Sequence record: MN067430 | Length of the DNA stretch: 39,389 nt | Source of the DNA: Escherichia phage vB_EcoP-Ro103C3lw | Direction: 5' to 3' (one strand) | Made by a program: the position numbers and the translations under genes | Shown: positions 1-39,389 of the stretch, in pieces | How the letters are laid out: every line of letters starts with the position of its first letter | Numbering within the stretch: position 1 is the first letter of the stretch | The notes under the pieces: model-generated | The model's input: the letters and a program-made list of their open reading frames with translations, nothing else | Databases searched by the model: none | Told to the model about the DNA's origin: nothing

Positions 1-191
1 TCTCACAGTTCAAGAACCTCAAGTCTCCCCCCATAGGGTCACTCTCAGTCAGACCAAAGGCCCTACCCCTAGACCGAAGGTCTAAACCTAAAGTCTTTGA
101 CCAGAAGTCAGGACCAGAAGTCTACCTCAAGGGCCTATATCTAGTGGTTGGGACCAGAGGTCGGGACTATATGTTGTGTCACTGAGTCTCT
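1..191. repeat. Left direct terminal repeat (DTR), 191 bp
   Basis: Bases 1..191 are identical to 39199..39389 by direct comparison; T7-like genomes carry terminal redundancy of this size (T7 160 bp). Confidence 0.95.
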
Positions 192-537
192 ATCTGTATT
201 AGCCTAGAGTCATCACCTCAGGTCATCACCTACAGTCTCACTACCTACAGTCAATCTATCAGTGATGTGACACCTACAGTCAAAGACCTACGGTCCGGTA
301 GACACTCAGATTGACCTATCGTTTATCAGAGACCTTAGGTCTAGTCTCACAGGTTATCGTTATAGTCTCTGTTTAGCAGTCAGGGAGACTATCAGTCTGA
401 CTAGGGTTATTGTTGGTGTCTACCAACTGGACTCTTATTATCCATAGTCAGGACTTAAAGTCCATCATCTGTAGTCGTTATTGGTCTACCTTATAGAGTC
501 ACTGGACTACTGTATAAATTAACATGATAAATAGTTG

Positions 538-566
538 TTGACGTTTAGTCTGACCTATGAGACTAT
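538..566 (+). promoter_or_regulatory. Host sigma70-type early promoter, T7 A1-like
   Basis: TTGACG (538..543), 17-nt spacer, GACTAT (561..566); spacer tttagtctgacctatga closely resembles the T7 A1 promoter spacer as recalled. Confidence 0.55.
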
Positions 567-678
567 AGCTTCCGTCAACACGACACGGCAACAACCGGAT
601 AGTGAAGACGCCGGGTCATCCCGGTTAAGTAGACAGCCTGATAAGTCATACGAACAACAGGCAGATGACAGAAAGTAG

Positions 679-708
679 TTGACAAGATGTACCGACTTAA
701 AGTAGTAT
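679..708 (+). promoter_or_regulatory. Host sigma70-type early promoter, T7 A2/A3-like
   Basis: TTGACA (679..684), 18-nt spacer, TAGTAT (703..708). Confidence 0.5.
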
Positions 709-1165
709 GGACCACATCGAAGCAACGGTGACGACCGACACTAAATGGTCTACCTGAAGTCCACTGACTGAAAGGAATGCTCTTTAATAATATGACCGTG
801 TATTGATAGGCTTACTAACAACATAGGGTAACTATCATGGATTACAATCAGTTGAATTGGGAATGGTTGGCATACGAGGCCGCCTATGAAGATATGCTGA
901 ATGCGAGTGCATATGTTTGCAGTGATTGCGATGCAATAAGTATTCATGAGGCGATAACAGACCATTTAGCATTTTACAGGAAGTTTGTAGCGTGAGATAG
1001 CTGGCACTAGCCAGCCTATCACTACACGGTCATGCTCTTTAACAATCTGGATAAACTCTTAATGTGCGCCGATAGCGACTAACTACAGGGTCTTTGAGTC
1101 TACATCTGAAGGCCCTGACTGATAGTCACTAACATACACACAAACAACTTTGAGAGGATATAACT

Positions 1166-1498
1166 ATGGAACGTAACGCTAACGCATACTATGAGCTGCT
1201 GGCTGCAACCGTTGAAGCATTTAACGAGCGTATTCAGTACGACGAAATAGCTGAAGGCGATGATTATCACGATGCGCTGCATGAGGTCGTAGACGGTCAG
1301 GTTCCGCACTATTACCACGAGATTTTCACGGTGATGGCTGCTGATGGTATAGACCACGAGTTCGAAGACTATGGGCTAATGCCTGATACCAAGGATGTGA
1401 CGCGTATATTGCAAGCTCGCATCTATGAGGCGCTTTATAACGATGTGCTTAATAACTCGGATGTGGTCTGGTTTGAGGCTGAAGAGGACTGCGAGTGA
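1166..1498 (+). CDS. ocr: Ocr-like DNA mimic, anti-restriction protein (T7 gp0.3 homolog)
   Basis: 110 aa, very acidic; motifs [52 protein letters not shown] match T7 Ocr as recalled; SD gagagg upstream of ATG. Confidence 0.9.
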
Positions 1499-1653
1499 TG
1501 GTAACTTATGGTCTCTGCCAGAACCATGTAGCCAACGCCCGGATTATGGTCAAGACCGGGCAGTTAAACCACGATGCGACTATGCGTCACCTGAAGGCGG
1601 TCTATGAGGGACGCAAGCGTATTCACGACAGCTTACACGATGAGGGCAAGTAA
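1498..1653 (+). CDS. Small early protein, 51 aa, possible gp0.4-like
   Basis: ATG overlaps the ocr stop (TGATG); same length as T7 gp0.4 with weak pattern similarity (YGL...LK..YE); not in the ORF track because it is under 60 aa. Confidence 0.45.
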   Translation: MVTYGLCQNHVANARIMVKTGQLNHDATMRHLKAVYEGRKRIHDSLHDEGK

Positions 1654-1655
1654 AC

Positions 1656-1781
1656 ATGTACCAGATAACGTATAGCAGTGAACAGGCGTTCTACGATGGG
1701 TGCTACGAGATGATGAGGCGCGGGGCTTGCTACGTGGCTAATCACCAGAGCCTGACCATAACGCTGACGGGTGGTTACTGA
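1656..1781 (+). CDS. Hypothetical small early protein, 41 aa
   Basis: ATG 3 nt after the previous stop; open frame to TGA at 1779..1781; tight packing typical of T7 early genes. Confidence 0.35.
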   Translation: MYQITYSSEQAFYDGCYEMMRRGACYVANHQSLTITLTGGY

Positions 1782-1851
1782 GTGATAGACGAGAGGTCAT
1801 CGACTGATAGGTGGCCTCAAAGATTGCCACTTACATTGATAGGAGTTAACT

Positions 1852-1941
1852 ATGAACATCGGTTACTGGGTATGCTTATCTCCGGTCATCTTTCTGATAG
1901 CTTGGGGACTTCTGGACGCAATCAAGCGAGGGTCATTCTAA
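1852..1941 (+). CDS. Hypothetical small hydrophobic peptide, 29 aa
   Basis: SD AGGAG 7 nt upstream of ATG 1852; translation MNIGYWVCLSPVIFLIAWGLLDAIKRGSF. Confidence 0.4.
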   Translation: MNIGYWVCLSPVIFLIAWGLLDAIKRGSF

Positions 1942-2138
1942 TGAGCTGGGTACTTATGGGTATCTTCGGCTATGGACTTATCGTCTACGTACTGGTGAGT
2001 GACATCAACAAGGCGCGTAAAGTCTACAAATTCAACTATGTACGTATGGGTCGCTGGACTGTACGTCAACCTAACGGGCGATTCATGCGCAACTTAGCAA
2101 ACGTCTGGGATATAGCAACACTTGGGAGCAAACTGTAA
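1941..2138 (+). CDS. Hypothetical small membrane protein, 65 aa
   Basis: ATG overlaps the preceding stop (TAATG); hydrophobic stretch WVLMGIFGYGLIVYVLV; the supplied ORF 1782..2138 extends it upstream from a GTG that lacks an SD. Confidence 0.45.
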   Translation: MSWVLMGIFGYGLIVYVLVSDINKARKVYKFNYVRMGRWTVRQPNGRFMRNLANVWDIATLGSKL

Positions 2139-2464
2139 TGAACAAGTCATACGGGATTAATCTGGTACACTCTATGGACGCAGACATGCAAATGTTAAGC
2201 CTACTGGCTACCGGGTATCGTCACGGAACGTCAAGTCACTCCGCACGTCAACAGCAGGAGAGGGACCGGGTACTGCAAGCAAGACTCCGGGCTGAGGGCC
2301 ATAAGTCCGAGCTGATGTGTCTGGCGTATGGTGGACGACCAATCACCGATGATGGTAAACTTCTGGTCTCAGGCTGGAAGGCGATAGACCAACGGTCAAC
2401 CATCAAGCACACGACTCATGGTGACTTCAGTCATCTCCACGCTAACCCGCTGATATGCAAGTAG
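2138..2464 (+). CDS. Hypothetical early protein, 108 aa
   Basis: ATG overlaps the upstream stop (TAATG); sits where T7 has gene 0.7 but is far shorter and has no recognisable kinase motifs. Confidence 0.5.
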   Translation: MNKSYGINLVHSMDADMQMLSLLATGYRHGTSSHSARQQQERDRVLQARLRAEGHKSELMCLAYGGRPITDDGKLLVSGWKAIDQRSTIKHTTHGDFSHLHANPLICK

Positions 2465-2469
2465 TAATT

Positions 2470-2492
2470 ATTAAACCCTCACTATAGGACTC
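2470..2492 (+). promoter_or_regulatory. Phage RNAP promoter, immediately upstream of the RNAP gene
   Basis: attaaaccctcactataggac; +1 G at 2487. Confidence 0.75.
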
Positions 2493-2560
2493 AAGGTCTA
2501 AGACTTCAGTTAAAGACCAAAGAGACTTAAGTGAAAGACTAACAAACAAGGACTTTAAGT

Positions 2561-5227
2561 ATGAGCGTCATTCAGCTTGAGAAGCATGACTTCTCGGACA
2601 TCTCCAACGCTATCGAGCCGTTTAACATTCTGGCTGACCACTACGGGCAGGACCTCGCAGTCAAACAGCTTCAGCTTGAGCATGAGGCATACACTGAAGG
2701 CGAGCGTCGTTTCATCAAGAATCTTGAGCGTCAGGCTGAGCGCGGGGGGCTGGCTGATAATCAGGTCGCAAGACCATTGATGCAAACTCTGGTCCCTAAA
2801 CTGGCGCAAGCCGTCAAGGAGTGGCACGAGACCCAAGGGTCAACCCGTGGGAAACCTCAGGTCGCCTTCCTGAAGCTGAGCACCGAGTCGAAACCTCGTG
2901 CGCTACTGGTCCAACCCGAGTCGGTGGCGGTCATCGTCCTGAAGATTGCGCTCAGTAAGCTGGTCAAGCCTGAAGGCGTACCGATAACGCCGATGGCCTC
3001 CGCGATTGGTCGCACACTGGAGGATGAAATCCGTTTCGGTCGCATCCGTGACCAAGAGCAAGAGCACTTCAAGAAGACCATCGCCGAGAACCTGAAGAAA
3101 CGCGCTGGCGTGGCCTACAAGAAAGCCTACATGCAAGCGGTCGAAGCCTCCATGCTGGACCAGAAGCAACTGGATGATGCGTGGGGGACTTGGAGTCCTG
3201 ACGAGGCGGTCCACGTAGGAATAAAGATGCTGGAGCTGCTGATTCAATCCACACAACTGGTAGAGCTGAAGCGACACAACGCTGGGAACGTAGCGTCAGA
3301 CGTCGAGATGGTCCACCTGTCAGACTTCTGGGCCAAGAAGATGGCTCAGCGAGGCTACAGCCTTGCGGGTATCGCTCCGGTCTACCAGCCGTGCGTCGTG
3401 CCTCCACGCCCTTGGAACTCAGTGGTCGGTGGTGGGTACTGGGCTAAAGGTCGCAGACCTCTCCCGCTGATGCGCTTAGGGTCGAAGGCTGCTATCGCTC
3501 GCTACGAGGAAGTTTACATGCCTGAAGTCTACGAGGCGGTGAACATCATTCAGCAGACACCGTGGAAGGTGAATAAGAAGGTGCTGGACGTAGTGAACAT
3601 GGTCGAGAAGCTGAACAATACGCCTATCGCAGACATCCCGCAGATGGACCCGATGAAGCCTGAGGAGTACGCAGGTGAGACCGAGGAAGAACTTAAAGCG
3701 TGGAAGAAAGCTGCTGCTGGAATCTATCGCCGCGAGAAGGCCCGACAGTCCCGCCGCTTGTCCCTGAGCTTCATCGTCGGACAGGCGAACAAGTTCTCTC
3801 AGTTCAAGGCCATCTGGTTCCCGTACAACATGGATTGGCGCGGTCGAGTCTACGCGGTCCCGATGTTCAACCCGCAAGGCAACGACATGCAGAAGGGTCT
3901 GCTGACTCTGTCAGTCGGCAAGCCAATCGGTGCGGACGGCTTCAAGTGGCTGAAGGTTCACGGTGCAAACTGCGCGGGTGTCGATAAAGTCACCTTCGAG
4001 GAGCGCATCAAGTGGGTCGAAGACAACCACGACAACATCCTCGCGGCTGCTAAGAGTCCGATGGATAGCATCGACTGGTGGGGCAAGTTAGACTCTCCGT
4101 TCTGCTTCCTCGCGTTCTGCTTCGAGTATGCCGGGGTCATGCACCACGGGCTGAGCTACTCCTGCTCACTGCCTATAGCGTTCGATGGGTCCTGCTCTGG
4201 GATTCAACACTTCAGCGCGATGCTCCGTGACCACGTTGGTGGACATGCGGTCAACCTAACGCCAAGCGGGAAGGTCCAAGACATCTACCGCATTGTGTCC
4301 GACCGGGTGGAAGAACAGCTTAAGGAACTACTGGTAAACGGTAGCGACAACGAAGTCAAGACCTTCGAGGACAAGAAGACAGGCGAAATTACTGAACGTC
4401 TGGTCCTTGGAACTCGTGAGCTGGCCCGTCAGTGGCTGACCTACGGGATGTCACGCACGGTCACTAAACGCTCGGTCATGACTCTGGCCTACGGGTCGAA
4501 GGAATACGGGTTCGCAGACCAAGTGTTTGAGGATACCGTGATGCCAGCGATTGACAACGGCAAGGGCGCGATGTTCACGGACCCAAGCCAAGCGTCCCGC
4601 TTCATGGCTAAGATGATTTGGGATGCAGTGAGCGTGACCGTAGTTGCTGCGGTAGACGCGATGAAGTGGCTCCAAGGCGCTGCTAAACTGCTGGCTGCTG
4701 AGGTCAAGGACAAGAAGACCAAAGAGGTCCTGAAGCCTTGCCTCCCGGTTCACTGGGTCACGCCTGATGGCTTCCCGGTCTGGCAGGAGTATCGCAAGAA
4801 GGACACCACACGTCTTGACCTGATGTTCCTCGGGACTTTCCGTCTCCAGCCGACAGTCAACAAGGGGTCGAGCAAGGAGCTGGACAAGCACAAGCAGGAG
4901 TCAGGCATCAGCCCGAACTTTGTACACTCACAAGACGGCAGTCACCTGAGGAAGACTGTGGTCCACACCCACCGCAAGTATGGCGTGATGTCCTTCGCAG
5001 TGATTCACGATAGCTTCGGGACCATCCCGGCTGACGCTGAGTTCCTGTTCAAAGGTGTCCGTGAGACGATGGTCGAGACCTACCGCGACAACGATGTGCT
5101 GCAAGACTTCTACGAGCAGTTCGCGGACCAGCTTCACGAGAGCCAGCGCGACAAGTTGCCTGAGCTTCCAAAGCGCGGTAAACTGAACATCGAAGACATT
5201 CTGTTATCTGACTTTGCATTCGCCTGA
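2561..5227 (+). CDS. gp1: Single-subunit DNA-directed RNA polymerase (T7 gp1 homolog)
   Basis: 888 aa; long conserved blocks versus T7 RNAP, e.g. WFPYNMDWRGRVYAVPMFNPQGNDM, HGANCAGVDKV, PIAFDGSCSGIQHFSAML, KRSVMTLAYGSKE, NFVHSQDGSHLRKTVV, ends SDFAFA. Confidence 0.97.
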   Translation: MSVIQLEKHDFSDISNAIEPFNILADHYGQDLAVKQLQLEHEAYTEGERRFIKNLERQAERGGLADNQVARPLMQTLVPKLAQAVKEWHETQGSTRGKPQVAFLKLSTESKPRALLVQPESVAVIVLKIALSKLVKPEGVPITPMASAIGRTLEDEIRFGRIRDQEQEHFKKTIAENLKKRAGVAYKKAYMQAVEASMLDQKQLDDAWGTWSPDEAVHVGIKMLELLIQSTQLVELKRHNAGNVASDVEMVHLSDFWAKKMAQRGYSLAGIAPVYQPCVVPPRPWNSVVGGGYWAKGRRPLPLMRLGSKAAIARYEEVYMPEVYEAVNIIQQTPWKVNKKVLDVVNMVEKLNNTPIADIPQMDPMKPEEYAGETEEELKAWKKAAAGIYRREKARQSRRLSLSFIVGQANKFSQFKAIWFPYNMDWRGRVYAVPMFNPQGNDMQKGLLTLSVGKPIGADGFKWLKVHGANCAGVDKVTFEERIKWVEDNHDNILAAAKSPMDSIDWWGKLDSPFCFLAFCFEYAGVMHHGLSYSCSLPIAFDGSCSGIQHFSAMLRDHVGGHAVNLTPSGKVQDIYRIVSDRVEEQLKELLVNGSDNEVKTFEDKKTGEITERLVLGTRELARQWLTYGMSRTVTKRSVMTLAYGSKEYGFADQVFEDTVMPAIDNGKGAMFTDPSQASRFMAKMIWDAVSVTVVAAVDAMKWLQGAAKLLAAEVKDKKTKEVLKPCLPVHWVTPDGFPVWQEYRKKDTTRLDLMFLGTFRLQPTVNKGSSKELDKHKQESGISPNFVHSQDGSHLRKTVVHTHRKYGVMSFAVIHDSFGTIPADAEFLFKGVRETMVETYRDNDVLQDFYEQFADQLHESQRDKLPELPKRGKLNIEDILLSDFAFA

Positions 5228-5240
5228 GGAGGCACTAACT

Positions 5241-5441
5241 ATGAAATTCGCACACAAGCAAACTGGCGTTAAAGGCGGTACTCAAATCGTGACTGTGACC
5301 GAGCACAACGGAAAGGGTCTGGCGAAGACCACGATTATCCCGACCGAGATGTCCAAGCAACTTAACGTCCCGTTCAAATGGCTGGTGCAGAAGGTCGAAC
5401 AGGCCCACGAACAGGCCCTAACCGAGGCAGCAACGAAATGA
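5241..5441 (+). CDS. Hypothetical protein, 66 aa
   Basis: SD aggagg 5 nt upstream of ATG 5241; no homolog recognised. Confidence 0.5.
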   Translation: MKFAHKQTGVKGGTQIVTVTEHNGKGLAKTTIIPTEMSKQLNVPFKWLVQKVEQAHEQALTEAATK

Positions 5442-5520
5442 CAGACCTTAAGTGGCTGGCCTTATGGCTAGCCTTCTTAGCAGTGTACATTTTAATCCAA
5501 CGCAGAAGAGGCTAATCACC

Positions 5521-5976
5521 ATGTTCAACCGTAAACTGAAAGCACGTATCGCATCTCTTGAAGCAACCGTCCAGCGTCAGGACCGCAACCTTGAGCTGGC
5601 TAACCGGGAGCACTCACGACTGAGGGCCAAGATTCAGAAGGCTGAAGAGAAACGTGAAGTCGACCCATTCCGTGTGAAGCGCATGGTCGGCCTGAAGTTC
5701 AAGGCGCTGTTCAATGGTCTATACCAGCCTACTGAGTTCAAGACCGGACCGGGGCCGTGTGGCAAGACAGTTACGCACTTCACCACGAGTCGGACCGAGC
5801 GTGAGCTGACCATCCACCAGCACCACACGGATGGCTCTCAGAAGGACTTCGAGTATCGACTGAGTGACATCGACGGTCGCATCCAGTACGACTACGAGAC
5901 CGTGCTAGTCTACGGAGAAGAGGCAGAACGGGAGCGAGCACACTACGTCTTCCTGAGACGTCAACGGTTCGCTTAA
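5521..5976 (+). CDS. Hypothetical protein, about 151 aa, with predicted coiled-coil N-terminus
   Basis: Open frame 5452..5976; ATG 5521 chosen as the most likely start (MFNRKLKARIASLEATVQRQDRNLELANREHSRLRAKIQKAEEKR); no homolog recognised. Confidence 0.5.
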   Translation: MFNRKLKARIASLEATVQRQDRNLELANREHSRLRAKIQKAEEKREVDPFRVKRMVGLKFKALFNGLYQPTEFKTGPGPCGKTVTHFTTSRTERELTIHQHHTDGSQKDFEYRLSDIDGRIQYDYETVLVYGEEAERERAHYVFLRRQRFA

Positions 5977-5994
5977 ACCCTCACTATAGGATTA
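5972..5994 (+). promoter_or_regulatory. Phage RNAP promoter (gene 1.1 position)
   Basis: gcttaaaccctcactataggatt; +1 G at 5989. Confidence 0.8.
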
Positions 5995-6062
5995 GACTAA
6001 AGGTCGCTGACTTCCAGTGGCCTTCATGATTAACCCTAAACTCAATCACTGGAGATTTAACC

Positions 6063-6242
6063 ATGTATCAGAACACCATCAACTTCGAGCGCATCCGTGA
6101 ACGTCAGCAGACTGAAGGATACATGCCTAAGGGCCGCAAGCTGAACAAGACCAAACGTGGCGGTGGCGTCAAGGGTGCTTTCCGCAACGCTGAAGGTAAA
6201 GACTCTCTGGTCAACCAAGAGAAGTATTTCGTAGGAGCATAA
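6063..6242 (+). CDS. gp1.1: gp1.1-like small basic protein, 59 aa
   Basis: KGRKLNKTKRGGG motif resembles T7 gp1.1 (KGRKLNKTKRD); not in the ORF track because it is under 60 aa. Confidence 0.7.
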   Translation: MYQNTINFERIRERQQTEGYMPKGRKLNKTKRGGGVKGAFRNAEGKDSLVNQEKYFVGA

Positions 6243-6246
6243 CGCT

Positions 6247-6510
6247 ATGGGCCGACTTTACAGTGGCAACCTCAACGCTTTCAAAGCAGCGTGTAACAGG
6301 CTCTATCAGCTAGACTTCGCTGTCATTTCTCAGGAGTTTCAAGACCTTGCGTCACGCCAAGAGTGCATGAGACTCAGGGTCGAGGACCGGGCTGGTAACA
6401 TATTCGCTCTTGAGTCCTTCGCACACTACGACGAAGACGTACTGTACAATACTGCAACCGACTTCCTTAATGGTCTCGCTGACCAACTCGACACATGGAG
6501 CAAATCATAA
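6247..6510 (+). CDS. gp1.2: gp1.2-like inhibitor of host dGTPase
   Basis: 87 aa; MGRLYSGNLNAFKAA...RLRVEDRAGN...HYDEDVLYN matches T7 gp1.2 as recalled. Confidence 0.85.
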   Translation: MGRLYSGNLNAFKAACNRLYQLDFAVISQEFQDLASRQECMRLRVEDRAGNIFALESFAHYDEDVLYNTATDFLNGLADQLDTWSKS

Positions 6511-7571
6511 TGACAACGACTATCAAAACTAACCCACATCGAGCTGTAGATTACTCTGAGTCAGGCGTTACGAAAGCACTGGCAGCAGCCGGGTCGCTGG
6601 AAGCTGAAGTGAAGTATGATGGTGTGCGGCTGAACCTCCCGGTATTCCCTACGGGTGAGACCCAATGGTTGAGCCGTGAGTCTAAACCTCTTCCGGCCCT
6701 GAGCTGGCTATCAGTCCTGACCAACATCGACAACATCGTGGAAGACCAACAGAGGGCCAGCGACTGGCGGTGGTTCCTGAAGCAAGCTGGCTACGAAGGA
6801 ACTGGCCTGATGATTGATGGTGAGGTCATGGTCAAGGGTGTAGACTTCAATACGTCTTCAGGTCTCATCCGAACGAAGTGGTTGAAGCCAAGCAACGAGG
6901 ATTTTGCTGAGTGCTATCCCGGCAGAGGAACTAAAGTCCCATTCTGGCTGGCAACACGGAACATCAAGGTAGTCGTCTATGGTATCGTGGACCTTAACGT
7001 CATCCTCGACCCGAAAGCCGAAGGTCCTATCCATAGCGTCACACGCCTGAAGGCCGAGGCTATCGTCCCTCTCCTCCAGAAATACTTCCCGGAAATCGAC
7101 TGGGTTCTGTCTGAGTCACACACGGTCTATGACCTTGAGTCGCTCAACTCCCTGTACGAACAGAAGCGTCTGGAAGAACACGAGGGTCTGGTAGTCAAGG
7201 ACCCACTGGGTAAATACAAGCGTGGCAAGAAGTCAGGCATGTGGAAGATGAAGCCTGAGGAGACCATCGACGGGACCGTGTGTGGCCTCGTGTGGGGGAC
7301 TCCGGGTAAGGCCAACGAAGGTAAGGTGATTGGCTTTGAGGTTCTGCTTGAGGATGGCATGGTGGTTAACGCCTGTGGTCTGACTGAAGAACAGAAGGAC
7401 GAGTTCACGGAAGCCTGTAACACTGATACATATATTCTCGGTGGAATCAATCCATACGAAGGCTGGCAGTGTGAAGTCCTCTTCATGGAGCGGTTCCCAG
7501 ATGGTTCCCTCCGTCACCCTAGCTTCAAGTGTTGGCGAGGTACGGAAGACAATCCAACCGTTAAGAGTTAA
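6510..7571 (+). CDS. gp1.3: ATP-dependent DNA ligase (T7 gp1.3 homolog)
   Basis: MTTTIKTNPHRAV...EVKYDGVR (adenylation lysine motif KxDG)...MIDGEVMVKGVDFNTSSGLIRTKW...EGLVVKDPLGKYKRGKKSGMWKMKPE...SLRHPSF...RGTEDNP; ATG 6510 overlaps the gp1.2 stop. Confidence 0.92.
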   Translation: MTTTIKTNPHRAVDYSESGVTKALAAAGSLEAEVKYDGVRLNLPVFPTGETQWLSRESKPLPALSWLSVLTNIDNIVEDQQRASDWRWFLKQAGYEGTGLMIDGEVMVKGVDFNTSSGLIRTKWLKPSNEDFAECYPGRGTKVPFWLATRNIKVVVYGIVDLNVILDPKAEGPIHSVTRLKAEAIVPLLQKYFPEIDWVLSESHTVYDLESLNSLYEQKRLEEHEGLVVKDPLGKYKRGKKSGMWKMKPEETIDGTVCGLVWGTPGKANEGKVIGFEVLLEDGMVVNACGLTEEQKDEFTEACNTDTYILGGINPYEGWQCEVLFMERFPDGSLRHPSFKCWRGTEDNPTVKS

Positions 7572-7581
7572 CTAAACGTCA

Positions 7582-7617
7582 ACCCAGTGGTCTTCGCGGA
7601 CTGCTGGGTTTCTTTGC
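7582..7617 (+). terminator. Intrinsic terminator after the ligase gene (T7 TE position)
   Basis: Hairpin acccag...ctgggt followed by tttctttg. Confidence 0.55.
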
Positions 7618-7628
7618 GTCTGGGCCTC

Positions 7629-7651
7629 TTTAAACCCTCACTATAGGACAA
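7629..7651 (+). promoter_or_regulatory. Phage RNAP promoter
   Basis: tttaaaccctcactataggaca; +1 G at 7646. Confidence 0.8.
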
Positions 7652-7677
7652 CCCTAACCGACCAAAGGAGAAACCTT

Positions 7678-7932
7678 ATGTCTAAGAACTTAATGTTCAA
7701 CCGTTTCAGTCAGACCTTCCACCTGTCCAACAATCCGTTTGCTTGCATTAAGCGTAACGAGAAGGTGGGCTTCTTCGGGAAGGCCGTTAAGCTGGCACCT
7801 ACAGTCTACGCTCTGATTGTTCCGAGCAAAGTAGAAGAGGCTCGCCAGAAGAAAGAGACCAGCGTACCAGTGGTCTACACCAAGTGGCCTCGCGTTCGTC
7901 TGGCGCTGGAGTTCATCAAGGAGGAGTTCTAA
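7678..7932 (+). CDS. Hypothetical protein, 84 aa (gene 1.5/1.6 position)
   Basis: SD aaggag before ATG 7678; position-based assignment only. Confidence 0.55.
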   Translation: MSKNLMFNRFSQTFHLSNNPFACIKRNEKVGFFGKAVKLAPTVYALIVPSKVEEARQKKETSVPVVYTKWPRVRLALEFIKEEF

Positions 7933-8309
7933 TGGCTCATTATTGTGTGGACTGTCAGGAAGACTATACGGATTGCACCTGTCACCTGAAATATCAGGCC
8001 CCAGCGCCAAGTTGTTCACCAACGTATACTGGCGGGTCTGCGGACTATTACCAAGTGCCTATCACCCATACCACGACTCCCGGCCGCCCGGACTACATCG
8101 CTGAATGCAACGACATTATCGAAGCTCTCGGTATGAACTTTGCGGAAGGCAATGCGTTCAAGGCACTGTGGCGTCGAGCTGCTCAACGGACTTTAGGTCT
8201 GCGTAAGGCTGGCGCTAAGGACGATGGGCTATACGATGCTGAGAAGGTCGAGTTCTTCGGTGCTCGTCTGGTAGCCCAAAGCAAGGCGGTAGGTCATGAC
8301 TCCAAGTAG
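7932..8309 (+). CDS. Hypothetical Cys-rich protein, 125 aa (gene 1.7 position)
   Basis: ATG overlaps the upstream stop (TAATG); N-terminal cluster CVDCQEDYTDCTCH suggests a zinc ribbon; shorter than T7 gp1.7. Confidence 0.5.
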   Translation: MAHYCVDCQEDYTDCTCHLKYQAPAPSCSPTYTGGSADYYQVPITHTTTPGRPDYIAECNDIIEALGMNFAEGNAFKALWRRAAQRTLGLRKAGAKDDGLYDAEKVEFFGARLVAQSKAVGHDSK

Positions 8310-8387
8310 CTGGTGCTTTAGGCAGTGGGTCTCAACCGGGAACGTGGACTACCTGTCCATGTACCATATGTGGAAGGAGAAAGGACT

Positions 8388-8564
8388 ATGACCGTTTACC
8401 GTGGCATCTTCGGGTCTCTGTACGCAGTGAACCAACACGGAGTCGTCTGCGTTAAGCCTGACGGTAGCGAGTGGTGCGCATCACATTACAGTGTCGAGGG
8501 ATTCCAAGACGCTATTGATAAAGGCTACATGACGGAGGTGGTCGATGCCCAAGGAGTCAACTGA
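8388..8564 (+). CDS. Hypothetical protein, 58 aa (gene 1.8 position)
   Basis: SD ggaaggag before ATG 8388; the supplied ORF begins upstream at 8325. Confidence 0.45.
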
Positions 8565-8715
8565 GAAGAAGTACATCGTGGAACTTGAAGGGCGCGTTCA
8601 GTCCTTTGACGTCCCGGTCTACGCTAAGTCTCTGGACGAGGCGACCTTGAAGGCTCAGGAATATGAAGACGCTGGCTTTGTTGTCGGACGCATTCACCCT
8701 GAGCATAAACAATAA
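8545..8715 (+). CDS. gp2: gp2-like inhibitor of host RNA polymerase
   Basis: 56 aa; [14 protein letters not shown] resembles T7 Gp2 (SFEVPIYAETLDEA); not in the ORF track because it is under 60 aa. Confidence 0.75.
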
Positions 8716-8733
8716 ACCCTCACTGTAGGACAA
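8711..8733 (+). promoter_or_regulatory. Phage RNAP promoter, variant (A to G at -4)
   Basis: aataaaccctcactgtaggaca; +1 G at 8728. Confidence 0.7.
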
Positions 8734-8758
8734 CCATTAACTTTAGGAGATTTACCCA

Positions 8759-9457
8759 ATGGCTAAAGAGCAACTGAAAACTTTCACCACTCCGGTCGCT
8801 GGTCTGGTCGAGCCGTATAGCTGGCTGAACAAGGCAGACACCAAGTTCAACGAGCGCGGTGAACACAAAGTCAACCTGACCTTCAGTCTGGATGACCCGA
8901 AAGTCCGCAAGATGATTGACGTCTTGCAGAAGATTCACGACGATGCGTATGCGAAAGCACTCGCAGACCACGAGAAGAACCCACCTCAGGTTCAGCGTGG
9001 CAAGAAGCCCATCGAACCGCGTGAAGGCGATATGCCGTGGATTGAGAATGGTGATGGTACTGTTACCCTGAAGTTCAAATGCTTTGCGTCTTACTTGAAA
9101 GACGGCAAGTCCGAGCCTATCGTATTACGGTTCTACGACACCGATGCTAAACTCATCCGTGACGTCCCGAATATTGGCACCGGGTCTAAGCTGAAAGTCA
9201 AGTTCAAAGTCCTGCCGTTCAAGTGGAACGCTGCGACTGGTGCAAGCGTTAAGCTGCAACTCGAATCCGTGCTGCTGGTCGAACTCAAAGAGTGGTCCGG
9301 TGACGGCACTGGTGGTGATGGTGGCTGGGGTGACGATGAAGACATCGGCTCCGGTGGCTACAAATCGTCTACTGACGGTGACTTCGGGTCTGACGACTTC
9401 GGTGAAGATGCCGATGGTGGCGATGACTCTGCGTCCGGTGGCGACTACGACTTCTAA
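8759..9457 (+). CDS. gp2.5: Single-stranded DNA-binding protein (T7 gp2.5 homolog)
   Basis: 232 aa, same length as T7 gp2.5; MAKEQL...EPYSWLNKAD...RGKKPIEPREGDMPW..NGDGT.TLKFKC.AS...KLQLESVLLVEL and acidic C-terminal tail ending DYDF. Confidence 0.92.
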   Translation: MAKEQLKTFTTPVAGLVEPYSWLNKADTKFNERGEHKVNLTFSLDDPKVRKMIDVLQKIHDDAYAKALADHEKNPPQVQRGKKPIEPREGDMPWIENGDGTVTLKFKCFASYLKDGKSEPIVLRFYDTDAKLIRDVPNIGTGSKLKVKFKVLPFKWNAATGASVKLQLESVLLVELKEWSGDGTGGDGGWGDDEDIGSGGYKSSTDGDFGSDDFGEDADGGDDSASGGDYDF

Positions 9458-9459
9458 TC

Positions 9460-9912
9460 GTGGCTGCATGGACACCAAAACGGGGGCACTCTGTGGGTGC
9501 CTACCGCTCTGGACTTGAGGCCAAGAACCAGCAGTGGCTGGAACAGAACGGCGTCAAAGCGGAGTACGAAAGCCATTATATCAACTATGTGATTCCGGCT
9601 TCCGACCACAAGTATACACCAGACTTCATCCTTCCGAATGGAATAATCGTCGAGACCAAAGGTATCTTCGACAGTGAAGACCGCAAGAAGCATATGCTGG
9701 TGCGCGAGCAACACCCTGAGCTGGACATCCGGTTCGTGTTCTCGTCCTCCCGCTCCAAGCTGTACAAAGGGTCCCCGACCACGTATGGCGCATGGTGCGA
9801 AAAGAACGGCTTTAAGTTTGCCGACAAGTTTATCCCGGTTGAGTGGCTGAAAGAGGCGACTGTACGTCTGCCTTCCGGCATACTCATCCCGAAGAAAGGA
9901 GCTAAGAAATGA
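9460..9912 (+). CDS. gp3: Endonuclease I, Holliday-junction resolvase (T7 gp3 homolog)
   Basis: 150 aa, GTG start; VGAYRSGLE...YVIPASDHKYTPDFILPNGIIVETKG...DRKKHMLVREQHPELDIRFVFSSSRSKLYKGSPTTYG matches T7 gp3. Confidence 0.92.
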   Translation: MAAWTPKRGHSVGAYRSGLEAKNQQWLEQNGVKAEYESHYINYVIPASDHKYTPDFILPNGIIVETKGIFDSEDRKKHMLVREQHPELDIRFVFSSSRSKLYKGSPTTYGAWCEKNGFKFADKFIPVEWLKEATVRLPSGILIPKKGAKK

Positions 9913-10133
9913 CCAAAGAAGTTCAGGTAGTCCGCAAGCGTCTGACCATCGACAAGATTCCGGTCGGCTATGCGTTCATCGTCCACGGTAAACCGGGCGA
10001 AGTGTACGTGAAGATTAGTAACTCTCACGTCTTCAACCACAAGTTACTTCAGATGCACACCACGGATTCCAACCGCTTCCAACGTCATCTGAATCTGGTC
10101 GCTGTAGAGCTGGTGGTGTACGATGGTGAGTAA
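9909..10133 (+). CDS. Hypothetical protein, 74 aa
   Basis: ATG overlaps the gp3 stop (ATGA); no homolog recognised. Confidence 0.5.
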   Translation: MTKEVQVVRKRLTIDKIPVGYAFIVHGKPGEVYVKISNSHVFNHKLLQMHTTDSNRFQRHLNLVAVELVVYDGE

Positions 10134-10581
10134 GGTACAGTTCAAACCACGTACAGTCACTGACGCAATCTTCGTCCACTGTAGTGCGACCCAACCGTCT
10201 CAGGACATCGGGGTAGACACTATCCGCATGTGGCACAAGCAGCAGGGCTGGCTGGACGTTGGCTACCACTTCGTCATCAAGCGAGATGGCACCGTGGAGT
10301 CTGGACGCCCGGTCGATGTAGTAGGGTCACACGTTAAGGATTGGAACTCCCGGTCCGTAGGCGTCTGCCTTGTAGGTGGAATCGACGCTAAGGGTAAGTT
10401 TGAAGCTAACTTCACTCCTGCTCAGATGAACGCCCTACGCAACAAGCTGGCTGAACTGAAGGTCCTGTACCCTCAGGCAGACATCAAGGCCCATCACGAT
10501 GTGGCACCAAAGGCTTGCCCAAGTTTTGACTTGCAGCGCTGGCTGAACACTAACGAAATGGTCACTTCCGACCGAGGCTAA
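10123..10581 (+). CDS. gp3.5: N-acetylmuramoyl-L-alanine amidase / lysozyme (T7 gp3.5 homolog)
   Basis: 152 aa; VQFK...DAIFVHCSAT..WH..QGWLDVGYHFVIKRDGTVE...GVCLVGGIDAKGKF.ANFTPAQM...HHDVAPKACPSFDL..W....E.VTSDRG nearly collinear with T7 lysozyme. Confidence 0.95.
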   Translation: MVSKVQFKPRTVTDAIFVHCSATQPSQDIGVDTIRMWHKQQGWLDVGYHFVIKRDGTVESGRPVDVVGSHVKDWNSRSVGVCLVGGIDAKGKFEANFTPAQMNALRNKLAELKVLYPQADIKAHHDVAPKACPSFDLQRWLNTNEMVTSDRG

Positions 10582-10595
10582 CAAGGAGCAATAAC

Positions 10596-10808
10596 ATGAT
10601 TAAGTTTATCGAATTTCTGGGTCGTCTGGTTGTGCGTGGTTATTCTCGTGCTGCGAGTGTGGAACGAAAAGTCGCATCTGCTGCGGCTAAAGGTGCGGAA
10701 GCGGCTGCTGCGGAAGCGGATAGTCTGCGCATCAAGTCTCTGGACGCTGGCCTCCGTGCTCGCGGTCTGGACAAGAAGGCTGAACAACTAAAGGGTTTCT
10801 TCAGCTAA
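10596..10808 (+). CDS. Hypothetical Ala-rich protein, 70 aa
   Basis: SD aaggag before ATG 10596; no homolog recognised. Confidence 0.5.
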   Translation: MIKFIEFLGRLVVRGYSRAASVERKVASAAAKGAEAAAAEADSLRIKSLDAGLRARGLDKKAEQLKGFFS

Positions 10809-10831
10809 CTTAAACACTCACTAAAGGGATG
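10809..10831 (+). promoter_or_regulatory. Phage RNAP promoter, T3-like variant
   Basis: cttaaacactcactaaagggat; +1 G at 10826; has AAAGGGA as in the T3 consensus instead of ATAGGA. Confidence 0.65.
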
Positions 10832-10880
10832 ACCACTTTCGGTTGTCCCTTTTGTCGCATTACTGATTAAGGAGTGACCA

Positions 10881-10976
10881 ATGGAGTTAACTGTATGGCA
10901 TGGACTCGTGGTTGTATCAGGACTCAGTATTCTAACTTTAGGCATTATCGGCTACCTAACTGGTAGGCTCGGATAA
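10881..10976 (+). CDS. Hypothetical small hydrophobic peptide, 31 aa
   Basis: MELTVWHGLVVVSGLSILTLGIIGYLTGRLG; preceded by aaggagtgaccaATG, the same RBS string as the primase gene. Confidence 0.4.
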   Translation: MELTVWHGLVVVSGLSILTLGIIGYLTGRLG

Positions 10977-10983
10977 GGAGTGA

Positions 10984-12690
<1,707 letters not shown>

Positions 12691-12734
12691 CCCTGAGTCC
12701 AGACTCGAAGCGTCACTTAAACGGAGAGTAACCA

Positions 12735-12899
12735 ATGCTACGAAAACTTAAAGTCCGCTACCACACGTTCATGTACAAGTGGTGGAGCGAGGAGGCCGAC
12801 TGCCTGTCCCAAATCCTTGGAGACCAGCGGTTCAAGTCGAAGGCGTGGAAGCGCGCCAACCAGAAGTTCATGTATCACTTCCTGCGCATTGACTATTAA
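12735..12899 (+). CDS. Hypothetical protein, 54 aa (gene 4.3/4.5 position)
   Basis: SD ggagag before ATG 12735; basic and Trp-rich; not in the ORF track because it is under 60 aa. Confidence 0.4.
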   Translation: MLRKLKVRYHTFMYKWWSEEADCLSQILGDQRFKSKAWKRANQKFMYHFLRIDY

Positions 12900-12917
12900 T
12901 CCCTCACTGTAGGATAG
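12895..12917 (+). promoter_or_regulatory. Phage RNAP promoter, variant
   Basis: ctattaatccctcactgtaggat; +1 G at 12912. Confidence 0.65.
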
Positions 12918-12972
12918 ACTCAAGGCCATTCACATCGAGTGGTCTTTATGATTAGACTATAGGAGATTAACC

Positions 12973-15144
12973 ATGATTGACTTACAGAACATCTGGGGTT
13001 CTGACATCGAGACTAACGGTCTCCTTGACACCGTGTCCCAGTTCCACTGTGGGGTCCTGATTAACGCCGAGTCGAACGAGACCCTGAAGTATGGGGTGGT
13101 GCCGATGGTCGGTATCGTCGGCGGCTTTAAGGAGTATGTGGAGAAGGTCGAGCAGATTGCCGCGACTCCGCATGGACTGCTGGTCTTCCACAACGGTATT
13201 AACTATGACGTTCCAGCGATTGACATCCTGAAGCGTAAATACTTTGGCAAGCGTTTCAACTTCCCGAAACAGAAGATGATAGACACGCTGGTCATGGGAC
13301 GACTGATGTATCCGAACATCAAGTTCTCGGACATGGGCGCTGTGAAAGCTGGCCGTCTGCCACCTAAGATGATGGGACGCCAGTCGCTTGAAGCGTGGGG
13401 CTATCGTCTCGGTGAGATGAAGGGTGAGTACAAGACCGATTACATTGCCAAGTGCAAGGCCGAAGGTATCGACTATAAGGCTGGGGACGAATGGTTGTTC
13501 CCTAGCCAAGAGATGCTGGACTATAACGTCCAAGACGTTGTGGTCACACTGGCCCTGTTCAAGAAGTTCCTGACCGACCAGTTCTACTTTGGGTCTCCTG
13601 AAGCAGGACTTTGGGCTGTGTACGCATTGCGTCTCGAACATGATGCTGCATGGACCTGTGCGAAAATGGAACGCAACGGCTACCCGATGAACTCGGAGAT
13701 AGTCGAAGGCTTGTATCGTGAGCTGTCCATAAAGCGTGCTGAGCTGCTGGATAAACTTCGGTCAACCTTTGGTAGCTGGTATCAGGCCAAGGGCGGTAAG
13801 GAGTTCTTCAAGCATCCTCGGACTGGCGTGGACCTGCCGAAGTATCCACGAGTCGTGTACCCGAAGGTCGGGTCCATCTTCAAGAAGCCGAAGAACAAAG
13901 CTCAACGTCTTGGACTTGAGGAGTGCGAGCGCGACTCCCGCGATACTATGGAAGGCGCACCGTTCACACCTATCGAGTACGTTGAGTTCAATCCGGGGTC
14001 CGGCGACCACTTAGCTAAAGTCTTGATGGACCGTGGGTGGGAACCTACAGAGTTCACTGAGACTGGTAAGCCGAAGTGTGACGACGAGGTGCTGGAGAAC
14101 GTGCATCTGGCAGACCCTGAGGCTCAGGCTTGCGTAGAGCTGGTCCGTGAGTATCTGGTAGTCCAGAAGCGCATCGGTCAGGCGGCTGAAGGTAAGAACG
14201 CATGGTTGAAACTGGTGGGTCCAGACGGAAGGATGCACGGGTCGATTAACCCCTGTGGTGCTGTGACTGGACGTGCGACCCATAGTTCACCGAACATGGC
14301 TCAGGTCCCGGCTAACGGTGCTCCTTGGGGTGAAATCTGCCGTAGCGCCTTTGGTGCTCAGTGGAACAAGAACCACGGGAAGTCCGAGCCGTGGATTCAA
14401 GTTGGGGTGGATGCCTCAGGTCTTGAACTCCGCTGTCTGGGGAACCGAGCGTCTCCGTTTGATGGTGGTGCTTATGCGACCACGGTTGTCGAAGGTGACA
14501 TCCACTGGGCCAATGCGGTCAACGCCGGATTAGCACCTGACGTCAAGCGCGATAAGTCCAACCACGACCATGATGCTTTCCGTAACAACGCCAAGACGTT
14601 TATCTATGCGTTCCTGTATGGTGCAGGGGCCGCTAAGATTGGACTGATAGTCGGCGGTGGGAAGAAGGAAGGTTCAGCCCTGATGAAGAAATTCATTGAG
14701 GGTACACCAGCTATCAAGGACCTTCGAGAGGCTGTGCAGAACACGCTCATCTCCGAGTCCAAGTGGGTAGACGGTGAGAACATCGTGAAGTGGAAACGCC
14801 GATGGCTGAAAGGTCTGGACGGTCGCCGCATTCACATCCGGTCCCCACACTCAGCACTTAACGCCCTGCTTCAGGGTGATGGTGCAGTGGTCTGCAAGCA
14901 CTGGATAGTCGAGACCGAGCGTATGCTTGAAGAAGCTGGCTATGTCCACGGCTGGGAAGGTGACTTTGCGTACATGGCTTGGGTCCACGATGAGCTGCAA
15001 ATTGCGTGTCGTACTCAGGCGATTGCCGAAGAAGTCGTCAAGATTGCTCAACTTGCTATGCGTAAGGTGGGCGAGTTCTATAACTTTAAATGTGTCCTTG
15101 ATACTGAAGGTAAGATTGGACCAACGTGGAAGGAGTGTCACTAA
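12973..15144 (+). CDS. gp5: DNA polymerase, family A (T7 gp5 homolog)
   Basis: 723 aa; SDIETNGLL (exo motif I), VFHNG.NYDVPA, AWGYRLGEMKGEYK, YNVQDVVVT, GAVTGRATH, DASGLELRCL, NAKTFIYAFLYGAGAAKIG, MAWVHDELQ, ends GPTWKECH. Confidence 0.97.
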   Translation: MIDLQNIWGSDIETNGLLDTVSQFHCGVLINAESNETLKYGVVPMVGIVGGFKEYVEKVEQIAATPHGLLVFHNGINYDVPAIDILKRKYFGKRFNFPKQKMIDTLVMGRLMYPNIKFSDMGAVKAGRLPPKMMGRQSLEAWGYRLGEMKGEYKTDYIAKCKAEGIDYKAGDEWLFPSQEMLDYNVQDVVVTLALFKKFLTDQFYFGSPEAGLWAVYALRLEHDAAWTCAKMERNGYPMNSEIVEGLYRELSIKRAELLDKLRSTFGSWYQAKGGKEFFKHPRTGVDLPKYPRVVYPKVGSIFKKPKNKAQRLGLEECERDSRDTMEGAPFTPIEYVEFNPGSGDHLAKVLMDRGWEPTEFTETGKPKCDDEVLENVHLADPEAQACVELVREYLVVQKRIGQAAEGKNAWLKLVGPDGRMHGSINPCGAVTGRATHSSPNMAQVPANGAPWGEICRSAFGAQWNKNHGKSEPWIQVGVDASGLELRCLGNRASPFDGGAYATTVVEGDIHWANAVNAGLAPDVKRDKSNHDHDAFRNNAKTFIYAFLYGAGAAKIGLIVGGGKKEGSALMKKFIEGTPAIKDLREAVQNTLISESKWVDGENIVKWKRRWLKGLDGRRIHIRSPHSALNALLQGDGAVVCKHWIVETERMLEEAGYVHGWEGDFAYMAWVHDELQIACRTQAIAEEVVKIAQLAMRKVGEFYNFKCVLDTEGKIGPTWKECH

Positions 15145-15428
15145 TGGCTATTACTAAACGCCTGAGCTGTAAGTTCGACCTGAAGATTGTCTTTACGTCC
15201 GATGACGTAGAGGCCTACGCTCGTGAGCTGGTCCAGATGTCTAAGGACTATGTGTCCGGTGAGAAGCAGGATGGGCTGACCCGCAAGCTGGTGGAAACTG
15301 CGGTGGAGCATGGGGTCGAAGCTGCCATTGAGCTGCACCTGAAGTCAGTACTGGGGTCCAAGCTGAAAGATGAGCTGCCGGAAGATGGAGCGACCCTCTC
15401 TAACATCAGCGTGGGGTTCAAACGATGA
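15144..15428 (+). CDS. gp5.5: gp5.5-like protein (T7 gp5.5 binds host H-NS)
   Basis: 94 aa; MAITKRLSCKFDLKIVFTSDDVEAYARELV resembles the T7 gp5.5 N-terminus (MAMTKKFKVSFDV...); ATG overlaps the polymerase stop. Confidence 0.6.
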   Translation: MAITKRLSCKFDLKIVFTSDDVEAYARELVQMSKDYVSGEKQDGLTRKLVETAVEHGVEAAIELHLKSVLGSKLKDELPEDGATLSNISVGFKR

Positions 15429-15634
15429 GCGAATACTTACGGGTCCTTGCGGCCCTTAAGTCCTGCCCGAAGACCTTCCAGTCCAACTACGTGCGCAACA
15501 ATGCGTCACTGGTGGCTGAGGCTGCGAGTCGCGGACATCTGAGCTGTCTGTCTATGGACGGACGTAACAACGGTGCGTGGGAGATTACAGCTGCTGGCAC
15601 CAAGTTTCTGAACGAACACGGAGGCTGTCTATGA
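15425..15634 (+). CDS. gp5.7: gp5.7-like protein
   Basis: 69 aa; KSCPKTFQSNYVRNNASLVAEAASRGHLSCL...GAWEITAAGTKFL is near-identical to T7 gp5.7 as recalled. Confidence 0.8.
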   Translation: MSEYLRVLAALKSCPKTFQSNYVRNNASLVAEAASRGHLSCLSMDGRNNGAWEITAAGTKFLNEHGGCL

Positions 15635-15906
15635 GTCAAGCACCTTTGGATTTTCTGGGCCAACCTATCGAGGTAGGCGATAAGTTTGTCTACGCTGAAG
15701 CTGGCGGTCGGGGCGGTTCTATGGCCCTGCACAGCGGGGTTGTTACCCGTATGACGGAGAAGCAGGTCCTTGTTGGGAAGACGTGCTGGGGCCAGACTTG
15801 GCGTCCCTTTAACTGCATCGTTATTGTCGAGAAGTGTGGACCGGACGAGGAGCCTCTGTTGGGAGCGACCTTAGCTATGGCTAAAGGAGGTCTACGCGAT
15901 GAGTAA
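15631..15906 (+). CDS. Hypothetical protein, 91 aa
   Basis: ATG overlaps the gp5.7 stop (ATGA); no homolog recognised; occupies the gp5.9 position. Confidence 0.5.
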   Translation: MSQAPLDFLGQPIEVGDKFVYAEAGGRGGSMALHSGVVTRMTEKQVLVGKTCWGQTWRPFNCIVIVEKCGPDEEPLLGATLAMAKGGLRDE

Positions 15907-16207
15907 ACTTAACTCCTGCCTGTGCTGCGGTGTACGGATGAGCGGTGTCGAGGAATCCAATGGTCTGTTTGTGAAGGTTGTAAAACAGCTCATTAAGACC
16001 TCGCTTCGAGACAAGGACTCAAAGGCCCTCCTCATGCTGGTTCGTGAGCTGTCTGCACGTATTGACCACGGTGTTACCCGCTACAGCGAACAGGGTGAAA
16101 CCGGAAGTCTCTGCGGCTCTCAGTATGCAAACCAGATTATCACCAAGTTAATCTCCGAGGCCGCTGATGGTCTTGTACAAATCGAGGAGCACTATAAGCA
16201 TGAGTGA
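15899..16207 (+). CDS. Hypothetical protein, 102 aa
   Basis: SD aggagg before ATG 15899; contains a CLCCG cysteine cluster; no homolog recognised. Confidence 0.5.
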   Translation: MSKLNSCLCCGVRMSGVEESNGLFVKVVKQLIKTSLRDKDSKALLMLVRELSARIDHGVTRYSEQGETGSLCGSQYANQIITKLISEAADGLVQIEEHYKHE

Positions 16208-17066
16208 CAAGAAGATTGCTCTGGTTCTGGATGGCGACTATCTGGTATTCTCCTCTATGGCTGCGGCTGAAGATGAGACTGACTGGGGTGATGGCATCTG
16301 GACGCTAATCTGCGACCATGAGAAGGCTCGTCGTATCCTGAATGATGCCATCGCTCGTATCAAACGTAAGCGCAAAGCATGGGCAGACGCCAAGATTGTG
16401 ATGTGCTTCACCGACGATGTGAACTGGCGCAAGGACGTCTTGCCAACCTATAAGGCCAACCGTAAAGGTTCACGCAAGCCTGTAGGTTACAAGAAGTTCG
16501 TAGCCGAGGTGATGGCTATCCCTGAGTTCAACAGCTTCCTGCGTCCTACGCTTGAGGGTGATGACTGTATGGGTATCATCGGGACTAAGCCCCAGATTGT
16601 CGGCTGCGACCATGCGGTGCTGGTGTCCTGTGATAAGGACTTCAAGACCATACCGGGCTGCGAGTTCTACTGGCTGACGACCGATGAAATCCTGAGCCAC
16701 ACGACTGCCGAGGCAGACTACTGGCATATGGAGCAGACCATCAAAGGCGATATGACCGATGGCTACGGTGGCATTCCGGGGATGGGCGAGGACACTACTC
16801 GTGAGTTCCTGAACGAGCCATACTACTTCGTGCAGGAGACCCGTGAGCTGAAGACTGGCAAGAACAAAGGTCAGCTTAAGGTCGAGTGGAAGAAGTATCC
16901 GAAGCGCGAGGACCAGACGTTGTGGGACTGCATGGTTACACTGGCTGCTAAAGCTGGTATGACCGAGGAGGAGCTGCTAGTCCAAGCGCGAGTGGCTCGA
17001 ATCTGCCGGGCGACCGACTTCGACTTCAAGCAGAAGGAGGTCATTCTGTGGACTCCCTGCATCTAG
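16200..17066 (+). CDS. gp6: 5'-3' exonuclease (T7 gp6 homolog)
   Basis: MSDKKIALVLDGDYLVF...KAWADAKIVMCFTD..NWRK..LPTYKANRK...KPVGY...CDKDFKTIPGCEFYW....IKGDMTDGYGGIPG...GKNKGQ...TLWDC....AKAGMTEEEL; start moved to ATG 16200 to match the T7 N-terminus. Confidence 0.92.
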   Translation: MSDKKIALVLDGDYLVFSSMAAAEDETDWGDGIWTLICDHEKARRILNDAIARIKRKRKAWADAKIVMCFTDDVNWRKDVLPTYKANRKGSRKPVGYKKFVAEVMAIPEFNSFLRPTLEGDDCMGIIGTKPQIVGCDHAVLVSCDKDFKTIPGCEFYWLTTDEILSHTTAEADYWHMEQTIKGDMTDGYGGIPGMGEDTTREFLNEPYYFVQETRELKTGKNKGQLKVEWKKYPKREDQTLWDCMVTLAAKAGMTEEELLVQARVARICRATDFDFKQKEVILWTPCI

Positions 17067-17187
17067 CCTACTGGGCGGGCCTGCTGGTCCTGTACTTTAT
17101 GTACAAAATCAGTGGGTCCAATCGTCCTAAACATTAAGCCTAACCGATAGTCTTATCCTATCAATGGTCCATTATCCATAGGGAAAT

Positions 17188-17210
17188 AATAAACCCTCAC
17201 TATAGGGATT
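17188..17210 (+). promoter_or_regulatory. Phage RNAP promoter (gene 6.5 position)
   Basis: aataaaccctcactatagggatt; +1 G at 17205. Confidence 0.8.
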
Positions 17211-17273
17211 TTGGACCAAAGATAAGACTATAAGATAGACTTAAGTCTTAACTTAAAGAGAGGAGACGTAACG

Positions 17274-17546
17274 ATGGCAATTAAAGTCATTGATGAAACA
17301 ATCAATCAACTCGTTGAAGAACGACTCAAGGTCCCTGCCTTCTCCGAGTCAGCCATTCAGTTCCTGCACATCCTGTTCAACGCAAGCTATGCGTCTAAGC
17401 TGGGTGTCATCAACGACCTGAAGGCTGCTGGCTACAGTGAAGGCTACATCGCAGGCTTTATCGGTGGTCTTCAGTATTGTTCAGACACTCTGGACTCTGC
17501 GGTCGCTAAGCGTCAAAGCCTGAAGGACAACGTACAGTTCGACTAA
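17274..17546 (+). CDS. gp6.5-like hypothetical protein
   Basis: 90 aa; SD agaggag; position-based assignment. Confidence 0.6.
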   Translation: MAIKVIDETINQLVEERLKVPAFSESAIQFLHILFNASYASKLGVINDLKAAGYSEGYIAGFIGGLQYCSDTLDSAVAKRQSLKDNVQFD

Positions 17547-17557
17547 CAGGAGGGACT

Positions 17558-17782
17558 ATGTGCTTCAGCCCTAAGATTAGCACTCCCAAGCCTAACCCTC
17601 AAGCGCCTGAGCCTGCCCCTCTGAGTGAGGAAGTAGCCAGCGTGGACATTGGGGCCGAGGCTGGTGCGGACACCAAGGAGACCAAGGGTATTTCAGACCT
17701 TAAGGTCAAACGTGATTCTGCACCTAAAGATAAATCGTCAGTGAGCCGCGCTATGCGAGCATCTGGCGTCAACATGGGGTAA
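17558..17782 (+). CDS. gp6.7: gp6.7-like virion protein
   Basis: 74 aa; MCFSPKI.TPK...EPAPL..EV.SV matches the T7 gp6.7 N-terminus. Confidence 0.75.
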   Translation: MCFSPKISTPKPNPQAPEPAPLSEEVASVDIGAEAGADTKETKGISDLKVKRDSAPKDKSSVSRAMRASGVNMG

Positions 17783-17786
17783 GACT

Positions 17787-18188
17787 ATGCTTCATTACCG
17801 AAACTCAAGCGATGGTCGCCGTATGGCTGCCGAGCGCCTCTGGGAAGACGGGCAGTCTGACTTCGCCTCATTCTGTGACTTCAAGCAGCATACCTTCCGT
17901 ATGGCTGATGAGTTAGAGGGTGAGGAGTATACAATCTACGATGATGAGTGTAAGCCTGTGGCCTACCTCTACATGCTGGCTTCATCGTCTTGGCACCGAA
18001 AGACTCCCGGTCTTGACATTTCCATTCTCGCTATCCGTAGTGACTCGCAGTCCTCCCGCAAGGTTCTTGAGACTGTCAGACACATTATCGACGGAGAGTG
18101 CAGACGATGGGGTCTGAACTGGTGGTCCCGTGTCAAGCACAATGGGCCAGTAGACATCGTTATAACCAAGGAGATAAACCGTGGGTAA
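17787..18188 (+). CDS. gp7-like host-specificity/virion protein
   Basis: 133 aa, same length as T7 gp7; position-based assignment. Confidence 0.55.
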   Translation: MLHYRNSSDGRRMAAERLWEDGQSDFASFCDFKQHTFRMADELEGEEYTIYDDECKPVAYLYMLASSSWHRKTPGLDISILAIRSDSQSSRKVLETVRHIIDGECRRWGLNWWSRVKHNGPVDIVITKEINRG

Positions 18189-18432
18189 ATCCATTAGTAA
18201 AGCATTCAAGAAAGTAGTCGGTGGCGCTTTAAACACAGTAGGTCTTGGGCCGTCAGCGCCTCAACCTAAAGCTCAGGACGCTCAGGTAGCTGCTGCTCCG
18301 GTAGAAGTTCCTCAGGAACAAGTAACTGACGTTGAGACCGATGTTACCGAGACCGACAAGAAGAAGGTCAAATCGACTGGCAAGCGCGGACTTCAGGTCT
18401 CTCGTACATCCGGTGGCGGTATCTCAATTTAA
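18181..18432 (+). CDS. gp7.3: gp7.3-like tail/host-range protein
   Basis: 83 aa, GTG start; MGK..K..KKV...EVPQ....RSSGGGI.I pattern matches T7 gp7.3. Confidence 0.7.
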   Translation: MGKSISKAFKKVVGGALNTVGLGPSAPQPKAQDAQVAAAPVEVPQEQVTDVETDVTETDKKKVKSTGKRGLQVSRTSGGGISI

Positions 18433-18446
18433 GCAGGAGGTGACAA

Positions 18447-20015
18447 ATGGCTGAACGTGAAGGCTTCGCTGCTGAAGGGGCCAAGGCGGTCTATGACCGA
18501 CTGAAGAACGGTCGCCAGCCGTATGAGACCCGTGCTCAGAACTGTGCAGCCGTGACCATTCCATCGCTATTTCCGAAGGAGTCTGACAACTCGTCTACGG
18601 AATATTCAACCCCGTGGCAGGCTGTGGGTGCTCGCTGTCTGAACAACCTCGCTGCTAAGCTGATGCTGGCCCTGTTCCCGCAAGCCCCTTGGATGAGACT
18701 TACCGTCTCTGAATATGAGGCCAAGACCCTGAGTCAAGACACTGAGGCTGCGGCCCGTGTGGACGAGGGGCTGGCTATGGTCGAGCGTGTGTTGATGGCC
18801 TACATGGAGACCAACAGTTTCCGTGTCCCGCTGTTCGAGGCCCTGAAGCAGCTTATCGTCTCGGGCAACTGTCTGCTGTACATTCCTGAACCTGAGCAGG
18901 GGACCTACAGTCCTATGCGCATGTATCGTCTGGTCTCCTATGTGGTCCAGCGCGATGCGTTCGGTAACGTGCTACAGATTGTCACTCTCGACAAGGTTGC
19001 TTTCAGCGCACTCCCGGAAGACGTCAAGTCCCAGCTTAATGCTGACGACTACGAGCCGGACACTGAGCTGGAAGTCTACACGCACATCTACCGTCAGGAC
19101 GATGAGTATCTGCGGTATGAGGAAGTGGAAGGTGTTGAAGTGACTGGGACCGATGGTTCCTACCCGCTGACTGCCTGTCCATACATCCCGGTGCGAATGG
19201 TTCGACTGGATGGTGAAGACTATGGTCGTTCTTACTGCGAGGAGTATCTGGGAGACCTGAACTCGCTGGAGACGATTACAGAAGCTATCACCAAAATGGC
19301 TAAGGTAGCCTCCAAAGTGGTGGGCCTCGTTAACCCGAACGGTATCACGCAACCTCGACGTCTGAATAAGGCGGCTACAGGTGAGTTCGTGGCTGGTCGC
19401 GTAGAGGACATCAACTTCCTGCAACTGACGAAAGGTCAGGACTTTACGATTGCCAAGTCGGTAGCTGACGCTATCGAGCAACGTTTAGGCTGGGCCTTCC
19501 TGCTTAACTCTGCTGTACAGCGTAATGCTGAGCGAGTGACAGCCGAGGAGATTCGTTATGTGGCAGGCGAACTGGAGGCGACCTTAGGTGGTGTGTACTC
19601 CGTGCAGTCGCAGGAGATGCAGTTACCTCTGGTCCGTGTGCTGATGAACCAACTTCAGTCCGCTGGCATGATTCCTGACCTTCCGAAAGAAGCCGTAGAG
19701 CCTACGGTCTCCACTGGTCTGGAAGCTCTGGGTCGGGGTCAGGATTTGGAGAAGCTGACTCAGGCGGTGAACATGATGACTGGACTTCAGCCTCTGGCTC
19801 AGGACCCGGACATCAACTTGCCGACCCTTAAGCTGCGACTCCTGAACGCTCTGGGTATCGACACCGCTGGTCTCCTACTCACGCAGGACGAGAAGCTGCA
19901 ACGCATGGCTGAGCAGTCGTCTCAACAGGCGGTCGTTCAGGGTGCTGGTGCTGCTGGTGCCAATATGGGTGCTGCTGTGGGCCAAGGAGCTGGCGAGGAT
20001 ATGGCTCAGGCTTAA
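18447..20015 (+). CDS. gp8: Portal (head-tail connector) protein (T7 gp8 homolog)
   Basis: 522 aa; AEGAKAVYDRLKNGRQPYETRAQNCA..TIPSLFPK.SDN.ST.Y.TPWQAVGAR.LNNLA.KLMLALFP, YRLVSYVVQRDAFGNVLQ, RMVRLDGEDYGRSY.EEYLGDL, GLVNPNGITQPRRL. Confidence 0.96.
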   Translation: MAEREGFAAEGAKAVYDRLKNGRQPYETRAQNCAAVTIPSLFPKESDNSSTEYSTPWQAVGARCLNNLAAKLMLALFPQAPWMRLTVSEYEAKTLSQDTEAAARVDEGLAMVERVLMAYMETNSFRVPLFEALKQLIVSGNCLLYIPEPEQGTYSPMRMYRLVSYVVQRDAFGNVLQIVTLDKVAFSALPEDVKSQLNADDYEPDTELEVYTHIYRQDDEYLRYEEVEGVEVTGTDGSYPLTACPYIPVRMVRLDGEDYGRSYCEEYLGDLNSLETITEAITKMAKVASKVVGLVNPNGITQPRRLNKAATGEFVAGRVEDINFLQLTKGQDFTIAKSVADAIEQRLGWAFLLNSAVQRNAERVTAEEIRYVAGELEATLGGVYSVQSQEMQLPLVRVLMNQLQSAGMIPDLPKEAVEPTVSTGLEALGRGQDLEKLTQAVNMMTGLQPLAQDPDINLPTLKLRLLNALGIDTAGLLLTQDEKLQRMAEQSSQQAVVQGAGAAGANMGAAVGQGAGEDMAQA

Positions 20016-20033
20016 ACCCTCACTATAGGAACT
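20011..20033 (+). promoter_or_regulatory. Phage RNAP promoter (gene 9 position)
   Basis: cttaaaccctcactataggaac; +1 G at 20028; overlaps the portal stop codon. Confidence 0.8.
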
Positions 20034-20112
20034 TAGACAAGATTCACGAAAGCATTAGGCCCGGTGAGACTCCGGGTCGGTTCCTATTAATCACAACCAA
20101 AGGAGAGACTTA

Positions 20113-20988
20113 ATGTCCCAATCAGTTTATGCCGAGTTCGGCGTTAGCTCTAATGCAATCACTGGTTCCGTCGAGGACCTGAACGAACACCAACAGTCTA
20201 TGCTGGAGAAGGACGTAGCTGTCCGTGATGGCGATGACGCTATTACCTTCAAGCAACTGGAAGCCGAGCGACAGGAAGAGGCGACCGAAGAAGAACTCGA
20301 AGTCGAGACCGATGAGGAAGAAGAGGTTGAAGAAACCGAAGACTCAGAAGGTCAGGACCAAGAGTTCGTTGAGCTGGGTGAAACTCCGAAAGAGCTGACC
20401 GAAAGTGTCACCGCTCTGGACGAGAACGAAGCGGCTTTCGACGACATGGTGTCTGCTGCTGTAGAAGCTGGCAAGGTCACTGCTGATGACATCACCGCTA
20501 TCAAGGCTGAATACGCCTCTAAAGGTGAACTGTCCGAGGCATCCTACGCTAAGCTGGCTGAAGCTGGTTACACCAAGCGTTTCGTCGATTCGTTCGTCCG
20601 TGGTCAGGAAGCTCTGGCTGAGCAGTATGCTGCGGGTGTGGTTCGCTACGCTGGTGGTGCTGAGCAGTTCAACCGCATCCTATCTCACCTTGAGGCCAAC
20701 GATAAGTCAACCAAGGAAGCCCTTGAGTCTGCAATCATCCGTAAGGACCTTGCGACCGCTAAGGCCATCCTGAATCTGGCTGGTCGTAACCTCGGTAAGA
20801 CTCGCGGTGTTGCACCTCAGCGTACTCTGACTACTCAGGGTAAACCAGCAGTCGCTGCACCGAAGGTCCAGACCGAAGGCTTCAGCTCCAAGTCTGACAT
20901 GATTAAGGCCATGAGCGACCCGCGCTATCTTCGTGATGCTGCTTACACCAACTCTGTCCGCACGAAGGTTGCTGCTTCCAGCTTCTAA
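20113..20988 (+). CDS. gp9: Capsid assembly (scaffolding) protein (T7 gp9 homolog)
   Basis: 291 aa, highly acidic with Glu-rich tract; sits between portal and capsid genes. Confidence 0.85.
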   Translation: MSQSVYAEFGVSSNAITGSVEDLNEHQQSMLEKDVAVRDGDDAITFKQLEAERQEEATEEELEVETDEEEEVEETEDSEGQDQEFVELGETPKELTESVTALDENEAAFDDMVSAAVEAGKVTADDITAIKAEYASKGELSEASYAKLAEAGYTKRFVDSFVRGQEALAEQYAAGVVRYAGGAEQFNRILSHLEANDKSTKEALESAIIRKDLATAKAILNLAGRNLGKTRGVAPQRTLTTQGKPAVAAPKVQTEGFSSKSDMIKAMSDPRYLRDAAYTNSVRTKVAASSF

Positions 20989-21009
20989 TATACCCTCACT
21001 ATAGGGAGA
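20987..21009 (+). promoter_or_regulatory. Phage RNAP promoter (strong phi10-type, before the capsid gene)
   Basis: taatataccctcactatagggagacc; +1 G at 21004; followed by a gggagacc...ggtttccc 5' stem-loop as in the T7 gene 10 leader. Confidence 0.85.
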
Positions 21010-21114
21010 CCAAGAGTTACGACTCAAGGTTTCCCTGTAACTTCAGTCCATACGGATTGGGCACAACGAAGTCACTAAACTTTATTTCTTTCATTCGAAT
21101 AGGAGAATTATCAT

Positions 21115-22164
21115 ATGGCAAACGTTCCGGGTCAGAAAATTGGTGCAGACCAAGGTAAGGGTAAATCTAGTGCAGACCAGCTCGCACTGTTCCTTAAGGT
21201 CTTCGCTGGTGAAGTCCTGACAGCTTTCACCCGTCGTTCTGTTACCGCTGACAAGCATATTGTCCGCACCATTCAGAACGGTAAGTCCGCACAGTTCCCG
21301 GTAATGGGTCGCACCTCCGGTGTGTATCTTGCTCCCGGTGAGCGCCTGAGCGATAAGCGCAAGGGTATTAAACACACTGAGAAGGTTATCACCATTGACG
21401 GTCTGCTGACCGCTGACGTGATGATTTTCGACATCGAAGACGCTATGAACCACTACGACGTGGCTGGCGAGTATTCCAACCAGCTCGGTGAGTCTCTGGC
21501 TATCGCCGCTGATGGCGCGGTACTGGCTGAGATGGCGATTCTGTGTAACCTCCCGGCTGCATCCGACGAGAACATCGCTGGTCTGGGCAAGGCGTCCGTG
21601 CTGGAAGTTGGTACTAAAGCAGACCTGAACACTCCAGCCAAGCTGGGTGAGGCGATTATCGGTCAACTGACCATCGCACGTGCTAAGCTGACTAACAACT
21701 ACGTGCCTGCTGGCGACCGCTACTTCTACACCACACCTGACAACTACTCCGCGATTCTGGCGGCTCTGATGCCTAACGCTGCTAACTACGCTGCGCTGAT
21801 TGACCCTGAGACGGGCAACATACGTAACGTAATGGGCTTCGTTGTGGTTGAAGTTCCTCACCTGACTCAGGGTGGTGCTGGCGAAACCCGTGGTGACGAT
21901 GGTATTTCCATTGCTTCCGGTCAGAAACACGCATTCCCGGCGACCTCCAGCTCTACCGTTAAGGTTGCTCTGGACAACGTTGTGGGCCTGTTCTCTCACC
22001 GTTCTGCTGTTGGTACTGTTAAGCTGCGTGACTTGGCGCTGGAACGTGACCGCGACGTCGATGCTCAGGGCGACCTGATTGTCGGTAAGTACGCTATGGG
22101 TCACGGTGGTCTGCGTCCAGAAGCGGCAGGCGCACTGGTTTTCACAGCGGCGTCAGCGGGTTAA
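21115..22164 (+). CDS. gp10A: Major capsid protein (T7 gp10A homolog)
   Basis: 349 aa; LALFLKVF.GEVLTAF.R.SVT...H.VR.I..GKSAQFPV.GRT...YLAPGE.L.DKRK.IKHTEKVITIDGLLTADV.I.DIEDAMNHYDV..EY..QLGESLA.AADGAVLAE, YAMGHGGLRPEAAGA. Confidence 0.97.
   Translation: MANVPGQKIGADQGKGKSSADQLALFLKVFAGEVLTAFTRRSVTADKHIVRTIQNGKSAQFPVMGRTSGVYLAPGERLSDKRKGIKHTEKVITIDGLLTADVMIFDIEDAMNHYDVAGEYSNQLGESLAIAADGAVLAEMAILCNLPAASDENIAGLGKASVLEVGTKADLNTPAKLGEAIIGQLTIARAKLTNNYVPAGDRYFYTTPDNYSAILAALMPNAANYAALIDPETGNIRNVMGFVVVEVPHLTQGGAGETRGDDGISIASGQKHAFPATSSSTVKVALDNVVGLFSHRSAVGTVKLRDLALERDRDVDAQGDLIVGKYAMGHGGLRPEAAGALVFTAASAG
22137..22143 (+). other. Candidate -1 programmed ribosomal frameshift slippery site (GGTTTTC)
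   Basis: G GUU UUC lies 6 codons before the gp10A stop, in the same relative position as the T7 gene 10 shift site; the -1 frame is open from here to 22427. Confidence 0.6.
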
Positions 22165-22427
22165 CGACCTTTAAGGCCCTCTCTACAGAGGGTCCTACCT
22201 TAGAGACATACAGTTCTACGGTGGGAACCAGCTTGAAGGTTGACTTCCCTGAGCTTTCAGATGTGACCGATTGGTCGCTTCTTGAGGTGACTACGCCTGA
22301 TGGTGTTAGCTACTCCCGTAGAACCAACAGTCTCTACTTCAAGGCCACCTCTGGCGTGGAAGGTCTGGTGATTGTTTGGTATGATGGTGCGCCTGTTCGT
22401 TCCTTCAACGTATCTTTCACAAACTAA
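22143..22427 (+). CDS. gp10B: Minor capsid protein extension (gp10B-like), translated only after a -1 frameshift from gp10A
   Basis: The -1 frame is open from 22089 to TAA at 22425..22427; the supplied ORF 22221..22427 covers its distal part but has no SD; 95 aa would follow the shift. Confidence 0.55.
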   Translation, partial: HSGVSGLTTFKALSTEGPTLETYSSTVGTSLKVDFPELSDVTDWSLLEVTTPDGVSYSRRTNSLYFKATSGVEGLVIVWYDGAPVRSFNVSFTN

Positions 22428-22431
22428 TTGA

Positions 22432-22473
22432 AACCCCTTGGGTGCCTTCGCGGGTGCTTGAGGGGTTTTTTTG
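22432..22473 (+). terminator. T-phi-like late transcription terminator
   Basis: aaccccttgggtgccttcgcgggtgcttgaggggttttttt: GC hairpin plus U-run, near-identical in form to T7 T-phi (aaccccttggggcctctaaacgggtcttgaggggttttttg). Confidence 0.85.
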
Positions 22474-22487
22474 CTTAAGGAGGGCCT

Positions 22488-23054
22488 ATGGCTCAATACA
22501 TCCCACTGAACGTTAACGATGACTTAGATGCAGTCAACGATATGTTAGCGGCTATCGGTGAACCAGCAGTCCTACAGCTTGACGATGGCAACGCAGACGT
22601 CTCGAACGCTCAGCGCATCCTACATCGGGTCAACCGTCAGGTCCAAGCTAAGGGCTGGAACTTTAACATCAACGAGGCTGCGGTCCTCACACCGGATGTC
22701 CAAGACCAACGGATTCGATTCCTGCCGTCTTACCTCCGGGTCATGACTACAGGTGCGACCAGCTACTACAGCAACATGGGTGGCTATCTCTATGACCTCA
22801 GTACTCAGTCCACGACCTTCACGTCTGCGATTACCGTCGAGCTGGTGGAGATGAAACCATTCTCTGAGATGCCTGTGGTATTCCGTGACTACATCGTGAC
22901 TAAGGCAAGCCGTGAGTTCAACGCTAAGTTCTTCGGTAGTCCCGAGTCTGAAGCCTATCTGAGGGAGCAGGAAGCAGAACTGTACCAGCAGGTAATGGAG
23001 TACGAGATGGACACCGGGCGCTATAACATGATGTCTGACATCGGTCGAGACTAA
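22488..23054 (+). CDS. gp11: Tail tubular protein A (T7 gp11 homolog)
   Basis: 188 aa; position and size; SD aaggaggg. Confidence 0.85.
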   Translation: MAQYIPLNVNDDLDAVNDMLAAIGEPAVLQLDDGNADVSNAQRILHRVNRQVQAKGWNFNINEAAVLTPDVQDQRIRFLPSYLRVMTTGATSYYSNMGGYLYDLSTQSTTFTSAITVELVEMKPFSEMPVVFRDYIVTKASREFNAKFFGSPESEAYLREQEAELYQQVMEYEMDTGRYNMMSDIGRD

Positions 23055-23065
23055 TAGGAGGTGAT

Positions 23066-25432
23066 ATGCCGTTATACACACAAAGCATAAAAAATCTTAA
23101 GGGTGGCATTAGCCAACAGCCGGACATCCTGAGGTTCTCAGACCAAGGTGAGCAGCAGATTAACGGCTGGTCGTCTGAGAGTGATGGGCTTCAGAAGCGA
23201 CCGCCGACCGTCTGGAAGAAACGGCTGGTCACGACTACAGGATCCATCCCGGACAACGCCAAGTTCCACCTGATTAACCGCGATGAGCGGGAGCAGTATT
23301 ACATCGTGTTCACCGGAAAGGACATCCTCGTGTATGACCTTGAGGGCCGACCGTACAAGGTCTCAGGGGCTACCGACTATGTGAGAACGGACACTCCACG
23401 GGACGACATTCGAGTCATCACGGTAGCGGACTACACATTCGTTGTTAACCGCAAGACCACTGTGCTGGCTGGCGATGGGGTAGCATACAGCGGCTATAAC
23501 ATGAAGCACCGGGCGCTAATCAACCTACGCGGTGGTCAGTATGGTCGCAAACTTAAGGTCGGGATTAACGGTGGAGCGATGGTCGAGCATCAGTTGCCTT
23601 CAGGTTCTGACGCTAATCTGGACCCACCTCTGGTCGATGCACAGGCAATCGGTGGAGCACTGACGACCTTGCTACAGGCTGCTTATCCAACATATAAGAT
23701 TGCCCTAGGGTCCGGCTACATCGTGATTGAGGCTCCTGCTGGTGGTGAGATTAAGTCCGTCGAGACTGAGGATGGTTACGCCAACCAGCTAATCAACGCT
23801 ATCTTGGATACCGTTCAGACAATCTCTAAGCTCCCTCTGGCAGCACCTGACGGCTACATCATCAGGATTCAGGGTGAGACCAATAGCAACACCGATGAGT
23901 ATTTCGTCCGGTATGATGCTGCCAGTAAGACTTGGCGTGAGACCGTGCAGCCGGGGACCATTACCGGATTCAACGCTGGGACCATGCCTCATGCCTTAGT
24001 CCGACAGGAGGATGGCAGCTTTGAGTTCAGGGCGCTCGACTGGTCAGAACGTGGAGCAGGTAACGAGGACACTAACCCGATGCCGAGCTTCGTGGACAAC
24101 AAGATTAACGATGTGTTCTTCTATCGTAATCGCTTGGGGTTCCTCTCTGGAGAGAACGTCATTATGTCCCGGTCAGCTAGCTACTTTGCGTTCTTCCCTA
24201 AGTCGGTGGCTACCCTAAGTGATGATGACCCGATTGACGTAGCTGTGAGTCACCCTCGAATCTCCATCCTGAAGTATGCCGTCCCGTTCGCTGAGCAGTT
24301 GCTACTGTGGTCTGATGAGGTGCAGTTCGTGATGACCAGCTCTGGGGTCCTGACCTCTAAGTCCATCCAGCTTGACGTAGGCTCTGAGTTCGCTGTGAGC
24401 GATAACGCCCGACCTTTCGCTATTGGACGCTCGGTCTACTTCTCTGCTCCGCGTGGCTCGTTCACCAGCATTAACCGCTACTTTGCGGTGGCTGATGTCT
24501 CAGACGTGAAGGATGCCGACGACACGACAGGCCATGTGCTGTCCTACATTCCAAACGGAGTGTTTGACATCCAAGGGTCCTCGACTGAGAACTTCATCAC
24601 GGTGTCTACCTCAGGTGCCAGCAATAAGTTGTTCGTCTATAAATTCCTGTTCAAGGATGGCGTACAGCTTCAAGCCTCTTGGTCCCACTGGGAGTTCGGG
24701 AAGGACGAGAAGATTATGGCCTCTGGCTGCATCGGGTCTACCATCTACATCGTGCGCAAGCATAAGTACGGTACTGACTTGGAGAAGCTGGAGTTCATCA
24801 AGGAGGCCGTGGACTTCGCTGGAGAGCCGTACCGCCTGCACTTTGACTGTAAGGCATCCATGATTGTGGACTCTACGGCGTTCGACTCTGCGTCCTACCG
24901 GACCGTGCTGGACGTCAGTGTTGCCTACGGTGGTGAGACCCCGGCTGAAGGCGTCTACGCCATCGCTGACTCAGCGGGGCGCTTTGTGGTCCTGCCTAAC
25001 ACTGACTGGGCGGCTAGTCGCGTGGTGTCTGTGAATGGTAACTGGACCGGGCAGATTTTCATTGGTCGAGTCTATAAGTTTACTTACGCCTTCTCTCGGT
25101 TCCTCATTAAGTACGAGGACCAGAATGGCACAGTGACAGAGGACTCTGGTAGGCTGCAACTTCGGAGAGCTTGGGTCAACTACCAGCACACCGGGGCGCT
25201 GACCATGAAGGTTTCCAACAACCAGCGGGAGTTCGTGAACGTGTTGAATGGCTATAAGTTGGGAGACCAAGAGATTGGTCGGATTAACATCGGAGACGGT
25301 CAGTTCAGATTCCCTATGAATGGGGACGCTAAGCAGACCAGATTGACGCTTGAGTCCGATGCTCCCACCCCATTGTCCGTTGTAGGCTGTGGCTGGGAGG
25401 CCTCTTACGCACGGAAAGCGAAAGCTATCTAA
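23066..25432 (+). CDS. gp12: Tail tubular protein B (T7 gp12 homolog)
   Basis: 788 aa (T7 794 aa); position; SD aggaggtg. Confidence 0.88.
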   Translation: MPLYTQSIKNLKGGISQQPDILRFSDQGEQQINGWSSESDGLQKRPPTVWKKRLVTTTGSIPDNAKFHLINRDEREQYYIVFTGKDILVYDLEGRPYKVSGATDYVRTDTPRDDIRVITVADYTFVVNRKTTVLAGDGVAYSGYNMKHRALINLRGGQYGRKLKVGINGGAMVEHQLPSGSDANLDPPLVDAQAIGGALTTLLQAAYPTYKIALGSGYIVIEAPAGGEIKSVETEDGYANQLINAILDTVQTISKLPLAAPDGYIIRIQGETNSNTDEYFVRYDAASKTWRETVQPGTITGFNAGTMPHALVRQEDGSFEFRALDWSERGAGNEDTNPMPSFVDNKINDVFFYRNRLGFLSGENVIMSRSASYFAFFPKSVATLSDDDPIDVAVSHPRISILKYAVPFAEQLLLWSDEVQFVMTSSGVLTSKSIQLDVGSEFAVSDNARPFAIGRSVYFSAPRGSFTSINRYFAVADVSDVKDADDTTGHVLSYIPNGVFDIQGSSTENFITVSTSGASNKLFVYKFLFKDGVQLQASWSHWEFGKDEKIMASGCIGSTIYIVRKHKYGTDLEKLEFIKEAVDFAGEPYRLHFDCKASMIVDSTAFDSASYRTVLDVSVAYGGETPAEGVYAIADSAGRFVVLPNTDWAASRVVSVNGNWTGQIFIGRVYKFTYAFSRFLIKYEDQNGTVTEDSGRLQLRRAWVNYQHTGALTMKVSNNQREFVNVLNGYKLGDQEIGRINIGDGQFRFPMNGDAKQTRLTLESDAPTPLSVVGCGWEASYARKAKAI

Positions 25433-25456
25433 CTCACTGAAATGCCTATAGTCTCT

Positions 25457-25479
25457 ATTACACCCTCACTATAGGGACT
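25457..25479 (+). promoter_or_regulatory. Phage RNAP promoter (gene 13 position)
   Basis: tattacaccctcactatagggact; +1 G at 25474. Confidence 0.8.
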
Positions 25480-25518
25480 ATAGGCCCTTTAAGTTACAAT
25501 ACTTTAAGAGGAGACTTT

Positions 25519-25980
25519 ATGTTTATCCGAAAGGCTACTGAACAGGACGTAAGGTCCTTTGAGATTGCTATAGATGACGTTAACGAGCTGATGGCGCATG
25601 ACCCACGGAGAGACCTTAAGTCTGTCCTGCTGTCTCACCTCACTCCGTCATCTGTGGTTTTGGTCGATGCTCTGGGGACAGTCTATGCCTATGGTGGAAA
25701 CCAAGGGGATAACGTCTGGTTCCTGACCTCTCGTCTAGTCTCCCGCCTGTCTAAGGCCGAGAAGCGTGAGTTCGGGCATCACATTGCAGCATACAGAGAC
25801 TTAATGTTAGACCAGTTCCCAGTCCTATGGAATTACGTCTGGTCGGGCAACAAGTCTCACATTAGGTTTCTCCGATTGCTTGGTGCTAAGTTTCACCCTG
25901 AGGTGACTATCAGCCCGGTAACTGGTGAGCGTTTTCAACTATTCACAATCTCTAAGGAGGACGTATGTGTGAACCCGTAA
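25519..25980 (+). CDS. Internal virion protein A (gp13-like)
   Basis: 153 aa; position between tail tube B and gp14; SD agaggag. Confidence 0.6.
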   Translation: MFIRKATEQDVRSFEIAIDDVNELMAHDPRRDLKSVLLSHLTPSSVVLVDALGTVYAYGGNQGDNVWFLTSRLVSRLSKAEKREFGHHIAAYRDLMLDQFPVLWNYVWSGNKSHIRFLRLLGAKFHPEVTISPVTGERFQLFTISKEDVCVNP

Positions 25981-26552
25981 GTATCGGCATGGGTATCATG
26001 GCTGTAGCCGGGGCCGCTATGTCCGCTTCGAGTCAGGCTAAAGCTGAGGGTGCTGCTATTGACGCTCAGAACCGACAGGCTCAGGAGATGATTAAGCAGA
26101 TGAACTACTCTGATGCTAACCTGAAGATGCAGGAGCGAGACCTCAAGGAACAGCAGGTCGCTGAGCTGACAGAGACGACTCTGAATGGCATCCGTAATCA
26201 GGGCATGGTCCGAGCTGCGGTAGCTGAGTCTGGGCTGGAAGGTAACTCCATGAACCGCATCGAGCGTGACGTAGATGGACAGACAGTCAAGGAACGTGCA
26301 GGTATCACCGAAAGCTATGGTCGTGACTACGCGGCTATCTTCGGGAACCGCATTGCGAACATTGAGAACACCAAGTCCGCTATCAAGGGTCAGGGTAAGA
26401 TTCTCAAGACCAGCCCACTGGCTCATGCGCTCAATGTGGCTAACGCTGGTATGCAGGGCTATGCTGCCGGAAGCTCTATCGCTGGTGCTACTCCGTCGAG
26501 TGGTGCTGCCCCAATTAGTGCCGCTAAAGGTACACCTACAGGTCATAGCTAA
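25965..26552 (+). CDS. gp14: Internal virion protein B (T7 gp14 homolog)
   Basis: 195 aa (T7 196 aa); starts MC followed by an Ala/Gly-rich hydrophobic segment like T7 gp14. Confidence 0.75.
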   Translation: MCEPVSIGMGIMAVAGAAMSASSQAKAEGAAIDAQNRQAQEMIKQMNYSDANLKMQERDLKEQQVAELTETTLNGIRNQGMVRAAVAESGLEGNSMNRIERDVDGQTVKERAGITESYGRDYAAIFGNRIANIENTKSAIKGQGKILKTSPLAHALNVANAGMQGYAAGSSIAGATPSSGAAPISAAKGTPTGHS

Positions 26553-26563
26553 CAGGAGGACCA

Positions 26564-28846
26564 ATGGCTAGTAATATCGAATCAGCATTAGCTAACCGGA
26601 CTATGGGCCGTGGTCGCGCTCCGGGTAAAGCTATCAGTCTGGATTATCAGGCTGCAAACGTACAGGGGCAGACAGGAGATTCCGGTCTCGCCAAGGCGCT
26701 CACGGACTTCGTGTCAACAGGCGCTGGCGTCTACAAGCAATTTCAGGAGAAGGCCAAGAGTCTCGGAGACGAGCGGTCCAATGAGATTATTCGTAAGCTG
26801 ACTCCTCAGCAGAGACGTGACGCCATCCAGAATGGGACACTCCTGTATCAGGACGACCCGTATGCGATGGAGGCTCTGAGAGTCAAGACTGGTCGCAACG
26901 CTGCCTATGCGGTAGACGATGAGATTAACGTCAAGATTCAGAACGGTGAGTTTCGCACTCGTCAGGACATGGAGGAGTACCGCCACCAGCGACTGCAAGA
27001 TGCCGCTAAGTCTTATGCGGAAGAGGCTGGGATTAACCCGGCAGATGAACACTTCCAGCGTGGATTTAACGCAGACATCACCGACCGTAACGTAGCCATC
27101 TACGGGTCGTTCAATAAGTATTTCTCTAAGCAGTCCGAGAATACCGCTATGCTGAACACCCGTGTCGAGCTGAACTCGTTCCTGAATGACGGGGACCTGA
27201 TGCGGTCGCCCGAGGCTGGCAAGTCGTTCATGGCTTACATGCGTGATGGCCTGACCACTGCTGCCATCCCGTCTGACCAAAGGGCGACTGAAGTCATCAC
27301 CCAGACGGTACGGGATGCAATCCAGAAGTCCGGTGGCTCCAACTTCCTACAGCAAATCCGACACGAACGTATCACGCTTAACGGTGTGGACGCTACAGTA
27401 GAAGAGATTGTGGGACCTGAGGTCTTCAATGCTGCACTTATTGAGGCCCAAGGCACTGAGTATAAACTGGTAGCCAAGTATCAGGAAGACTTGTCACTGG
27501 GCGTTCAGTCTGCGATGCTTCAGGATGACCCGACCATCGGTCTGGCCCAAATCCAGAAACTCAAGGCTCAGAACAACCAGCTTCAGCCGGGTGAGGAGAT
27601 GACGCCACAACGTCAGATGCTTATCAACGCCGAGGCCAGTCTCTTAGAGTCCGTGAAGCGCAAGTCCGCTGAACAGGCGAAGGAAAACACTAAGCTCATC
27701 CAGACGCAGAACAAGCAACTGGTCATCGACCAAGTGTATCAGCGACGACTGGCTGGGGACAACGTGTCCACCAACTATGAGGACCTCCCGGTCTCTGAGG
27801 CTACTGGTGAGTTCAAGCGTTCGGACATGAACAACTACGCTATGGGTAAACTCCAGCAAATCGACCAGATGGACATCCCGCAAGCTGCGAAGGATGCTCA
27901 GAAGGTGGCGCTGCTGCGAGCTGACACCAATAACGGTCCGTTCCGCAACGCCTTCCAGACGCTTACGCAAGATGCTGCTGGTGAGTGGCAAGCTGCGGTC
28001 ATCCGTGGTCAGTACGACCCATACAAGATGCAGCGCTTCGAGTCTCTGCGCAAGGTCTACACTCAGGACCCTTCCAGCTTCGCGGCTCTCTACCCTGACC
28101 AAGCCTCTCTGTTCACTACTTTCGAGCAGATGGACAAGATGGGTCTGGACCCTCAGACGATGATTGACGCTGACAAACAGGCTGCAAGCCAGTCCCGTGA
28201 GATGCGCATTGAGTCTGACAAGGCGTGGCAAGAGCTGAAGAACGACTCGAAGAACAAGGACCTCTCGCGGCTTCCGACGAGTCTGGACGCAAGTGCTCGT
28301 AAGGTCTGGGACTCATGGTATTACCGTACAGGTAACGCTGATGCGGCGACCCAGAACACACAGAAGTGGCTGAACGAGAACACCGTGACTTTCAGTGATG
28401 AAGGTCAGGATGGTAAGTCCATCGGCATGGTGTCTAAACATCAACTTATGGTCGGGGATAACCCTGAGTCATGGCAGGTGGGTCGAGACATTATCGACAC
28501 CGCTCGTCAACAGCTCATCAAGACTAACCCTTGGGTCGTGAACTCTCAGCTCTCTGTAGTTGAGCAGAACGGCTCGGTCTTCCTTCAGGACGCTACCGGG
28601 ACTATTCGTATTCGATACGATAAAGAGCTGGTAGGCAAACTGTACCGTGAACAGCAGAAGCAAGCTGAGGATAAAGCCTACGCTGAGGCCGAACGTAAAG
28701 CCAACACCCGCGCTCGCATTGTCGAGACTAAAGCGGCTGGTGATAAGCGTCGTAATGAGCGTGAGGCAAACGTCCAGAAACGCGGTGGTCTGTACGGTGA
28801 TGTCTCGCTGGAGGGTATCGCAAACACGCTAATAGGTAAGGAGTAA
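26564..28846 (+). CDS. gp15: Internal virion protein C (T7 gp15 homolog)
   Basis: 760 aa (T7 747 aa); position; SD aggagg. Confidence 0.85.
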   Translation: MASNIESALANRTMGRGRAPGKAISLDYQAANVQGQTGDSGLAKALTDFVSTGAGVYKQFQEKAKSLGDERSNEIIRKLTPQQRRDAIQNGTLLYQDDPYAMEALRVKTGRNAAYAVDDEINVKIQNGEFRTRQDMEEYRHQRLQDAAKSYAEEAGINPADEHFQRGFNADITDRNVAIYGSFNKYFSKQSENTAMLNTRVELNSFLNDGDLMRSPEAGKSFMAYMRDGLTTAAIPSDQRATEVITQTVRDAIQKSGGSNFLQQIRHERITLNGVDATVEEIVGPEVFNAALIEAQGTEYKLVAKYQEDLSLGVQSAMLQDDPTIGLAQIQKLKAQNNQLQPGEEMTPQRQMLINAEASLLESVKRKSAEQAKENTKLIQTQNKQLVIDQVYQRRLAGDNVSTNYEDLPVSEATGEFKRSDMNNYAMGKLQQIDQMDIPQAAKDAQKVALLRADTNNGPFRNAFQTLTQDAAGEWQAAVIRGQYDPYKMQRFESLRKVYTQDPSSFAALYPDQASLFTTFEQMDKMGLDPQTMIDADKQAASQSREMRIESDKAWQELKNDSKNKDLSRLPTSLDASARKVWDSWYYRTGNADAATQNTQKWLNENTVTFSDEGQDGKSIGMVSKHQLMVGDNPESWQVGRDIIDTARQQLIKTNPWVVNSQLSVVEQNGSVFLQDATGTIRIRYDKELVGKLYREQQKQAEDKAYAEAERKANTRARIVETKAAGDKRRNEREANVQKRGGLYGDVSLEGIANTLIGKE

Positions 28847-28848
28847 GT

Positions 28849-29298
28849 ATGAACAACGAGACAGCCAGTGAGAGACTGGCACGTCTTTCCAAGGTTACGT
28901 ACACTGGCTGTATCGAGTTCACAGGAAAGTTGGATAGCAATGGGTATGGCAGGGTTATGGTGGACAGGAATAGACACCTAGTTCATCGCTTGTCCTACCA
29001 GATACATAAAGGCCCAATCCCTGATGGAATGGTTGTGATGCACTCTTGTGATAATAGAGGGTGTATAAACCCTGAGCATCTTTCAGTTGGAACTCAGCGG
29101 GACAATATGCAGGACAAGATGACCAAGGGTAGACAGTCCCGTGGAGCGAGACTAAGGAAATCGTCATTGACGGATTTAGACATTATGGCGATTCGCTCAA
29201 GCCTCTCATCTACTTCAGAGCTATCCGATCGATACTCAGTAAGTAGAGTAACCATCCGCAATATTCAGAGGAGAAAGACATGGCAACACGTGGAGTAA
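28849..29298 (+). CDS. HNH homing endonuclease
   Basis: 149 aa; HNH core VVMHSCDNRGCINPEHLSVGTQRDN; C-terminal helix-turn-helix-like segment LSDRYSVSRVTIRNIQRRKTWQHV; SD aaggag; last 19 nt overlap the gp16 start; no gene at this position in T7. Confidence 0.85.
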   Translation: MNNETASERLARLSKVTYTGCIEFTGKLDSNGYGRVMVDRNRHLVHRLSYQIHKGPIPDGMVVMHSCDNRGCINPEHLSVGTQRDNMQDKMTKGRQSRGARLRKSSLTDLDIMAIRSSLSSTSELSDRYSVSRVTIRNIQRRKTWQHVE

Positions 29299-32200
29299 GA
29301 AATGCAAATCCGGGCAATATCCGTAAGTCCAAAGACCAATGGGAAGGTGCTGTGGGCGATGACGGTGCATTCGTTATCTTCGATAGCCCTGAATCGGGGG
29401 TAAGAGCATTAGCGAAAAACCTTCAAAGCTACGGTCGCCAAGGTTATGACTCAATCGAGAAGATTATCACTCGTTGGGCACCTCCTAGTGAGAACGACAC
29501 TCAGTCCTACATCAACTCGGTCGTGGCGGCTACTGGTATTCCAGCGACCCAAAGTATCGACCTGAGCAACCCTGACGTCCTAGCCTCTCTGTCTGAGGCT
29601 ATAGGCTACCATGAGACTGGTTCCCGGTATGACCCTGAGGTCTACAAGACTGGCGTCTCTCGTGCCTTAAGTGGTGCTGGAGGCATCACCCCAAAGACCC
29701 CACCAGTAAGCGCTAACGTCTTCGACGCTCTCACGGAGGGCTTGAAGTCGAAACCTAAAGTCGCTCTGGGAGAGAACCTTCCGGGCGTTACTGGTATGAA
29801 CATCGAAGGTCAAGCACCTGAGGCTCCCAACGAGTCCTTCGGAGAGATGTTCTATAAGTCAACTGGCGAGACGCTGGACCAACGGGCTGACCGCTCTACG
29901 TGGTTCGGCTTCGGTGGAGCTGCTGAGGCTGAAGTGAAGAACTCTATGGTCGGCGTGGCTATCCGCGCTGGTCAGACGGAGGACTCACTGGATGTCATTG
30001 GCGACGTGTTCAACCCGACCCGCTGGAACAACCACAAGTGGTCCCGCGAGGAGTTAGACCAGATTCGTAACGCTGGGGTCCTGCCTCAGTATTACGGGGT
30101 TATCACTGGTGGCTCCCCTCAGAACCTGACCGAGCTGATTAACTTGGCGCTGGAGAACCAGAAGTTAGACGCTGAGAAGGCTAAGGCCGGGAGTGGCGCT
30201 CAACTGGCTGCTGGTGTAATTGGTGCTGGTGTGGACCCTCTAACCTACGTTCCTATCGCTGGACAGGTAGGCAAGGGTGGTAAGCTCGTCAACAAGATGT
30301 TCACCGTGGCTGCTCAATCTGGCGCTCTGGCTGGTGCCTCTGAGTTGGCTCGCACCTCCGTTGCTGGTGGCGATGCTCATGTGGCTGAGGCTATTATGGG
30401 TGGCGCTCTATTCGCTGGCGGGATGACTGCTATCGGTGATGCTATCGGCAAGGCCCTCGGTAAGTCTACCAATGAGTTCGCTGGTCCGGCTACACGTCTG
30501 GAGGCCCGTGAGACTGCTCGTAACGTAGATGGTCAGGACCTGTCCCGTCTACCAATCCGCGAAGGAGAGGAGACCTTCAGTCACCAAGGCGTTAAGTTCG
30601 CTGACGTGCCGAATGAGCCGGGAAGTGTTCGACTGGAAGACGGTTCAATCCTGATTGGTGAGAATCCTCTGAACCCTAAGACACGTCAAGTCTTCGACGA
30701 GGTGATTGAGCCTGAACGTGCGGCTGCTGGTGTCAACCTTGGTGGTCTCACCGAGATTGGCCTGAAGCTCCTGAGGTCTGAGAACCCTGAGATTCGCGGA
30801 CTTGCAGCTGACTTGGTGCGTTCGCCTACAGGTATGCAATCAGGTGCGAGCGGTAAGATTGGTACTACAGCGTCAGACGTATTCGAGAGACTTCGTGCAG
30901 TGGACCATCGGTTCTACAACGACATCGACGATGCGGTGACTCAGGCCCTGAGGGACCCGTACTTCCAGACCAACTTTAACCGTGACACTGGCGCATTCCG
31001 TCAGGACATCTACCAGCGTGTAGCTCTGGCGATTGAAGATGGGAGTGGAAACCTGAAGGCTGAGCTGACTCCGGGTGAACTTAAGGTCTATGACCTGCTG
31101 AAGAACCAGTTCGACGCTAAGCGTGAGATGATGGAGAACCCGGCGATGTTCGGTAGAGTGGACGCTCAGTCTATCTTCCCCGGTAGCCGCTTCAAGGGTA
31201 CTTACGTGCCTCACGTCTACAGCAACCAGATGAAGCAGCTGTTCATCAACGAGCTGGGAAGCCCTGAGGCTCTACAGGAGGCCATCAAGAAGTCGTGGCT
31301 CACGAGCTATGCGTCCAGACCTGAGGTCAAGGCTCGTGTAGATGAGGCCCTGCTGGAAGCTAACCCGAACCTGAAGCCTGAGGAACTTGCGGCTGCGGTA
31401 GATAAGTATGCCAACGATAAGGCTTACGGTATCTCTCACACCGACCTGTTTGAACGCTCGTCCGTCATGGAGGAGAACATCAACGGTCTGGTGGGTCTGG
31501 AGAACAACAACTTCCTTGAGGCCCGTAACCTGTTCGATAGCGATATGTCTATCATCCTGCCTAATGGTCAGCCGTTCAACGTGAATAGCCTCCGCGAGTG
31601 GGACATGGACAAGATTGTCCCGGCGTACAACCGTCGAGTCAATGGGGATATTGCTATCATGGCTGGGACAGGGAAGACCACTAAGGAGATGAAGGACACT
31701 GTAGAGACCATGATGAACCGTGCTGGCGATGACGGTAAGCTGAAAGGCGAAGTGGCGACTCTGCGTGATACCCTGAAGATTCTGACTGGTCGTGCTCGAC
31801 GCGATGGTGCTGACGATGCGGCTTTCTCTACCGTGATGCGGACCATGACAGACCTGTCCTTCTTCGCCAAGAATGCCTACATGGGCGTACAGAACTTGAC
31901 GGAGATTGGCGGGATGCTGGCCCGTGGTAACGTCCGTGCGATGCTGCATGGTATTCCGATGTTCCGTGACCTCGCCTTCCGCAACAAGAAGATGGGAGCC
32001 TCGGAGATTAAGGACCTGCACAACGTGGTCTTCGGTAAGGAGCTTGACGACTCAATCCGTCCGTCCAAACAGGATGTCATCGACCGTCTGCGAGCGTACA
32101 GTGACCTGAGTAAACCTGTGGCTACTGCTTTAGGTTCTGTCAAGTATTACACTGGTGAACTTGCGGTCCGCTCTCCGTTTACGAAAGTCCTTAACGGGAC

Positions 32201-33176
32201 GACGAACTACCTGTTAGACGCCGGACGTCAAGGCTTCTTGTCTGACATCGTGGAACATAGTCTGACTGGCAGTAAGCGTAAGTTCGATGACCGTTGGTTG
32301 AAGACTGCCGGTATCTCCGCTGACCAGTGGAAGGGCATTAAGTCCCTAATCCGTGAGTCGGTGACTCGTGGTCCAGATGGGAAGTACACCATCAAGGACA
32401 AGAAAGCGTTTAGTCAGGACCCAAGGGCGATGGACCTCTGGCGTATGGGTGACACCATCGCTGATGAGACCCTGCTCCGTCCGCACAAGCTGAGCAACAT
32501 GGACGCCAAGGCTTACGGTCCTCTCGCTAAGACTGTCTTGCAGTTTAAGAACTTCGTTATCAAGTCTATCAACGGTCGAACCATGCGTACCTTCTACAAT
32601 GCCACCAAGAACAACCGAGCTATGGATGCTGCATTGTCAACGGTTATGTCTATGGGTCTGGCTGGGATGTACTACATGGCTCAGGCGCACATCAAGGCAT
32701 ACGCTATGCAGGACGGTCGTGACCGTGAGTACCTCAAGCAGGCCCTGAACCCGACGATGATTGGCTATGCGGCTCTGTCCCGTAGCTCTCACCTCGGTGG
32801 TCCTCTTGGGGTCGCCAACATTCTGGGTGGCATCGCTGGGTATGAGGACACTAAGTTGCTCCGTTCGTCTATCCTTCCGCGCTCACCTACCGAGAAGCCT
32901 GAACGTGCCATTTCCTATGGTGCTGCTAAGAGCGACCCGGTTATGAACGTGGTAGGCAACTTCCTTGAGCAGGTCCCAGCTTTCGGCTACGCTGCTAACG
33001 TTGGCGCTTCGGCTTACAACTTGGCTGGCTACCTCAAGTCTGATACCCGTGTGAACGAGCGGGACTACATGACCGGGATGTATAACACCTTCCGCGAGCT
33101 GGTCCCGAACGACCCAATCACTCAGAAGCTCCTGCTGGGAACCTTTGAGGAACAGGGGATTCACATCAAGGATTAA
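29280..33176 (+). CDS. gp16: Internal virion protein D (T7 gp16 homolog)
   Basis: 1298 aa; from about residue 190 onward collinear with T7 gp16 (RSTWFGFGGAAEAE, PTRWNNHKWSREELDQIR, AGVIGAGVDPL, RLEARETARN, DLVRSPTGMQSGASGK, GTYVPHVY, SRPEVKARVDE, AYGISH, NGDIAIM, FFAKNAYMG, NGTTNYLLDA, DPRAMDLWR, LRPHK, ALSRSS); N-terminal ~150 aa not recognisably similar. Confidence 0.93.
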   Translation: MATRGVRNANPGNIRKSKDQWEGAVGDDGAFVIFDSPESGVRALAKNLQSYGRQGYDSIEKIITRWAPPSENDTQSYINSVVAATGIPATQSIDLSNPDVLASLSEAIGYHETGSRYDPEVYKTGVSRALSGAGGITPKTPPVSANVFDALTEGLKSKPKVALGENLPGVTGMNIEGQAPEAPNESFGEMFYKSTGETLDQRADRSTWFGFGGAAEAEVKNSMVGVAIRAGQTEDSLDVIGDVFNPTRWNNHKWSREELDQIRNAGVLPQYYGVITGGSPQNLTELINLALENQKLDAEKAKAGSGAQLAAGVIGAGVDPLTYVPIAGQVGKGGKLVNKMFTVAAQSGALAGASELARTSVAGGDAHVAEAIMGGALFAGGMTAIGDAIGKALGKSTNEFAGPATRLEARETARNVDGQDLSRLPIREGEETFSHQGVKFADVPNEPGSVRLEDGSILIGENPLNPKTRQVFDEVIEPERAAAGVNLGGLTEIGLKLLRSENPEIRGLAADLVRSPTGMQSGASGKIGTTASDVFERLRAVDHRFYNDIDDAVTQALRDPYFQTNFNRDTGAFRQDIYQRVALAIEDGSGNLKAELTPGELKVYDLLKNQFDAKREMMENPAMFGRVDAQSIFPGSRFKGTYVPHVYSNQMKQLFINELGSPEALQEAIKKSWLTSYASRPEVKARVDEALLEANPNLKPEELAAAVDKYANDKAYGISHTDLFERSSVMEENINGLVGLENNNFLEARNLFDSDMSIILPNGQPFNVNSLREWDMDKIVPAYNRRVNGDIAIMAGTGKTTKEMKDTVETMMNRAGDDGKLKGEVATLRDTLKILTGRARRDGADDAAFSTVMRTMTDLSFFAKNAYMGVQNLTEIGGMLARGNVRAMLHGIPMFRDLAFRNKKMGASEIKDLHNVVFGKELDDSIRPSKQDVIDRLRAYSDLSKPVATALGSVKYYTGELAVRSPFTKVLNGTTNYLLDAGRQGFLSDIVEHSLTGSKRKFDDRWLKTAGISADQWKGIKSLIRESVTRGPDGKYTIKDKKAFSQDPRAMDLWRMGDTIADETLLRPHKLSNMDAKAYGPLAKTVLQFKNFVIKSINGRTMRTFYNATKNNRAMDAALSTVMSMGLAGMYYMAQAHIKAYAMQDGRDREYLKQALNPTMIGYAALSRSSHLGGPLGVANILGGIAGYEDTKLLRSSILPRSPTEKPERAISYGAAKSDPVMNVVGNFLEQVPAFGYAANVGASAYNLAGYLKSDTRVNERDYMTGMYNTFRELVPNDPITQKLLLGTFEEQGIHIKD

Positions 33177-33194
33177 ACCCTCACTATAGGAAAC
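33172..33194 (+). promoter_or_regulatory. Phage RNAP promoter (gene 17 position)
   Basis: gattaaaccctcactataggaaac; +1 G at 33189; leader contains the hairpin gggacgctaccacaggtccc. Confidence 0.8.
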
Positions 33195-33240
33195 GGGACG
33201 CTACCACAGGTCCCATTTATTTCAACACTAAGGAGAACCA

Positions 33241-35331
33241 ATGGCTAATACCACTATTACGCAGTTCCCTACTGGGCAGACTCAGTACAAGATTAACTTT
33301 GACTATCTGGCCCGGACCTTCGTGGTGGTCACTTTAATCAACAGTGCTGACCAAGCGGACAACAAGGTCCTGACGGTAGGTAATGACTATCGGTTCATCA
33401 CTGCCACGACTATTGAGCTTCTGGCCGACCAGACGGGCTTCGATATTGTCCAGATTCACCGCTTCACGGGGACCGGACTTCTGGTCAGCTTCCGTGACGG
33501 CTCGGTCCTGACTGCCAACGACTTAACCACGTCCGAGCTTCAGGCTATCCATATCGCCGAGGAGGGCCGAGACCAGACTTCAGGTCTTGCCAAGCAGTAT
33601 GCGGACCAAGCGATTGCTGCTGGTACTGACGCTCAGTCTATCTTAGACAACATCATCAAGATGGGAAAGAACGGTTACACTCCAGTTGGCTCCTTTGAGG
33701 CCGGGGCGACCGTCAACCTTCAGAATGACGCTGTTCAGTTTGGCACTGGTGCTGCTATTACTCACTGGCGCTGGGAAGGCACACTACCTAAAGTCGTTCC
33801 ACCTAACTCGACACCAACGTCTACTGGTGGTATCGGTCACGGTAAGTGGATTGACGTAACGGACGCGACTCTGCGTGGTGCGCTGGCTCAACTGACTGGT
33901 GCCTCTCTGGTCATGACCTCTAACGGTAAGACCGTGGAGGAGCGCCTGTCTGGGACCTTACGTGTCGTGGACTCGGTGAAGGACTTGGAGTCGCTGGTTC
34001 CGCAGCAGGACGGTGAGATTGTCATCGCTCGTTGGGCTGCTTATCCGAAGCTGGTGGGCGTCAACTGTGGTCCGGTGGGCGGCGGTATGTTCATCGCCTA
34101 CAACGACAATCCGGCAGTCCCTAAAGATGGTGGCTTCTTTGTGGACAGTCCGTCTCCGACCCTTAAGTGGCGACGTATGGCTGAGAACACAGGCTATTAT
34201 CCGGTTGCTTGGTGGGGCGTAATTCCTGATCACTATACCGATAACGCTGACAACATCACTCGTGCGCACAACTTTGCGAAGCGAGCTTGGCGTGTTCTTC
34301 AGTACGACTTCGGTACATACCTGACGTCCAAGGCTGTTCCAATCTACAGTCGCATGGGCATCAAGGGGACCGGACGTGCTGACGGTACTGTCATTGCCAA
34401 GACCACGAACGATGCGTTCAACCTGCTCAAAGCTGACGGCACTGTAGGTGAGGCCGTGGATGCTCTGGCAGTAATGGTCCCTGATGCTTACGACCGAGCG
34501 TCTCCTTACATGGACAGCTTCTGTATCCACGGACGTATCGAGGACATTATGTTTAAACGTAATGGTCTCTCAGAGGCTAACTACAACACCATGCGTCCTC
34601 AGTATGGTCTGTTCATGAACAAGGGTGGCTCACCTGTCCTCAAGCATACCAACTTCGAGGGTGCGTATATCGGCATTCGAGCCTACGTGTGCTTCTCGTC
34701 AACCATCTCTGCGGTCGCCACAACCAACTGGCGCGGCAAGGGTTACGCTGGTCTTTATATTGAGGACTACCGTGATGGCAGCTTGATGTCTTCAGGCACG
34801 AGTAATGACATCCGTCTGTTCCAATCCCGAGGGTATCAGCATGGGGTAAGCATGTCCCGTATGCAGTACACCACGATGATCAACTGCTCTGTAGAGGAGT
34901 GCTTCAAGTCTCCGGGTGAAACTTACGCTTACGCCTATAAGTTCATCGACCCGTTCTCTATTCATCTCTCCACCTGCGCGACTGAGTTCGTTGAAGGCGG
35001 TCAGATTCAGATTACAGGCTTCGCTAACCCCGGATTCAGACCGTCCATCACTATCACCGAATACTTTGCGGTTGACCAGCAGAACCCTGCTACGGCCCAC
35101 AATATCATCGACATTGATAATGGTGGTGTTGCACGGTGTACGGTCAAGGTTATTGGTGGTGACTGGACGCATGACCCTCGCACACCTAACGTGGGTTCCC
35201 CTAGAGCTGCTGGTTCTGGGACTGTAGTCACTACTATCGGGACCACTGGCGCTGAAGGTCCTAACTGGCTGCTGAGCGGTGGTGCTAAAGTGGTTGACAT
35301 CGAGAACGCTACGAACACACGGAGTTCTTAA
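33241..35331 (+). CDS. gp17: Tail fibre protein (T7 gp17 homolog; N-terminal anchor conserved, C-terminal region divergent)
   Basis: 696 aa; N-terminal ~150 aa ([14 protein letters not shown]...VLT.GNDYRF...[12 protein letters not shown]...IHIAEEGRD) matches T7 gp17; the remaining ~550 aa show no T7-like similarity. Confidence 0.9.
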
Positions 35332-35371
35332 ACTTTGGGTCAAGGACGACCCGTTTAACAATGGAGGTATT

Positions 35372-35566
35372 ATGATTGAGTTCGACTTCAAGAATGAGGT
35401 CCTCAAAGCCTCGCCTATCGTCGGGACCGCTGCGGCTGATGGTGCCAGTCGGTTCTTCTTTGGGTTAACACTCAACGAATGGTTCTACGTCGCTGCCATC
35501 GCGTACACCGTGGTGCAGATTGGCGTCCTAATTTACAAGACGATTAAGAGCGGAGGTAAGACATGA
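35372..35566 (+). CDS. gp17.5: Class II holin (T7 gp17.5 homolog)
   Basis: 64 aa from ATG 35372 (SD ggaggt); KASPIVGTAAADGASRFFFGLTLNEWFYVAAIAYTVVQIG is near-identical to the T7 holin. Confidence 0.9.
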   Translation: MIEFDFKNEVLKASPIVGTAAADGASRFFFGLTLNEWFYVAAIAYTVVQIGVLIYKTIKSGGKT

Positions 35567-35826
35567 CGCAGATGGACTTAGAGAAGTTCCTGTTAATGCT
35601 GGACACCGAACGTGCTCGACTAATGCTGCAAGACCTGCGGGATGACTCTAAGCGTTCGCCCCAGCTCTACAACTCCATCGAGAAGCTGCTGGCCCGTCAC
35701 AACTTTGTGTTAAGCAAGGTGTCGGTGGACGAGAAGCAGTTGGCAGACATGGAGGCGCTGAACCGAGAGTACGACAAGGTTCTCTCAGCGACCGAGGATA
35801 ATGACACCGGGTATGGTGTCCAGTAA
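35563..35826 (+). CDS. gp18: Terminase small subunit (T7 gp18 homolog)
   Basis: 87 aa; F.LMLDT..A..ML.DL.D..RSPQLYN.I.KLL.RH.F matches T7 gp18; ATG overlaps the holin stop (ATGA). Confidence 0.88.
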   Translation: MTQMDLEKFLLMLDTERARLMLQDLRDDSKRSPQLYNSIEKLLARHNFVLSKVSVDEKQLADMEALNREYDKVLSATEDNDTGYGVQ

Positions 35827-35882
35827 GTGTTAGACTCAAGGTCATCTATTGGTGGCCTTTATGATTAACACTAGGAGGTGGT

Positions 35883-36254
35883 ATGGTATCGGAAGATGTT
35901 ATAAAGGCTAACGTTCAAGCTGCTCGTAAATTACGAGAGGAACGGGAGGAACGAAGAAAGAGGACTAAGCGCATTTCGCAGATAAAGAGCCTATATGGTC
36001 TCACGCTTGAACAGTTCGAGGACCTGATGGACTCGGTGGGAAGCTCATGCGAGATTTACAAGACTCCGCTTAAAGTAGGTGGGAAGAAAGGAGATACAGA
36101 CTCTGCGTGTATTGACCACTGTCATTCCACTGGGGTGATTAGAGGGGTTTTATGCCGCAAGTGCAATGCAGCAATTGGCGCACTGGGAGATACTACATCT
36201 AGTGTCCAGCGGGCTGTTTCATACCTAGAGAAGACGCTTGTACGTCGATTCTGA
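35883..36254 (+). CDS. Endonuclease VII-family protein (recombination endonuclease VII-like zinc/HNH-type nuclease)
   Basis: 123 aa; SLYGLTLEQFEDLM....SCEIY..........CIDHCHSTGVIRGVLCRKCNAAIGALGD fits the Endonuclease_7 family pattern (YG.T.E.Y......C..C.....DH.H.TG..RG.LC..CN...G); SD aggagg; no gene at this position in T7. Confidence 0.75.
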   Translation: MVSEDVIKANVQAARKLREEREERRKRTKRISQIKSLYGLTLEQFEDLMDSVGSSCEIYKTPLKVGGKKGDTDSACIDHCHSTGVIRGVLCRKCNAAIGALGDTTSSVQRAVSYLEKTLVRRF

Positions 36255-36272
36255 GAAATGAGGAGGGCAACT

Positions 36273-36722
36273 ATGCTCAAACTTTTACGACAGGCCGTTC
36301 CTTGGCTGGTGGCGGGACTCCTGTTCTGCTCAGGTTACTGGGTGGCAGACAATAAGTGGGAGGCGAAAGTAAGCAATGAGTACATCACGAAACTTGAGGC
36401 ACGAGAGAATCAACGGGCTGCTGTCCAAGGTGAAATCGACAAAGTGTCAGCCGAGTGGCAAGACAAGATGTCCGCGCTGGAAGGCTCTACTGATAGGATT
36501 ATTGCTGACCTTAACCGCGATAACAAGCGGCTGCGCATCCGTGTCAAACCCACCAGTGGAACAGTCCAGACTGACGGTCGATGCGTCATTGATGGTTACG
36601 CCGAACTTGACGAACGAGATGCTAAGCGTCTTATCACCATCGGACTGAAAGGTGACGAATGGATTAAGGCCCTCCAGAAGACCGTGAGAGCCATGCAGCA
36701 AGAGAAGGAGGTGAAACCTTGA
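36273..36722 (+). CDS. gp18.5: i-spanin (Rz-like, T7 gp18.5 homolog)
   Basis: [19 protein letters not shown]-terminal TM helix; [42 protein letters not shown]...[10 protein letters not shown] match T7 gp18.5; ATG 36273 with SD gaggagg. Confidence 0.88.
36376..36648 (+). CDS. gp18.7: o-spanin (Rz1-like, T7 gp18.7 homolog), embedded in the +1 frame of the i-spanin gene
   Basis: [23 protein letters not shown]: lipoprotein signal with lipobox Cys; SVDASLMV.PNLT.EML.V matches T7 gp18.7. Confidence 0.85.
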   Translation: MSTSRNLRHERINGLLSKVKSTKCQPSGKTRCPRWKALLIGLLLTLTAITSGCASVSNPPVEQSRLTVDASLMVTPNLTNEMLSVLSPSD

Positions 36723-38482
36723 GTCAAGACTTAGCGGCGCGTCAGGCGCTTATGACTGCCCGTATGAAGGCAGACTTCGTGTTCTTCCTGTTCGTCCTGT
36801 GGAAAGCTCTGTCCCTCCCGGTCCCGACTCGCTGTCAGATTGACATGGCGAAGAAACTATCGGCTGGGGACAACAGGCGTTTCATCCTACAGGCGTTCCG
36901 TGGTATCGGGAAGTCCTTCATTACGTGTGCCTTCGTGGTCTGGAAGCTGTGGAATAACCCGGACTTGAAGTTCATGATTGTGTCGGCCTCAAAGGAACGT
37001 GCTGACGCTAACTCCATCTTCATCAAGCGAATCATCGACCTGATGCCTCAGCTCCAAGAGTTGAAGCCTAAGCAGGGCCAGCGAGACGCTGTAATCAGCT
37101 TTGACGTAGGGCCAGCCAAGCCAGACCACTCACCTTCGGTTAAGTCCGTGGGTATCACTGGTCAGCTTACTGGTAGCCGTGCGGACATCCTGATTGCCGA
37201 TGACGTGGAGGTTCCGGGTAACTCAGCGACTCAGGCTGCGAGAGACCGACTGTCCGAGCTGGTAAAAGAGTTCGACGCAATCCTGAAGCCGGGCGGTACG
37301 GTTATCTATCTGGGTACTCCTCAGACCGAGATGACCTTGTATCGTCAGCTTGAGGGTCGCGGCTACTCTACGACTATCTGGCCTGCCCGGTATCCACGCG
37401 ATGAGAAGGACTGGAAGTCTTACGGAGACCGTCTGGCTCCGATGCTTCAGGCTGAGCTTGAGTCCGACCCTGAGGGCTACTACTGGCTCCCAACGGATGA
37501 GGTGCGCTTTGATGACGAGGACCTGAAGGAACGTGAGTTGTCCTACGGTAAGGCTGGCTTCGCTCTCCAGTTCATGCTCAACCCTAACCTAGGGGATGCT
37601 GAGAAGTACCCGCTGAAGCTCCGTGACCTTATCGTAGCGGACTTGGACCCTGAGTCCAGCCCTATGGTCTACCAGTGGCTCCCGAACCTCCAGAACAAGC
37701 GGGATGACGTTCCTAACGTGGGACTCATGGGTGACACCTACCACACGTATCAAACTGTAGGTTCTGCTTTCAGTTCGTACACCCAGAAGATTCTGGTCAT
37801 TGACCCTAGTGGTCGTGGTAAGGATGAGACGGGCTATGCGGTACTGTATCAGCTCAACGGCTACATCTTCGTGATGGAAGCTGGTGGTATGCGCGGTGGC
37901 TATGAGGACTCTACGCTGGAAGCTCTGGCGAAGATTGGGCGCAAGTGGAAGATTAACGAGTACGTCATTGAGGGTAACTTCGGTGATGGTATGTACCTCG
38001 AACTATTCAAGCCTGTAGCGGCCCGTATCCACCCGGCAGCAGTGACCGAGGTCAAGAGCAAGGGTCAGAAGGAACTACGCATCTGCGACGTTCTGGAGCC
38101 TATCATGGGGTCTCACCGACTCATCGTGAATGCTTCAACCATTGTGTCTGACTACCAGACAGCCTCTGATAAGGATGGCGTCCGTAACCCTATCTACTCT
38201 CTGTTCTACCAGATGACCCGTATCAGCCGTGAACGTGGAGCCTTGGCACACGATGACCGACTTGATGCGCTGGCTATCGGTGTACAGTTCTTCGTAGAGT
38301 CTATGGCTAAGGATGCCGTGAAGGGCCAGCGTGAAGTCACCGAGGAGTGGCTGGAGGAGCAGATGGAAGACCCGAAGAAAGGCTTTAAGTCCATCGAGAC
38401 GGACTACTGGGACAATGGGGTACGAGTCCAGTTCAATACAGATGATGACTTGGGCTTAGGGTCCTACGTTCAGTTCCACTAG
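36719..38482 (+). CDS. gp19: Terminase large subunit (T7 gp19 homolog)
   Basis: 587 aa; [120 protein letters not shown]; apparent TTG start after SD aaggaggtg. Confidence 0.96.
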
Positions 38483-38574
38483 CAGTTTTCATAAAGTACC
38501 GCTTTAGTTGCATGAATACGCACTATGTAAGTCGGTACATAACGCTCGTAACTCTATGTATTCCTTAGGAAAAT

Positions 38575-38597
38575 CTTATACCCTCACTATAGGAAAG
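38575..38597 (+). promoter_or_regulatory. Phage RNAP promoter near the right end (phiOR position)
   Basis: cttataccctcactataggaaag; +1 G at 38592. Confidence 0.75.
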
Positions 38598-38770
38598 ACC
38601 CCGGTTACTTATAGTAAAGACTCAATGAATAATCATATGCAGACTTTATGCAAGACCTTAGGAGGCAGACTCCTGAGTTCTTACCTAAGGTTCGCACCGA
38701 TGGAGAGGGTGATTGTAATCATCACACCCTCATAACTTAAGTAGACCCTAAGCGACAGGAGGTATGTAGC

Positions 38771-38929
38771 ATGGGTAAGACCAAAGCTGTTCTCAAAGCT
38801 CTGGCGACCAATAGAGCTACGTACAGGTTTCTTGCTGCTGTTCTACTTGCTGCTGGCGTTACTGCTGGAAGTCAGTGGGTCGGGTGGGTCGAGACTCTCG
38901 TATGTACTCTGGTGTCTGAGTGTCATTAA
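38771..38929 (+). CDS. Hypothetical small hydrophobic protein, 52 aa (gene 19.5 position)
   Basis: SD aggagg before ATG 38771; hydrophobic core LAAVLLAAGVTAG; not in the ORF track because it is under 60 aa. Confidence 0.45.
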   Translation: MGKTKAVLKALATNRATYRFLAAVLLAAGVTAGSQWVGWVETLVCTLVSECH

Positions 38930-39198
38930 TGCCATCATGGTAACAATCAACGAAAGGAGGTAGTATGATCGGTTACGGCGAAGGCTGAAGACCTAAGGTC
39001 AGTACGTGGATAAAGACTCACTCTACTGACCTTAGCTACTGTAGTCAAGGACTTTAGGTAACACCTTAAGAGAAGCTCACTTAGGGTCATCCTACTTACT
39101 GGTCTACCCTAGTGTCGCCTGACCTACGGTCCTTGACCTACAGTGGCTGTGGCCTACAGTAGGGACGATGAGTTTTGGACCAAAAGTTCGAGAGGCCA

Positions 39199-39389
39199 TC
39201 TCACAGTTCAAGAACCTCAAGTCTCCCCCCATAGGGTCACTCTCAGTCAGACCAAAGGCCCTACCCCTAGACCGAAGGTCTAAACCTAAAGTCTTTGACC
39301 AGAAGTCAGGACCAGAAGTCTACCTCAAGGGCCTATATCTAGTGGTTGGGACCAGAGGTCGGGACTATATGTTGTGTCACTGAGTCTCT
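39199..39389. repeat. Right direct terminal repeat (DTR), 191 bp
   Basis: Exact copy of 1..191. Confidence 0.95.

What the first reader, a model, noticed from the sequence alone, without database searches (positions are those of the whole stretch)
1..39389. Complete T7-like phage genome with 191-bp direct terminal repeats
Bases 1..191 are repeated exactly at 39199..39389, and everything between follows T7 gene order on one strand. The window therefore appears to be a whole packaged genome (unique length about 39.2 kb), with the repeat marking the concatemer junction. The promoter consensus (AACCCTCACTATAGGA) is neither T7 (GACTCACTATAGGGAGA) nor T3 (CCCTCACTAAAGGGAGA), and Ocr is present while the 0.7 kinase is absent, so this is a distinct lineage within the T7 group.
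Basis: partly seen in the sequence, partly recalled or inferred. Interest (0 to 1): 0.5.

Follow-up and report, generated by a model that had tools for sequence, protein, structure and literature searches.

The report
Known K1F-like phage genome, Ro103C3lw

Summary
Bases 1-191 are repeated exactly at 39199-39389. All homology-supported genes lie on the + strand in T7 order. Twelve phage-polymerase promoters share the core AACCCTCACTATAGG. Ocr is present, and the 0.7 kinase and the SAM hydrolase are absent.

The window is not a new lineage. Nine of ten proteins tested are letter-for-letter those of Escherichia phage vB_EcoP-Ro103C3lw, on a contig of exactly 39,389 bp. That phage was published in 2021, with 191-bp direct terminal repeats (DTRs) called from sequencing reads by PhageTerm. 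It is now the species Kayfunavirus EcoPRo103C3lw. Identical bases over the unique length are 0.80 to GW1 and Pisces, 0.72 to K1F, and 0.43-0.45 to T7 and T3.

The promoter matches T3 at the specificity positions -12 to -8 (ACCCT). The polymerase carries the matching T3-type loop residues (Asp at T7 position 748, Arg at 756). K1F and Pisces use ACTAT with Asn at 756. The Ocr/no-kinase early module is shared with K1F but not with the closest relatives, so it does not define a lineage.

Side observations: a 255-bp insertion with a 52-aa ORF, a near-orphan gene upstream of gene 6, two free-standing homing-type endonucleases, and an O103-type tailspike.

Verdict: correct, already known, low interest.

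The parts
1..191 (+). Left direct terminal repeat (DTR)
   Evidence: Exact copy of 39199-39389. Starts with TCTCACAGT as in T7, K1F and Pisces, and the boundary ...GTCTCT|ATCTGT is conserved. PhageTerm DTR of 191 bp in PMC8303462.
39199..39389 (+). Right direct terminal repeat (DTR)
   Evidence: Exact copy of 1-191. The preceding sequence ...GGACCAAAAGTTCGAGAG.CCA| is conserved in K1F, GW1 and Pisces.
538..566 (+). Host sigma-70 early promoter, homologue of T7 A1 (TTGACG-17-GACTAT)
   Evidence: Read from the sequence and aligned by offset to T7 A1. Function inferred.
679..708 (+). Host sigma-70 early promoter, A2-like (TTGACA-18-TAGTAT)
   Evidence: 10 of 12 consensus positions. Same position as T7 A2. 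Function inferred.
764..791 (+). Candidate third early promoter (CTGACT-16-AATAAT)
   Evidence: 9 of 12 consensus positions. Weak, inferred.
777..1031 (+). 255-bp insertion relative to K1F, Pisces and GW1, holding a 52-aa ORF (837-995). It begins with a near-copy (777-794) of the native sequence that follows it (1032-1049) and has inverted arms of about 21 nt (about 792-814 and 1010-1033).
   Evidence: Shared with one IMG/VR contig. No hit in the phage or E. coli collections.
1166..1498 (+). Gene 0.3, Ocr DNA mimic (anti-restriction)
   Evidence: PF08684, E = 1.1e-31. 56% identity to T7 Ocr over 94 aa (64% over the best 78 aa) and 85% to K1F gp0.3 over 123 aa (92% over the first 103 aa).
1495..1653 (+). 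Small early gene (K1F 0.4 position)
   Evidence: phrog_5058, E = 4.5e-27. 72% identity to K1F.
1782..2138 (+). Early ORF, 0.6-like (start uncertain)
   Evidence: phrog_2385 and phrog_36394. 83% identity to K1F 0.6.
2138..2464 (+). Early hypothetical gene
   Evidence: phrog_7066, E = 6e-46.
2470..2492 (+). Phage promoter directly upstream of gene 1 (+1 at 2487)
   Evidence: 36.2 bits. Conserved in K1F and GW1.
2561..5227 (+). Gene 1, single-subunit RNA polymerase (888 aa). Specificity loop RLDLMFLGTFRLQ.
   Evidence: PF00940, E = 1.5e-105. Identity 98.5% to GW1, 92% to Pisces, 89% to K1F, 64% to T7 and T3.
5241..5441 (+). Small gene after gene 1
   Evidence: phrog_8082, E = 1e-39.
5452..5976 (+). 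T3 gene 1.05-like protein (start may be 5521)
   Evidence: PF25755, E = 1.3e-26.
5972..5994 (+). Phage promoter (phi1.1 position)
   Evidence: 35.9 bits.
6063..6242 (+). Gene 1.1-like
   Evidence: 97% identity to Pisces. Weak hit to T7 gp1.1, E = 0.005.
6247..6510 (+). Gene 1.2, dGTPase inhibitor homologue
   Evidence: 58% identity to T7 gp1.2.
6495..7571 (+). Gene 1.3, DNA ligase
   Evidence: 49% identity to T7, 80% to Pisces.
7581..7616 (+). Early terminator, TE-like (13-bp stem followed by UUUCUUUG)
   Evidence: Fold -25.4 kcal/mol, z = -3.2. Same place as T7 and T3 TE, after the ligase gene.
7629..7651 (+). Phage promoter (phi1.5/1.6 position)
   Evidence: 34.9 bits.
7678..7932 (+). Gene 1.6
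   Evidence: 40% identity to T7 gp1.6, 96% to Pisces.
7932..8309 (+). Gene at the 1.7 position (no T7 gp1.7 homology)
   Evidence: phrog_35442, E = 2e-59. 94% identity to Pisces.
8296..8391 (+). Gene 1.8
   Evidence: 100% identity to Pisces, weak hit to T7 gp1.8.
8545..8715 (+). Gene 2, host RNA polymerase inhibitor
   Evidence: 46% identity to T7 gp2, 98% to Pisces.
8711..8733 (+). Phage promoter (phi2.5)
   Evidence: 33.3 bits.
8759..9457 (+). Gene 2.5, ssDNA-binding protein
   Evidence: 47% identity to T7, 98% to Pisces.
9460..9912 (+). Gene 3, endonuclease I
   Evidence: 63% identity to T7.
9909..10133 (+). Hypothetical gene
   Evidence: 83% identity to Pisces.
10123..10581 (+). Gene 3.5, amidase/lysozyme
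   Evidence: 68% identity to T7.
10596..10808 (+). Hypothetical gene
   Evidence: 100% identity to Pisces.
10809..10831 (+). Phage promoter (phi3.8/4 position), variant AACACTCACTAAAGGG. Its 16-nt core is identical to T3 phi3.8.
   Evidence: 29.3 bits. Compared with T3 10612.
10987..12690 (+). Gene 4, primase/helicase
   Evidence: 64% identity to T7, 99% to Pisces.
12735..12899 (+). Hypothetical gene
   Evidence: 85% identity to Pisces.
12895..12917 (+). Phage promoter upstream of gene 5
   Evidence: 30.9 bits.
12973..15144 (+). Gene 5, DNA polymerase (uninterrupted, unlike K1F)
   Evidence: 54% identity to T7, 95% to Pisces.
15144..15428 (+). Gene 5.5-like
   Evidence: 44% identity to K1F 5.5.
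15425..15634 (+). Gene 5.7
   Evidence: 78% identity to T7 gp5.7.
15631..15906 (+). Hypothetical gene (Ro103_28)
   Evidence: phrog_2251. Exact match to QDH94176.1.
15899..16207 (+). Near-orphan gene (Ro103_29, 102 aa) at the T7 gp5.9 position. Strong ribosome-binding site, and its stop overlaps the gene 6 start.
   Evidence: No Pfam or PHROG hit. No DNA match in the phage collection. 2 hits in 5.8e9 proteins and 4 in 1.84e9 representatives. Sequence read.
16200..17066 (+). Gene 6, exonuclease
   Evidence: 52% identity to T7.
17188..17210 (+). Phage promoter (phi6.5)
   Evidence: 35.2 bits.
17274..17546 (+). Gene 6.5
   Evidence: 35% identity to T7, 92% to Pisces.
17558..17782 (+). Gene 6.7
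   Evidence: 49% identity to T7.
17787..18188 (+). Gene 7-position protein
   Evidence: 97% identity to Pisces, 76% to K1F.
18181..18432 (+). Gene 7.3
   Evidence: 41% identity to T7 gp7.3.
18447..20015 (+). Gene 8, portal (head-tail connector)
   Evidence: 69% identity to T7, 98% to K1F.
20011..20033 (+). Phage promoter (phi9)
   Evidence: 36.2 bits.
20113..20988 (+). Gene 9, scaffolding protein
   Evidence: 45% identity to T7.
20987..21009 (+). Phage promoter (phi10), AATATACCCTCACTATAGGGAGA
   Evidence: 31.5 bits. The only site within 3 mismatches of the T3 23-mer.
21115..22164 (+). Gene 10A, major capsid protein
   Evidence: 70% identity to T7.
22137..22427 (+). Slippery heptamer G GTT TTC (22137-22143) and the -1 frame extension giving 10B (predicted 437 aa)
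   Evidence: Same heptamer in the same codon phase as T7 at 23986. The -1 frame is open to 22427. Frameshifting itself is inferred.
22430..22476 (+). Late terminator, Tphi-like (18-bp stem plus U7)
22488..23054 (+). Gene 11, tail tubular protein A
   Evidence: 49% identity to T7.
23066..25432 (+). Gene 12, tail tubular protein B
   Evidence: 48% identity to T7, only 72-73% to K1F and Pisces. A singleton cluster at 90% identity.
25457..25479 (+). Phage promoter (phi13). A crossover from GW1-like to Pisces-like sequence lies here.
   Evidence: 32.9 bits. Alignment.
25519..25980 (+). Gene 13
   Evidence: 43% identity to T7, 96% to Pisces.
25965..26552 (+). Gene 14, internal virion protein B
   Evidence: 37% identity to T7.
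26564..28846 (+). Gene 15, internal virion protein C
   Evidence: 47% identity to T7, 99.6% to Pisces.
28849..29298 (+). Free-standing HNH homing-type endonuclease inserted between genes 15 and 16
   Evidence: PF13392, E = 2e-14. phrog_59. 49% identity to T7 gp7.7. Absent at this site in Pisces, K1F and GW1.
29280..33176 (+). Gene 16, internal virion protein D (transglycosylase)
   Evidence: 53% identity to T7, 98% to Pisces.
33172..33194 (+). Phage promoter (phi17)
   Evidence: 37.5 bits. Alignment.
33241..35331 (+). Gene 17, tailspike. N-terminal T7 tail adaptor plus a receptor-binding and depolymerase domain of the O103-phage tailspike type.
   Evidence: PF03906 and PF18668. The C-terminal 486 aa are 44% identical to the tailspikes of O103 phages PAS7 and TL-2011b. 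PMC11522302 and PMC8303462.
35372..35566 (+). Gene 17.5, holin
   Evidence: 71% identity to T7, 99% to Pisces. Start chosen.
35563..35826 (+). Gene 18, small terminase subunit
   Evidence: 50% identity to T7, 99% to Pisces.
35883..36254 (+). Free-standing endonuclease VII-family gene inserted between genes 18 and 18.5
   Evidence: PF02945, E = 3.5e-18. phrog_2914. Absent in T7, K1F and Pisces.
36258..36722 (+). Gene 18.5, i-spanin
   Evidence: 52% identity to T7.
36376..36648 (+). Gene 18.7, o-spanin, embedded in gene 18.5
   Evidence: 53% identity to T7, 100% to Pisces.
36719..38482 (+). Gene 19, large terminase subunit
   Evidence: 65% identity to T7, 99% to Pisces.
38575..38597 (+). Phage promoter (phiOR position)
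   Evidence: 35.2 bits.
38771..38929 (+). Gene 19.5
   Evidence: 100% identity to Pisces. T7 gp19.5 hit at E = 0.001.

Best explanation
The window is the complete linear, terminally redundant genome of Escherichia phage vB_EcoP-Ro103C3lw (species Kayfunavirus EcoPRo103C3lw, subfamily Studiervirinae). This is a lytic K1F-like relative of T7 that infects Shiga-toxin-producing E. coli O103. The unique length is 39,198 bp.

The mechanism below is inferred by homology with T7. Host RNA polymerase starts at two or three sigma-70 promoters near the left end. It transcribes the early genes (Ocr, the phage RNA polymerase and others) up to a hairpin terminator after the ligase gene. The phage polymerase then transcribes the rest of the genome from 12 cognate promoters, with a strong terminator after gene 10.

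The polymerase has T3-type specificity-loop residues: Asp at T7 position 748, Arg at 756 and Gln at 758. All 12 promoters carry the matching ACCCT (or a close variant) at -12 to -8.

Replication would give head-to-tail concatemers with one repeat copy per junction. The gp18/gp19 terminase would cut at the conserved ends, and the 191-bp repeat would be duplicated during packaging.

Host range is set by a tailspike whose receptor-binding domain is related to those of other O103 phages.

The genome is a mosaic of modules found in other Kayfunavirus phages. The early region is K1F-like, the polymerase and capsid are GW1-like, and genes 13-16 and 18.5-19 are Pisces-like. A few insertions are added to this.
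For: Identity. Nine of ten proteins tested match GenBank proteins of vB_EcoP-Ro103C3lw exactly (QDH94156-QDH94202), on a contig of 39,389 bp, which is the window length. The paper on this phage reports 39,389 bp, two 191-bp DTRs by PhageTerm, a new Kayfunavirus species with GW1 as closest relative, and a tailspike with depolymerase activity (PMC8303462). The species is listed in the NCBI taxonomy.

Ends. The 191-bp repeat is exact. The left terminus TCTCACAGT and the repeat/unique boundary are conserved with T7, T3, K1F and Pisces. Pisces has a PhageTerm DTR of 190 bp at the homologous place.

Genus. Identical bases over the unique length are 0.80 for GW1, 0.80 for Pisces, 0.72 for K1F, 0.43 for T7 and 0.45 for T3.

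Gene order and strand.

Promoters and polymerase loop. The published pairing of residue and base is 748D with ACCCT and 756N with ACTAT (PMC11880802 Table 2).

Other features: terminators, the gene 10 slippery site, and the tailspike.
Against: The genome record itself did not appear in the 'phages' BLAST collection, where the best relatives reach about 80% overall. Identity therefore rests on exact protein matches and the contig length, not on a nucleotide alignment to the deposited record. One of the ten proteins, the ligase read from the ATG at 6495, was not found exactly; this is most likely a different annotated start. Transcription, frameshifting, packaging and promoter recognition are inferred from homology and were not measured here.
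Confidence: 0.97

Rival explanations
1. The 191-bp repeat is an assembly artefact: an overlap left when a circular or circularly permuted assembly was linearised. On this view it does not mark physical ends.
For: Such artefacts occur. The GW1 record (L005) starts inside gene 16 and has an exact 127-bp end overlap. I read this, by inference, as a k-mer overlap.
Against: The window starts at the base homologous to base 1 of T7, T3, K1F and Pisces (TCTCACAGT). The inner boundary of the repeat falls at the conserved ...TCTCT|ATCTGT junction. The repeat length is close to K1F (178 bp) and Pisces (190 bp, PhageTerm). PhageTerm analysis of this phage's reads gave 191-bp DTRs (PMC8303462).
Confidence: 0.02
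2. The window represents a new lineage of the T7 group, outside the described genera, as its promoter and early-gene content might suggest.
For: The promoter 23-mer matches neither T7 nor T3 exactly. The nearest genomes in the phage collection are below 95%.
Against: Nucleotide similarity over the genome is 0.72-0.80 to Kayfunavirus members including the type phage K1F. The proteins are exact matches to a deposited and classified phage. The same promoter set and polymerase loop occur in GW1, B1, EcpYZU01 and SFP21B.
Confidence: 0.01
3. The phage belongs with T3 (Teetrevirus), because its promoters and polymerase specificity loop are of the T3 type.
For: Positions -13 to -3 of the consensus are identical to T3. 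The polymerase has Asp at T7 position 748, as T3 does. The phi3.8-position promoter core is identical to T3 phi3.8.
Against: The polymerase is only 64% identical to that of T3, against 98.5% to GW1. Genome similarity to T3 is 0.45. Position -2 is T as in T7, not A. There is no phiOL, no SAM hydrolase and no 0.7 kinase.
Confidence: 0.01

Closest known systems
Escherichia phage vB_EcoP-Ro103C3lw (species Kayfunavirus EcoPRo103C3lw; Zhang et al. 2021, PMC8303462)
   Same: Same length (39,389 bp) and same 191-bp DTR. Nine of ten tested proteins are identical, including the near-orphan and the tailspike.
   Different: Nothing detected. The paper does not discuss promoters (0 occurrences of the word). 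It states that the gp2 host-polymerase inhibitor is absent from the reference phages, whereas tblastn finds it in K1F (87.5%) and Pisces (98%).
Cronobacter phage GW1 (Kayfunavirus GW1)
   Same: 0.80 identical bases. The RNA polymerase is 98.5% identical with the same specificity loop. All 12 promoters lie at homologous positions with the same ACCCT-type core.
   Different: GW1 carries a SAM hydrolase and a 244-aa kinase instead of Ocr. Its tailspike differs. It lacks the two endonuclease insertions and the near-orphan gene. Its record is permuted.
Escherichia phage Pisces (Kayfunavirus)
   Same: 0.80 identical bases. Genes 15, 16, 18.5 and 19 are 96-99.6% identical at protein level. It has a 190-bp PhageTerm DTR at the same terminus.
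   Different: Its promoters are ACTAT-type and its polymerase has Asn at T7 positions 748 and 756. It has a SAM hydrolase and a kinase and a different tailspike.
Escherichia phage K1F (type phage of Kayfunavirus)
   Same: Same gene order. Ocr is present and there is no 0.7 kinase. A promoter lies directly upstream of gene 1 and there is no phiOL. DTR of 178 bp.
   Different: 0.72 identical bases. ACTAT-type promoters. Its gene 0.3 is 59 aa longer. Its gene 5 is interrupted by an HNH gene. Its tailspike is an endosialidase.
Phages T7 (Teseptimavirus) and T3 (Teetrevirus)
   Same: Collinear gene map on one strand. Own RNA polymerase and promoters. DTRs with the same terminal sequence. TE and Tphi terminators. 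The gene 10 slippery site G GTT TTC.
   Different: 0.43-0.45 identical bases. The window has no genes 0.7, 5.9, 1.7, 4.3 or 4.5 and no phiOL. The promoter core combines T3-like -12 to -8 with T7-like -2.

Membership tests
T7 group (Autographiviridae / Autotranscriptaviridae, subfamily Studiervirinae) | Encodes its own single-subunit RNA polymerase | tested here: met
   888-aa protein with PF00940 (E = 1.5e-105) and PF14700. 64% identical to the T7 and T3 polymerases.
T7 group (Autographiviridae / Autotranscriptaviridae, subfamily Studiervirinae) | All genes on one strand, collinear with T7 | tested here: met
   Ascending T7 coordinates for about 33 genes, with one mobile HNH gene out of order. 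The seven largest minus-strand ORFs have no PHROG family.
T7 group (Autographiviridae / Autotranscriptaviridae, subfamily Studiervirinae) | Short direct terminal repeats at fixed physical ends | tested here: met
   Exact 191-bp repeat with termini conserved with T7, T3 and K1F. The physical ends could not be measured here, but they are reported from PhageTerm in PMC8303462.
T7 group (Autographiviridae / Autotranscriptaviridae, subfamily Studiervirinae) | A set of cognate phage-polymerase promoters in front of middle and late genes | tested here: met
   12 sites of at least 29 bits, all on the + strand and all intergenic or at gene ends. The next best site scores 5.6 bits. Their use by the polymerase was not tested.
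Genus Kayfunavirus | At least about 70% nucleotide similarity over the genome to genus members (ICTV genus criterion, from general knowledge) | tested here: met
   Identical bases over the unique length: K1F 0.72, GW1 0.80, Pisces 0.80.
Species Kayfunavirus EcoPRo103C3lw | At least 95% nucleotide identity to the exemplar genome | tested here: inconclusive
   The exemplar record was not available for nucleotide alignment.
Teseptimavirus (T7) and Teetrevirus (T3) | At least about 70% nucleotide similarity to T7 or T3 | tested here: not met
   0.43 to T7 and 0.45 to T3.
T3-type promoter specificity class | Asp at T7 position 748 with Arg 756 and Gln 758 in the specificity loop, paired with ACCCT at promoter positions -12 to -8 | tested here: met
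   Loop RLDLMFLGTFRLQ. ACCCT at 10 of 12 sites, with variants ACACT and TCCCT at the other two. The pairing rule is taken from PMC11880802 Table 2.
T3-type promoter specificity class | Actual recognition of these promoters by the polymerase, and orthogonality to the K1F-type ACTAT promoters | not testable with these tools
   Needs in vitro or in vivo transcription assays.
Ocr DNA-mimic anti-restriction proteins | Sequence membership in the Ocr family | tested here: met
   PF08684, 109.7 bits against a cut-off of 25. 56% identity to T7 Ocr over 94 aa. Anti-restriction activity was not tested.

The most novel reading that the evidence does not exclude
Two RNA polymerase/promoter specificity classes coexist within the genus Kayfunavirus, among polymerases that are 89-92% identical. 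One class has Asp748/Arg756 with ACCCT promoters (this phage and GW1). The other has Asn748/Asn756 with ACTAT promoters (K1F and Pisces).

This genome carries gene blocks that are 96-100% identical to the other class (Pisces genes 15, 16, 18.5 and 19). Even so, every one of its 12 promoters is of its own class. The exchanged blocks contain no promoters, and one crossover lies inside the invariant promoter core and leader of phi13.

The novel reading is that promoter specificity acts as a module-boundary constraint, a partial recombination barrier, in these phages. I did not find this stated for this phage or this genus.
Probability: 0.15. Interest if true: 0.4.

Novelty: already known. Interest (0 to 1): 0.08.

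Why it matters
It matters little as a discovery. The genome, its terminal repeats, its classification and its tailspike are all published. The check does show that the first-stage reader can recognise a complete T7-type genome and its ends from raw sequence. It also corrects the argument for distinctness, because the promoter type and the Ocr/kinase state are exchangeable modules within a known genus. The polymerase/promoter pair is a natural near-equivalent of the engineered 'T3-loop' orthogonal T7 system. The within-genus switch of promoter class could interest people who design orthogonal expression systems.

Tried and rejected
- Exact 30-31-mers from the tailspike and from the near-orphan gene found nothing in IMG/VR.
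- The near-orphan protein found no relative in IMG/VR.
- The 255-bp insertion and its 52-aa ORF found nothing in the E. coli genomes or the phage collection, at DNA or protein level, and match no PHROG family.
- The AlphaFold model of the near-orphan had a mean pLDDT of 52. I therefore ran no fold search, since matches would be meaningless.
- There are no tRNA genes and no Rfam family at gathering score.
- I looked for a phiOL-type phage promoter left of gene 0.3. None exists: the best site in the first 2.4 kb scores 0.2 bits.
- The consensus terminator scan missed TE, which was found by folding instead.
- The idea that the repeat is an assembly overlap was rejected (see rival explanations).
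- The ICTV 2025 summary paper matched 'Ro103C3lw' only outside its main text, so the species name is taken from the NCBI taxonomy.

Full report
**Observation**

The window is 39,389 bases long with 52.8% G+C. Its first 191 bases equal its last 191 bases exactly. 191 is the longest prefix that equals a suffix, and the first 30 bases occur only at positions 1 and 39199.

A weight matrix built from these sites scores them at 29-37.5 bits. The next best position on either strand scores 5.6 bits. The consensus from -17 to +3 is ATTAAACCCTCACTATAGGA. No site matches the T7 23-mer within three mismatches, and only phi10 matches the T3 23-mer.

**Gene content**

Translated comparison with T7, K1F and Pisces shows homologues of T7 genes 0.3, 1, 1.2, 1.3, 1.6, 1.8, 2, 2.5, 3, 3.5, 4, 5, 5.7, 6, 6.5, 6.7, 7.3, 8-19 and 19.5. 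They lie in ascending T7 order on the + strand. The only out-of-order hit is an HNH endonuclease gene at 28849-29298, which resembles T7 gp7.7.

The seven largest minus-strand ORFs match no phage protein family. There are no tRNA genes and no Rfam families.

- Ocr is present: PF08684 at E = 1.1e-31, and 56% identity to T7 Ocr over 94 aa.
- The kinases of T7, T3, GW1 and Pisces, and the SAM hydrolases of T3 and GW1, find nothing better than E about 1.
- A 13-bp hairpin followed by a U-rich tract comes after the ligase gene, the TE position. An 18-bp hairpin with seven U residues comes after gene 10, the Tphi position.
- The T7 slippery heptamer G GTT TTC sits at 22137 in the same codon phase as in T7. 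The -1 frame stays open to 22427, which predicts a 437-aa 10B protein.
- Two host-type promoters at 538-566 and 679-708 align with T7 A1 and A2.

**Are the ends real?**

The window begins with TCTCACAGT, as do T7, K1F and Pisces; T3 has TCTCATAGT. The junction between the repeat and unique sequence reads ...GTCTCT|ATCTGT, against ...GTCCCT|ATCTGT in T7 and T3. The sequence just before the right repeat is conserved in K1F, GW1 and Pisces.

Repeat lengths in relatives are 160 bp (T7), 231 bp (T3), 178 bp (K1F) and 190 bp (Pisces, annotated from PhageTerm). By contrast, the GW1 record starts inside gene 16 and has a 127-bp end overlap, which looks like an assembly overlap (my inference). The window's repeat therefore sits at the homologous physical terminus.

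**Identity**

The nearest genomes in the phage collection are K1F-like phages at 84-94% identity over 77-91% of the query. With a local BLAST, identical bases over the 39,198-bp unique length are 0.80 for GW1, 0.80 for Pisces, 0.72 for K1F, 0.43 for T7 and 0.45 for T3.

An exact-sequence look-up then showed that nine of ten window proteins are identical to GenBank proteins of Escherichia phage vB_EcoP-Ro103C3lw (QDH94156-QDH94202), on a contig of 39,389 bp. The tenth protein, the ligase read from 6495, probably has a different annotated start.

The paper on this phage (Zhang et al. 2021, PMC8303462) reports the following:

- a 39,389-bp genome;
- a new species of Kayfunavirus, closest to GW1 (87.78% identity, 86% coverage);
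- a unique tail fibre with depolymerase activity;
- a narrow host range on Shiga-toxin-producing E. coli O103.

The NCBI taxonomy lists the species Kayfunavirus EcoPRo103C3lw.

**The promoter and the polymerase**

K1F and Pisces use AACTATCACTATAGG. The window and GW1 use AACCCTCACTATAGG, which differs at -9 and -10. At -13 to -3 the window's consensus equals T3. At -2 it has the T of T7.

In the polymerase specificity loop, the window and GW1 have Asp at T7 position 748, as T3 does, with Arg at 756 and Gln at 758. K1F and Pisces have Asn at 748 and Asn at 756. All 15 listed members of the window's 90%-identity polymerase cluster share the Asp/Arg/Gln loop. These include phages B1, EcpYZU01 and SFP21B.

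This matches the published code, in which 748D pairs with ACCCT and 756N with ACTAT (Table 2 of PMC11880802, citing the loop-grafting work of Temme et al.). By sequence, though, the pair belongs to the T3 specificity class and is shared with several described phages.

Two details are worth noting. There is a promoter directly upstream of gene 1 (2470-2492), as in K1F and GW1, and no phiOL. The promoter at the phi3.8 position has the same unusual core, AACACTCACTAAAGGG, as T3 phi3.8.

**Mosaic structure**

A 500-bp sliding comparison shows the following:

- The early region 1000-2000 is K1F-like: 0.68-0.83 to K1F, against 0.12-0.37 to GW1 and Pisces.
- The polymerase and the capsid region are GW1-like (0.94-0.99).
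- Genes 13-16 and 18.5-19 are Pisces-like (0.93-1.00).

The genus holds two alternative early modules. The window, K1F and one IMG/VR contig have Ocr without a kinase. GW1 and Pisces have a SAM hydrolase plus a 244-aa kinase. The Ocr/kinase state therefore does not define a lineage.

The Pisces-like blocks contain no promoters. At phi13 the sequence changes from GW1-like upstream of the promoter core to Pisces-like in the leader. At phi17 the promoter and leader are GW1-like, although gene 16 just upstream is 98% Pisces-like. All 12 promoters thus remain of the cognate class despite exchange with phages of the other class. This rests on three reference genomes only and is offered as a lead.

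**Regions without counterparts in the close relatives**

- An HNH endonuclease gene between genes 15 and 16 (PF13392).
- An endonuclease VII-family gene between genes 18 and 18.5 (PF02945). By position and family, both are free-standing homing-type endonucleases.
- The tailspike C-terminal 486 aa. They are only 44% identical to the tailspikes of O103 phages PAS7 and TL-2011b. This agrees with PMC11522302, which treats them as homologous receptor-binding domains.
- A 102-aa ORF at 15899-16207, in the position of T7 gene 5.9. It has a strong ribosome-binding site, and its stop codon overlaps the gene 6 start. It has no Pfam or PHROG match. It has only one other relative among 5.8 billion proteins and four among 1.84 billion representatives. 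The relative sits at the same locus in another Kayfunavirus-like contig. Its AlphaFold model is of low confidence (pLDDT 52, three helices).
- A 255-bp insertion at 777-1031, between the early promoters and gene 0.3. It begins with a 16-of-18 copy of the native sequence that follows it and has inverted arms of about 21 nt. It carries a 52-aa ORF and is shared at 95% identity with one IMG/VR contig. It is found nowhere else that I searched.

**Conclusion**

The object is a complete genome of a published and classified Kayfunavirus phage, so it is already known and of low interest.

What was shown here:

- the repeat;
- the conservation of the termini;
- gene order and coding strand;
- the promoter set and the polymerase loop residues;
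- the identity of the proteins with those of Ro103C3lw.

What is inferred from homology with T7:

- the transcription programme;
- frameshifting in gene 10;
- concatemer processing and packaging;
- recognition of the promoters by the polymerase.

Noticed in passing
window 777-1049 (insertion 777-1031; ORF 837-995): A 255-bp insertion relative to K1F, Pisces and GW1, lying between the early host promoters and gene 0.3. It starts with a 16-of-18 copy (777-794) of the native sequence that follows it (1032-1049). It has inverted arms of about 21 nt (about 792-814 and 1010-1033) that enclose a 52-aa ORF with no known family. The layout resembles a small mobile or moron-like element. One IMG/VR contig (IMGVR_UViG_3300045988_000036) shares it at 95% identity, with perfectly complementary arms..
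   Followed up: partly
window 15899-16207: A 102-aa near-orphan gene (Ro103_29) at the position of T7 gene 5.9, which encodes the RecBCD inhibitor. It has a strong ribosome-binding site and is translationally coupled to gene 6. It has no Pfam or PHROG match, and only 4 weakly related proteins among 1.84 billion representatives. The AlphaFold model is of low confidence. It is a candidate anti-defence gene by position only..
   Followed up: partly
window 2470-38597 (12 promoters) and 2561-5227 (polymerase); L002, L003, L005: Two polymerase/promoter specificity classes exist within one genus: Asp748/Arg756 with ACCCT, and Asn748/Asn756 with ACTAT. The blocks exchanged with the other class (Pisces-like genes 13-16 and 18.5-19) contain no promoters. 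One crossover lies in the invariant core and leader of phi13..
   Followed up: partly
window 28849-29298 and 35883-36254: Two free-standing endonuclease genes (HNH_3 and endonuclease VII family) are inserted in the intergenic gaps 15/16 and 18/18.5. Both are absent at these sites in T7, K1F and Pisces, and they are probably homing endonucleases..
   Followed up: partly
window 1166-1498 versus L002 1114-1623: The Ocr of this phage (110 aa) lacks a 59-aa C-terminal segment that K1F gp0.3 (169 aa) has. Both proteins end in EEDCE, which suggests an in-frame deletion or insertion between short acidic repeats..
   Followed up: no
window 10809-10831; L004 10603-10625: The promoter in front of gene 4 has the core AACACTCACTAAAGGG. 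This is identical to T3 phi3.8 and differs from the other 11 promoters at -10 and -2. It is a position-specific variant conserved across genera (also in GW1)..
   Followed up: no
L005 (GW1 record NC_048161) ends: The GW1 record starts inside gene 16 and has an exact 127-bp repeat at its ends, while its true terminus homologue lies at record position 9795. The deposited ends look like an assembly overlap and not physical ends..
   Followed up: no
window 8545-8715: The published description of this phage says its host RNA polymerase inhibitor gene is absent from the reference phages. However, tblastn finds gp2 homologues in K1F (87.5%), Pisces (98%) and T7 (46%), so this is probably an annotation difference..
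   Followed up: no

Follow-up and report, generated by a model that had tools for sequence, protein, structure and literature searches.

The short palindromic words that cluster near both ends of the genome of Escherichia phage vB_EcoP-Ro103C3lw (record MN067430; the window is the whole stretch of 39,389 nucleotides) are probably parts of the concatemer-junction architecture of the T7 group, that is, cis elements for duplication of the terminal repeat (TR), cutting and packaging, and not independent palindromic sites. The arrays in which they occur are very probably identical in kind with the SRL and SRR arrays of T7, and it is fairly likely that they serve DNA maturation in some way, a molecular role that we infer from sequence. 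The excision of terminally redundant genomes from concatemers and the accompanying duplication of the TR are still called poorly understood (PMC13595956). In T7 maturation requires duplication of the TR and a hairpin has been seen in vivo (PMC4281155), Pac consists of PacB, recognized by gp18, and PacC, cut by gp19 (PMC9860248), and both the pac site and the TR are needed by phagemids (PMC13236587).

Organization of the Genome Ends

The sequence represents a complete T7-like phage of the K1F type (Kayfunavirus), with other Kayfunaviruses as its closest relatives (88-93% identity). It carries an exact TR of 191 bp (1-191 = 39199-39389), and both the left end of the TR and the general layout agree with those of T7 and T3. 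No open reading frame of at least 25 aa occurs in 1-409, and Rfam returned zero matches in 38480-39389 and a single one at chance level (E = 0.88) in 1-900. The features of the two ends are as follows.

1-191, plus strand: left copy of the TR, an exact repeat starting TCTCACAGT, like T7 and T3
70-84, no strand: TR dyad TAGACC-GAA-GGTCTA with a 3-nt center, a conserved palindrome; right-hand copy at 39268-39282
192-198, plus strand: ATCTGTA after T, a class II-like pause/termination motif for phage RNA polymerase, directly at the TR border
199-345, plus strand: left short-repeat array, counterpart of SRL, a 10-base direct repeat with units related to ACCTAMAGTC
329-348, no strand: dyad GAGAC-N10-GTCTC, overlapping the palindrome AGACCTTAGGTCT (330-342)
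346-510, no strand: conserved non-coding block between the left array and the first host-type promoter
437-464, minus strand: leftward sigma-70-like promoter, putative counterpart of A0, by consensus match only
538-566, plus strand: first rightward host-type promoter, A1-like, TTGACG-17-GACTAT, from sequence and similarity to T7 A1 (TTGACT-17-GATACT)
38581-38593, plus strand: last phage-type promoter (CCCTCACTATAGG), counterpart of phiOR, from its promoter family and the annotation of phiOR at the equivalent place in T7 and T3
38990-39198, no strand: right short-repeat block, counterpart of SRR, the 209 bp left of the TR, starting exactly at GACCTAAGGTC
38993-39035, no strand: hairpin H1, formed by a perfect inverted repeat of 12 bp (CTAAGGTCAGTA / TACTGACCTTAG) around a loop of 19 nt; the apex lies 185 bp upstream of the TR
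39034-39148, no strand: H2, a long imperfect inverted repeat (39034-39059 with 39122-39148) with units in opposite orientation
39173-39185, no strand: palindrome TTTTGGACCAAAA, conserved in relatives, with 13 nt between its end and the downstream left-end cut site (39198/39199)
39199-39389, plus strand: right copy of the TR, an exact repeat of 1-191

The A1-like promoter at 538-566 is conserved (pi 0.05) and bounds the non-coding end region on the right; at 679-708 there is a second promoter, TTGACA-18-TAGTAT. The leftward promoter-like site reads TGGACT-16-GATAAT (9/12 consensus), with its -35 hexamer falling on the word GACTTAAAGTC, and in the relative EP1 it reads TTGACT-16-GATAAT (10/12 consensus); a leftward promoter, A0, is annotated near the left end in the T7 and T3 records. 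At the opposite end, transcripts from the promoter at 38581 traverse the right-hand block as well as the TR. Repeat units are also found inside the TR, where those on the plus strand start at 16, 41, 73, 86, 100, 113 and 153, and the single-stranded DNA fold-back of the TR has a z of +0.43.

Frequency and Orientation of the Short Words

The words enumerated in the original prediction are all present, displaced by 0-5 nt at most: AGACCGAAGGTCT at 71-83 and also at 39269-39281, GACCTACGGTC at 285-295 (previously placed at 287), GACCTTAGGTC at 331-341, GGACTTAAAGTCC at 451-463, GACCTAAGGTC at 38990-39000 (previously 38985), GACCTACGGTCC at 39121-39132, and CCTACAGT at 39137 and 39153 with further copies at 229, 244 and 273. 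Counted with patterns that were picked after the data had been seen, GACC-N3-GGTC occurs four times in 1-540 and twice in 38960-39198, vs 0.06 and 0.02 expected from the rate in the genome body, which amounts to six copies in 799 bp of ends vs four in the 38.4-kb body. The shuffle check that had been proposed for these motifs was run and places their frequency at the ends above chance, the end counts being reached by 0 of 2000 dinucleotide shuffles. The relaxed form GACY-N3-RGTC is found eight times in 1-540 (0.49 expected). A stronger signal than that of the palindromes is given by the one-strand word ACC-N3-RGTC, with 12 copies in 1-540 vs 0.46 expected (Poisson p 1e-13), the reverse complement of which is almost confined to units that are themselves palindromic. 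The same asymmetry is seen in the ratio of AGTC to GACT, 18:6 in 1-540 compared with 198:266 in the body (Fisher p 0.003).

Inverted repeats with 4-bp arms and a 3-nt spacer number four in 192-480, where about 1.5 are expected and 61 of 1000 shuffles reach the count, and eight in 38960-39198, where 1.2 are expected and none of 1000 shuffles does. The listed words are real and non-random, and a true excess of palindromes is present only in 346-510 and in the right-hand block. The concentration of palindromes that had been proposed for the genome ends holds for these two regions but not for 192-345, where single-stranded DNA has no fold-back excess (z = -0.36). Folded as one region, 192-510 is not significant (z = -0.88), and 346-510 stands out only after splitting. 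The proposal that similar words recur in promoter leaders was borne out in part: in the 11 phage-promoter leaders counted, GACY-N3-RGTC occurs three times (0.5 expected) and AGACY 15 times (2.35 expected), whereas GACC-N3-GGTC is absent.

The Left Short-Repeat Array

The units of the left array start at 202, 215, 228, 243, 272, 286, 314 and 332, all on the plus strand, at spacings mostly of 13-15 bp with modes at 13 and 15, and their logo is A-C-C-T-(A/C)-(A/C)-A-G-T-C. Tandem Repeats Finder reported nothing at the genome ends, owing to the divergence and irregular spacing of the units. The words at 285 and 331 are contained in this array, and each looks palindromic because a unit happens to start with G and to carry G at position 7. 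Across 16 related genomes the array comprises 67 plus-strand units, six minus-strand units and three palindromic ones, two of the latter in this genome; the palindrome at 285 is kept in 1/27 relatives and that at 331 in 2/16. The palindromic look of the left-array words is lineage-specific. Palindromy as a description of 199-345 was ruled out by the one-strand array, by poor conservation and by a z of about -0.4.

The array evolves rapidly, and 99 inserted alignment columns record the gain and loss of units, which in Salmonella phage ST1 has led to an expansion by about eight extra units. Fast evolution of this kind is also compatible with weak or no function.

The left array might be regarded as neutral and functionless, left behind by slippage during replication and by unequal recombination, with nothing of importance except the TR, the cut sites and the pause site, an explanation that is considered unlikely although it is the strongest of the alternatives. 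The overall diversity of 192-345 (pi 0.23) lies near the 4-fold neutral proxy (0.31), whole units come and go, and a large part of 346-510 is missing in the K1F-type subgroup, all of which would fit neutrality. Against it, the unit cores (pi 0.174) show roughly half the variability of the spacers (0.311), which are exactly at the neutral level, and arrays that agree in place, strand and period are retained in T7, T3 and Kayfunavirus despite a differing unit variant. In addition, each lineage has variants common to both sides of the TR, namely CCTACAG in this phage and K1F, CCTGTAG in T3, and CCTAAAG in T7 and T3.

Conserved Dyads and Hairpins

The dyad inside the TR occupies an equivalent position in 49 unique left ends of T7-, T3- and K1F-type phages, with arms that differ (GTCAACC/GGTTGAC, TTAACC/GGTTAA, TAGACC/GGTCTA, TGACC/GGTCA, GCCAACC/GGTTGGC and AGTCAACT/AGTTGACT) and with a center of TTC or GAA, both of which occur in both clades. 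Its positions are paired in 87.5% of cells, compared with 6-51% when the partners are slid, and 24 cells are changed on both sides; 0 of 500 shuffles attain such a result. As judged from the alignments, the symmetry of the TR dyad is kept by compensatory changes across the three types, with at least five such changes and repeated TTC/GAA flips of the center.

The dyad at 329-348 is Watson-Crick paired in 16/16 relatives, including one compensatory pair (TA in 14, AT in 2), while its inner palindrome AGACCTTAGGTCT is kept in only 2/16. The block at 346-510 combines low diversity (pi 0.10 vs a neutral proxy of 0.31) with a DNA fold z of -2.5 and carries small hairpin-type repeats at 366-388, 378-402 and 412-427 in addition to GGACTTAAAGTCC (451-463) and a second CATCTGTA at 466-473. 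The stem 366-369/385-388 is paired in 16/16 relatives and the stem 378-383/397-402 is invariant in the same number; in the dyad 412-427, the pair 415-424 is AT in eight relatives and GC in seven.

The right-hand block is nearly invariant (pi 0.08 vs 0.31 for the neutral proxy), with an indel-rich spacer directly upstream. This low diversity could reflect a recently shared module, and the third codon positions of the neighboring gene 19.5 are equally invariant (pi 0.055). The DNA of 38985-39200 folds with z = -3.99, and its counterparts in T7 and T3 with z = -2.4 and -2.9. Repeat units occur here in both orientations and therefore hairpins form. The arms of H1 are invariant in 29 sequences, where its loop has three unrelated versions, and the pairs of H2, which contains the GACCTACGGTCC and CCTACAGT words, are kept in the same 29 and almost never vary. 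Since neither H1 nor H2 shows any stem variation within Kayfunavirus, conservation of structure and of sequence are inseparable there, and a covariation test of the right-hand hairpins within this genus was uninformative. Across genera the position is kept: the apex of a hairpin lies at about -183 to -192 from the TR in almost every one of 41 unique junctions of T7-, T3- and K1F-type phages (three genera), the exceptions being a few indel-carrying junctions that place it outside this interval, at -162 to -206. The T7, T3 and K1F types have stems of unrelated sequence. At the distance from the TR at which TTTTGGACCAAAA is found, T7 and T3 have ACCATAAAAAT and ACCACAAAAAT.

One option of the original prediction was that a packaging or replication protein binds the short palindromes, which would make them separate sites of a dimeric protein, concentrated at both ends. 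This explanation, to which a lower probability is given than to neutrality of the array, draws on the enrichment of GACC-N3-GGTC at the ends, on the survival of the symmetry of the TR dyad through compensatory changes, on the retention of GACCTAAGGTC (38990) in 13/13 and of GACCTACGGTC (39121) in 11/13 relatives, and on the presence of six palindromic units among the 14 of this genome vs about four expected. The last excess is not significant (Fisher p 0.10), and the strong strand asymmetry, the flat fold-back of 192-345, the scarcity of palindromic units in the left array of the 16 genomes and the poor retention of the palindromes at 285 and 331 in relatives speak against such sites. Moreover, no single dimeric protein site is implied, the conserved dyads having arms unlike one another. 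As a functional unit, the short palindrome does not account for most of 192-480, though it may do so for the TR dyad, 329-348, 412-427 and 38993-39035; conservation in relatives divides along similar lines, failing for the palindromes at 285 and 331 and holding for the TR dyad, 329-348, 412-427 and the right-hand hairpins.

The Pause Motif and the Proposed Role of the Junction

At the right border of the TR, CTATCTGTA is invariant in 13 Kayfunavirus junctions, and its equivalents are ccctATCTGTTacag at 161 in T7 and CCCTATCTGTTAG at 232 in T3, both of which read ATCTGTT; the three phages are alike in having the motif at this border and on the transcribed strand. Plus-strand matches to HATCTGTW are only two in the whole genome, at 191 and 466. 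The class II motif required by T7 RNA polymerase consists of the seven bases ATCTGTT preceded by A, C or T (bioRxiv 10.64898/2026.02.12.705533), and T-ATCTGTA matches six of the seven strictly required bases and has an allowed preceding base, with the qualification that the requirement is that of the T7 polymerase and that the polymerase of this phage differs. The same source describes the junction pause site and calls the left non-coding region of T7 'unassigned'.

An involvement in concatemer-junction processing, which had been suggested as one of several options, fits the distribution of the words in two non-coding blocks that abut the TR and are positional counterparts of the junction sequences of T7 and T3. 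It also fits their neighbors, namely the class II-like pause motif at the TR border and the hairpin conserved in position. In a concatemer, the order at the junction would be right block, TR, left array. The phage RNA polymerase would start at the 38581 promoter, cross the junction and pause at ATCTGTA (192-198), and the junction would be recognized by terminase, with the small subunit gp18 and with gp19 on the prohead. T7-type packaging starts with the right end. The units on both sides of the TR may be many weak, equally oriented contacts that place an oligomeric terminase complex relative to the two cut sites, a possibility put forward tentatively. Somewhat more tentative is the idea that duplication of the TR proceeds through fold-back or strand displacement, a step served by the TR dyad together with the hairpin-forming right block. 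A composite version, in which the TR dyad and H1 (38993-39035) would have been selected for fold-back structure as the DNA substrates of TR duplication while the arrays of both sides co-evolve as a two-sided landing pad for terminase, is rather doubtful.

Two further alternatives concern proteins other than terminase. The units might serve host RNA polymerase on the first-entering DNA as promoter-like or decoy -35 elements, an improbable role for which several resemblances can be cited: AGTCA corresponds to TGACT and AGTCAA to TTGACT on the lower strand, GACTTAAAGTC is the -35 region of the leftward promoter-like site here and in relatives, T7 A1 itself reads TTGACTTAAAGTC, and in some contexts the pause sequence of the T7 junction works as a promoter in E. 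coli (bioRxiv 10.64898/2026.02.12.705533). However, most T7 units (CCTAAAGCC, CCTAAAGAC) are devoid of TGACT, the right-hand block enters the cell last, and a promoter scan of 192-345 gave no excess of complete promoters. The preferred sites of T7 primase include GGGTC and TGGTC. The idea that the recurring GTC marks primase recognition sites priming synthesis near the ends or in TR duplication was rejected as highly improbable, given that the ends show no enrichment of GGGTC or TGGTC, that GTGTC rests on one or two copies, that most units read AGTC and that T7 units mostly contain no GTC, even though GTC is 2.3 times denser on the plus strand of 1-540 than in the body and one published model of TR duplication has primase-initiated synthesis (PMC4281155).

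The comparison separates constrained elements, namely the unit cores, the TR dyad, the fixed-distance hairpin and the pause motif that borders the TR, from free ones, namely the spacers, the number of units and most of the apparent palindromes. This genome contributes no new kind of element; the separation yields concrete mutagenesis targets for plasmid-transduction assays and is also of use to those who design phagemids of the T7 type or synthetic phages.

Comparison With Known Systems

The arrays flanking the TR of T7 are taken here to be those named SRL and SRR (Dunn and Studier, 1983); a full-text literature search found no passage describing the SRL/SRR arrays or mapping pacB. As in T7, non-coding arrays adjoin the TR on both sides with more copies inside it, the period is about 13 bp (13 bp in the T7 array), the core is related (CCTAAAG in T7, CCTAMAG-TC here), the units of the TR and left array lie on the strand used in T7, early host promoters follow on the left, and phiOR and gene 19.5 precede on the right. 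Counts of CCT[ACT]NAG are comparable in this genome, T7, T3 and K1F. Same-strand copies are the rule in the TR and left array (67 plus vs 6 minus in 16 genomes), whereas the right-hand block has both orientations and so, unlike that of T7, long hairpins. Other differences from T7 are a longer unit that ends in GTC, CCTACAG as the favored variant, the lack of a phage promoter (phiOL) between the array and A1, and the conserved block at 346-510, which is specific to a Kayfunavirus subgroup.

The class II pause/termination site of the T7 concatemer junction was studied by Lyakhov (1997) and He (1998), as described in bioRxiv 10.64898/2026.02.12.705533. The motif of this phage resembles it in lying on the right TR border, in being preceded by T and in being kept in all relatives, and differs in reading ATCTGTA instead of ATCTGTT, in the different promoter recognized by the polymerase and in having a second copy at 466-473. 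The pacB and pacC sites of T3 and T7, which are cis-acting concatemer-junction sites recognized by gp18 and cut by gp19, are attributed to Chung and Hinkle (1990), Tsuchida (1996) and Fujisawa and Morita (1997) in PMC9860248. By analogy, natural candidates for sites of the pacB/pacC type are the conserved right block, the dyad within the TR and the sequences adjoining the two cut sites.

A hairpin-forming inverted repeat at a fixed distance upstream of the TR (184-190 bp) is common to T7, T3 and this phage. It may correspond to the hairpin seen in T7 in vivo. The hairpin end of T7 concatemers was reported by Chung, Nardone and Hinkle (1990), a work mentioned in PMC4281155.

Several short, similarly oriented sites adjoining a cut site are also a feature of the R sites of lambda cosB and of the pacL/pacR boxes of SPP1, and by analogy with them, short oriented units could contact the subunits of a ring-shaped oligomer. 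A 'nucleosome' model for reiterated sites of the terminase small subunit is reviewed in PMC9611059, where the wrapping of DNA around small-terminase rings is a contested model. Unlike lambda and SPP1, whose families and proteins are unrelated to those considered here, the sites of this phage flank both sides of a repeat that needs to be duplicated.

Setting of the Genome Ends

The window (39,389 bp) holds the whole linear genome of a T7-like phage. Both ends carry the same direct repeat without mismatch (the terminal repeat, TR; 1-191 = 39199-39389), and the genome starts with TCTCACAGT, as T7 and T3 likewise begin. Its closest database relatives are Kayfunaviruses (K1F-like Studiervirinae; 88-93% identity), including Citrobacter SH4, Cronobacter Dev2 and Enterobacter and Shigella phages; none of the matching records was identical. 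The left region studied here begins at the base directly after the left TR and is non-coding, as no ORF of at least 25 aa was found on either strand of 1-409. The phage promoter CCCTCACTRTAGG is present in 11 copies, every one rightward; the first is located at 2476, none occurs between the left array and the first host promoter, and phiOL, present in T7 (405) and T3 (366), has no counterpart in 192-540.

The junction (right block, TR and left region, the order found in a concatemer) was aligned for the window and 12 GenBank Kayfunaviruses, and the addition of IMG/VR contigs brought the unique right blocks to 29 and the unique left regions to 27. MBBL139 'Staphylococcus phage' (OR786095, 39,989 bp) and IME_EF3 'Enterococcus phage' (PQ520054, 7,785 bp) match the junction over its whole length at 88-90% and are probably mislabelled or contaminated records.

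The Left Repeat Array

Short palindromes concentrated near both genome ends were the subject of the original prediction. All the words it listed were found, some a few bases off, and their enrichment, checked against the genome body and dinucleotide shuffles, is strong: GACC-N3-GGTC has four copies in 1-540 (0.06 expected) and two in 38960-39198 (0.02 expected), and GACY-N3-RGTC has eight in 1-540 (0.49 expected). Generic short inverted repeats show a mild rise in 192-480 (4 vs ~1.5 expected, reached by 61/1000 shuffles) and a clear one in 38960-39198 (8 vs 1.2, reached by 0/1000).

The words on the left are nevertheless better described as units of one strand, mostly not conserved palindromes. 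Examined with their context, all RGTC words form a roughly periodic pattern on a single strand, successive units being mostly 13-15 bp apart. ACC-N3-RGTC occurs 12 times in 1-540 vs 0.46 expected (p ~1e-13, indicative only, like the other enrichment p-values, because patterns were picked after the fact), and AGTC:GACT is 18:6 there vs 198:266 in the body (p 0.003). Sites with up to two mismatches to ACCTACAGTC reach 15.4 per kb on the + strand of the ends vs 1.15 per kb in the body; those on the - strand of the ends (5.1 per kb) are all palindromic units or right-block units. A unit resembles a palindrome if G precedes it and its position 7 is G, a form found in 6/14 units with no significant excess (Fisher p 0.10). 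In 16 genomes with clear landmarks, 67 left-array units lie on the + strand, 6 on the - strand and 3 are palindromic, two of these in the window. The comparison with related termini gave a divided answer: the TR dyad and a few other dyads are kept, and the palindromes at 285 and 330-342 rarely are, the former being exclusive to the window (1/27 left regions; relatives carry ACCTACAGTC at the same place) and the latter, AGACCTTAGGTCT, retained in 2/16. Palindromic dimer sites are thus rejected for the array and possible for the few conserved dyads. The single-stranded DNA fold is no better than own shuffles for 192-345 (z = -0.36) or for the TR (z = +0.43).

The units could also be neutral slippage products, an explanation weakened by the persistence of arrays across genera and by the contrast in diversity between cores and spacers. 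Mean pairwise diversity is 0.23 in 192-345 vs 0.31 at gene 19 4-fold sites; within the array it amounts to 0.174 in unit cores and 0.311 in spacers, exactly the neutral level. With cores below neutral diversity and spacers at it, the units are therefore maintained, while spacers and copy number are free. The alignment of 192-345 contains 99 inserted columns from gain or loss of whole units. Close relatives differ in unit copy number; Salmonella phage ST1 (L009) carries about eight extra tandem CACTAACCATAAGT units at the array start (aligned to window 199-228), and phi1_146013 one additional ACCTACAGTCACCAG unit.

As a separate observation, the first ~50 nt after the 11 phage promoters (2476, 5978, 12901, 17194, 20017, 20993, 25463, 38581 and others) are rich in AGACT/AGACC (15 vs 2.35 expected) and GACT (14 vs 3.9); the AGTC words of the end arrays have the opposite orientation.

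Conserved Dyads and the Pause-Type Motif

The conserved elements of the left end are:

70-84: TR dyad TAGACC-GAA-GGTCTA, with a 3-nt centre
192-198, + strand: ATCTGTA, right after the last TR base; invariant in 13 relatives
329-348: dyad GAGAC..GTCTC, paired in 16/16, with one compensatory pair
366-388: small dyad, kept in the SFPH2/SH4-type subgroup
378-402: dyad AGTCAG..CTGACT, invariant
412-427: dyad GTTGG..CCAAC; 8 have AT and 7 have GC at pair 415-424
451-463: word GGACTTAAAGTCC, its core GACTTAAAGTC retained in most close relatives aligned

Among T7-, T3- and K1F-type phages, 49 unique left ends have a dyad with a 3-nt centre at the matching place of the TR. Its arms are GTCAACC/GGTTGAC in the T7 type, TTAACC/GGTTAA in the T3 type, and TAGACC/GGTCTA, TGACC/GGTCA and GACC/GGTC in the K1F type, with GCCAACC/GGTTGGC and AGTCAACT/AGTTGACT as further versions. 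In the MAFFT alignment 87.5% of cells pair, vs 6-51% with slid partners. Changes on both sides affect 24 cells, a number reached by 0/500 shuffles, although many trace to a single clade split and about five independent compensatory events are recognized by eye. Most genomes have TTC as the centre and some have the complementary GAA, both forms occurring in the T7 clade and in the Kayfunavirus clade (loci L004, L012, L049, L050, L058, L062, L070). Such a pattern resembles the outcome of repeated palindrome inversion, which is a mark of hairpin-mediated template switching.

Members of the SFPH2/SH4-type subgroup share the small dyads of the left region. Block 346-510 is conserved (pi 0.10) and its fold beats own shuffles (z = -2.5); the K1F-type subgroup lacks a large part of it, roughly window 384-434. 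GGACTTAAAGTCC overlaps the -35 region of a candidate leftward sigma-70-like promoter (TGGACT-16-GATAAT; TTGACT-16-GATAAT in the relative EP1), which matches the leftward A0 promoter of the T7 and T3 annotations.

At the place of ATCTGTA, T7 and T3 carry ATCTGTT, which serves in the concatemer junction as the class II pause/termination signal for T7 RNA polymerase (bioRxiv 10.64898/2026.02.12.705533). On the + strand of the whole genome HATCTGTW matches only twice, at 191 and 466. Both matches fall in the left non-coding region, and the one at 466-473 (CATCTGTAGTC) is conserved in 12/13 relatives.

The Right-Hand Block

The elements of the right end are:

38581, rightward: last phage promoter, counterpart of phiOR
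38771-38929: gene 19.5; the right-hand region lies between it and the right TR
38993-39004 with 39024-39035: perfect 12-bp inverted repeat (hairpin H1)
39034-39059 with 39122-39148: imperfect 26-bp inverted repeat made of oppositely oriented units
palindrome TTTTGGACCAAAA, which stops 13 nt short of the left-end cut site

The conserved stretch starts exactly at GACCTAAGGTC (38990) and extends to the TR (pi 0.08); the spacer just upstream is indel-rich in relatives. The block folds far better than own shuffles (z = -3.99), and those of T7 and T3 also fold above chance (z = -2.4 and -2.9). Its stems show zero variation within Kayfunavirus, and the H1 loop exists in three unrelated versions. Across genera, almost all of the 41 unique junctions have a hairpin apex ~183-192 bp upstream of the TR. 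The stem sequences of this hairpin show no relationship between the T7/T3 and K1F types, and those of T7 and T3 differ by compensatory changes.

Recent sharing of a module may account in part for how little the right end as a whole varies. In 13 Kayfunaviruses, gene 19.5 has pi 0.055 at third codon positions vs 0.044 at first and second, and vs 0.24 at gene 19 third positions, values that point either to constraint at the nucleotide level (a cis signal extending into the gene) or to recent exchange of a right-end module. A 7-codon mini-ORF (MIGYGEG*; 38965-38988) behind a strong Shine-Dalgarno, AGGAGGT, has its stop directly before the conserved block; at this spacer relatives have no ORF or longer unrelated small ORFs, that of K1F starting ATGGACGAAGAG.

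Possible Role at the Concatemer Junction

A second interpretation in the original prediction, concatemer-junction processing, points the right way according to the observed anatomy and constraint pattern of the end elements, and we infer that these are cis-acting at the junction. Transcription started at the last promoter would run across the junction and pause at the TR border, and the terminase would recognise the junction. In T7, Pac comprises PacB, the part that gp18 recognises, and PacC, where gp19 cuts (PMC9860248), and phagemids require the pac site and TR (PMC13236587). The equally oriented units on both TR sides may tentatively be viewed as multiple weak contacts that fix where an oligomeric complex sits with respect to both cut sites. 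Duplication of the TR is also required, whether through strand displacement or through primase-initiated synthesis, and a hairpin was observed in vivo (PMC4281155); that the TR dyad and the hairpin-forming right block would serve a fold-back or strand-displacement step of this duplication is a somewhat more doubtful proposal. A function of the units as host polymerase decoys is improbable, and one as primase sites, whose preferred forms are not enriched at the ends, highly so.

Comparison With T7 and T3

The T7 left non-coding stretch has been termed 'unassigned' (bioRxiv 10.64898/2026.02.12.705533). In T7, CCTAAAG units recur every 13 bp after the left TR, further copies occur inside the TR and ahead of the right TR, and the TR holds the dyad AAAGTCAACC-TTC-GGTTGACCTT; T3 has the same organisation. 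These T7 arrays are presumably SRL and SRR, reportedly described with the T7 sequence in 1983. Each lineage has its own unit variant, the same on both TR sides (CCTACAG in the window and K1F, CCTGTAG in T3, CCTAAAG in T7 and T3), which points to homogenisation across the junction or a common trans-acting factor. The parts most worth pursuing are the covariation of the TR dyad and the fixed-distance hairpin; judged by sequence comparison, the feature as a whole is the Kayfunavirus version of a long-known T7-group architecture.

Follow-up and report, generated by a model that had tools for sequence, protein, structure and literature searches.

Positions 1498 to 2464 of the window (the whole 39,389-nucleotide stretch of Escherichia phage vB_EcoP-Ro103C3lw, sequence record MN067430) very probably form the early operon of a K1F-like phage (Kayfunavirus), which is transcribed by the host polymerase and has a T7/T3-like layout without the optional kinase cassette. 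Five plus-strand open reading frames of 51, 41, 29, 65 and 108 aa (here o1 to o5) are confirmed between ocr and the RNA polymerase gene, with exactly the sizes given in a preliminary description of this DNA. On the upstream side, ocr (gene 0.3; 1166..1498, plus strand) encodes 110 aa, matches phrog_2568 (ocr-like anti-restriction) with an E-value of 9.5e-53 and is 52% identical to T7 gp0.3; on the downstream side, gene 1 (2561..5227, plus strand) encodes a T7-type RNA polymerase of 888 aa, as identified from the list of open reading frames and the annotation of homologues. The genes had been described as tightly packed through overlaps, which holds for the ocr/o1 junction (TGATG) and for the o3/o4 and o4/o5 junctions (TAATG); in contrast, o1 and o2 are separated by 2 nt, and o2 and o3 by 70 nt that contain a structured RNA element. 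Neighbouring genes within ocr-o1-o2 and within o3-o4-o5 are adjoining or overlapping, an arrangement that allows translational coupling.

Comparison with relatives shows all five reading frames to be conserved coding genes under purifying selection. Across 16 to 24 distinct relatives per reading frame, substitutions concentrate at third codon positions, with dN/dS ratios of 0.23 (o1), 0.17 (o2, from 16 relatives), 0.17 (o3), 0.39 (o4) and 0.22 (o5), alongside 0.19 for ocr, and a Shine-Dalgarno sequence of the GGAG/GAGG type lies upstream of every one of the five. Their families are found in 109 to 617 phage records. Scans of the five proteins against Pfam (a set without the PF26807 model), NCBIfam and PADLOC (a library of bacterial defence-system proteins, not phage anti-defence proteins) returned no match, and a literature search found no papers on the expression of these genes in K1F-like phages.

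The window is that of a Kayfunavirus (K1F-like phage). Its early region is 97.6% identical to that of Escherichia phage Peacock (MK903279), which has the same five coding sequences in the same order, with 97-100% protein identity and all annotated as hypothetical. The block is matched gene for gene in the annotations of Peacock, EPr2, Vec13, SH4 and B1, and is also present in CR8; what had been presented as an unusual gene set is the standard Kayfunavirus early block. The main yield of the analysis is a clearer annotation, namely a normal Kayfunavirus early operon in which the kinase is missing through a cassette polymorphism.

The promoters bear out the earlier designation of o1 to o5 as early genes; they would be transcribed by host RNA polymerase only, as the first phage promoter follows o5. 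In particular, the window has 12 phage promoter matches, each on the plus strand (0.01 expected by chance), and the first of them (TTAAACCCTCACTATAGGA; 2471..2489, plus strand) is located directly upstream of gene 1; a scan of the window found no phage promoter upstream of 2471. The best candidate from a consensus scan for host promoters is a sigma-70-type early promoter at 679..708 on the plus strand (TTGACA-18-TAGTAT, 10 of 12 matches), and a second, A1-like box (TTGACG) lies near 538. From the T7 A1-A3 promoters, we infer a promoter role for 679..708. Upon genome entry, E. coli RNA polymerase would start at sigma-70 promoters near 540-710 and read through the block; host RNase III would then be expected to cleave the early RNA at its hairpins.

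Upstream of ocr, in the R0.3 position, an RNase III-type hairpin (1069..1140, plus strand) is identified by its fold and by a covariance model built on 22 R sites from T7, T3 and Kayfunavirus (25.9 bits, E 5e-4). In the R0.5 position, the hairpin at 1776..1841 (plus strand) has the fold, alignment and covariation of a T7-type RNase III site: its folding energy is -21.9 kcal/mol (z -2.7), and its consensus structure contains 19 pairs, with compensatory changes in 7. The T3 sites annotated as R0.5, R0.3 and R1, and the T7 intergenic stretch where R0.5 belongs, resemble it in both sequence and fold, including the pattern GAGTGATAGAC...AGGTC...GTGGCCT...GATT..CACT and an architecture of two stems and an internal loop. 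These similarities argue for an R0.5 site, with predicted cleavage, in the 70 nt that separate o2 from o3; the hairpin divides ocr-o1-o2 from o3-o4-o5. An Rfam search of bases 1-3000 returned no family. A hairpin at 2479-2534, located between o5 and gene 1, was rejected as an R1-type site, being no better than shuffled sequences (z -0.6). The covariance model search found no R1-type site in the same interval, and o3-o4-o5 may therefore remain on the gene 1 transcript.

The gene 0.7 kinase is absent, as originally described: tblastn searches of the whole 39.4-kb window with T7 and T3 gp0.7 detected no kinase at E<=1, and the same queries match 7 related loci. This absence had been read as a distinctive loss; instead, close relatives differ in whether they have the kinase cassette. 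In particular, a 243-244-aa kinase is located between o2/o1 and o3/o4 in 7 of 22 IMG/VR loci, as well as in SAKp10309 and CR8. The SAKp10309 kinase is flanked by two hairpins, to both of which positions 1778-1844 of the window align; the relatives' 244-aa protein consists of the kinase domain only and lies between two hairpin copies, whereas the window has one copy, with the R0.5 hairpin also being the place where the kinase cassette attaches, unoccupied here. Unlike T7-type RNase III sites elsewhere, the site in Kayfunavirus is repeated around optional cassettes, and the kinase cassette would have been gained or lost via recombination between the repeated hairpin sequences. Compared to T7 and T3, it is o5 that takes the place of gp0.7 immediately before gene 1 in the window, which has no kinase; in the relatives, a gp0.7-type kinase domain without the shut-off tail lies one or two genes further upstream.

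The genes on either side of the R0.5 hairpin, o2 (1656..1781, plus strand; 41 aa) and o3 (1852..1941, plus strand; 29 aa), are narrow families. The o2 protein is soluble and mildly acidic, is found in 109 phage records, and has only a weak PHROG match (phrog_33188). The o3 protein is a predicted single-pass membrane peptide. In 16 of 17 loci, its gene retains its length, the ATG and a purine-rich Shine-Dalgarno-like stretch (GGAG/GGGG/GAGG and variants), and the substitutions among these relatives are hydrophobic and conservative. The two reading frames previously noted as hydrophobic are indeed so, according to their best 17-aa Kyte-Doolittle windows (2.04 at residues 8-24 of o3; 2.19 at residues 4-20 of o4), and both proteins would be inserted in the inner membrane, their basic C-termini facing the cytoplasm. 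T7 gp0.5 is likewise a very small membrane protein with its gene right after R0.5; however, gp0.5 has 47 aa and belongs to phrog_16572, whereas o3 has no family in this comparison and no sequence relationship to T7 gp0.5 or phrog_16572. A third, unrelated 55-aa membrane protein occupies the o3 slot in K1F and Vec13.

It is extremely improbable that some of the small reading frames, above all o2 and o3, are chance frames and that the real gene is a 118-aa frame, which would begin with GTG and extend from 1782 to 2138 through the gap and o3 into o4. This frame is open in the window, and its N-terminal part matches phrog_36394 (E 2.7e-18), so that others have annotated it; but a stop codon within o3 breaks it in 9 of the 18 loci, whereas the o3 frame is intact in all 18, and substitutions in the o3 region favour the third codon position when read in the o3 frame (81/74/202). 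Moreover, the first 60 nt of the 118-aa frame are the conserved RNase III hairpin, which explains the phrog_36394 match without coding; phrog_36394 probably rests on a mis-called frame across the RNase III site.

The first gene of the operon, o1 (1498..1653, plus strand), is by sequence a true member of the gp0.4 family (PF26807). Its protein maps to phrog_5058, and PF26807.1 is assigned (precomputed) to all 60 homologues of o1 and all 43 homologues of T7 gp0.4. Cross-hits between phrog_5058 and phrog_7202, the family of T7 gp0.4, are reciprocal (E 7e-5 and 9e-5), hhalign aligns the o1 family with T7 gp0.4 at 90% (E 1.6e-6, 41 columns), and 16 of the 41 aligned positions are identical between the two proteins (39%). 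Both have 51 aa and the same position over the ocr stop codon, as the o1 ATG overlaps the stop of ocr and T7 gene 0.4 starts on the last base of gene 0.3 (1278). The AlphaFold2 model of o1 (pLDDT 84.9) is a two-helix hairpin, with helices at residues 8-20 and 25-48, and T7 gp0.4 has been described as alpha1/alpha2 (PMC13423816); a Foldseek search of BFVD with this model matched only small proteins of T7-like phages, none of them named. The preliminary description had called the resemblance to gp0.4 weak, but the PF26807 assignments and the hhalign result indicate family membership, which for o1 is the kind of clear homology that the description itself had named as speaking against a gene of undescribed function.

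In T7 gp0.4, residues V15, V22, W28, M32, L35 and Y39 are each needed for toxicity (PMC13423816). These FtsZ-contact residues correspond to V11, V18, H25, M29, L32 and Y36 in o1, with 5 of the 6 identical, which is a modest enrichment (hypergeometric p about 0.03). The position of W28 is a His in 24 of 25 members of the o1 family; W28 is an invariant residue of T7 gp0.4, in which its mutation to Leu abolishes FtsZ binding (PMC13423816), and the FtsZ interface of o1 may therefore differ. Overall, o1 is a predicted FtsZ inhibitor, which would bind monomeric FtsZ via the T7 gp0.4 face (V11, V18, M29, L32 and Y36), blocking Z-ring assembly. The His in place of the essential W28, together with an overall identity to T7 gp0.4 of only 39%, could alternatively mean that o1, although a gp0.4 homologue, has acquired another target and has lost its action on FtsZ. 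We regard this as unlikely, as the 5 identical contact residues are nearly invariant across the o1 family and as K1F, which has an o1 homologue and no other gp0.4-like or Kil-like gene, still shows an FtsZ phenotype.

FtsZ inhibition by o1 would also bear on K1F itself. K1F infection leads to filaments with multiple Z-rings, and gp0.4 was not found by BLAST (PMC9372555); the authors of this 2022 study reported a block of FtsZ by K1F even though the phage 'lacks gene 0.4', and put forward a new, as yet unidentified inhibitor (PMC9372555). As a single sequence, the K1F homologue of o1, YP_338091, reaches an E-value of only 0.029 against the T7 profile. A block of FtsZ by o1 would explain the filamentation in K1F infection, and the o1-type gene is, on its sequence, the obvious candidate for the K1F inhibitor. 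This candidate is a specific one: the 49-51-aa gene beside ocr is a diverged gp0.4 with most FtsZ contacts kept. In contrast, none of the five residues of T7 gp0.4 that contact CapRel(Ebc) is kept in o1, so that o1 may not trigger CapRel defence. As a gp0.4 variant, o1 may have kept the FtsZ block while losing the surface recognised by CapRel(Ebc), making it a natural variant for asking whether FtsZ inhibition is separable from CapRel sensing.

Profile and pairwise comparisons show o4 (1941..2138, plus strand; 65 aa) to be a membrane protein of the T3 gp0.6 family. Both proteins match phrog_2385 (E 5e-28 for o4 and 9e-30 for T3 gp0.6), BLASTP aligns them at 36% over 55 aa, and the Kyte-Doolittle peak of o4 compares with 2.33 at residues 2-18 of T3 gp0.6. 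The N-terminal transmembrane helix, the basic tail and the place after R0.5 are all common to o4 and to gp0.6 of T3 and phiYeO3-12. Further, o4 is 83% identical to the product of K1F 'gene 0.6', and its family extends over 617 phage records, including Klebsiella Przondovirus. T7 gp0.6A/B is an inhibitor of MreB, to which o4 is unrelated: T7 gp0.6A maps to phrog_8393, and comparison of T7 gp0.6A/B (phrog_8393) with the open reading frames of the window gave no PHROG match and nothing by BLASTP at E<=10. The earlier statement that only o1 has even a weak resemblance to a known T7 protein needs amending, with o1 being a family member and o4 also relating to a named protein, T3 gp0.6.

The last gene, o5 (2138..2464, plus strand; 108 aa), is an orphan confined to ~40-kb T7-like phages, well conserved and at a key position. 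Its protein matches phrog_7066 (E 6e-46; the 'gp0.38' family) and has a core at residues 25-108, and its start codon and Shine-Dalgarno sequence are conserved. Clustering of the family in large protein collections gives 143 clusters at 90% identity and 15 representatives at 50%; those contigs that are complete are mostly ~40 kb long. Single-sequence and profile searches of PDB sequences gave nothing significant, and the o5 profile had 15 matches among 1.84 billion representative proteins, either in its own small family or in low-complexity segments of long proteins. The AlphaFold2 model is poor (mean pLDDT 57), and a Foldseek search of the PDB with this model found no match. Across these searches, no homologue of known function was found. 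The protein is basic (pI 9.3) and predicted to be helical, like the gp0.7 tail, and would be a soluble, host-directed factor.

From its position, o5 might do the work of the C-terminal region of T7/T3 gp0.7 that shuts off host transcription, as a separate gene in the same place just upstream of gene 1, although this is very unlikely. All 9 of the o5-bearing loci with a kinase have the 243-244-aa form, which ends ~20 residues past the ITDPVS motif and is without the ~140-residue gp0.7 tail, resulting in a complementary distribution in these data. Of the 190 records with the T7 tail, none is labelled Kayfunavirus, and o5 is present with or without the kinase. Its charge and predicted helices are also those of the tail. 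However, the argument from position and distribution is correlative, and the profile of the o5 family, when compared with a T7/T3 gp0.7 profile of two sequences, obtains a probability of 0.1%. Homology of o5 to the shut-off tail (residues ~240-359) was rejected on the same hhalign value, the template profile being shallow (T7 and T3 only). A wider proposal, which we consider distinctly unlikely, is that o5, possibly with the coupled o3 and o4, is a takeover or anti-defence factor specific to K1F-like and CR8-like phages that replaces the gp0.7 tail via an unrelated fold, and that, separately, o1 is CapRel-blind and FtsZ-blocking.

The region as a whole is a mosaic of swappable cassettes, with ocr or a SAM lyase, a 55-aa membrane protein or o3, and a kinase that is present or absent; o4 and o5 are not patchy, being present in nearly every member of the group. 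Such a mosaic is typical of arms-race loci, and could indicate that o2-o5 are anti-defence genes, as the preliminary description had suggested, which the phage could do without on naive hosts and would need only where particular bacterial immune systems are present. Their place beside ocr in the first DNA entering the cell and their narrow families, all without housekeeping homologues, point in the same direction, but they match no known anti-defence or defence-related model and no structure, and the near-universal o4 and o5 fit a core takeover role better; the anti-defence reading is possible but doubtful. The early operon is also set in different surroundings in Peacock. In the slot upstream of ocr, Peacock has open reading frames of 81 and 92 aa where the window has one of 52 aa, and the downstream RNA polymerase gene is only ~78% identical to that of Peacock, making the window a different mosaic.

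The window (39.4 kb) is the whole genome of a T7-like phage in the genus Kayfunavirus (K1F-like). On its + strand, the ORF list and the sequence confirm five small ORFs between ocr (1166-1498) and gene 1, encoding RNA polymerase (2561-5227): o1 (51 aa; 1498-1653), o2 (41 aa; 1656-1781), o3 (29 aa; 1852-1941), o4 (65 aa; 1941-2138) and o5 (108 aa; 2138-2464). The preliminary description joined them all by overlaps; stop and start codons do overlap at ocr/o1, o3/o4 and o4/o5, but 2 nt separate o1 from o2, and a gap of 70 nt lies between o2 and o3. Two ORFs were called hydrophobic; o3 is strongly so, as is o4 at its N-terminus. The block is not distinctive of this genome, being the ordinary, already annotated early block of K1F-like phages. 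In particular, the same ORFs are annotated as hypothetical proteins in phages Peacock, EPr2 and Vec13, and the published tables of Citrobacter phage SH4 and Enterobacter phage B1 contain the same block, with a 108-aa protein just before RNA polymerase.

All five ORFs show the signature of coding sequence. Each was compared with 16-24 distinct homologues, drawn from 26 related loci, and third codon positions hold most of the substitutions. The dN/dS ratios are 0.23 (o1), 0.17 (o2), 0.17 (o3), 0.39 (o4) and 0.22 (o5), with 0.19 for ocr; these comparisons are pairwise with the window as shared reference and not phylogenetically independent, though their signal is uniform. Shine-Dalgarno-like sequences precede all five. 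Even o3, with 29 codons, is conserved at 16 of 17 loci in its length, its ATG and a purine-rich Shine-Dalgarno-like stretch, and its hydrophobic residues are replaced conservatively. In o5, conservation extends to the start codon of the 108-aa form and its Shine-Dalgarno sequence. A competing 118-aa ORF (GTG, 1782-2138) runs through the o2/o3 gap and o3 into o4, and phrog_36394 matches its N-terminal part (1782-1905, + strand, frame of o4). We regard it as a mis-call: a conserved RNA hairpin takes up its first 60 nt, and in 9 of 18 loci the frame is interrupted by a stop codon within o3, whose own frame is intact throughout. Because the frame is broken in these relatives, phrog_36394 was probably built on mis-called ORFs; its match spans the translated RNase III hairpin and an out-of-frame read of o3.

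The first ORF had been described as only weakly similar to T7 gp0.4; it is instead a gp0.4 family protein. The PHROG assignments are reciprocal (o1 to phrog_5058 with a cross-match to phrog_7202, T7 gp0.4 to phrog_7202 with a cross-match to phrog_5058), and every o1 homologue and every T7 gp0.4 homologue in a large protein collection carries a precomputed PF26807.1 assignment. A Pfam scan of o1 was empty because the copy scanned lacks PF26807.1. Profile-profile alignment of the two families (hhalign) gives 90% probability (E 1.6e-6, 41 columns, 39% identity), and the AlphaFold2 model of o1 is a confident two-helix hairpin (pLDDT 84.9).

In T7 gp0.4, alanine substitution at V15, V22, W28, M32, L35 or Y39 abolishes toxicity, W28L and L35P abolish FtsZ binding, and A12, T14, L16, S19 and R23 contact the CapRel(Ebc) sensor (PMC13423816, 2026). 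On the hhalign register the FtsZ set corresponds to o1 V11, V18, H25, M29, L32 and Y36. Five of the six are identical, and these five are nearly invariant across the o1 family; against 16/41 identities in the whole alignment, this is a modest enrichment (hypergeometric p ~0.03, our calculation). The CapRel set corresponds to Q8, H10, A12, R15 and K19, none of them identical, and o1 is possibly a natural CapRel-evading gp0.4 variant. Dhanoa et al. (PMC9372555) observed filaments with about four Z-rings in K1F infection, stated that K1F 'lacks the 0.4 genes' and that BLAST gave no match, and proposed a novel inhibitor. K1F YP_338091 is 71% identical to o1; its score against the T7 profile as a lone sequence is only E 0.029, which accounts for the missing BLAST match. 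We infer that the K1F-like group inhibits FtsZ through o1 and, in K1F, its homologue, the main caveat being the change of W28 to His, and the o1 homologue is a concrete candidate for the inhibitor proposed in K1F.

The o2/o3 gap contains a putative RNase III site. Folding bases 1776-1856 yields a hairpin of -21.9 kcal/mol (z -2.7), with the motif GAGTGATAGAC..AGGTC..GTGGCCT..GATT..CACT and two stems with an internal loop, resembling in sequence and two-stem structure the annotated T3 R0.5, R0.3 and R1 sites, and also the T7 sequence between genes 0.4 and 0.5. The consensus of 22 aligned elements has 19 pairs, 7 with compensatory changes. A covariance model built from this alignment finds sites at 1069-1140 (upstream of ocr), 1776-1841 (the gap), 5983-6047, 12915-12954 and 35826-35872, and none between o5 and gene 1; a hairpin at 2479-2534 was rejected as an R site, folding no better than shuffled sequence. 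From these positions, the predicted layout is R0.3 / ocr-o1-o2 / R0.5 / o3-o4-o5, as in T7, with R0.3 before 0.3-0.4 and R0.5 before 0.5-0.6-0.7; the genes are ordered here as in the T7 record, and the site names are those established for T7. The first of 12 phage promoters lies at 2471-2489, so o1-o5 can be transcribed by host polymerase only, probably from candidate sigma-70 promoters near 540 and 679-708. That promoter has the consensus sequence and stands directly upstream of gene 1, and therefore the phage polymerase could transcribe its own gene. At this place CR8 has a predicted promoter; in the T7 record the only one annotated there is the E. coli C promoter.

The reported absence of the gene 0.7 kinase was borne out by tblastn with T7 and T3 gp0.7, which found no match anywhere in the window; K1F likewise has none. 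A gp0.7-like kinase occurs between o2 and o3/o4 in 7 of 22 IMG/VR relatives, and also in Klebsiella phage SAKp10309, Citrobacter phage CR8 and Enterobacter phage B1. At nine checkable loci it has 243-244 aa and ends ~20 residues past the ITDPVS motif, a kinase domain lacking the tail (~140 residues) that T7/T3 gp0.7 carries. The gene order of SAKp10309 is the full order of the window with the kinase added; an R-type hairpin stands on each side of the cassette, and both align with window 1778-1844. Elsewhere, two or three copies of the hairpin surround other insertions; such copies bracket the kinase and other early inserts in the related loci L012, L013, L014, L017, L028 and L029, which suggests that T7-type RNase III hairpins act as recombination points for cassette exchange. 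Whether the kinase is there or not is thus a polymorphism of a cassette located at a repeated sequence. The kinase difference between CR8 and CR44b is already in the literature (PMC4038870). The preliminary interpretation is right only in part: named T7/T3 families account for two of the five genes, and what looked like a kinase 'loss' is a cassette site standing empty.

The second of these named genes is o4, which shares one PHROG with T3 gp0.6 (E 5e-28 and 9e-30) and whose K1F homologue, 83% identical, is called 'gene 0.6'. Members of its family are found in 617 phage records, among them those of Klebsiella Przondovirus, Yersinia, Dickeya and Erwinia phages. It combines an N-terminal transmembrane helix with a very basic tail (pI 10.7), which by the positive-inside rule would be cytoplasmic. 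T7 gp0.6A is an MreB inhibitor; o4 is unrelated to it by BLASTP and PHROG assignment. A single-helix membrane peptide without a family, o3 resembles T7 gp0.5 in position and character, nothing more; in K1F and Vec13 its slot holds an unrelated 55-aa membrane protein, and some loci have both. In L008 (2600-2743), a deletion has produced a 47-aa hybrid, an in-frame fusion of o3 with the final 19 residues of o4. The mildly acidic o2 (41 aa) is found in 109 records, and its homologue search gave nothing informative.

The last ORF, o5, is a conserved orphan worth a screen. It belongs to phrog_7066 (223 phage records), is named gp0.38 in EcoDS1 and CR8, and forms 143 clusters at 90% identity and 15 representatives at 50% in large collections, where complete contigs carrying it are about 40 kb, as for T7-like phage. 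Variable N-terminal extensions precede a conserved core (residues 25-108) with L46, R49, L75, L76, T92, G95, D96, F97, H99 and L100 among its invariant residues. The structure model is helical and poor (pLDDT 57), and PDB searches gave no sequence match and, with this poor model, no fold match. Homology to gp0.7 was rejected (hhalign probability 0.1%). Because o5 is always the last gene before gene 1 and co-occurs only with tail-less kinases or no kinase, a host-takeover role, perhaps replacing the gp0.7 tail, can be proposed; the argument is correlative, and we give this role a low probability. In the K1F RefSeq record (NC_007456), an o5 homologue with 90% identity over 68 aa lies unannotated at 2262-2465.

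Across the phages, 266 records match window bases 1100-2600, the top one being Escherichia phage Peacock (97.6% identity). For the first 20 kb, identity to the closest records is only ~88-90%, and the genome is therefore a distinct mosaic with a Peacock-like early region. The o5/gene 1 boundary is a mosaic junction: compared with L001-L028, the N-terminal 200 residues of RNA polymerase (2561-3160) are ~78% identical to Peacock, K1F and most relatives and 98-100% identical to L014 and L019. Upstream of ocr, a 52-aa acidic ORF (837-995), followed by a GC hairpin (1000-1015), is shared with one related locus only, L022; its slot holds unrelated ORFs of 81-92 aa in Peacock, Vec13 and K1F. The head of the operon lacks ocr in many relatives (L008-L011, L013, L014, L019-L021, L023 and L028), and o1 too is missing from most loci with a kinase. 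In the published table of Enterobacter phage B1, a T3-type SAM lyase occupies the place of ocr at the operon head.

Follow-up and report, generated by a model that had tools for sequence, protein, structure and literature searches.

The left end of the DNA of Escherichia phage vB_EcoP-Ro103C3lw (MN067430) carries a short and strongly acidic open reading frame, which raises two questions: does it encode a genuine and functional Ocr, the DNA-mimic anti-restriction protein of the T7 gene 0.3 family, and is it, as an initial annotation had proposed, the first gene of the phage to be expressed? Here, the whole stretch of 39,389 nucleotides, referred to below as the window, was analysed by computational means. 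On the combined evidence, the reading frame at 1166..1498 very probably encodes a functional Ocr that is made early. As such, this identification is already known and ordinary; near-identical copies are annotated in Kayfunavirus genomes. The less ordinary aspects are found in the leader that precedes the gene and in the length of its product.

An Ocr family member at the left end of a Kayfunavirus genome

The first 190 or so bases of the window (1-191) recur at 39199-39389 as direct terminal repeats. Therefore, the window is a complete linear genome, of which position 1 is the true left end. The closest genomes belong to Kayfunavirus (Studiervirinae); within the first 25 kb, 85-91% can be aligned, at a nucleotide identity of about 84-90%. 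The window is thus a complete Kayfunavirus genome, in which the left end and the gene under study are separated by about 1.2 kb (Table 1).

The open reading frame runs on the + strand from an ATG at 1166 to a stop codon at 1496-1498, included in the coordinates, and its 110 residues comprise 28 Asp and Glu against 5 Lys and Arg. Coordinates, strand, length and composition all agree with the 110-aa acidic reading frame that had been described at this position. The calculated pI of the protein is 3.78 and its charge at pH 7 about -22, while T7 Ocr, calculated alike, has values of 3.64 and -27.

Searches of different kinds point to one and the same family. The Pfam profile PF08684 ('DNA mimic ocr'), which has a curated cut-off of 25 bits, matches with 109.7 bits (E 1.1e-31) over 92 of its 101 positions, and PHROG 2568 ('ocr-like anti-restriction') matches with an E-value of 9.5e-53. 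When all PDB sequences were searched with phmmer, T7 Ocr was the sole protein matched (1S7Z, 2Y7C and complex structures); the chains of 1S7Z and 2Y7C align without gaps over residues 10-102, with an E-value of 2e-28. In a BLASTP comparison with T7 gp0.3 (from V01146), 58% of the residues are identical (E 4e-35). The long motifs that the initial annotation had seen in common with T7 Ocr are therefore real, as judged from the BLASTP and Pfam E-values, and the product of 1166..1498 is a true member of the Ocr family.

An Ocr homologue is encoded by 570 records of the GenBank phage collection, and genome papers on Kayfunavirus routinely list the protein, for example for Hafnia phage Ca (PMC8861465). 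The best match among the phage records is gp005 of Escherichia phage Peacock (QEG09667.1, MK903279.1), a phage of the same genus. This protein, annotated as 'overcome classical restriction', is also a short form of 110 residues and is 99.1% identical, with S69 where the window protein has Y69. At the DNA level, Peacock is 97% identical to the window from 1114 onward, whereas the region upstream of its ocr gene is mosaic: Peacock contains two other small open reading frames (776..1021 and 1095..1373), none of which occurs in the window, and it lacks an insertion and a 52-aa reading frame that the window has. In several GenBank records, Kayfunavirus Ocr proteins are named 'protein kinase', which is apparently a mis-annotation.

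Table 1. Features of the window that are discussed in the text
Feature	Position	Strand	Basis
T7 A1-like host (sigma-70) early promoter, TTGACG-17 nt-GACTAT	539..567	+	Local alignment to T7 A1 region; homology inference
T7 A3-like host (sigma-70) early promoter, TTGACA-18 nt-TAGTAT	679..708	+	Promoter scan; aligns to T7 A3 region
Degenerate boxA-like duplicate GCTCTTTAATAA	778..791	+	Left member of the 18-nt direct repeat at the borders of the insertion
238-bp insertion relative to phage Peacock	795..1031	+	BLAST of window against Peacock
Putative orphan acidic 52-aa ORF, upstream of Ocr on early transcript	837..995	+	ORF list; gene call in contigs
rrn-type boxA motif TGCTCTTTAACAAT in Ocr leader	1033..1046	+	Exact match to GCTCTTTAACAA
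R0.3-like irregular hairpin, candidate RNase III processing site	1073..1131	+	RNA fold; T7 comparison
Shine-Dalgarno sequence GAGAGGA of the Ocr gene	1152..1158	+	Direct sequence reading; 7 nt before ATG
Ocr (gene 0.3 homologue), short 110-aa allele, DNA-mimic anti-restriction protein	1166..1498	+	Pfam, PDB, PHROG, T7 and Peacock identity, AF2 model
gp0.4-like gene, 51 aa	1498..1653	+	BLASTP to T7 gp0.4; PHROG 5058
First phage-RNA-polymerase promoter AACCCTCACTATAGGA	2474..2489	+	Consensus scan
gp1.2 homologue (dGTPase inhibitor)	6247..6510	+	PHROG 2949, E 4.5e-36; tblastn with T7 gp1.2, 58% identity, E 3e-32
gp2 homologue (host RNA polymerase inhibitor)	8545..8715	+	PHROG 1307, E 3.5e-23; tblastn with T7 gp2, 46% identity, E 1.6e-8
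gp5.5-like gene (H-NS binding family)	15144..15428	+	PHROG 1452, E 4e-21, profile only
gp5.7 homologue	15425..15634	+	tblastn with T7 gp5.7, 78% identity, E 1.5e-36; PHROG 1334, 17900

Conservation of the fold and of the acidic pattern

It could be argued that an acidic, low-complexity reading frame resembles Ocr merely as an artefact of its composition. However, the alignment with T7 Ocr extends well past the acidic residues: 55 of the 110 positions are identical in a global alignment, and at the columns that are not acidic in both proteins identity still amounts to 37/86 (43%). The long motifs that both proteins have in common are hydrophobic or aromatic for the most part, and the positions that are invariant across 65 homologues, down to 40% identity, include the non-acidic Y8, P47, Y50, G61, Q83, R85 and I86. 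The profile E-values, ranging from 1e-31 to 1e-53, and a predicted fold that superposes closely on solved Ocr structures argue against an artefact as well. The sole support for it came from the poor superposition of a first structural model that was built from a shallow alignment. The probability that composition explains the likeness is therefore negligible, and with the profile, the PDB match, the non-acidic identity and the fold superposition taken together this explanation was ruled out.

In that first AlphaFold (AF2) run, based on 25 sequences that are at least 87% identical, the mean confidence was limited (pLDDT 76.8); the Ocr chains were already on top in Foldseek, at a TM-score of 0.32 and an rmsd of 14 Å. 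This model was discarded for its wrong packing, and the confirmation of the fold rests on a second and deeper alignment of 65 diverse sequences, to which T7-, SP6- and Proteus-phage-type homologues had been added. The resulting model has a pLDDT of 86.3 and a pTM of 0.79 and predicts helices at 7-25, 32-45, 50-57 and 78-95, a four-helix layout that resembles the helices A-D described for Ocr (PMC4872106). With this second model, eight T7 Ocr chains are the only significant PDB matches in Foldseek (TM 0.72-0.81, rmsd 1.3-1.6 Å, superpositions covering 87-91 residues), the next match having an E-value of 2.9; for 1S7Z in particular, the values are TM 0.75/0.77 and rmsd 1.4 Å. The matched chains represent Ocr either free or in association with BrxX/PglX, RNA polymerase, AriA or a type I methyltransferase. 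Structure prediction thus recovers the Ocr fold. Similarity restricted to low-complexity acidic residues, combined with a different predicted fold, would have spoken against an Ocr; this is not what was found, because the similarity reaches beyond the acidic residues and the predicted fold is the same. The assignment as an Ocr-type DNA-mimic anti-restriction gene, made earlier from the letters of the sequence, is in this way backed by sequence, profile and predicted fold.

The pattern of negative charges is conserved along with the fold. Nineteen of the 20 core acidic residues of T7 Ocr that can be aligned with confidence (mature D12 to D92) are still acidic in the window protein, the single loss being D12, which is replaced by Ala. 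All five residues of the E59/D62/E64/E66/D67 patch are acidic, and the section that bears this patch has been called 'clearly important for activity' (PMC3439906). As judged from the alignment, the acidic excess at the positions with which T7 Ocr imitates phosphates is kept. The alignment between both proteins is ambiguous past about residue 95, and position matches in the acidic tail are not to be over-read. It is also in this part that the differences accumulate: the window protein counts 110 residues versus 117 for T7 Ocr and has a tail of 8 residues after the conserved Trp (FEAEEDCE, ending in DCE) versus 22 in T7 (ending in EEDEE), and BLASTP places a 7-residue insertion before this Trp.

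On the basis of these similarities, the window protein would be small, all-helical and strongly acidic, and its most likely state is a homodimer that resembles bent B-form DNA in shape and charge. F54 and A58 are conserved (F53 and A57 in the numbering of the mature protein); Zavilgelsky et al. reportedly identified these positions as dimer-interface residues in 2009, and searching the literature for F53D and A57E, mutants of the dimer interface, returned nothing relevant. Lys76 is conserved too, and the corresponding mature Lys75 has been proposed as the residue that is cross-linked across the Ocr dimer interface (PMC2806950). By homology, such a dimer would stand in for about 24 bp of bent DNA and, as a competitor of DNA, would occupy the groove in which type I restriction-modification enzymes bind it, in accordance with the mechanism described for T7 Ocr (PMC3439906, PMC4872106, PMC2806950). 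With the groove blocked, incoming phage DNA would be neither cut nor modified.

Other proteins are known to serve a similar end by different means. ArdA, which is found on conjugative elements, is described as an acidic dimeric DNA mimic that, like Ocr, blocks type I restriction-modification (PMC2731889), but it constitutes an unrelated family, and Pfam, PDB and fold searches with the window protein gave no match to it. Unlike Ocr, ArdA is reported not to inhibit BREX effectively (PMC11317158). [quoted passage not shown] This protein is not a DNA mimic, as it depletes S-adenosylmethionine enzymatically; the window protein matches Ocr and not the SAMase.

The early transcript and a possible cassette ahead of ocr

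As in T7, the gene occupies the leftmost early position, is preceded by A-type promoters, a boxA motif and an R0.3-type hairpin, and overlaps the gp0.4 gene by one base. Two A-type promoters are recognizable in the window versus three in T7. The A3-like promoter is the best promoter-like site in 1..2700, with 10 of 12 matches; the A1-like site was omitted by the generic promoter scan on account of its weak -10 hexamer. The T7 gene 0.3 leader has the same boxA motif upstream (T7 813-829), and an rrn boxA-spacer oligonucleotide, ugcucuuuaacaauuua, is given in Table 1 of PMC2724277. With one mismatch allowed, the 12-nt core GCTCTTTAACAA has only two matches in the genome, where 0.10 would be expected, namely the exact copy and a duplicate with one mismatch at 779-790. 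The leader is furthermore structured: the RNA fold of 1025-1165 has an energy of -32.8 kcal/mol (z -2.6), the architecture of the hairpin and its flanking sequence parallel those of T7 800-924 folded in the same way, and BLAST finds 1034-1091 to be similar to T7 813-871. An Rfam scan of 1..3000 gave no match at E-values up to 1, and the hairpin and boxA calls are therefore grounded in the T7 comparison and in folding.

A genome-wide scan for the phage-polymerase promoter AACCCTCACTATAGGA resulted in 12 copies with at most three mismatches, all on the + strand, and none of these is located upstream of the ocr gene. Since the first copy is found at 2474, the gene can be transcribed by host RNA polymerase only. 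The distance from that first copy to the RNA polymerase gene downstream (2561..5227) is about 70 nt, which suggests that the phage polymerase can boost its own transcription. For the ocr gene, host RNA polymerase would read from the two A-type promoters through the boxA-like motif and the R0.3-like hairpin, the presumed functions of these elements being promoter activity, antitermination and RNase III cleavage, respectively. In analogy with the transcription-coupled entry of T7, synthesis of Ocr would precede the entry of most of the genome, and of the restriction sites on it, into the cell.

Whether it is also the first product to be made is less straightforward. At the borders of the 238-bp insertion relative to Peacock are an 18-nt direct repeat, in which the boxA motif is duplicated (777-794 and 1032-1049), and 21-nt inverted repeats (792-812 and 1013-1033, 20 of 21 positions matching). 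The insertion contains a reading frame for 52 residues that starts with ATG behind a weak AGGG ribosome-binding site and would encode a product with a pI of 3.95; a near-perfect hairpin follows at 996-1020. No match to this product was obtained in Pfam or PHROG, nor by tblastn in 50,697 phage records, and its sole relative is one protein cluster with 98% identity. This cluster derives from four independent metagenome contigs (L005-L008), which contain the same insertion and in which the reading frame has been called as a gene, always at this site. Its five copies differ by 1-2 nt, with flanks that are about 94% identical, which fits a recently spread cassette. The organization of the segment 795..1031 is suggestive of a small early-gene cassette that is mobile or recombining.

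Because the insertion places the 52-aa reading frame after the host-type promoters, Ocr is probably the second gene on the early transcript; it is the second product of this transcript if the reading frame is indeed translated. The designation 'first expressed gene' in the initial annotation thus holds in so far as no gene of known function lies further to the left and ocr is placed like T7 gene 0.3, but it does not take account of the reading frame between the promoters and ocr. One of the contigs, L006 (logan:ERR15093832_482024), displays at 497-1669 the same promoters, leader and 52-aa orphan frame without an ocr gene. In place of the latter, it encodes proteins of 77 aa (phrog_9227) and 174 aa (phrog_11084), which are candidates for alternative early anti-defence genes at the Ocr locus.

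Downstream, the ocr stop codon overlaps the start of the gp0.4-like gene (TGATG), and the T7 genes 0.3 and 0.4 overlap likewise. The gp0.4-like product is 39% identical to T7 gp0.4 in BLASTP (E 2e-6). It was not recognized in the Pfam scan of the window, whereas its orthologues in the contigs L005, L007 and L008 carry precomputed assignments to PF26807 (Phage_T7_GP04). The region between the gp0.4 homologue and gene 1 (1653-2561) is occupied by small reading frames that belong to PHROG families of unknown function (33188, 36394, 2385 and 7066), and one of these frames, 1782..2138, appears to fuse two PHROG families for which Peacock has a gene each. In contrast to T7, there is no gp0.7 kinase downstream: no similarity to it was detected in the 108-aa reading frame or elsewhere in the window. 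The further arsenal that had been listed around the ocr gene (gp1.2, gp2, gp5.5 and gp5.7) is present in its entirety, with the qualification that gp5.5 was found by profile only, a tblastn search of the window with T7 gp5.5 giving no direct match at E 0.01.

Short and long alleles, targets and implications

The Ocr proteins of Kayfunavirus exist in two sizes. Among the 120 closest protein clusters (P0001-P0120), 45 are short (109-122 aa) and 75 are long (162-179 aa). The long forms, such as those of Ro45lw (YP_009818253.1, 166 aa) and Hafnia phage Ca (ORF2, 169 aa), have an Ocr domain that is 89-97% identical to that of the window protein and the same C-terminal EEDCE, but they possess an extra segment of about 55 aa (EYWVVDAKTG...GRHLKVEDINDNVVFDP) between WFEAEE and this common end. 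At the DNA level, the window corresponds to the long form of Ro45lw minus a clean deletion between the 18-nt imperfect direct repeats GTTTGAGGCTGAAGAGGA and GTTTGACCCTGAGGAGGA; the loci concerned are 1471-1498 in the window and 1238-1423 in L004. Loss of the extension seems to be recurrent, since the junctions of the short forms vary (EEDCE, EESDEEDCE and ASEEDCE) and truncated variants (P0028, L007) as well as a chimera (P0020, fused to a gp0.4 tail at the common RHLK) also exist. Searched on its own, the extension gave no match in Pfam or PHROG and no PDB sequence match below an E-value of 0.08. With the whole long-form proteins, Pfam matches beyond ocr were weak and below the cut-off (PepSY 0.0089, LEA_3b 0.022).

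This dimorphism invites the thought that the 110-aa protein arose from the 162-179-aa form by a deletion that left it partly disabled, the lost C-terminal domain being needed for full activity. The predominance of long forms among the closest clusters, the clean, repeat-bounded nature of the deletion and the occurrence of further truncated variants are all in line with such a scenario. It is nonetheless very unlikely. T7 Ocr, the experimentally validated prototype, is itself devoid of the extension, and its truncation to Ocr99 had no effect on activity (PMC3439906). Moreover, the 45 short clusters with their several junctions indicate that the loss has been repeated and tolerated, and the window gene has kept an intact reading frame and its DCE end, with 99.1% identity to the protein of a phage that was isolated independently. 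Because T7 Ocr functions without the extension and the Ocr99 truncation is harmless, the short allele is most likely fully competent against type I enzymes. It is doubtful that the dimorphism is adaptive, with the short allele of the window being an escape or host-switch variant and not a neutral deletion; if it were, the range of host systems that are blocked could be modulated by the domain of about 55 aa, or else the detection of Ocr by Ocr-sensing systems such as PARIS.

A different question is which activity of the protein has been selected for. It may be a homologue of Ocr of which the main selected role is not the blocking of type I enzymes but the inhibition of BREX (PglX/BrxX) or the shut-off of host RNA polymerase. 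Indeed, T7 Ocr binds both BrxX and RNA polymerase in solved structures, and these are among the top fold matches (PMC11317158, PMC7064336). From the 14 residues of T7 Ocr that are listed as contacting BrxX (PMC11317158), nine are conserved in the window protein (H48, Y49, Y50, I62, D63, E65, K76, Q83 and Trp, the last being counted only under a gapped alignment), and the absence of gp0.7, the kinase and host shut-off protein, could favour a role towards RNA polymerase. These activities are, however, not exclusive of type I inhibition, and they all depend on a single DNA-like surface that the window protein has conserved. The remaining BrxX contacts are less well preserved: Ser59 and Ser69 are altered to Ala and Tyr, respectively, and Glu107, Glu111 and Glu116, which are C-terminal in T7 Ocr, have no clear counterpart. 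The sequence holds nothing that separates the roles. A main function other than type I inhibition is considered unlikely, and a functional anti-restriction protein of the Ocr type stays the preferred reading.

T7 Ocr inhibits both type I restriction-modification (PMC3439906, PMC4872106) and BREX (PMC11317158, PMC11464382). For the window protein, inhibition of BREX is plausible as well, yet less secure than that of type I enzymes because the C-terminus differs and several BrxX contacts have changed. The distribution of potential target sites in the genome can be considered in this context. Among the recognition sites of model type I enzymes, 3 were counted for EcoKI, 7 for EcoBI, 6 for EcoAI and 16 for EcoR124I, versus about 4-9 expected, and all of them lie to the right of ocr. 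Type I sites are thus not avoided, which fits a reliance on an early inhibitor. Bas105, a related Kayfunavirus, was reported to be sensitive mainly to type II and III systems in the BASEL study (PMC11990801), a pattern that would agree with effective evasion of type I systems.

The initial annotation had gone further in stating that the presence of Ocr implies a host range with strains that carry type I restriction-modification systems. This claim is weak. Ocr is near-universal in this group of phages, as is apparent from the 570 records, and according to published work it is active against BREX and binds to RNA polymerase as well; its occurrence therefore reveals hardly anything specific about the hosts.

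With respect to therapy and host range, type I restriction-modification and probably also BREX should not be effective barriers to the phage. Type II and III systems may still restrict it, as reported for related phages including Bas105 (PMC11990801), and infection may be aborted by PARIS-type systems, which sense Ocr (PMC11464382). Ocr is a textbook case of a DNA-mimic anti-restriction protein, and its finding here matters little beyond correct annotation. Only the boxA-duplicating cassette with its orphan acidic reading frame and the dimorphism of short and long Ocr forms are mildly new, and neither alters the identity of the gene at 1166..1498. They do have some research value, the former as a leader that swaps small reading-frame cassettes at a duplicated boxA, and the latter as a split between short and long versions of one anti-restriction protein.

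Follow-up and report, generated by a model that had tools for sequence, protein, structure and literature searches.

[quoted passage not shown]

Results

The window, by which we mean the whole stretch of DNA that was analysed (39,389 bp), carries an exact 191-bp direct terminal repeat at 1-191 and 39199-39389, and is on this evidence a complete genome whose ends are native. Its first 25 kb share ~87-90% nucleotide identity with the Kayfunavirus genomes that were compared (Cronobacter phage GW1, Shigella phage ESh23, Escherichia phage Ro45lw and Citrobacter phage SH4). Judged from its sequence, the phage belongs to the Studiervirinae and is K1F-like (Kayfunavirus). Gene 1 (2561-5227, + strand) is an ORF that encodes an 888-aa single-subunit DNA-dependent RNA polymerase (RNAP), whose product matches PF00940 (E 1.5e-105) and PF14700 and shares 99-59% identity with the RNAPs of T7-group phages. 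Upstream of it lie an ocr homologue (1166-1498) and an early, gp0.38-like ORF of 108 aa (2138-2464, + strand), the equivalent of which is annotated as gp0.38 in EcoDS1, PE3-1, Dev2 and CR8. Towards the left end are two likely host sigma-70 early promoters on the + strand, one read directly from the sequence (TTGACG-17-GACTAT, ~539-567) and one scoring 10/12 (TTGACA-18-TAGTAT, 679-708); the EcoDS1 record has three host promoters annotated at equivalent left-end positions. Direct reading also located an early intrinsic terminator resembling TE (CCCAGTGGTC..GGACTGCTGGG followed by TTTCTTTG; 7583-7612, + strand) just ahead of the next phage promoter at 7630, and TE is annotated in EcoDS1 at the equivalent place, 3' of gene 1.3. 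The host-type promoters and the TE-like terminator of the window thus occupy T7-like places, and no terminator-like site was found on the + strand before gene 1. The early leader region, ahead of the first ORFs, also contains GCTCTTTAAYAAT twice (779-791 and 1034-1046; 0.05 expected), and this sequence may have a processing or regulatory role in the early region.

Between the stop codon of the gp0.38-like ORF (2464) and the RNAP ATG (2561) there is a gap of 96 nt, and the promoter lies wholly within it, 5 nt after the stop codon. Positions 2470-2492 (+ strand) read ATTAAACCCTCACTATAGGACTC, an exact copy of the commonest promoter form of the genome, and have the features of a T7-group promoter, i.e. 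a ~23-bp element (-17 to +6) with the core CACTATAG and a G at +1. The original prediction had placed a full promoter copy 69 nt upstream of gene 1 with a transcript start at 2487. The 23-mer does end 69 nt before the ATG, and the start holds as a matter of geometry, +1 being assigned to G2487 by T7-family convention, which leaves a leader of 74 nt. The 19-mer TTAAACCCTCACTATAGGA has 12 matches in the genome at three mismatches or fewer, all on the + strand and five of them exact, including that at 2471-2489; dinucleotide-preserving shuffles give a chance expectation of 0.01, and 12 matches were reached in 0 of 100 shuffles. The copies are near-identical, co-oriented with the genes and situated in intergenic gaps or at the 3' ends of genes. 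Eleven of the 12 match the places of the EcoDS1 phi promoters (before genes 1, 1.1, 1.6, 2.5, 4, 6.5, 9, 10, 13 and 17, and phiOR), the remaining one being that at 12896. The initially transcribed sequence at the pre-gene-1 site is GGACUC, compared with GGGAGA at the strongest T7-type promoters, and GGA is the commonest start among the promoter copies of the genome (8/12). No terminator-like element was found between 2487 and 2561, and the promoter-match scan found no phiOL-type phage promoter left of 2471 (1-2470).

The 74-nt leader of gene 1 (2487-2560, + strand) is the most A-rich 74-nt window of the genome (43% A), with a GC content of 36% compared with 53% for the genome, and a Shine-Dalgarno sequence, AAGGA (2549-2553), is located 7 nt before the RNAP ATG. 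Six direct copies of RRGACY, at 2487, 2501, 2514, 2523, 2536 and 2550 (spacing 9-14 nt), stand against an expectation of 0.59; no other 74-nt window of the genome has six, and six were reached in 0 of 5000 shuffles. The leader had been described as rich in short inverted repeats of the AGACTT/AAGTCT type that could form a processing or regulatory structure. AGACTT does occur twice, but AAGTCT is absent and the repeats are mostly the six direct RRGACY copies rather than inverted ones, with one complementary GGTCT at 2495. As for structure, the description applies to read-through RNA that includes the promoter core, where a hairpin is predicted, and not to RNA starting at 2487: folding from +1 was no better than that of shuffles (z 0.05) and the fold of 2400-2600 gave z -1.2, and on these values an unusually stable structure in the phage-initiated leader was rejected. 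RNAalifold on 13 leaders returned a weak consensus with no covariation, and an Rfam scan of 1-9000 at E<=1 returned zero matches. A small leader ORF was also rejected, as the leader has no ATG and its sole start codon, a GTG, opens a three-codon frame without a Shine-Dalgarno sequence.

The hairpin of the read-through RNA is imperfect, with 20 bp in 56 nt (2479-2534, + strand), its 5' arm being the promoter core UCACUAUAGGACUC and its 3' arm GAGACUUAAGUGA. It has an inner GGUCU/AGACC stem and a 2x3 internal loop (dG -18 kcal/mol, z -3.25), and its topology resembles that of a T7-like R1 (z -4.1), T7-type processing sites being intercistronic hairpins of ~18-22 bp that an internal loop interrupts. 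Because the 5' arm is the promoter core, the hairpin is complete only in RNA that reads through from upstream. Equivalent hairpins are present in K1F (z -2.68) and in Dev2-type phages (z -2.91); in the latter a T>A change at promoter position -2 is matched by a complementary A>T in the 3' arm, one compensatory change that yields a perfect 10-bp outer stem. Kosakonia phage Kc166A keeps an AUCACU/AGUGAU outer stem around a different interior, and CR8 has no promoter-core/AGUGA outer stem. RNAalifold detected no net covariation for the helix, in which most paired positions are fixed by promoter function, and in Dev2-type phages and Kc166A the MAFFT alignment of this stretch places the 3' arm out of register. 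The predicted fold makes it possible that 2479-2534 is an R1-type RNase III site.

The leader begins with GACTCAAGGTC (2488), the 5'-arm motif of the canonical R-type hairpins of this genome, which occurs five times on the + strand compared with 0.12 expected. Paired with GGYCTTYATGATTA, the copies of this motif at 5995, 12917 and 35833 build canonical R-type hairpins of the T7 style (5973-6035, 12896-12960 and 35828-35875), which are probable RNase III sites; two of them lie directly 3' of phage promoters and use promoter nucleotides in their lower stem, and the third precedes the gene 18.5 region. The 3'-arm motif was found only at 6019, 12941 and 35854 and is absent near gene 1, where the pair of arms (GACTMAAGGYC ... 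GGYCTTYATGATTA) is represented by the 5' motif only. With moderate confidence, we regard the gene-1 element as a candidate case of a recurrent promoter/R-site cassette, here with a diverged 3' arm. Hairpins over the 3' parts of promoters are common in the genome (phi1.1, z -2.9; promoter 12896, z -2.5; phi10, z -4.8), and a promoter-overlapping hairpin is a habit of the family and not a peculiarity of the pre-gene-1 site. The phi10-type promoter (20988-21040) is the sole copy with GGGAGACC, and its transcript starts with a very stable 5' stem-loop (dG -22.8 kcal/mol), as in the T7 gene 10 mRNA.

The pre-gene-1 site is widely conserved. A 161-bp query around it matched 221 phage records, all of which (221/221) align over at least 80% of the query. 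All 23 of the aligned Kayfunavirus and Caroctavirus sequences have the promoter, 70-95 nt ahead of the RNAP ATG, and eight further GenBank phages, including Kc166A, carry it too. Across a 24-sequence alignment the site and the leader are conserved in register, GGACTCAAGGTC...AAGGACTTTAAGTATG, the homologous downstream leader being conserved across Kayfunavirus. For a wider comparison, 80 IMG/VR loci with relatives of the RNAP were taken, each with a 10-kb flank, and the promoter consensus of each locus was derived from the sites downstream of its own gene 1. Where the RNAP is at least 79% identical and the flank allowed a consensus, a site of the locus's own type lies 82-109 nt before the ATG; the same pre-gene-1 site is seen by alignment in a truncated locus (L020). 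A survey of the most frequent 12-mer picked non-promoter words in two loci (L014 and L018), in both of which the alignment shows the site, and the site counts given here rest on comparison with the own consensus and on alignment, not on that survey. The original prediction had implied that a promoter at this position is unusual, and had itself allowed that routine carriage by related phages would make it unremarkable; its presence in every Kayfunavirus and Caroctavirus sequence examined, and its annotation in EcoDS1 and CR8, overturn the implied unusualness.

The sequence of the site follows the polymerase. K1F and PE3-1 have the promoter at the equivalent place in their own sequence type, TTAACTATCACTATAGGACTC, and the specificity region of the pre-gene-1 site is of each phage's own type, i.e. 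CCCTCAC, CTATCAC or AGGTACAC. The -12 to -8 region is AAACCCTCAC in the window, GW1, IJM01 and loci L015 and L023, AACTATCAC in K1F, EcoDS1 and Dev2 (K1F-type and Dev2-type loci), and GGAAGGTACAC in Citrobacter phage CR8 (locus L016, genus Caroctavirus); the specificity loop of the RNAP differs in step with the promoter type (FRLQPTVNKGSS, FNLQPTVNKGTK and VQYRPTLNLGKS). Of the computational evidence for use of the site by the phage polymerase, this co-switching over three specificity classes is the strongest. In the window the specificity-loop region is encoded at 4796-4855. The window, GW1 and Enterobacter phage 01_vB_Eclo_IJM combine a T3-like ACCCT at -12 to -8 with the loop FRLQPT..GSS, and K1F-type phages combine an ACTAT promoter with the loop FNLQPT..GTK. 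ACCCT versus ACTAT is thus, as predicted from these pairings, a natural specificity switch inside one genus.

The phages of the T7, T3 and K11 types (RNAP 59-64% identical) are organised differently. Within 600 nt upstream of gene 1 none of their loci has an own-type promoter; beyond that distance the exception is one shortened T3-like contig with a site at -624. Their first downstream promoter is located just after gene 1, and one or two phiOL-type sites are present at the left genome end, 2.4-3.8 kb ahead of gene 1. The original prediction had restricted the transcription of T7 gene 1 to host promoters; it is right in that no promoter directly precedes gene 1, but the restriction is too strong, given the phiOL-type sites. 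The 70 nt before gene 1 in these loci consist of a strongly folding R1 hairpin (z -4.1 in one T7-like locus). In six T7-like loci (L029, L030, L033 and L035-L037), TACGATTTACTA occurs just 3' of R1, ~29 nt before gene 1. It differs by two mismatches from the promoter 12-mer of these loci, TACGACTCACTA. As the mismatches fall at positions that are invariant among the promoter copies, the sequence is unlikely to be active; it could be a relic or a chance match. The left-end region of another T7-group contig (L034) contains eleven tandem copies of a 21-nt unit, AGGAACCACTGAGTATCATT..., at ~200-420, 1328-1547 nt upstream of its RNAP gene.

Discussion

The results of this analysis make it highly likely that the phage's own T7-type RNAP uses 2470-2492 as a promoter, orthologous to the pre-gene-1 'phi' of Kayfunavirus and Caroctavirus phages. 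The cognate single-subunit RNAP is encoded in the same genome, and the promoter is placed, as originally predicted, where this enzyme could transcribe its own gene. A full-consensus cognate promoter aimed at gene 1 with no intervening terminator makes self-transcription the natural reading, and the RNAP can probably boost its own production from this site. We propose a series of linked steps. Host RNA polymerase would start at the left-end sigma-70 promoters and read the early genes and gene 1 as far as TE at ~7600; given that promoters of host type lie at the left end and that no terminator precedes gene 1, it should make the first gene-1 mRNA. The first RNAP molecules would then use G2487 as the start site for transcription of gene 1 and of all that follows it, adding a self-amplifying supply of gene-1 mRNA that would be independent of the host polymerase, with a feedback strength that we can only infer, and that would survive the later inhibition of the host polymerase by a gp2 homologue. 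RNA initiated at G2487 would carry the 74-nt leader, which is A-rich, predicted to be unstructured and provided with a good Shine-Dalgarno sequence. In read-through RNA, the promoter core would instead pair with ACUUAAGUGA to give the imperfect 20-bp hairpin, at the place where the T7, T3 and K11 relatives have R1, and RNase III might cleave there. With the polymerase's own promoter upstream of its gene, no terminator between them and, by a consensus-level test only, left-end sigma-70-like sites that read into gene 1 to ignite the loop, the arrangement is, as far as its sequence goes, a natural 'autogene'.

The least ordinary features of the locus are that the promoter interlocks with an R1-like hairpin and that the leader carries an unusually dense RRGACY array, and the roles of both are putative. 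It is conceivable, although we hold it to be unlikely, that the promoter and an R1-derived hairpin are interlocked in such a way that the origin of an mRNA decides its fate. Read-through RNA would be processed by RNase III, and phage-initiated RNA would lack the hairpin because it starts inside the 5' arm, which would expose the unstructured A-rich leader; the array of six phased RRGACY repeats might then act as a platform for ribosome loading, or for the binding of a factor, from the phage or the host, that tunes the loop.

The same hairpin invites the opposite emphasis, namely that the element is mainly an R1-type RNase III processing site that separates the gene-1 mRNA from the upstream early mRNA, and that the promoter-like sequence has been kept as the 5' arm. 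The z of -3.25, the comparable hairpins of K1F and the Dev2-type phages, the classical R1 at the same position in T7-, T3- and K11-like phages, the R-type motif GACTCAAGGTC at the start of the leader and the compensatory pair of the Dev2-type phages (T>A at -2 and A>T in the 3' arm) are all consistent with it. However, the -17 to -10 part of the promoter lies outside the hairpin and is nevertheless conserved and covaries with the polymerase type, which argues that selection acts on promoter function. Moreover, the 3'-arm motif GGYCTTYATGATTA is absent here, RNAalifold lends no covariation support and CR8 lacks the outer stem. We consider a mainly RNA-processing role improbable. The two functions are not exclusive, and the hairpin is probably an add-on to the promoter.

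Only marginally less probable again is a main role of the promoter and its AT-rich leader as a transcription-activated replication origin, comparable to T7 phi1.1A/B or phiOL. In T7, an origin combines a phage promoter with a downstream AT-rich stretch that contains a primase site, and phiOL is a secondary origin. The window has no phiOL-type promoter left of 2471, such as the T7-, T3- and K11-like loci possess. Its leader, at 36% GC in a genome of 53%, is the most A-rich window, and one minus-strand TGGTC primase-type site lies within it (GACCA at 2515). Yet AT-rich stretches follow most promoters of this genome, so the leader is not distinctive in this respect, and it also functions as a translation-initiation region; an origin role, in any case, would not be exclusive of gene-1 transcription.

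That 2470-2492 is instead a host sigma-70 promoter, as the orthologous 23 bp (2874-2896) are labelled in the GenBank record of PE3-1 ('host RNAP promoter'; L001, KJ748011), or a non-functional chance or relic copy, is barely credible: the host reading was rejected because the site has no acceptable -35/-10 pair on the + strand, its sole sigma-70-like match being on the minus strand at 9/12 and at background frequency, and an exact phage-promoter consensus that is conserved over two genera and switches specificity together with the RNAP is not what chance or a relic would leave. The PE3-1 label is probably a mis-annotation, since the site is PE3-1's own phage-promoter consensus and the window has no sigma-70-like pair on the + strand at this place.

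A promoter of the phage's own type before gene 1 has been recorded previously. The EcoDS1 RefSeq entry (NC_011042) lists a regulatory feature 'promoter, phi' at 2244-2266, 70 nt before gene 1, and the CR8 record (HG818824) a 'predicted promoter' at 3356-3378 before gene 1, both orthologous to 2470-2492. A 2026 Kayfunavirus genome paper (Sparklingdew, PMC13298934) describes a promoter-type repeat at the 3' end of SPD_007, which by its numbering immediately precedes the RNAP gene SPD_008. Outside these genera, a start directly upstream of the RNAP gene of Pseudomonas phage LUZ100 (phi1) has been mapped by ONT-cappable-seq and interpreted in a positive-feedback model (PMC10134795), and autoregulation of the RNAP has been proposed for Vibrio phage phiA318 (PMC4099482). 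A literature search found no Kayfunavirus transcriptome. The pre-gene-1 promoter is a conserved trait of two genera that was already annotated, and the feedback concept was already published. As relatives routinely carry the promoter and public records annotate it, the finding is ordinary and adds little new knowledge. If active, the promoter would make the supply of RNAP independent of host transcription once infection is under way, and would be relevant to the timing of the middle genes in K1F-like phages, a group in wide use both for therapy and to obtain orthogonal polymerases.

Comparison with named systems places the window firmly among its relatives. EcoDS1, K1F, PE3-1, Dev2 and GW1 likewise have the promoter between the gp0.38 stop and the gene 1 ATG, 70 nt upstream, and the Kayfunavirus relatives share the homologous leader with its RRGACY repeats, Shine-Dalgarno sequence and start codon. 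Unlike K1F, the window, GW1 and IJM01 have ACCCT instead of ACTAT at -12 to -8, along with a different RNAP specificity loop, the sites being otherwise orthologous. CR8 also has a phage promoter in the gap between gp0.38 and gene 1, 82 nt before the ATG, but uses the third specificity (GGAAGGTACAC) and has a different leader, with a 12-bp hairpin downstream of +1. In T7, R1 occupies the intergenic position of the window's promoter, immediately upstream of gene 1, and phiOL lets the phage RNAP enter the early region, gene 1 included; the window, in contrast to T7-type phages, has no phiOL and only a diverged R-like hairpin, which overlaps the promoter. K1F- and CR8-like phages thus carry a promoter and an A-rich leader where T7-type phages have R1, and the main practical value of the finding is comparative, in that these phages have replaced the T7-type R1 with a promoter-plus-leader module.

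Two more distant members of the Autographiviridae have a comparable layout with promoter sequences unrelated to those of the window. LUZ100 has a phage-specific promoter directly upstream of its RNAP gene (phi1; PMC10134795), although its loop is coupled to a MarR-type lysogeny switch and nothing similar is present in the window. In phiA318, the phage-specific promoter phi-A8 lies upstream of the kinase and RNAP genes (PMC4099482).

An engineered circuit follows identical logic, and K1F- and CR8-like phages might offer a naturally occurring system in which to test autogene dynamics. In the synthetic T7 autogene, reportedly introduced by Dubendorff and Studier in 1991, T7 gene 1 is placed under a T7 promoter. 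The construct has been used in later work (PMC6395690, PMC1500874). As in the window, the polymerase gene stands under its cognate promoter, and polymerase from a separate source has to start the loop. Whereas the synthetic autogene was engineered, the arrangement in the window is natural, and its ignition would come from read-through by the host RNAP.

Follow-up and report, generated by a model that had tools for sequence, protein, structure and literature searches.

In T7, the interval between gene 1 and gene 1.1 holds only the promoters phi1.1A and phi1.1B, and the primary replication origin is located there. In its early or middle region, T7 furthermore encodes small early host-takeover proteins (gp0.4, gp0.6, gp1.2, gp2, gp5.5, and gp5.9), which are mostly dispensable and are present or absent between relatives. 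T3 carries gene 1.05 in this place, between gene 1 and the phi1.1 promoter, within the order gene 1, phi1.05, origin, gene 1.05, phi1.1, R1.1, gene 1.1. The phages phiYeO3-12 and phiSG-JL2 also have gp1.05, and the annotations of IMM-002 and EcoDS1 already use this name for the Kayfunavirus homologue. The literature on gp1.05 yielded annotation tables only, and no functional work was found in it; in the genome paper of Kvp1, gene 1.05 is one of the regions named as dissimilar between close relatives (PMC2579914).

Here, we analyze the equivalent interval of Escherichia phage vB_EcoP-Ro103C3lw, a Kayfunavirus (T7-like coliphage). Its complete genome, sequence record MN067430 with 39,389 nucleotides, is referred to as the window. 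The gene order is gene 1, ORF A, mini-ORF, ORF B, promoter, gene 1.1, with the following features:

2561..5227, + strand: gene 1, T7-type single-subunit RNA polymerase (RNAP), 888 aa (open reading frame; close relatives annotate RNAP)
5228..5232, + strand: Shine-Dalgarno sequence GGAGG of ORF A, 8 nt before the ATG (read from the sequence)
5241..5441, + strand: ORF A, 66 aa, ATG start, Ro103_8 in the public record (PHROG 8082)
5438..5515, + strand: mini-ORF, 25 aa, MTDLKWLALWLAFLAVYILIQRRRG, predicted single-pass membrane peptide; GAGG 10 nt upstream of the ATG
5506..5511, + strand: Shine-Dalgarno sequence AAGAGG of ORF B, within Arg codons of the mini-ORF (read from the sequence)
5521..5976, + strand: ORF B, 151 aa, ATG start, Ro103_9; exact sequence in the public record (PF25755)
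5557..5655, + strand: hypervariable coiled-coil cassette, ORF B residues 13-45
5656..5913, + strand: conserved all-beta core, ORF B residues 46-131
5914..5973, + strand: C-terminal helix and basic tail, ORF B residues 132-151 (model helix 132-150; variable or absent elsewhere in the family)
5972..5994, + strand: phage RNAP promoter, phi1.1 equivalent, predicted +1 at 5989; overlaps the ORF B stop codon
6000..6024, + strand: 10-bp hairpin in the gene 1.1 leader, where T3 has the RNase III site R1.1
6063..6242, + strand: gene 1.1 (PF08200 at E 3e-10; PHROG 4383)

The interval between gene 1 and gene 1.1 is a tightly packed cassette of three genes, every one of which has a Shine-Dalgarno sequence to itself. 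The stop of ORF A and the start of the mini-ORF share the letters ATGA, and 5 nt separate the mini-ORF from ORF B. An earlier note on this DNA had placed two ORFs, of 66 and roughly 151 aa, between gene 1 and the gene 1.1 promoter and had remarked that T7 lacks them. Their positions and their absence from T7 are borne out, but the interval holds three genes, since the 25-aa mini-ORF had been missed. The cassette has the same GC content as the rest of the genome, with no anomaly of base composition pointing to a recent foreign insertion, and a scan of the whole window against Rfam gave no matches. Gene 1.1 is followed by gene 1.2 (PF10922), two genes downstream of the cassette and encoding a dGTPase inhibitor.

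The promoter preceding gene 1.1 contains the core AACCCTCACTATAGGA (5976-5991), an exact 16-mer that occurs in 12 copies in the window, compared to 0.22 expected by chance. Another phage promoter core is located upstream of gene 1 (2474-2489), and no phage promoter was found between 2474 and 5976. Likewise, the + strand from gene 1 to the cassette revealed no terminator-like or sigma-70-like site. As the cassette has neither a promoter nor a terminator of its own, it is probably carried on gene 1 transcripts, which would be made by the host RNAP early in infection and by the phage RNAP from the 2474 promoter. In relatives without ORF B, the stop codon of the mini-ORF is directly followed by the same promoter. 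Downstream of it, the hairpin-containing stretch 5992-6062 folds at -16.8 kcal/mol (z -2.35). Regarding features of a T7-type primary origin, the promoter 5972-5994 is present; the GC content downstream (windows 5900-6299) is 0.49-0.52, and hence, this stretch is not AT-rich.

ORF B matches the Pfam family PF25755 (Phage_T3_1_05) with 93.3 bits and E 9.1e-27, the gathering cut-off being 27 bits; residues 55-125 align to positions 2-73 of the 73 model positions. It is also assigned to PHROG 8103 at E 6e-53. No functional family was matched by ORF B in Pfam, NCBIfam, or PADLOC. ORF A is assigned to PHROG 8082 over its full length (residues 1-66 of 66) with E 7.1e-40 and 135.9 bits. Both ORFs had been called unknown, with homology searches proposed as a check. 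The searches assign both to families (PF25755 and PHROG 8082), and what holds of the former statement is that these families have no known function.

AlphaFold2 yields a confident model of ORF B (pLDDT 95.8 for the protein and 95.7 for its core), to which no close solved relative was found. In this model, ORF B begins with a basic stalk that forms a coiled coil, followed by a beta core that has six strands and is almost invariant, and then by a C-terminal helix. The N-terminus is predicted to form one helix (residues 2-43), which a single heptad register fits, in good agreement with the coiled coil suggested in the earlier note. The coil has a net charge of +7 and the C-terminal tail is basic; the conserved core is neutral, with a median pI of 7.0 and a net charge of 0. 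A profile search of ORF B against PDB sequences returned coiled-coil and transmembrane noise only, and Foldseek of the model against BFVD returned uncharacterised family members only. Among the weak structural neighbours are Hfq, which binds RNA, and the WYL domains of DriD and CapW, which bind ssDNA. We regard the likeness to the small beta-barrels of Sm-like, Hfq, and WYL proteins as structural resemblance only: membership in Sm/Hfq was rejected, and for the WYL domain neither a Pfam match nor a strong structural match was obtained. Homologues of ORF B in IME278, EV136_1, and TM1 bear the label of the microtubule-binding family GAS (PF13851). This label is a coiled-coil artefact; ORF B reaches 12.0 bits (E 0.14) against a cut-off of 32.3, and the match covers residues 4-46 only.

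The gp1.05 family comprises 246 protein clusters and 289 phage records, the latter spanning enterobacterial, Pseudomonas, Aeromonas, Ralstonia, Delftia, and Sphingomonas phages. In 129 sequences, G76, G78, C80, Q100, and F110 are invariant. Near-invariant residues of the family are K, Y, and G-R, which are represented by K108, Y112, G119, and R120 in the window. Position 102 is His in 75 of the 129 sequences, Cys in 42, and Thr in nine including T3, and it co-varies with position 106: His is paired with Ser or Thr in 72 cases and Cys with Glu in 31. A His-rich middle (TIHQHHTDGS) had been pointed out before. It is present at residues 97-106, yet it is mostly a Kayfunavirus feature, and family-wide only position 102 is constrained.

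Among 144 family representatives, 72 consist of the core only, 49 of anchor, coil, and core, and 16 of coil and core. The family members of KP32-type Klebsiella phages are composed of anchor, coil, and core. The beta core is the constant unit, which occurs alone, behind a coil, or behind a membrane anchor and a coil. Lys and Arg residues are more numerous behind the transmembrane helix than in front of it in 47 of 48 anchored representatives, the N-terminal flank having a median of 2 aa. This distribution of charge around the anchor suggests that the core lies in the cytoplasm.

The coil is hypervariable. Between phage pairs with beta cores 85-91% identical, the nucleotide identity of the coil is 40-45%, its pS of 0.74 is saturated, and the alignments contain at least five unrelated coil alleles. 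Relatives exchange the stalk as a cassette.

A homologue of ORF B is located directly after gene 1 in T3, phiYeO3-12, SH1, phiEap-1, and PYps49T, and also in the examined Erwinia and Pantoea phages. The Kayfunavirus relatives that bear ORF B carry it at the same post-gene-1 locus. Anchored forms directly after gene 1 are found in the Teetrevirus SH1, in Eapunavirus, in Berlinvirus, and in an Erwinia phage. By genome comparison, gene 1.05 is an optional occupant of the post-gene-1 locus in the Studiervirinae. ORF B is cleanly absent from eight of the 27 Kayfunavirus loci, and T7 also lacks it. Thus, it is dispensable.

ORF A encodes a basic (pI 9.7), soluble protein without a match in Pfam, NCBIfam, or PADLOC, and its profile search against PDB sequences gave nothing below E 0.9. 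It is an ordinary member of PHROG 8082, a family that has neither a Pfam model nor a solved relative. This family consists of 149 protein clusters, mostly of 66 aa (a few of 65-84 aa), and about 220 phage records contain it, almost all of them belonging to Kayfunavirus-like phages. The pN/pS of ORF A is 0.21 in frame, compared to 1.85 and 1.69 in the other two frames; together with the value of 0.27 for the beta core of ORF B, this sustains the former reading of the two ORFs as genes.

Regular-expression scans of the relatives' loci revealed the mini-ORF in all 27 Kayfunavirus loci, as well as in Kosakonia phage Kc166A, always with 25 aa. Its ATG overlaps ORF A as ATGA in all 27 loci, and by 8 nt in Kc166A. 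With a pN/pS of 0.24 in frame versus 1.38 and 0.88 off frame, the mini-ORF is, on this comparative evidence, under purifying selection. It is kept in all eight loci without ORF B, and the persistence of purifying selection where ORF B has been lost argues for a function of its own. The peptide has a mean hydropathy of 1.74 over 19 residues and a QRRRG tail. If a hydrophobic helix some 17-20 residues long, with a clustering of basic residues on its C-terminal side, is taken as the mark of a membrane anchor, both the mini-ORF and the anchored homologues have the properties of a single-pass anchor with a predicted cytoplasmic C-terminus; for the mini-ORF, we infer this orientation from the positive-inside rule. 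Only phage IMM-002 has an annotation of the exact peptide, which was apparently left out of the record of Ro103C3lw itself. The label given in IMM-002, DUF2842, is absent from the Pfam scan of the 25-aa peptide, which listed only DUF5325 (E 0.17, 12 bits against a cut-off of 25).

ORF A and the mini-ORF, unlike ORF B, are restricted to the Kayfunavirus lineage in the genomes compared. The idea of a lineage-specific insertion, raised in the earlier note, hence applies to these two genes at most in their distribution, and it fails for ORF B, since gp1.05 is an optional occupant of the same locus in the Studiervirinae. As all three genes belong to families known from related phages, the cassette is not a new insertion; these are known families, and the novelty is modest.

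The identities and the architecture of the cassette genes are secure. With respect to their role, the best overall explanation is that the three genes encode accessory factors aimed at the host or at host defences, to which we give about an even chance. This reading draws on the analogy with the T7 early proteins, the other small class I and II proteins of T7-group phages, and on dispensability. The cassette would most likely be an early accessory module of the cytoplasm, at or near the inner membrane. The gp1.05 core may bind a conserved cytoplasmic target via the loop face formed by C80, Q100, H/C102, D104, and K108, and coil and anchor may contribute avidity through oligomers and a location at the inner membrane. 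In Kayfunavirus, where the anchor-like peptide has a gene to itself, it may be an ancestral anchor split from gp1.05, or else an unrelated peptide paired with ORF A. The putative fission of an ancestral gp1.05 anchor draws on position and architecture only; transmembrane segments are too short and too simple for homology testing.

A bolder version, which we consider rather unlikely, makes gp1.05 an undescribed kind of early effector, with an unsolved beta fold and a two-state site at the cytoplasmic face of the inner membrane. The two states would combine Cys80 either with His102 and Ser/Thr106 or with Cys102 and Glu106. The several coil alleles would be ancient and recombining because the stalk is what a host defence sees or what sets the partner specificity. 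In Kayfunavirus the anchor would have been split off as a 25-aa peptide, with a function of its own that was acquired or kept. If true, this peptide would be among the smallest conserved early phage genes.

An origin of the peptide apart from gp1.05 leads to the best surviving alternative, which is doubtful in our view: ORF A and the mini-ORF would form an independent two-gene membrane module, e.g., for superinfection exclusion or membrane perturbation, with the mini-ORF unlinked to gp1.05 in evolution and function and located upstream of ORF B by coincidence. The two genes always occur together (27 of 27 loci and Kc166A), which such a module fits equally well, both persist where ORF B is missing, and genera with an anchored gp1.05 have no ORF A. 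A precedent is given by small early phage membrane proteins that can inhibit host envelope processes, such as Gp11 of a Staphylococcus phage (PMC11237401). However, the peptide matches the gp1.05 anchor of the sister genera in position and predicted topology. In both, the N-terminal flank is short and the transmembrane helix is followed by basic residues, and both are located immediately 5' of the coiled coil.

Less probable still, gp1.05 may be a replication factor that binds nucleic acid in the primary origin or close to it, and the anchored forms might then hold replicating DNA at the membrane. The primary origin annotated in T3 and phiYeO3-12 overlaps gene 1.05 or lies next to it, and in Sphingomonas phage Scott the homologue is located directly upstream of the DNA polymerase gene. 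The basic coil and tail of ORF B and the weak structural neighbours, which bind RNA or ssDNA, point in the same direction. The conserved core, however, is neutral, and the eight close relatives without the gene (out of 27) as well as T7 replicate without it. Furthermore, the phi80-18 homologue sits in the early region among genes without a known function.

A catalytic role of the core is very improbable. The loop G76-P-G-P-C-G-K-T (GPGPCGKT) fits the Walker A pattern GxxxxGK[ST], and the invariant C80 could form a catalytic pair with the His found at position 102 in most sequences, so that the core might be an enzyme or a nucleotide-binding domain. But of the 129 sequences, only 101 share the Lys of K82 and only 68 the Thr of T83, and the proteins of KP32-type Klebsiella phages read GPCGLHV. 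In the model, the loop joins two beta strands of an all-beta domain, while in P-loop NTPases it leads from strand to helix. Thus, both family conservation and fold speak against membership in the P-loop NTPases. The replacement of His102 by Cys or Thr, the latter also in T3, counts against a Cys-His catalytic pair, and no enzyme family was matched in Pfam or NCBIfam.

The anchored single-chain homologues of the sister genera also raise the question whether the mini-ORF and ORF B are made as one anchored protein, via programmed frameshifting or stop-codon read-through; the last codons of the mini-ORF are rare AGA codons for Arg, and ORF B starts 5 nt further on. The spacer from stop codon to ATG, however, varies between 4 and 5 nt among the relatives. 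Therefore, ORF B is in the +1 or the -1 frame depending on the relative and never in frame, and we reject the fusion, leaving it a negligible chance. In addition, the sequence contains no canonical slippery heptamer (X XXY YYZ), and ORF B has its own Shine-Dalgarno sequence and an MF(F)N start that is conserved in relatives whichever upstream frame is open. Finally, although the T7 interval consists of promoters and the primary origin, it is next to inconceivable that the frames are untranslated regulatory or origin DNA with ORFs by chance, given that substitution patterns track the reading frames, lengths are largely conserved across hundreds of phages, a Shine-Dalgarno sequence precedes each gene, Pfam and PHROG matches and very confident structure models were obtained, and the cassette equals the rest of the genome in GC content.

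Gene 1.05 is among the few widely distributed, function-unassigned early genes of T7-group phages. Our study provides a new basis for its investigation, composed of a confident model, a map of three architectures, conserved loop residues, and relatives that are natural knock-outs. It adds the gene of a conserved 25-aa membrane peptide, which almost all deposited Kayfunavirus annotations omit, and it corrects misannotations, namely 'microtubule-binding protein', 'DUF2842', and N-termini of ORF B homologues that were extended too far upstream. Since Kayfunavirus phages, including this STEC O103 phage, have been proposed for biocontrol, their unassigned early genes are of practical interest. The understanding of T7-like phages stays unchanged until a function is found for the cassette genes.

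Compared with the known systems, the window proteins have no similarity in sequence or structure to T7 gp0.4, gp0.6, gp1.2, gp2, gp5.5, or gp5.9. The closest named counterpart of ORF B, T3 gp1.05, has 90 aa and is essentially the core alone, whereas in the window protein the core is joined by a coiled coil of 45 residues and by a C-terminal helix, and position 102 is His instead of Thr. T3 gene 1.05 has its own promoter phi1.05 and a primary origin overlapping its start; ORF B lacks such a promoter. In T3, R1.1 is annotated immediately behind phi1.1, and the hairpin in the window, known from predicted folding, takes the same position. The 'fusion protein' of KP32-type phages and the homologues in SH1, phiEap-1, and PYps49T share with ORF B the PF25755 core and a preceding coiled coil, at a core identity of only about 30-40%. 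These proteins of 164-193 aa carry a transmembrane helix at the N-terminus of the same chain, and ORF A is missing upstream of them, whereas the transmembrane peptide of the window comes from a separate gene of 25 aa, encoded in a different frame from ORF B.

Between gene 1, which encodes the T7-type RNA polymerase (RNAP), and the promoter of gene 1.1, the genome harbors a cassette of three genes: ORF A, a small transmembrane peptide gene (mini-ORF), and ORF B, a homologue of T3 gene 1.05 (product gp1.05). Their arrangement is as follows:

2561-5227, + strand: gene 1 (RNAP), 888 aa
5241-5441, + strand: ORF A, 66 aa; GGAGG 8 nt upstream
5438-5515, + strand: mini-ORF, 25 codons, product MTDLKWLALWLAFLAVYILIQRRRG; GAGG 10 nt upstream
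5521-5976, + strand: ORF B, 151 aa from the ATG at 5521; AAGAGG upstream
from 5976, + strand: phage promoter core AACCCTCACTATAGGA, overlapping the ORF B stop

The promoter core occurs in 12 copies in the window, compared to 0.22 expected, and is followed downstream by genes 1.1 (PF08200) and 1.2 (PF10922). In T7, the equivalent interval holds phi1.1A and phi1.1B only. The earlier note had described two ORFs unlike known T7 proteins between gene 1 and the gene 1.1 promoter, and this description is accurate.

The phage was published as a new Kayfunavirus species infecting STEC O103 (PMC8303462); of its 51 CDSs, 25 are hypothetical. ORF A corresponds at 100% identity to its "hypothetical protein Ro103_8", and ORF B is "Ro103_9" in the public record; this consecutive numbering suggests that the record omits the mini-ORF. 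At the DNA level the region is closest to those of Enterobacter phage IME278 (89%), of Klebsiella phage P7124, and of other Kayfunavirus phages, and the GC content of the cassette matches the rest of the genome. Some names in related records are misleading: RefSeq copies call the T7-type enzyme "N4-like RNA polymerase", and gene 1.2 of SFP20 is labelled "DNA ligase".

ORF A matches PHROG 8082 end to end, while no match was found in Pfam, NCBIfam, PADLOC, or PDB sequences. Its relatives form 149 protein clusters, mostly of exactly 66 aa and in a few cases of 65-84 aa; a 71-aa allele occurs in 11 of the fetched loci. The protein is basic (pI 9.7) and found in approximately 220 phage records, versus about 92 with a near-full-length match to ORF B. 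ORF A is also matched by two "Enterococcus" records, and PQ520215.1 (2,571 bp, Enterococcus phage IME_EF3) carries a fragment 87% identical to the ORF B C-terminus; all of these probably represent Kayfunavirus fragments that were mislabelled or entered as contamination.

Residues 55-125 of ORF B match PF25755, "Enterobacteria phage T3 gene 1.05 protein", with 93.3 bits (cut-off 27), and PHROG 8103 is matched as well. By tblastn, relatives were found in 289 phage records, including T3 and phiYeO3-12, where the gene is annotated as 1.05, and phages of Klebsiella, Pectobacterium, Pseudomonas, Aeromonas, and Sphingomonas. The homologue directly follows gene 1 in Studiervirinae, lies in the early region of Yersinia phage phi80-18, and just upstream of the DNA polymerase gene in Sphingomonas phage Scott. 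Among 1.84 billion representative proteins, profile searching yielded only 144 family members, and members from protein-cluster searches typically reside on contigs of about 40 kb, a length typical of phage genomes. Two homologues listed under Klebsiella pneumoniae and Escherichia coli (P0400, P0409) carry an N-terminal transmembrane anchor; their contigs, of about 41 kb, are most likely genomes of T7-like phages included in bacterial assemblies, the genes themselves not being bacterial.

The 144 representatives reveal three architectures, one of the modest new points of this study: a bare core of about 80 aa, the T3 type, in 72, an anchor followed by coiled coil and core in 49, and coiled coil plus core without anchor, the Kayfunavirus type, in 16; in the remaining seven the conserved motif was not found. 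The anchored type is that of the KP32-type Klebsiella phages, where it is named "fusion protein". It also occurs in Teetrevirus SH1, Eapunavirus phiEap-1, Berlinvirus PYps49T, and an Erwinia phage, in which the anchored gene directly follows gene 1, without ORF A. Anchored representatives have a median N-terminal flank of two residues, and in 47 of 48 Lys and Arg are concentrated after the helix, which by the positive-inside rule predicts a cytoplasmic core.

The AlphaFold2 model of ORF B (129-sequence alignment; pLDDT 95.8) predicts six strands within 50-130 between helices at 2-43 and 132-150; modelled by itself, the core (residues 47-131) reaches pLDDT 95.7 and pTM 0.81. The likeness of the predicted core to Sm-like, Hfq, and WYL small beta-barrels is one of fold class only and not evidence of homology; profile comparison with Hfq gave 0.05% probability. 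A BFVD structure search retrieved only uncharacterised proteins of Autographiviridae phages. That gp1.05 as modelled has no close solved structural relative is a further modest new point. The name "microtubule-binding protein" given to some homologues (locus L001, 3760-4278; cluster members P0493 and P0494) stems from a 12-bit coiled-coil match to PF13851 and was rejected.

Across the 129 sequences G76, G78, C80, Q100, and F110 are invariant, and F73, G81, V84, K108, Y112, G119, and R120 nearly so in the family. At position 102, 75 sequences have His, 42 Cys, nine Thr, and three Tyr; the residue co-varies with that at 106, His being paired with Ser or Thr in 72 sequences and Cys with Glu in 31. 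Judging from the six-strand meander topology, loops 75-82 and 100-108 would share one sheet edge. We favor a binding role of the core through this conserved loop face. The core is electrically neutral (median pI 7.0), so nucleic-acid binding is not favored, and a replication-associated role is less well supported, the location in phage Scott beside the DNA polymerase gene aside. The same holds for an enzymatic role: GPGPCGKT follows the Walker A pattern, but neither K82 nor T83 is conserved and the domain is all-beta, and the P-loop reading was therefore rejected.

The mini-ORF, whose ATG overlaps the ORF A stop as ATGA, is an unannotated 25-aa gene and likewise among the modest new points. 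It is present in 27 of 27 Kayfunavirus loci, always with 25 codons and with substitutions (D3Y or D3H) in two copies, and the divergent Kosakonia phage Kc166A has it as MSDSLWLVIWLALLVVYIIRQRRRG. Among public records, only that of IMM-002 annotates the identical peptide, as "DUF2842", a label unsupported by Pfam scan. The same record (L002, 1674-1870) gives the misleading names "DUF2842", "metal resistance protein", and "AK812_SmicGene8738" to short ORFs, of which two lie on the opposite strand. The layout of a short N-terminal flank, a helix, and RRR is that of the gp1.05 anchor, whose position the mini-ORF occupies as a separate gene. A fused mini-ORF-ORF B product, which this likeness might suggest, is less well supported: depending on the relative, 4 or 5 nt separate the mini-ORF stop from the ORF B ATG, so that ORF B never continues the mini-ORF frame and its offset differs between phages, which excludes frameshift or read-through fusion. 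The ORF B N-terminus is annotated 19-21 residues too long (MAGL...) in IME278, IMM-002, and SFP20 (window 5452-5520; L001 3760-4278; L002 1764-2279; L004 863-1375). The additional residues are read across the mini-ORF in a different frame; in relatives with the 4-nt spacer the frame upstream of the ATG is closed, and the start that is conserved, MF(F)N, corresponds to 5521.

A non-coding interval is at odds with the substitution pattern: pN/pS is 0.21 in frame for ORF A (1.85 and 1.69 out of frame), 0.24 for the mini-ORF (1.38 and 0.88), and 0.27 for the ORF B core, and ORF A and ORF B both evolve as coding frames. They are thus real genes, as the earlier note supposed, but not unfamiliar ones: both fall into established families of conserved hypothetical proteins, in a genome already published, and are ordinary in kind.

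Within Kayfunavirus, residues 52-139 of ORF B are almost invariant, while residues 13-45 exist as at least five unrelated coiled-coil alleles. Nucleotide identity in the coil is 40-45% between the window and relatives with 85-91% identical cores, and its synonymous sites are saturated (pS 0.74); the coil is thus swapped as a cassette and does not evolve by point mutation. This modular coil is another modest new point; an independent paper (PMC2579914) likewise counts gene 1.05 among the stretches in which close relatives differ. The whole of ORF B also comes and goes among relatives: it is missing from 8 of the 27 loci, where the mini-ORF stop is directly followed by the promoter. Because it persists without ORF B, the mini-ORF should have a function of its own, be it a split-off gp1.05 anchor or a partner of ORF A. 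The site after gene 1.1 looks like another swap-prone early locus adjoining the cassette: where the window encodes the dGTPase inhibitor gene 1.2 (6247-6510, PF10922), two loci (L022, 2067-2315; L024, 2066-2317) have an unrelated ORF of 82-83 aa (MSRRWLFDAS... or MSERWLFDAS...).

No terminator-like or sigma-70-like site was found on the + strand between gene 1 and the cassette, nor any phage promoter between 2474 and 5976, so the cassette genes are probably read on gene 1 transcripts. Overlaps and short spacers suggest translational coupling. An exact promoter core copy is located at 2474-2489, about 70 nt upstream of the RNAP start at 2561; from there, the phage polymerase could read both its own gene and the cassette that follows. 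In T7, no phage promoter is known ahead of gene 1. Transcription would then be early by host RNAP, complemented by phage RNAP from 2474. Just 3' of the phi1.1-type promoter, a 10-bp hairpin (6000-6024) occupies the position of the T3 RNase III site R1.1; a 71-nt segment that includes it has a folding energy of -16.8 kcal/mol (z -2.35), and no Rfam family matches the hairpin. The gene 1.1 leader (6026-6056) contains GATTAACCCTAAACTCAATCACTGGAGA, a stretch conserved in relatives and similar in its first half to ATTAACCCT, the start of T3-type promoters. This may represent the remnant of a second promoter, cf. the phi1.1A/phi1.1B pair of T7, or else part of an RNase III site.

Taken together with binding through the conserved loop face, coil and anchor would serve oligomerisation and localisation, and relatives of the cassette are predicted to be tethered to the cytoplasmic face of the membrane. 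The cassette is dispensable, mosaic, and confined to phages, and probably early. From this profile we infer a function along the lines of the T7-group accessory proteins, which bind host proteins or counter host defences.

Follow-up and report, generated by a model that had tools for sequence, protein, structure and literature searches.

Three repeated intergenic hairpins in a T7-like phage of Kayfunavirus type are very probably orthologues of the T7/T3 RNase III sites R1.1, R4.7 and R18.5

The same two-part sequence recurs in three gaps between genes of the DNA analysed here (39,389 nt at its full length, hereafter the window), which raises the question of what the repeat is and whether it acts as DNA or as RNA. 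The window holds the complete genome of a T7-like phage of Kayfunavirus type, with T7 gene order and with all of its long open reading frames (ORFs) on the + strand. Its nearest relatives all belong to Kayfunavirus: Cronobacter phage GW1 (~90%) and Shigella ESh23, Escherichia Ro45lw and Citrobacter SH4 (~88%). The phage RNA polymerase promoter consensus CCCTCACTATAGG is present in 11 copies. The motif pairs CAGACCAAAGGCC and TAGACCGAAGGTC were observed at 50-82 and again at 39248-39280, near both ends of the window; this recurrence suggests direct terminal repeats and a complete genome. A strong G+C-rich hairpin, CAACCCAGTGGTCTTCGCGGACTGCTGGGTT followed by TTCTTTG, is located at 7575-7615 after the ligase gene. 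It is terminator-like and occupies the position of the T7/T3 early terminator TE, the next promoter lying at ~7637.

The first half of the repeated motif, TAGACTMAAGGYC, has exactly three zero-mismatch matches in the window (5993-6005, 12915-12927 and 35831-35843), and so does the second half, GTGGYCTTYATGATTA (6017-6032, 12939-12954 and 35852-35867). All six perfect matches are on the + strand and are correctly paired into three segments, 5993-6032, 12915-12954 and 35831-35867, each of which is intergenic. When 2 mismatches were allowed, the first half was found 27 times compared to a mean of 3.4 in dinucleotide shuffles; with 3 mismatches allowed, the second half was found 6 times compared to 0.65. 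The two-half pattern that a sequence-only reading had described at three loci is therefore real and far above the shuffled background. That reading placed the three loci correctly, but site 1 begins at 5993 rather than 5995 and site 3 at 35831 rather than 35828. It had also described a variable loop of 10-20 nt between the halves, which proved to be a spacer of 8-11 nt that is mostly paired. Two weak motif matches at 17321 and 17464, 150 nt apart inside ORF 17274-17546, formed no hairpin and were rejected.

The three segments, referred to below as sites 1 to 3, and the features around them are as follows.

5452-5976, + strand: gene 1.05 homologue, upstream of site 1 (PF25755, T3 gene 1.05)
5972..5994, + strand: phi1.1-type promoter CTTAAACCCTCACTATAGGATTA, +1 at G5989 (promoter consensus match)
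5988..6037, + strand: site 1, RNase III-type hairpin at the R1.1 position (motif matches, fold, covariance model, alignment to T3/T7 R1.1)
6063..6242, + strand: gene 1.1, first gene 3' of site 1 (PF08200 Phage_1_1, E = 3e-10)
12735-12899: small ORF upstream of site 2
12895..12917, + strand: phage promoter TTAATCCCTCACTGTAGGATAG, +1 at G12912 (promoter-like match at 12903; sequence reading)
12907..12961, + strand: site 2, RNase III-type hairpin at the R4.7 position, directly before gene 5 (motif matches, fold, covariance models)
12973..15144, + strand: gene 5, DNA polymerase, first gene 3' of site 2 (phrog_17, E = 2.5e-158)
35826..35872, + strand: site 3, RNase III-type hairpin at the R18.5 position (motif matches, fold, covariance model)
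35883..36254, + strand: endonuclease VII ORF, first gene 3' of site 3 (PF02945, E = 3.5e-18)
36258-36722, + strand: gene 18.5, after the endonuclease VII ORF

The three junctions thus run gene 1.05, promoter, site, gene 1.1; small ORF, promoter, site, gene 5; and gene 18, site, endonuclease VII, gene 18.5. Pfam and PHROGs assignments, compared with the T3 annotation, gave the flanking genes expected for R1.1, R4.7 and R18.5, in agreement with the positions originally proposed. At site 1, the transcribed part of the phi1.1-type promoter is itself the 5' strand of the lower stem. The site 2 promoter likewise overlaps the 5' strand of the lower stem, and RNAs initiated at G12912 lack the outer 6-bp helix of that site. 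Site 3 begins where gene 18 (35563-35826) ends, its first base being the final base of the stop codon, and has no adjacent promoter. Between each hairpin and the start codon, which is 10-25 nt past the hairpin, there is a ribosome-binding site. For gene 1.1 this is GGAG, ~10 nt upstream of the start codon; at sites 2 and 3 the ribosome-binding site is abutted by the 3' strand of the lower stem, the sequence before gene 5 being AGGAG. The endonuclease VII ORF is absent from the gene 18/18.5 junction of K1F, CR44b, GW1 and Ro45lw, where gene 18.5 follows the hairpin directly. The gene has therefore been inserted here, with the hairpin on one side and the conserved 18.5 leader on the other. The stop codon of this ORF is inside that conserved leader (GATTCTGAGAAATGAGGAGG). 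Another endonuclease VII-like ORF was observed in an IMG/VR locus (L041), right behind an early-region RNase III-type site (L041:5956-6010).

The three segments adopt a common fold, in which a lower helix of ~8 bp and an upper helix of ~10 bp are separated by an asymmetric internal loop. The 5' strand of this loop is ACU(C/A) and the 3' strand (U/C)AUGA. At the conserved base of the upper helix AAGG(U/C)C pairs with GG(C/U)CUU, and the spacer between the motif halves adds 3-4 bp to this helix around a loop of 4-5 nt. The folding energies of sites 1, 2 and 3 were -18.4, -20.4 and -19.3 kcal/mol (z = -3.6, -3.9 and -3.5 compared to shuffles). In site 1, 5988-5995 pairs with 6030-6037 in the lower stem and 6000-6009 with 6015-6024 in the upper stem, and the internal loop places ACUA (5' strand) opposite CAUGA (3' strand). 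In site 2, the core (12915-12954) is enclosed by an outer 6-bp helix (12907-12912 with 12956-12961), and the upper stem shares its GGCC/GGUC variant with T7 R18.5. These two-helix hairpins confirm the suggestion that the halves pair, with G-U wobbles, into an imperfect hairpin of conserved structure, and in relatives the pairing is kept through compensatory substitutions. The antisense strand folded worse than the sense strand at every site (e.g. -8.9 versus -20.4 kcal/mol at site 2), because G-U pairs are lost when they become A-C mismatches on the other strand.

We compared these hairpins with the RNase III sites of T3 and T7. The T3 RefSeq record NC_003298 contains ten stem_loop features annotated as 'RNase III recognition site'; in the T7 GenBank record V01146 no RNase III features are annotated. 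For T7, we took the site coordinates to be those of Dunn & Studier 1983; as a consistency check, each falls on the same motif position. At these presumed coordinates, T7 R0.5, R1.1, R4.7 and R18.5 carry the same conserved sequence beside the internal loop (5' strand, ACUCAAGGUC; 3' strand, GUGGCCUUUAUGAUU), from which each window site differs by 1-2 substitutions. T7 R0.5, for example, reads GAUAGACUCAAGGUC...GUGGCCUUUAUGAUUAUC (also given as GATAGACTCAAGGTC...GTGGCCTTTATGATTATC). The three window segments align column for column with 14 T3/T7 sites, with A-GG...GTG-CT--T as the invariant columns. The consensus structure of this joint alignment consists of 8 bp, a 4-nt/5-nt internal loop and 10 bp, and 11 of its 18 pairs show compensatory change.

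A covariance model, R2, was built only from the 14 T3/T7 sites and used to search 198 kb. Its best match in the window was site 3 (35825-35873; 58.4 bits, E = 1e-10), and site 1 (5987-6041; 48.9 bits, E = 1.8e-8) and site 2 (12913-12954; 38.1 bits, E = 7e-6) were also found. Model R1 spans site 2 at full length (12909-12963). All R2 matches in the window were on the + strand. In Rfam, no match to any part of the window, sites included, reached the gathering thresholds, and site 3 searched at E values up to 10 gave only a chance-level match to nuoG (14.7 bits against a threshold of 33).

The T7 sites have the same anatomy as those of the window, lie on the same strand and carry the near-identical conserved sequence ACUCAAGG(U/C)C...GUGG(C/U)CUUUAUGAUU. 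Their lower-stem and loop sequences differ from those of the window, with changes that compensate each other. R1.1 and R18.5 occupy the same gene junctions in both phages. In contrast to T7, site 2 stands directly before gene 5, because the window phage has no gene 4.7. The window also differs from T7 in having no R1.3 site, no R1-type site detected before gene 1 and no gene 0.7 kinase. An R1.3 site is not present in the window because genes 1.2 and 1.3 overlap. As a candidate for R1 we considered the region after the promoter at 2472-2494 and rejected it, as it has only the 5' motif half and a weak 5-bp hairpin that neither model scored. This phage-type promoter is directly upstream of the RNA polymerase gene, where T7 and T3 have none. 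The weak hairpin, GGACTCAAGGTCT...AGACC within 2472-2550, is conserved in K1F, GW1 and CR44b, and may be a degenerate R1 site or something else.

The closest architectural match is T3, all three of whose arrangements are repeated in the window. In T3, gene 1.05 is followed by phi1.1 (5984-6006), which overlaps R1.1 (6003-6053), and then by gene 1.1; R4.7 is directly before gene 5, and R18.5 is between genes 18 and 18.5. Two features of the window are not shared with T3, namely the promoter fused to the site at the R4.7 position and the endonuclease VII gene between R18.5 and gene 18.5. The promoter consensus also differs, being CCCTCACTATAGGA in the window and CCCTCACTAAAGGGA in T3.

We then examined the hairpins in relatives. 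Model R2 matched all three of these junctions in each of the K1F, CR44b, GW1 and Ro45lw genomes, along with two or three early-region positions, and in all four the orthologous site 3 match follows gene 18. Site 1 is 96% identical to its GW1 counterpart, and the Kayfunavirus orthologues differ from the window sites mainly by paired substitutions and loop length. The four Kayfunavirus records list promoters and genes and leave hairpins of RNase III type unannotated, and we found no literature linking RNase III with Kayfunavirus.

A pattern scan of IMG/VR returned 120 stretches, mostly from contigs of 38-45 kb, and the model matches comprised 173 sites in 85 loci, nearly all in T7-like contigs. 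Judged by their flanking genes, the matches precede genes 1.1, 5, 1.3 and 1, separate 18 from 18.5 and occur on both sides of 0.3. Among the best 150 of the 173 sites (104 distinct sequences), 95.9% of the pair cells were standard pairs, compared to 26-49% (maximum 48.7%) when the partners were slid. Double (compensatory) substitutions occurred in 13 of the 18 pairs in these best 150 sites, and 0 of 500 shuffles reached the observed values. Because this alignment had been fitted to the model, from a seed pattern that holds the upper-stem base constant, only covariation in the lower stem and at the top of the upper stem is informative. Compensatory changes were observed in both of these parts. 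They were also found within each orthologous junction group, as in the R1.1 lower stem, which is AACAU/AUGUC in one form and AUUAG/UUAAC in another. Six model matches in related IMG/VR contigs were immediately downstream of gene 5, a position at which no site is annotated in T7/T3 and none was found in the window.

The motif is indeed shared by the three loci, but the family in this genome is larger than was first proposed: two divergent members had been overlooked, as had hairpins resembling R3.8, R6.5 and R13. The additional members and hairpins are as follows.

1073..1134, + strand: divergent family member at the R0.3 position, before the ocr (gene 0.3) homologue (model R2, 27.0 bits, E = 3e-3)
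1780..1835, + strand: divergent family member in the early region at an R0.5-like position (model R2, 29.9 bits, E = 6e-4)
10820..10855, + strand: R3.8-like hairpin AAAGGGAUGACC...GGUUGUCCCUUU before gene 4 (aligns with the annotated T3 phi3.8/R3.8 and with T7 R3.8; fold -18 kcal/mol)
17147..17231, + strand: long hairpin of R6.5 topology, whose loop holds a whole phi6.5-type promoter (folds and T3/T7 R6.5 alignment; lower confidence)
25444..25485, + strand: 15-bp hairpin of R13 topology, whose loop holds a whole phi13-type promoter (folds and T3/T7 R13 alignment; lower confidence)

The ocr homologue behind the first of these is ORF 1166-1498 (PF08684), and relatives carry equivalent matches upstream of gene 0.3. 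The hairpin at 1780-1835 scored 31 bits with model R1 (filters off), folded better in the sense than in the antisense orientation (-18.5 versus -12.1 kcal/mol) and is followed by a ribosome-binding site and an ATG at 1852. When the window was searched exhaustively without filters, sites 1 to 3 and the two divergent members (1073-1134 and 1780-1835) were recovered, and otherwise only noise. We observed a short ORF of ~30 codons at 1852-1943, with a good ribosome-binding site, that starts 19 nt after this hairpin. The program-called ORF 1782-2138, which has a GTG start and overlaps the hairpin, is probably mis-started; its true start is likely near 1944, as comparison with Ro45lw 1874-2068 indicates. 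The R3.8-like hairpin represents a structurally different class of T7/T3 RNase III site and overlaps a promoter-like sequence, as it does in T3 and T7. This promoter-like sequence before gene 4 (10805-10830), ACACTCACTAAAGGGA, is of the T3 type (CACTAAAGGGA) as opposed to the window consensus CCCTCACTATAGGA. The stem sequences of the hairpins at 17147-17231 and 25444-25485 have diverged from T7/T3 R6.5 and R13.

Conserved hairpins of this kind could have functions other than RNase III processing. They might be structural mRNA elements that remain uncut, stabilising 5' leaders or 3' ends or regulating translation by masking the ribosome-binding site, with RNase III only binding or not involved. 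The conserved structure is 10-25 nt from start codons and abuts the ribosome-binding site at sites 2 and 3, and variants of R1.1 exist that bind yet resist cleavage (PMC1540722). However, the sequence to either side of the internal loop is essentially identical to that of T7 sites that are cleaved, and this extends to the upper-stem base near the scissile bond. An uncut element would have no need for the unpaired UAUGAU that is kept across 104 distinct sites. We therefore regard a purely structural function as improbable. It is also conceivable that the repeats terminate or attenuate transcription by the host or phage RNA polymerase, each being a stable intergenic hairpin. None of the three is followed by a U-run (the downstream sequences are AAACUCAAUC, GGAGAUUAAC and AGGAGGUGG), the stems are interrupted by the internal loop and are not G+C-rich (GC 0.37-0.44), and a genuine terminator-like hairpin with a T-run is found elsewhere, at ~7580-7615 after the ligase gene. 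Intrinsic termination is thus very unlikely.

The repeats could instead act at the level of DNA, as promoter extensions, origin or primase sites, recombination hot spots or targets of homing endonucleases, which are numerous in these phages. Such signals would suit the fusion of two of the three sites to promoters, the presence of an endonuclease VII gene beside site 3 and the location of the T3 primary replication origin near phi1.05/phi1.1. In contrast, they would not account for site 3, which has no promoter, nor for the G-U pairing, the better fold of the sense strand and the restriction of model matches to the + strand. The compensatory double substitutions that preserve RNA helices, needless for a DNA site bound by protein, argue strongly against a DNA-level function, and we give this interpretation very little credence.

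Collectively, the T3/T7 alignment, the covariance model, the gene junctions and the compensatory changes agree with the T7-type identity that the sequence-only reading had proposed. They indicate that the three segments are very probably cis-acting RNA hairpins of the rightward, polycistronic phage mRNAs that serve as substrates of host RNase III and are orthologous to T7/T3 R1.1, R4.7 and R18.5. Cleavage has been demonstrated in T7, whereas for the window sites we infer it by homology, and an RNase III in the host is assumed from the enterobacterial hosts of the relatives. One observation stands against RNase III processing: tblastn with the T7, T3 and GW1 proteins as queries detected no homologue of the gene 0.7 protein kinase in the window. 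During T7 infection, RNase III is both phosphorylated and stimulated by this kinase. A kinase gene is present in the close relative GW1.

If the window sites are processed like those of T7, RNase III would bind a quasi-helix of roughly two turns, and the internal loop would limit cutting to a single phosphodiester, that of UAU↓GAU in its 3' strand. This motif is present in all three window sites, and the predicted cuts are after U6027, U12949 and U35862. These cuts were placed by means of the T7 cut positions, which we take to be those of Dunn & Studier 1983 and which consistently coincide with the U of UAU↓GAU or its equivalent. After cleavage, the upstream mRNA (gene 1/1.05, the gene 4 region or genes 17-18) would retain the upper-stem hairpin at its 3' end and would thereby be shielded from 3'-5' exonucleases. 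For gene 1.1, gene 5 and endonuclease VII/18.5, the downstream mRNA would receive a defined 5' end (GAUUA...) 20-35 nt before the start codon and just ahead of the ribosome-binding site. The neighbouring ribosome-binding sites may also become more accessible once the lower stem is open. According to published work, internal loops limit cleavage to a single phosphodiester, and the 3' hairpins that are left are protective (PMC1540722); a single bond is cut in R1.1 RNA (PMC4858673). T7 is able to grow without RNase III (PMC6938266), so any role of the sites in fitness may be modest.

Two classes of transcript cross sites 1 and 2. Read-through RNA contains the complete substrate, whereas RNA started at the fused promoter is missing part of the lower helix. 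RNAs initiated at the site 2 promoter, which do not include the outer lower helix, may be non-substrates. If only read-through RNA were cut, or if the truncated hairpin altered access to the ribosome-binding site, the fusion of promoter and hairpin would link the processing, stability and translation of a transcript to where it originated. We consider such coupling unlikely; if true, it would add a level of regulation to the plain trimming of mRNA, and the endonuclease VII gene behind site 3 might likewise make use of the processed leader.

The three motifs are instances of a well-known textbook element and in this sense are ordinary. Rfam has no model for the family, and the covariance model built from the T3/T7 sites could serve as a seed for one. 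In phage engineering, deleting or moving these intergenic segments would alter mRNA processing and stability. As the sites would mark mRNA boundaries, they should be useful for the annotation of Kayfunavirus genomes.
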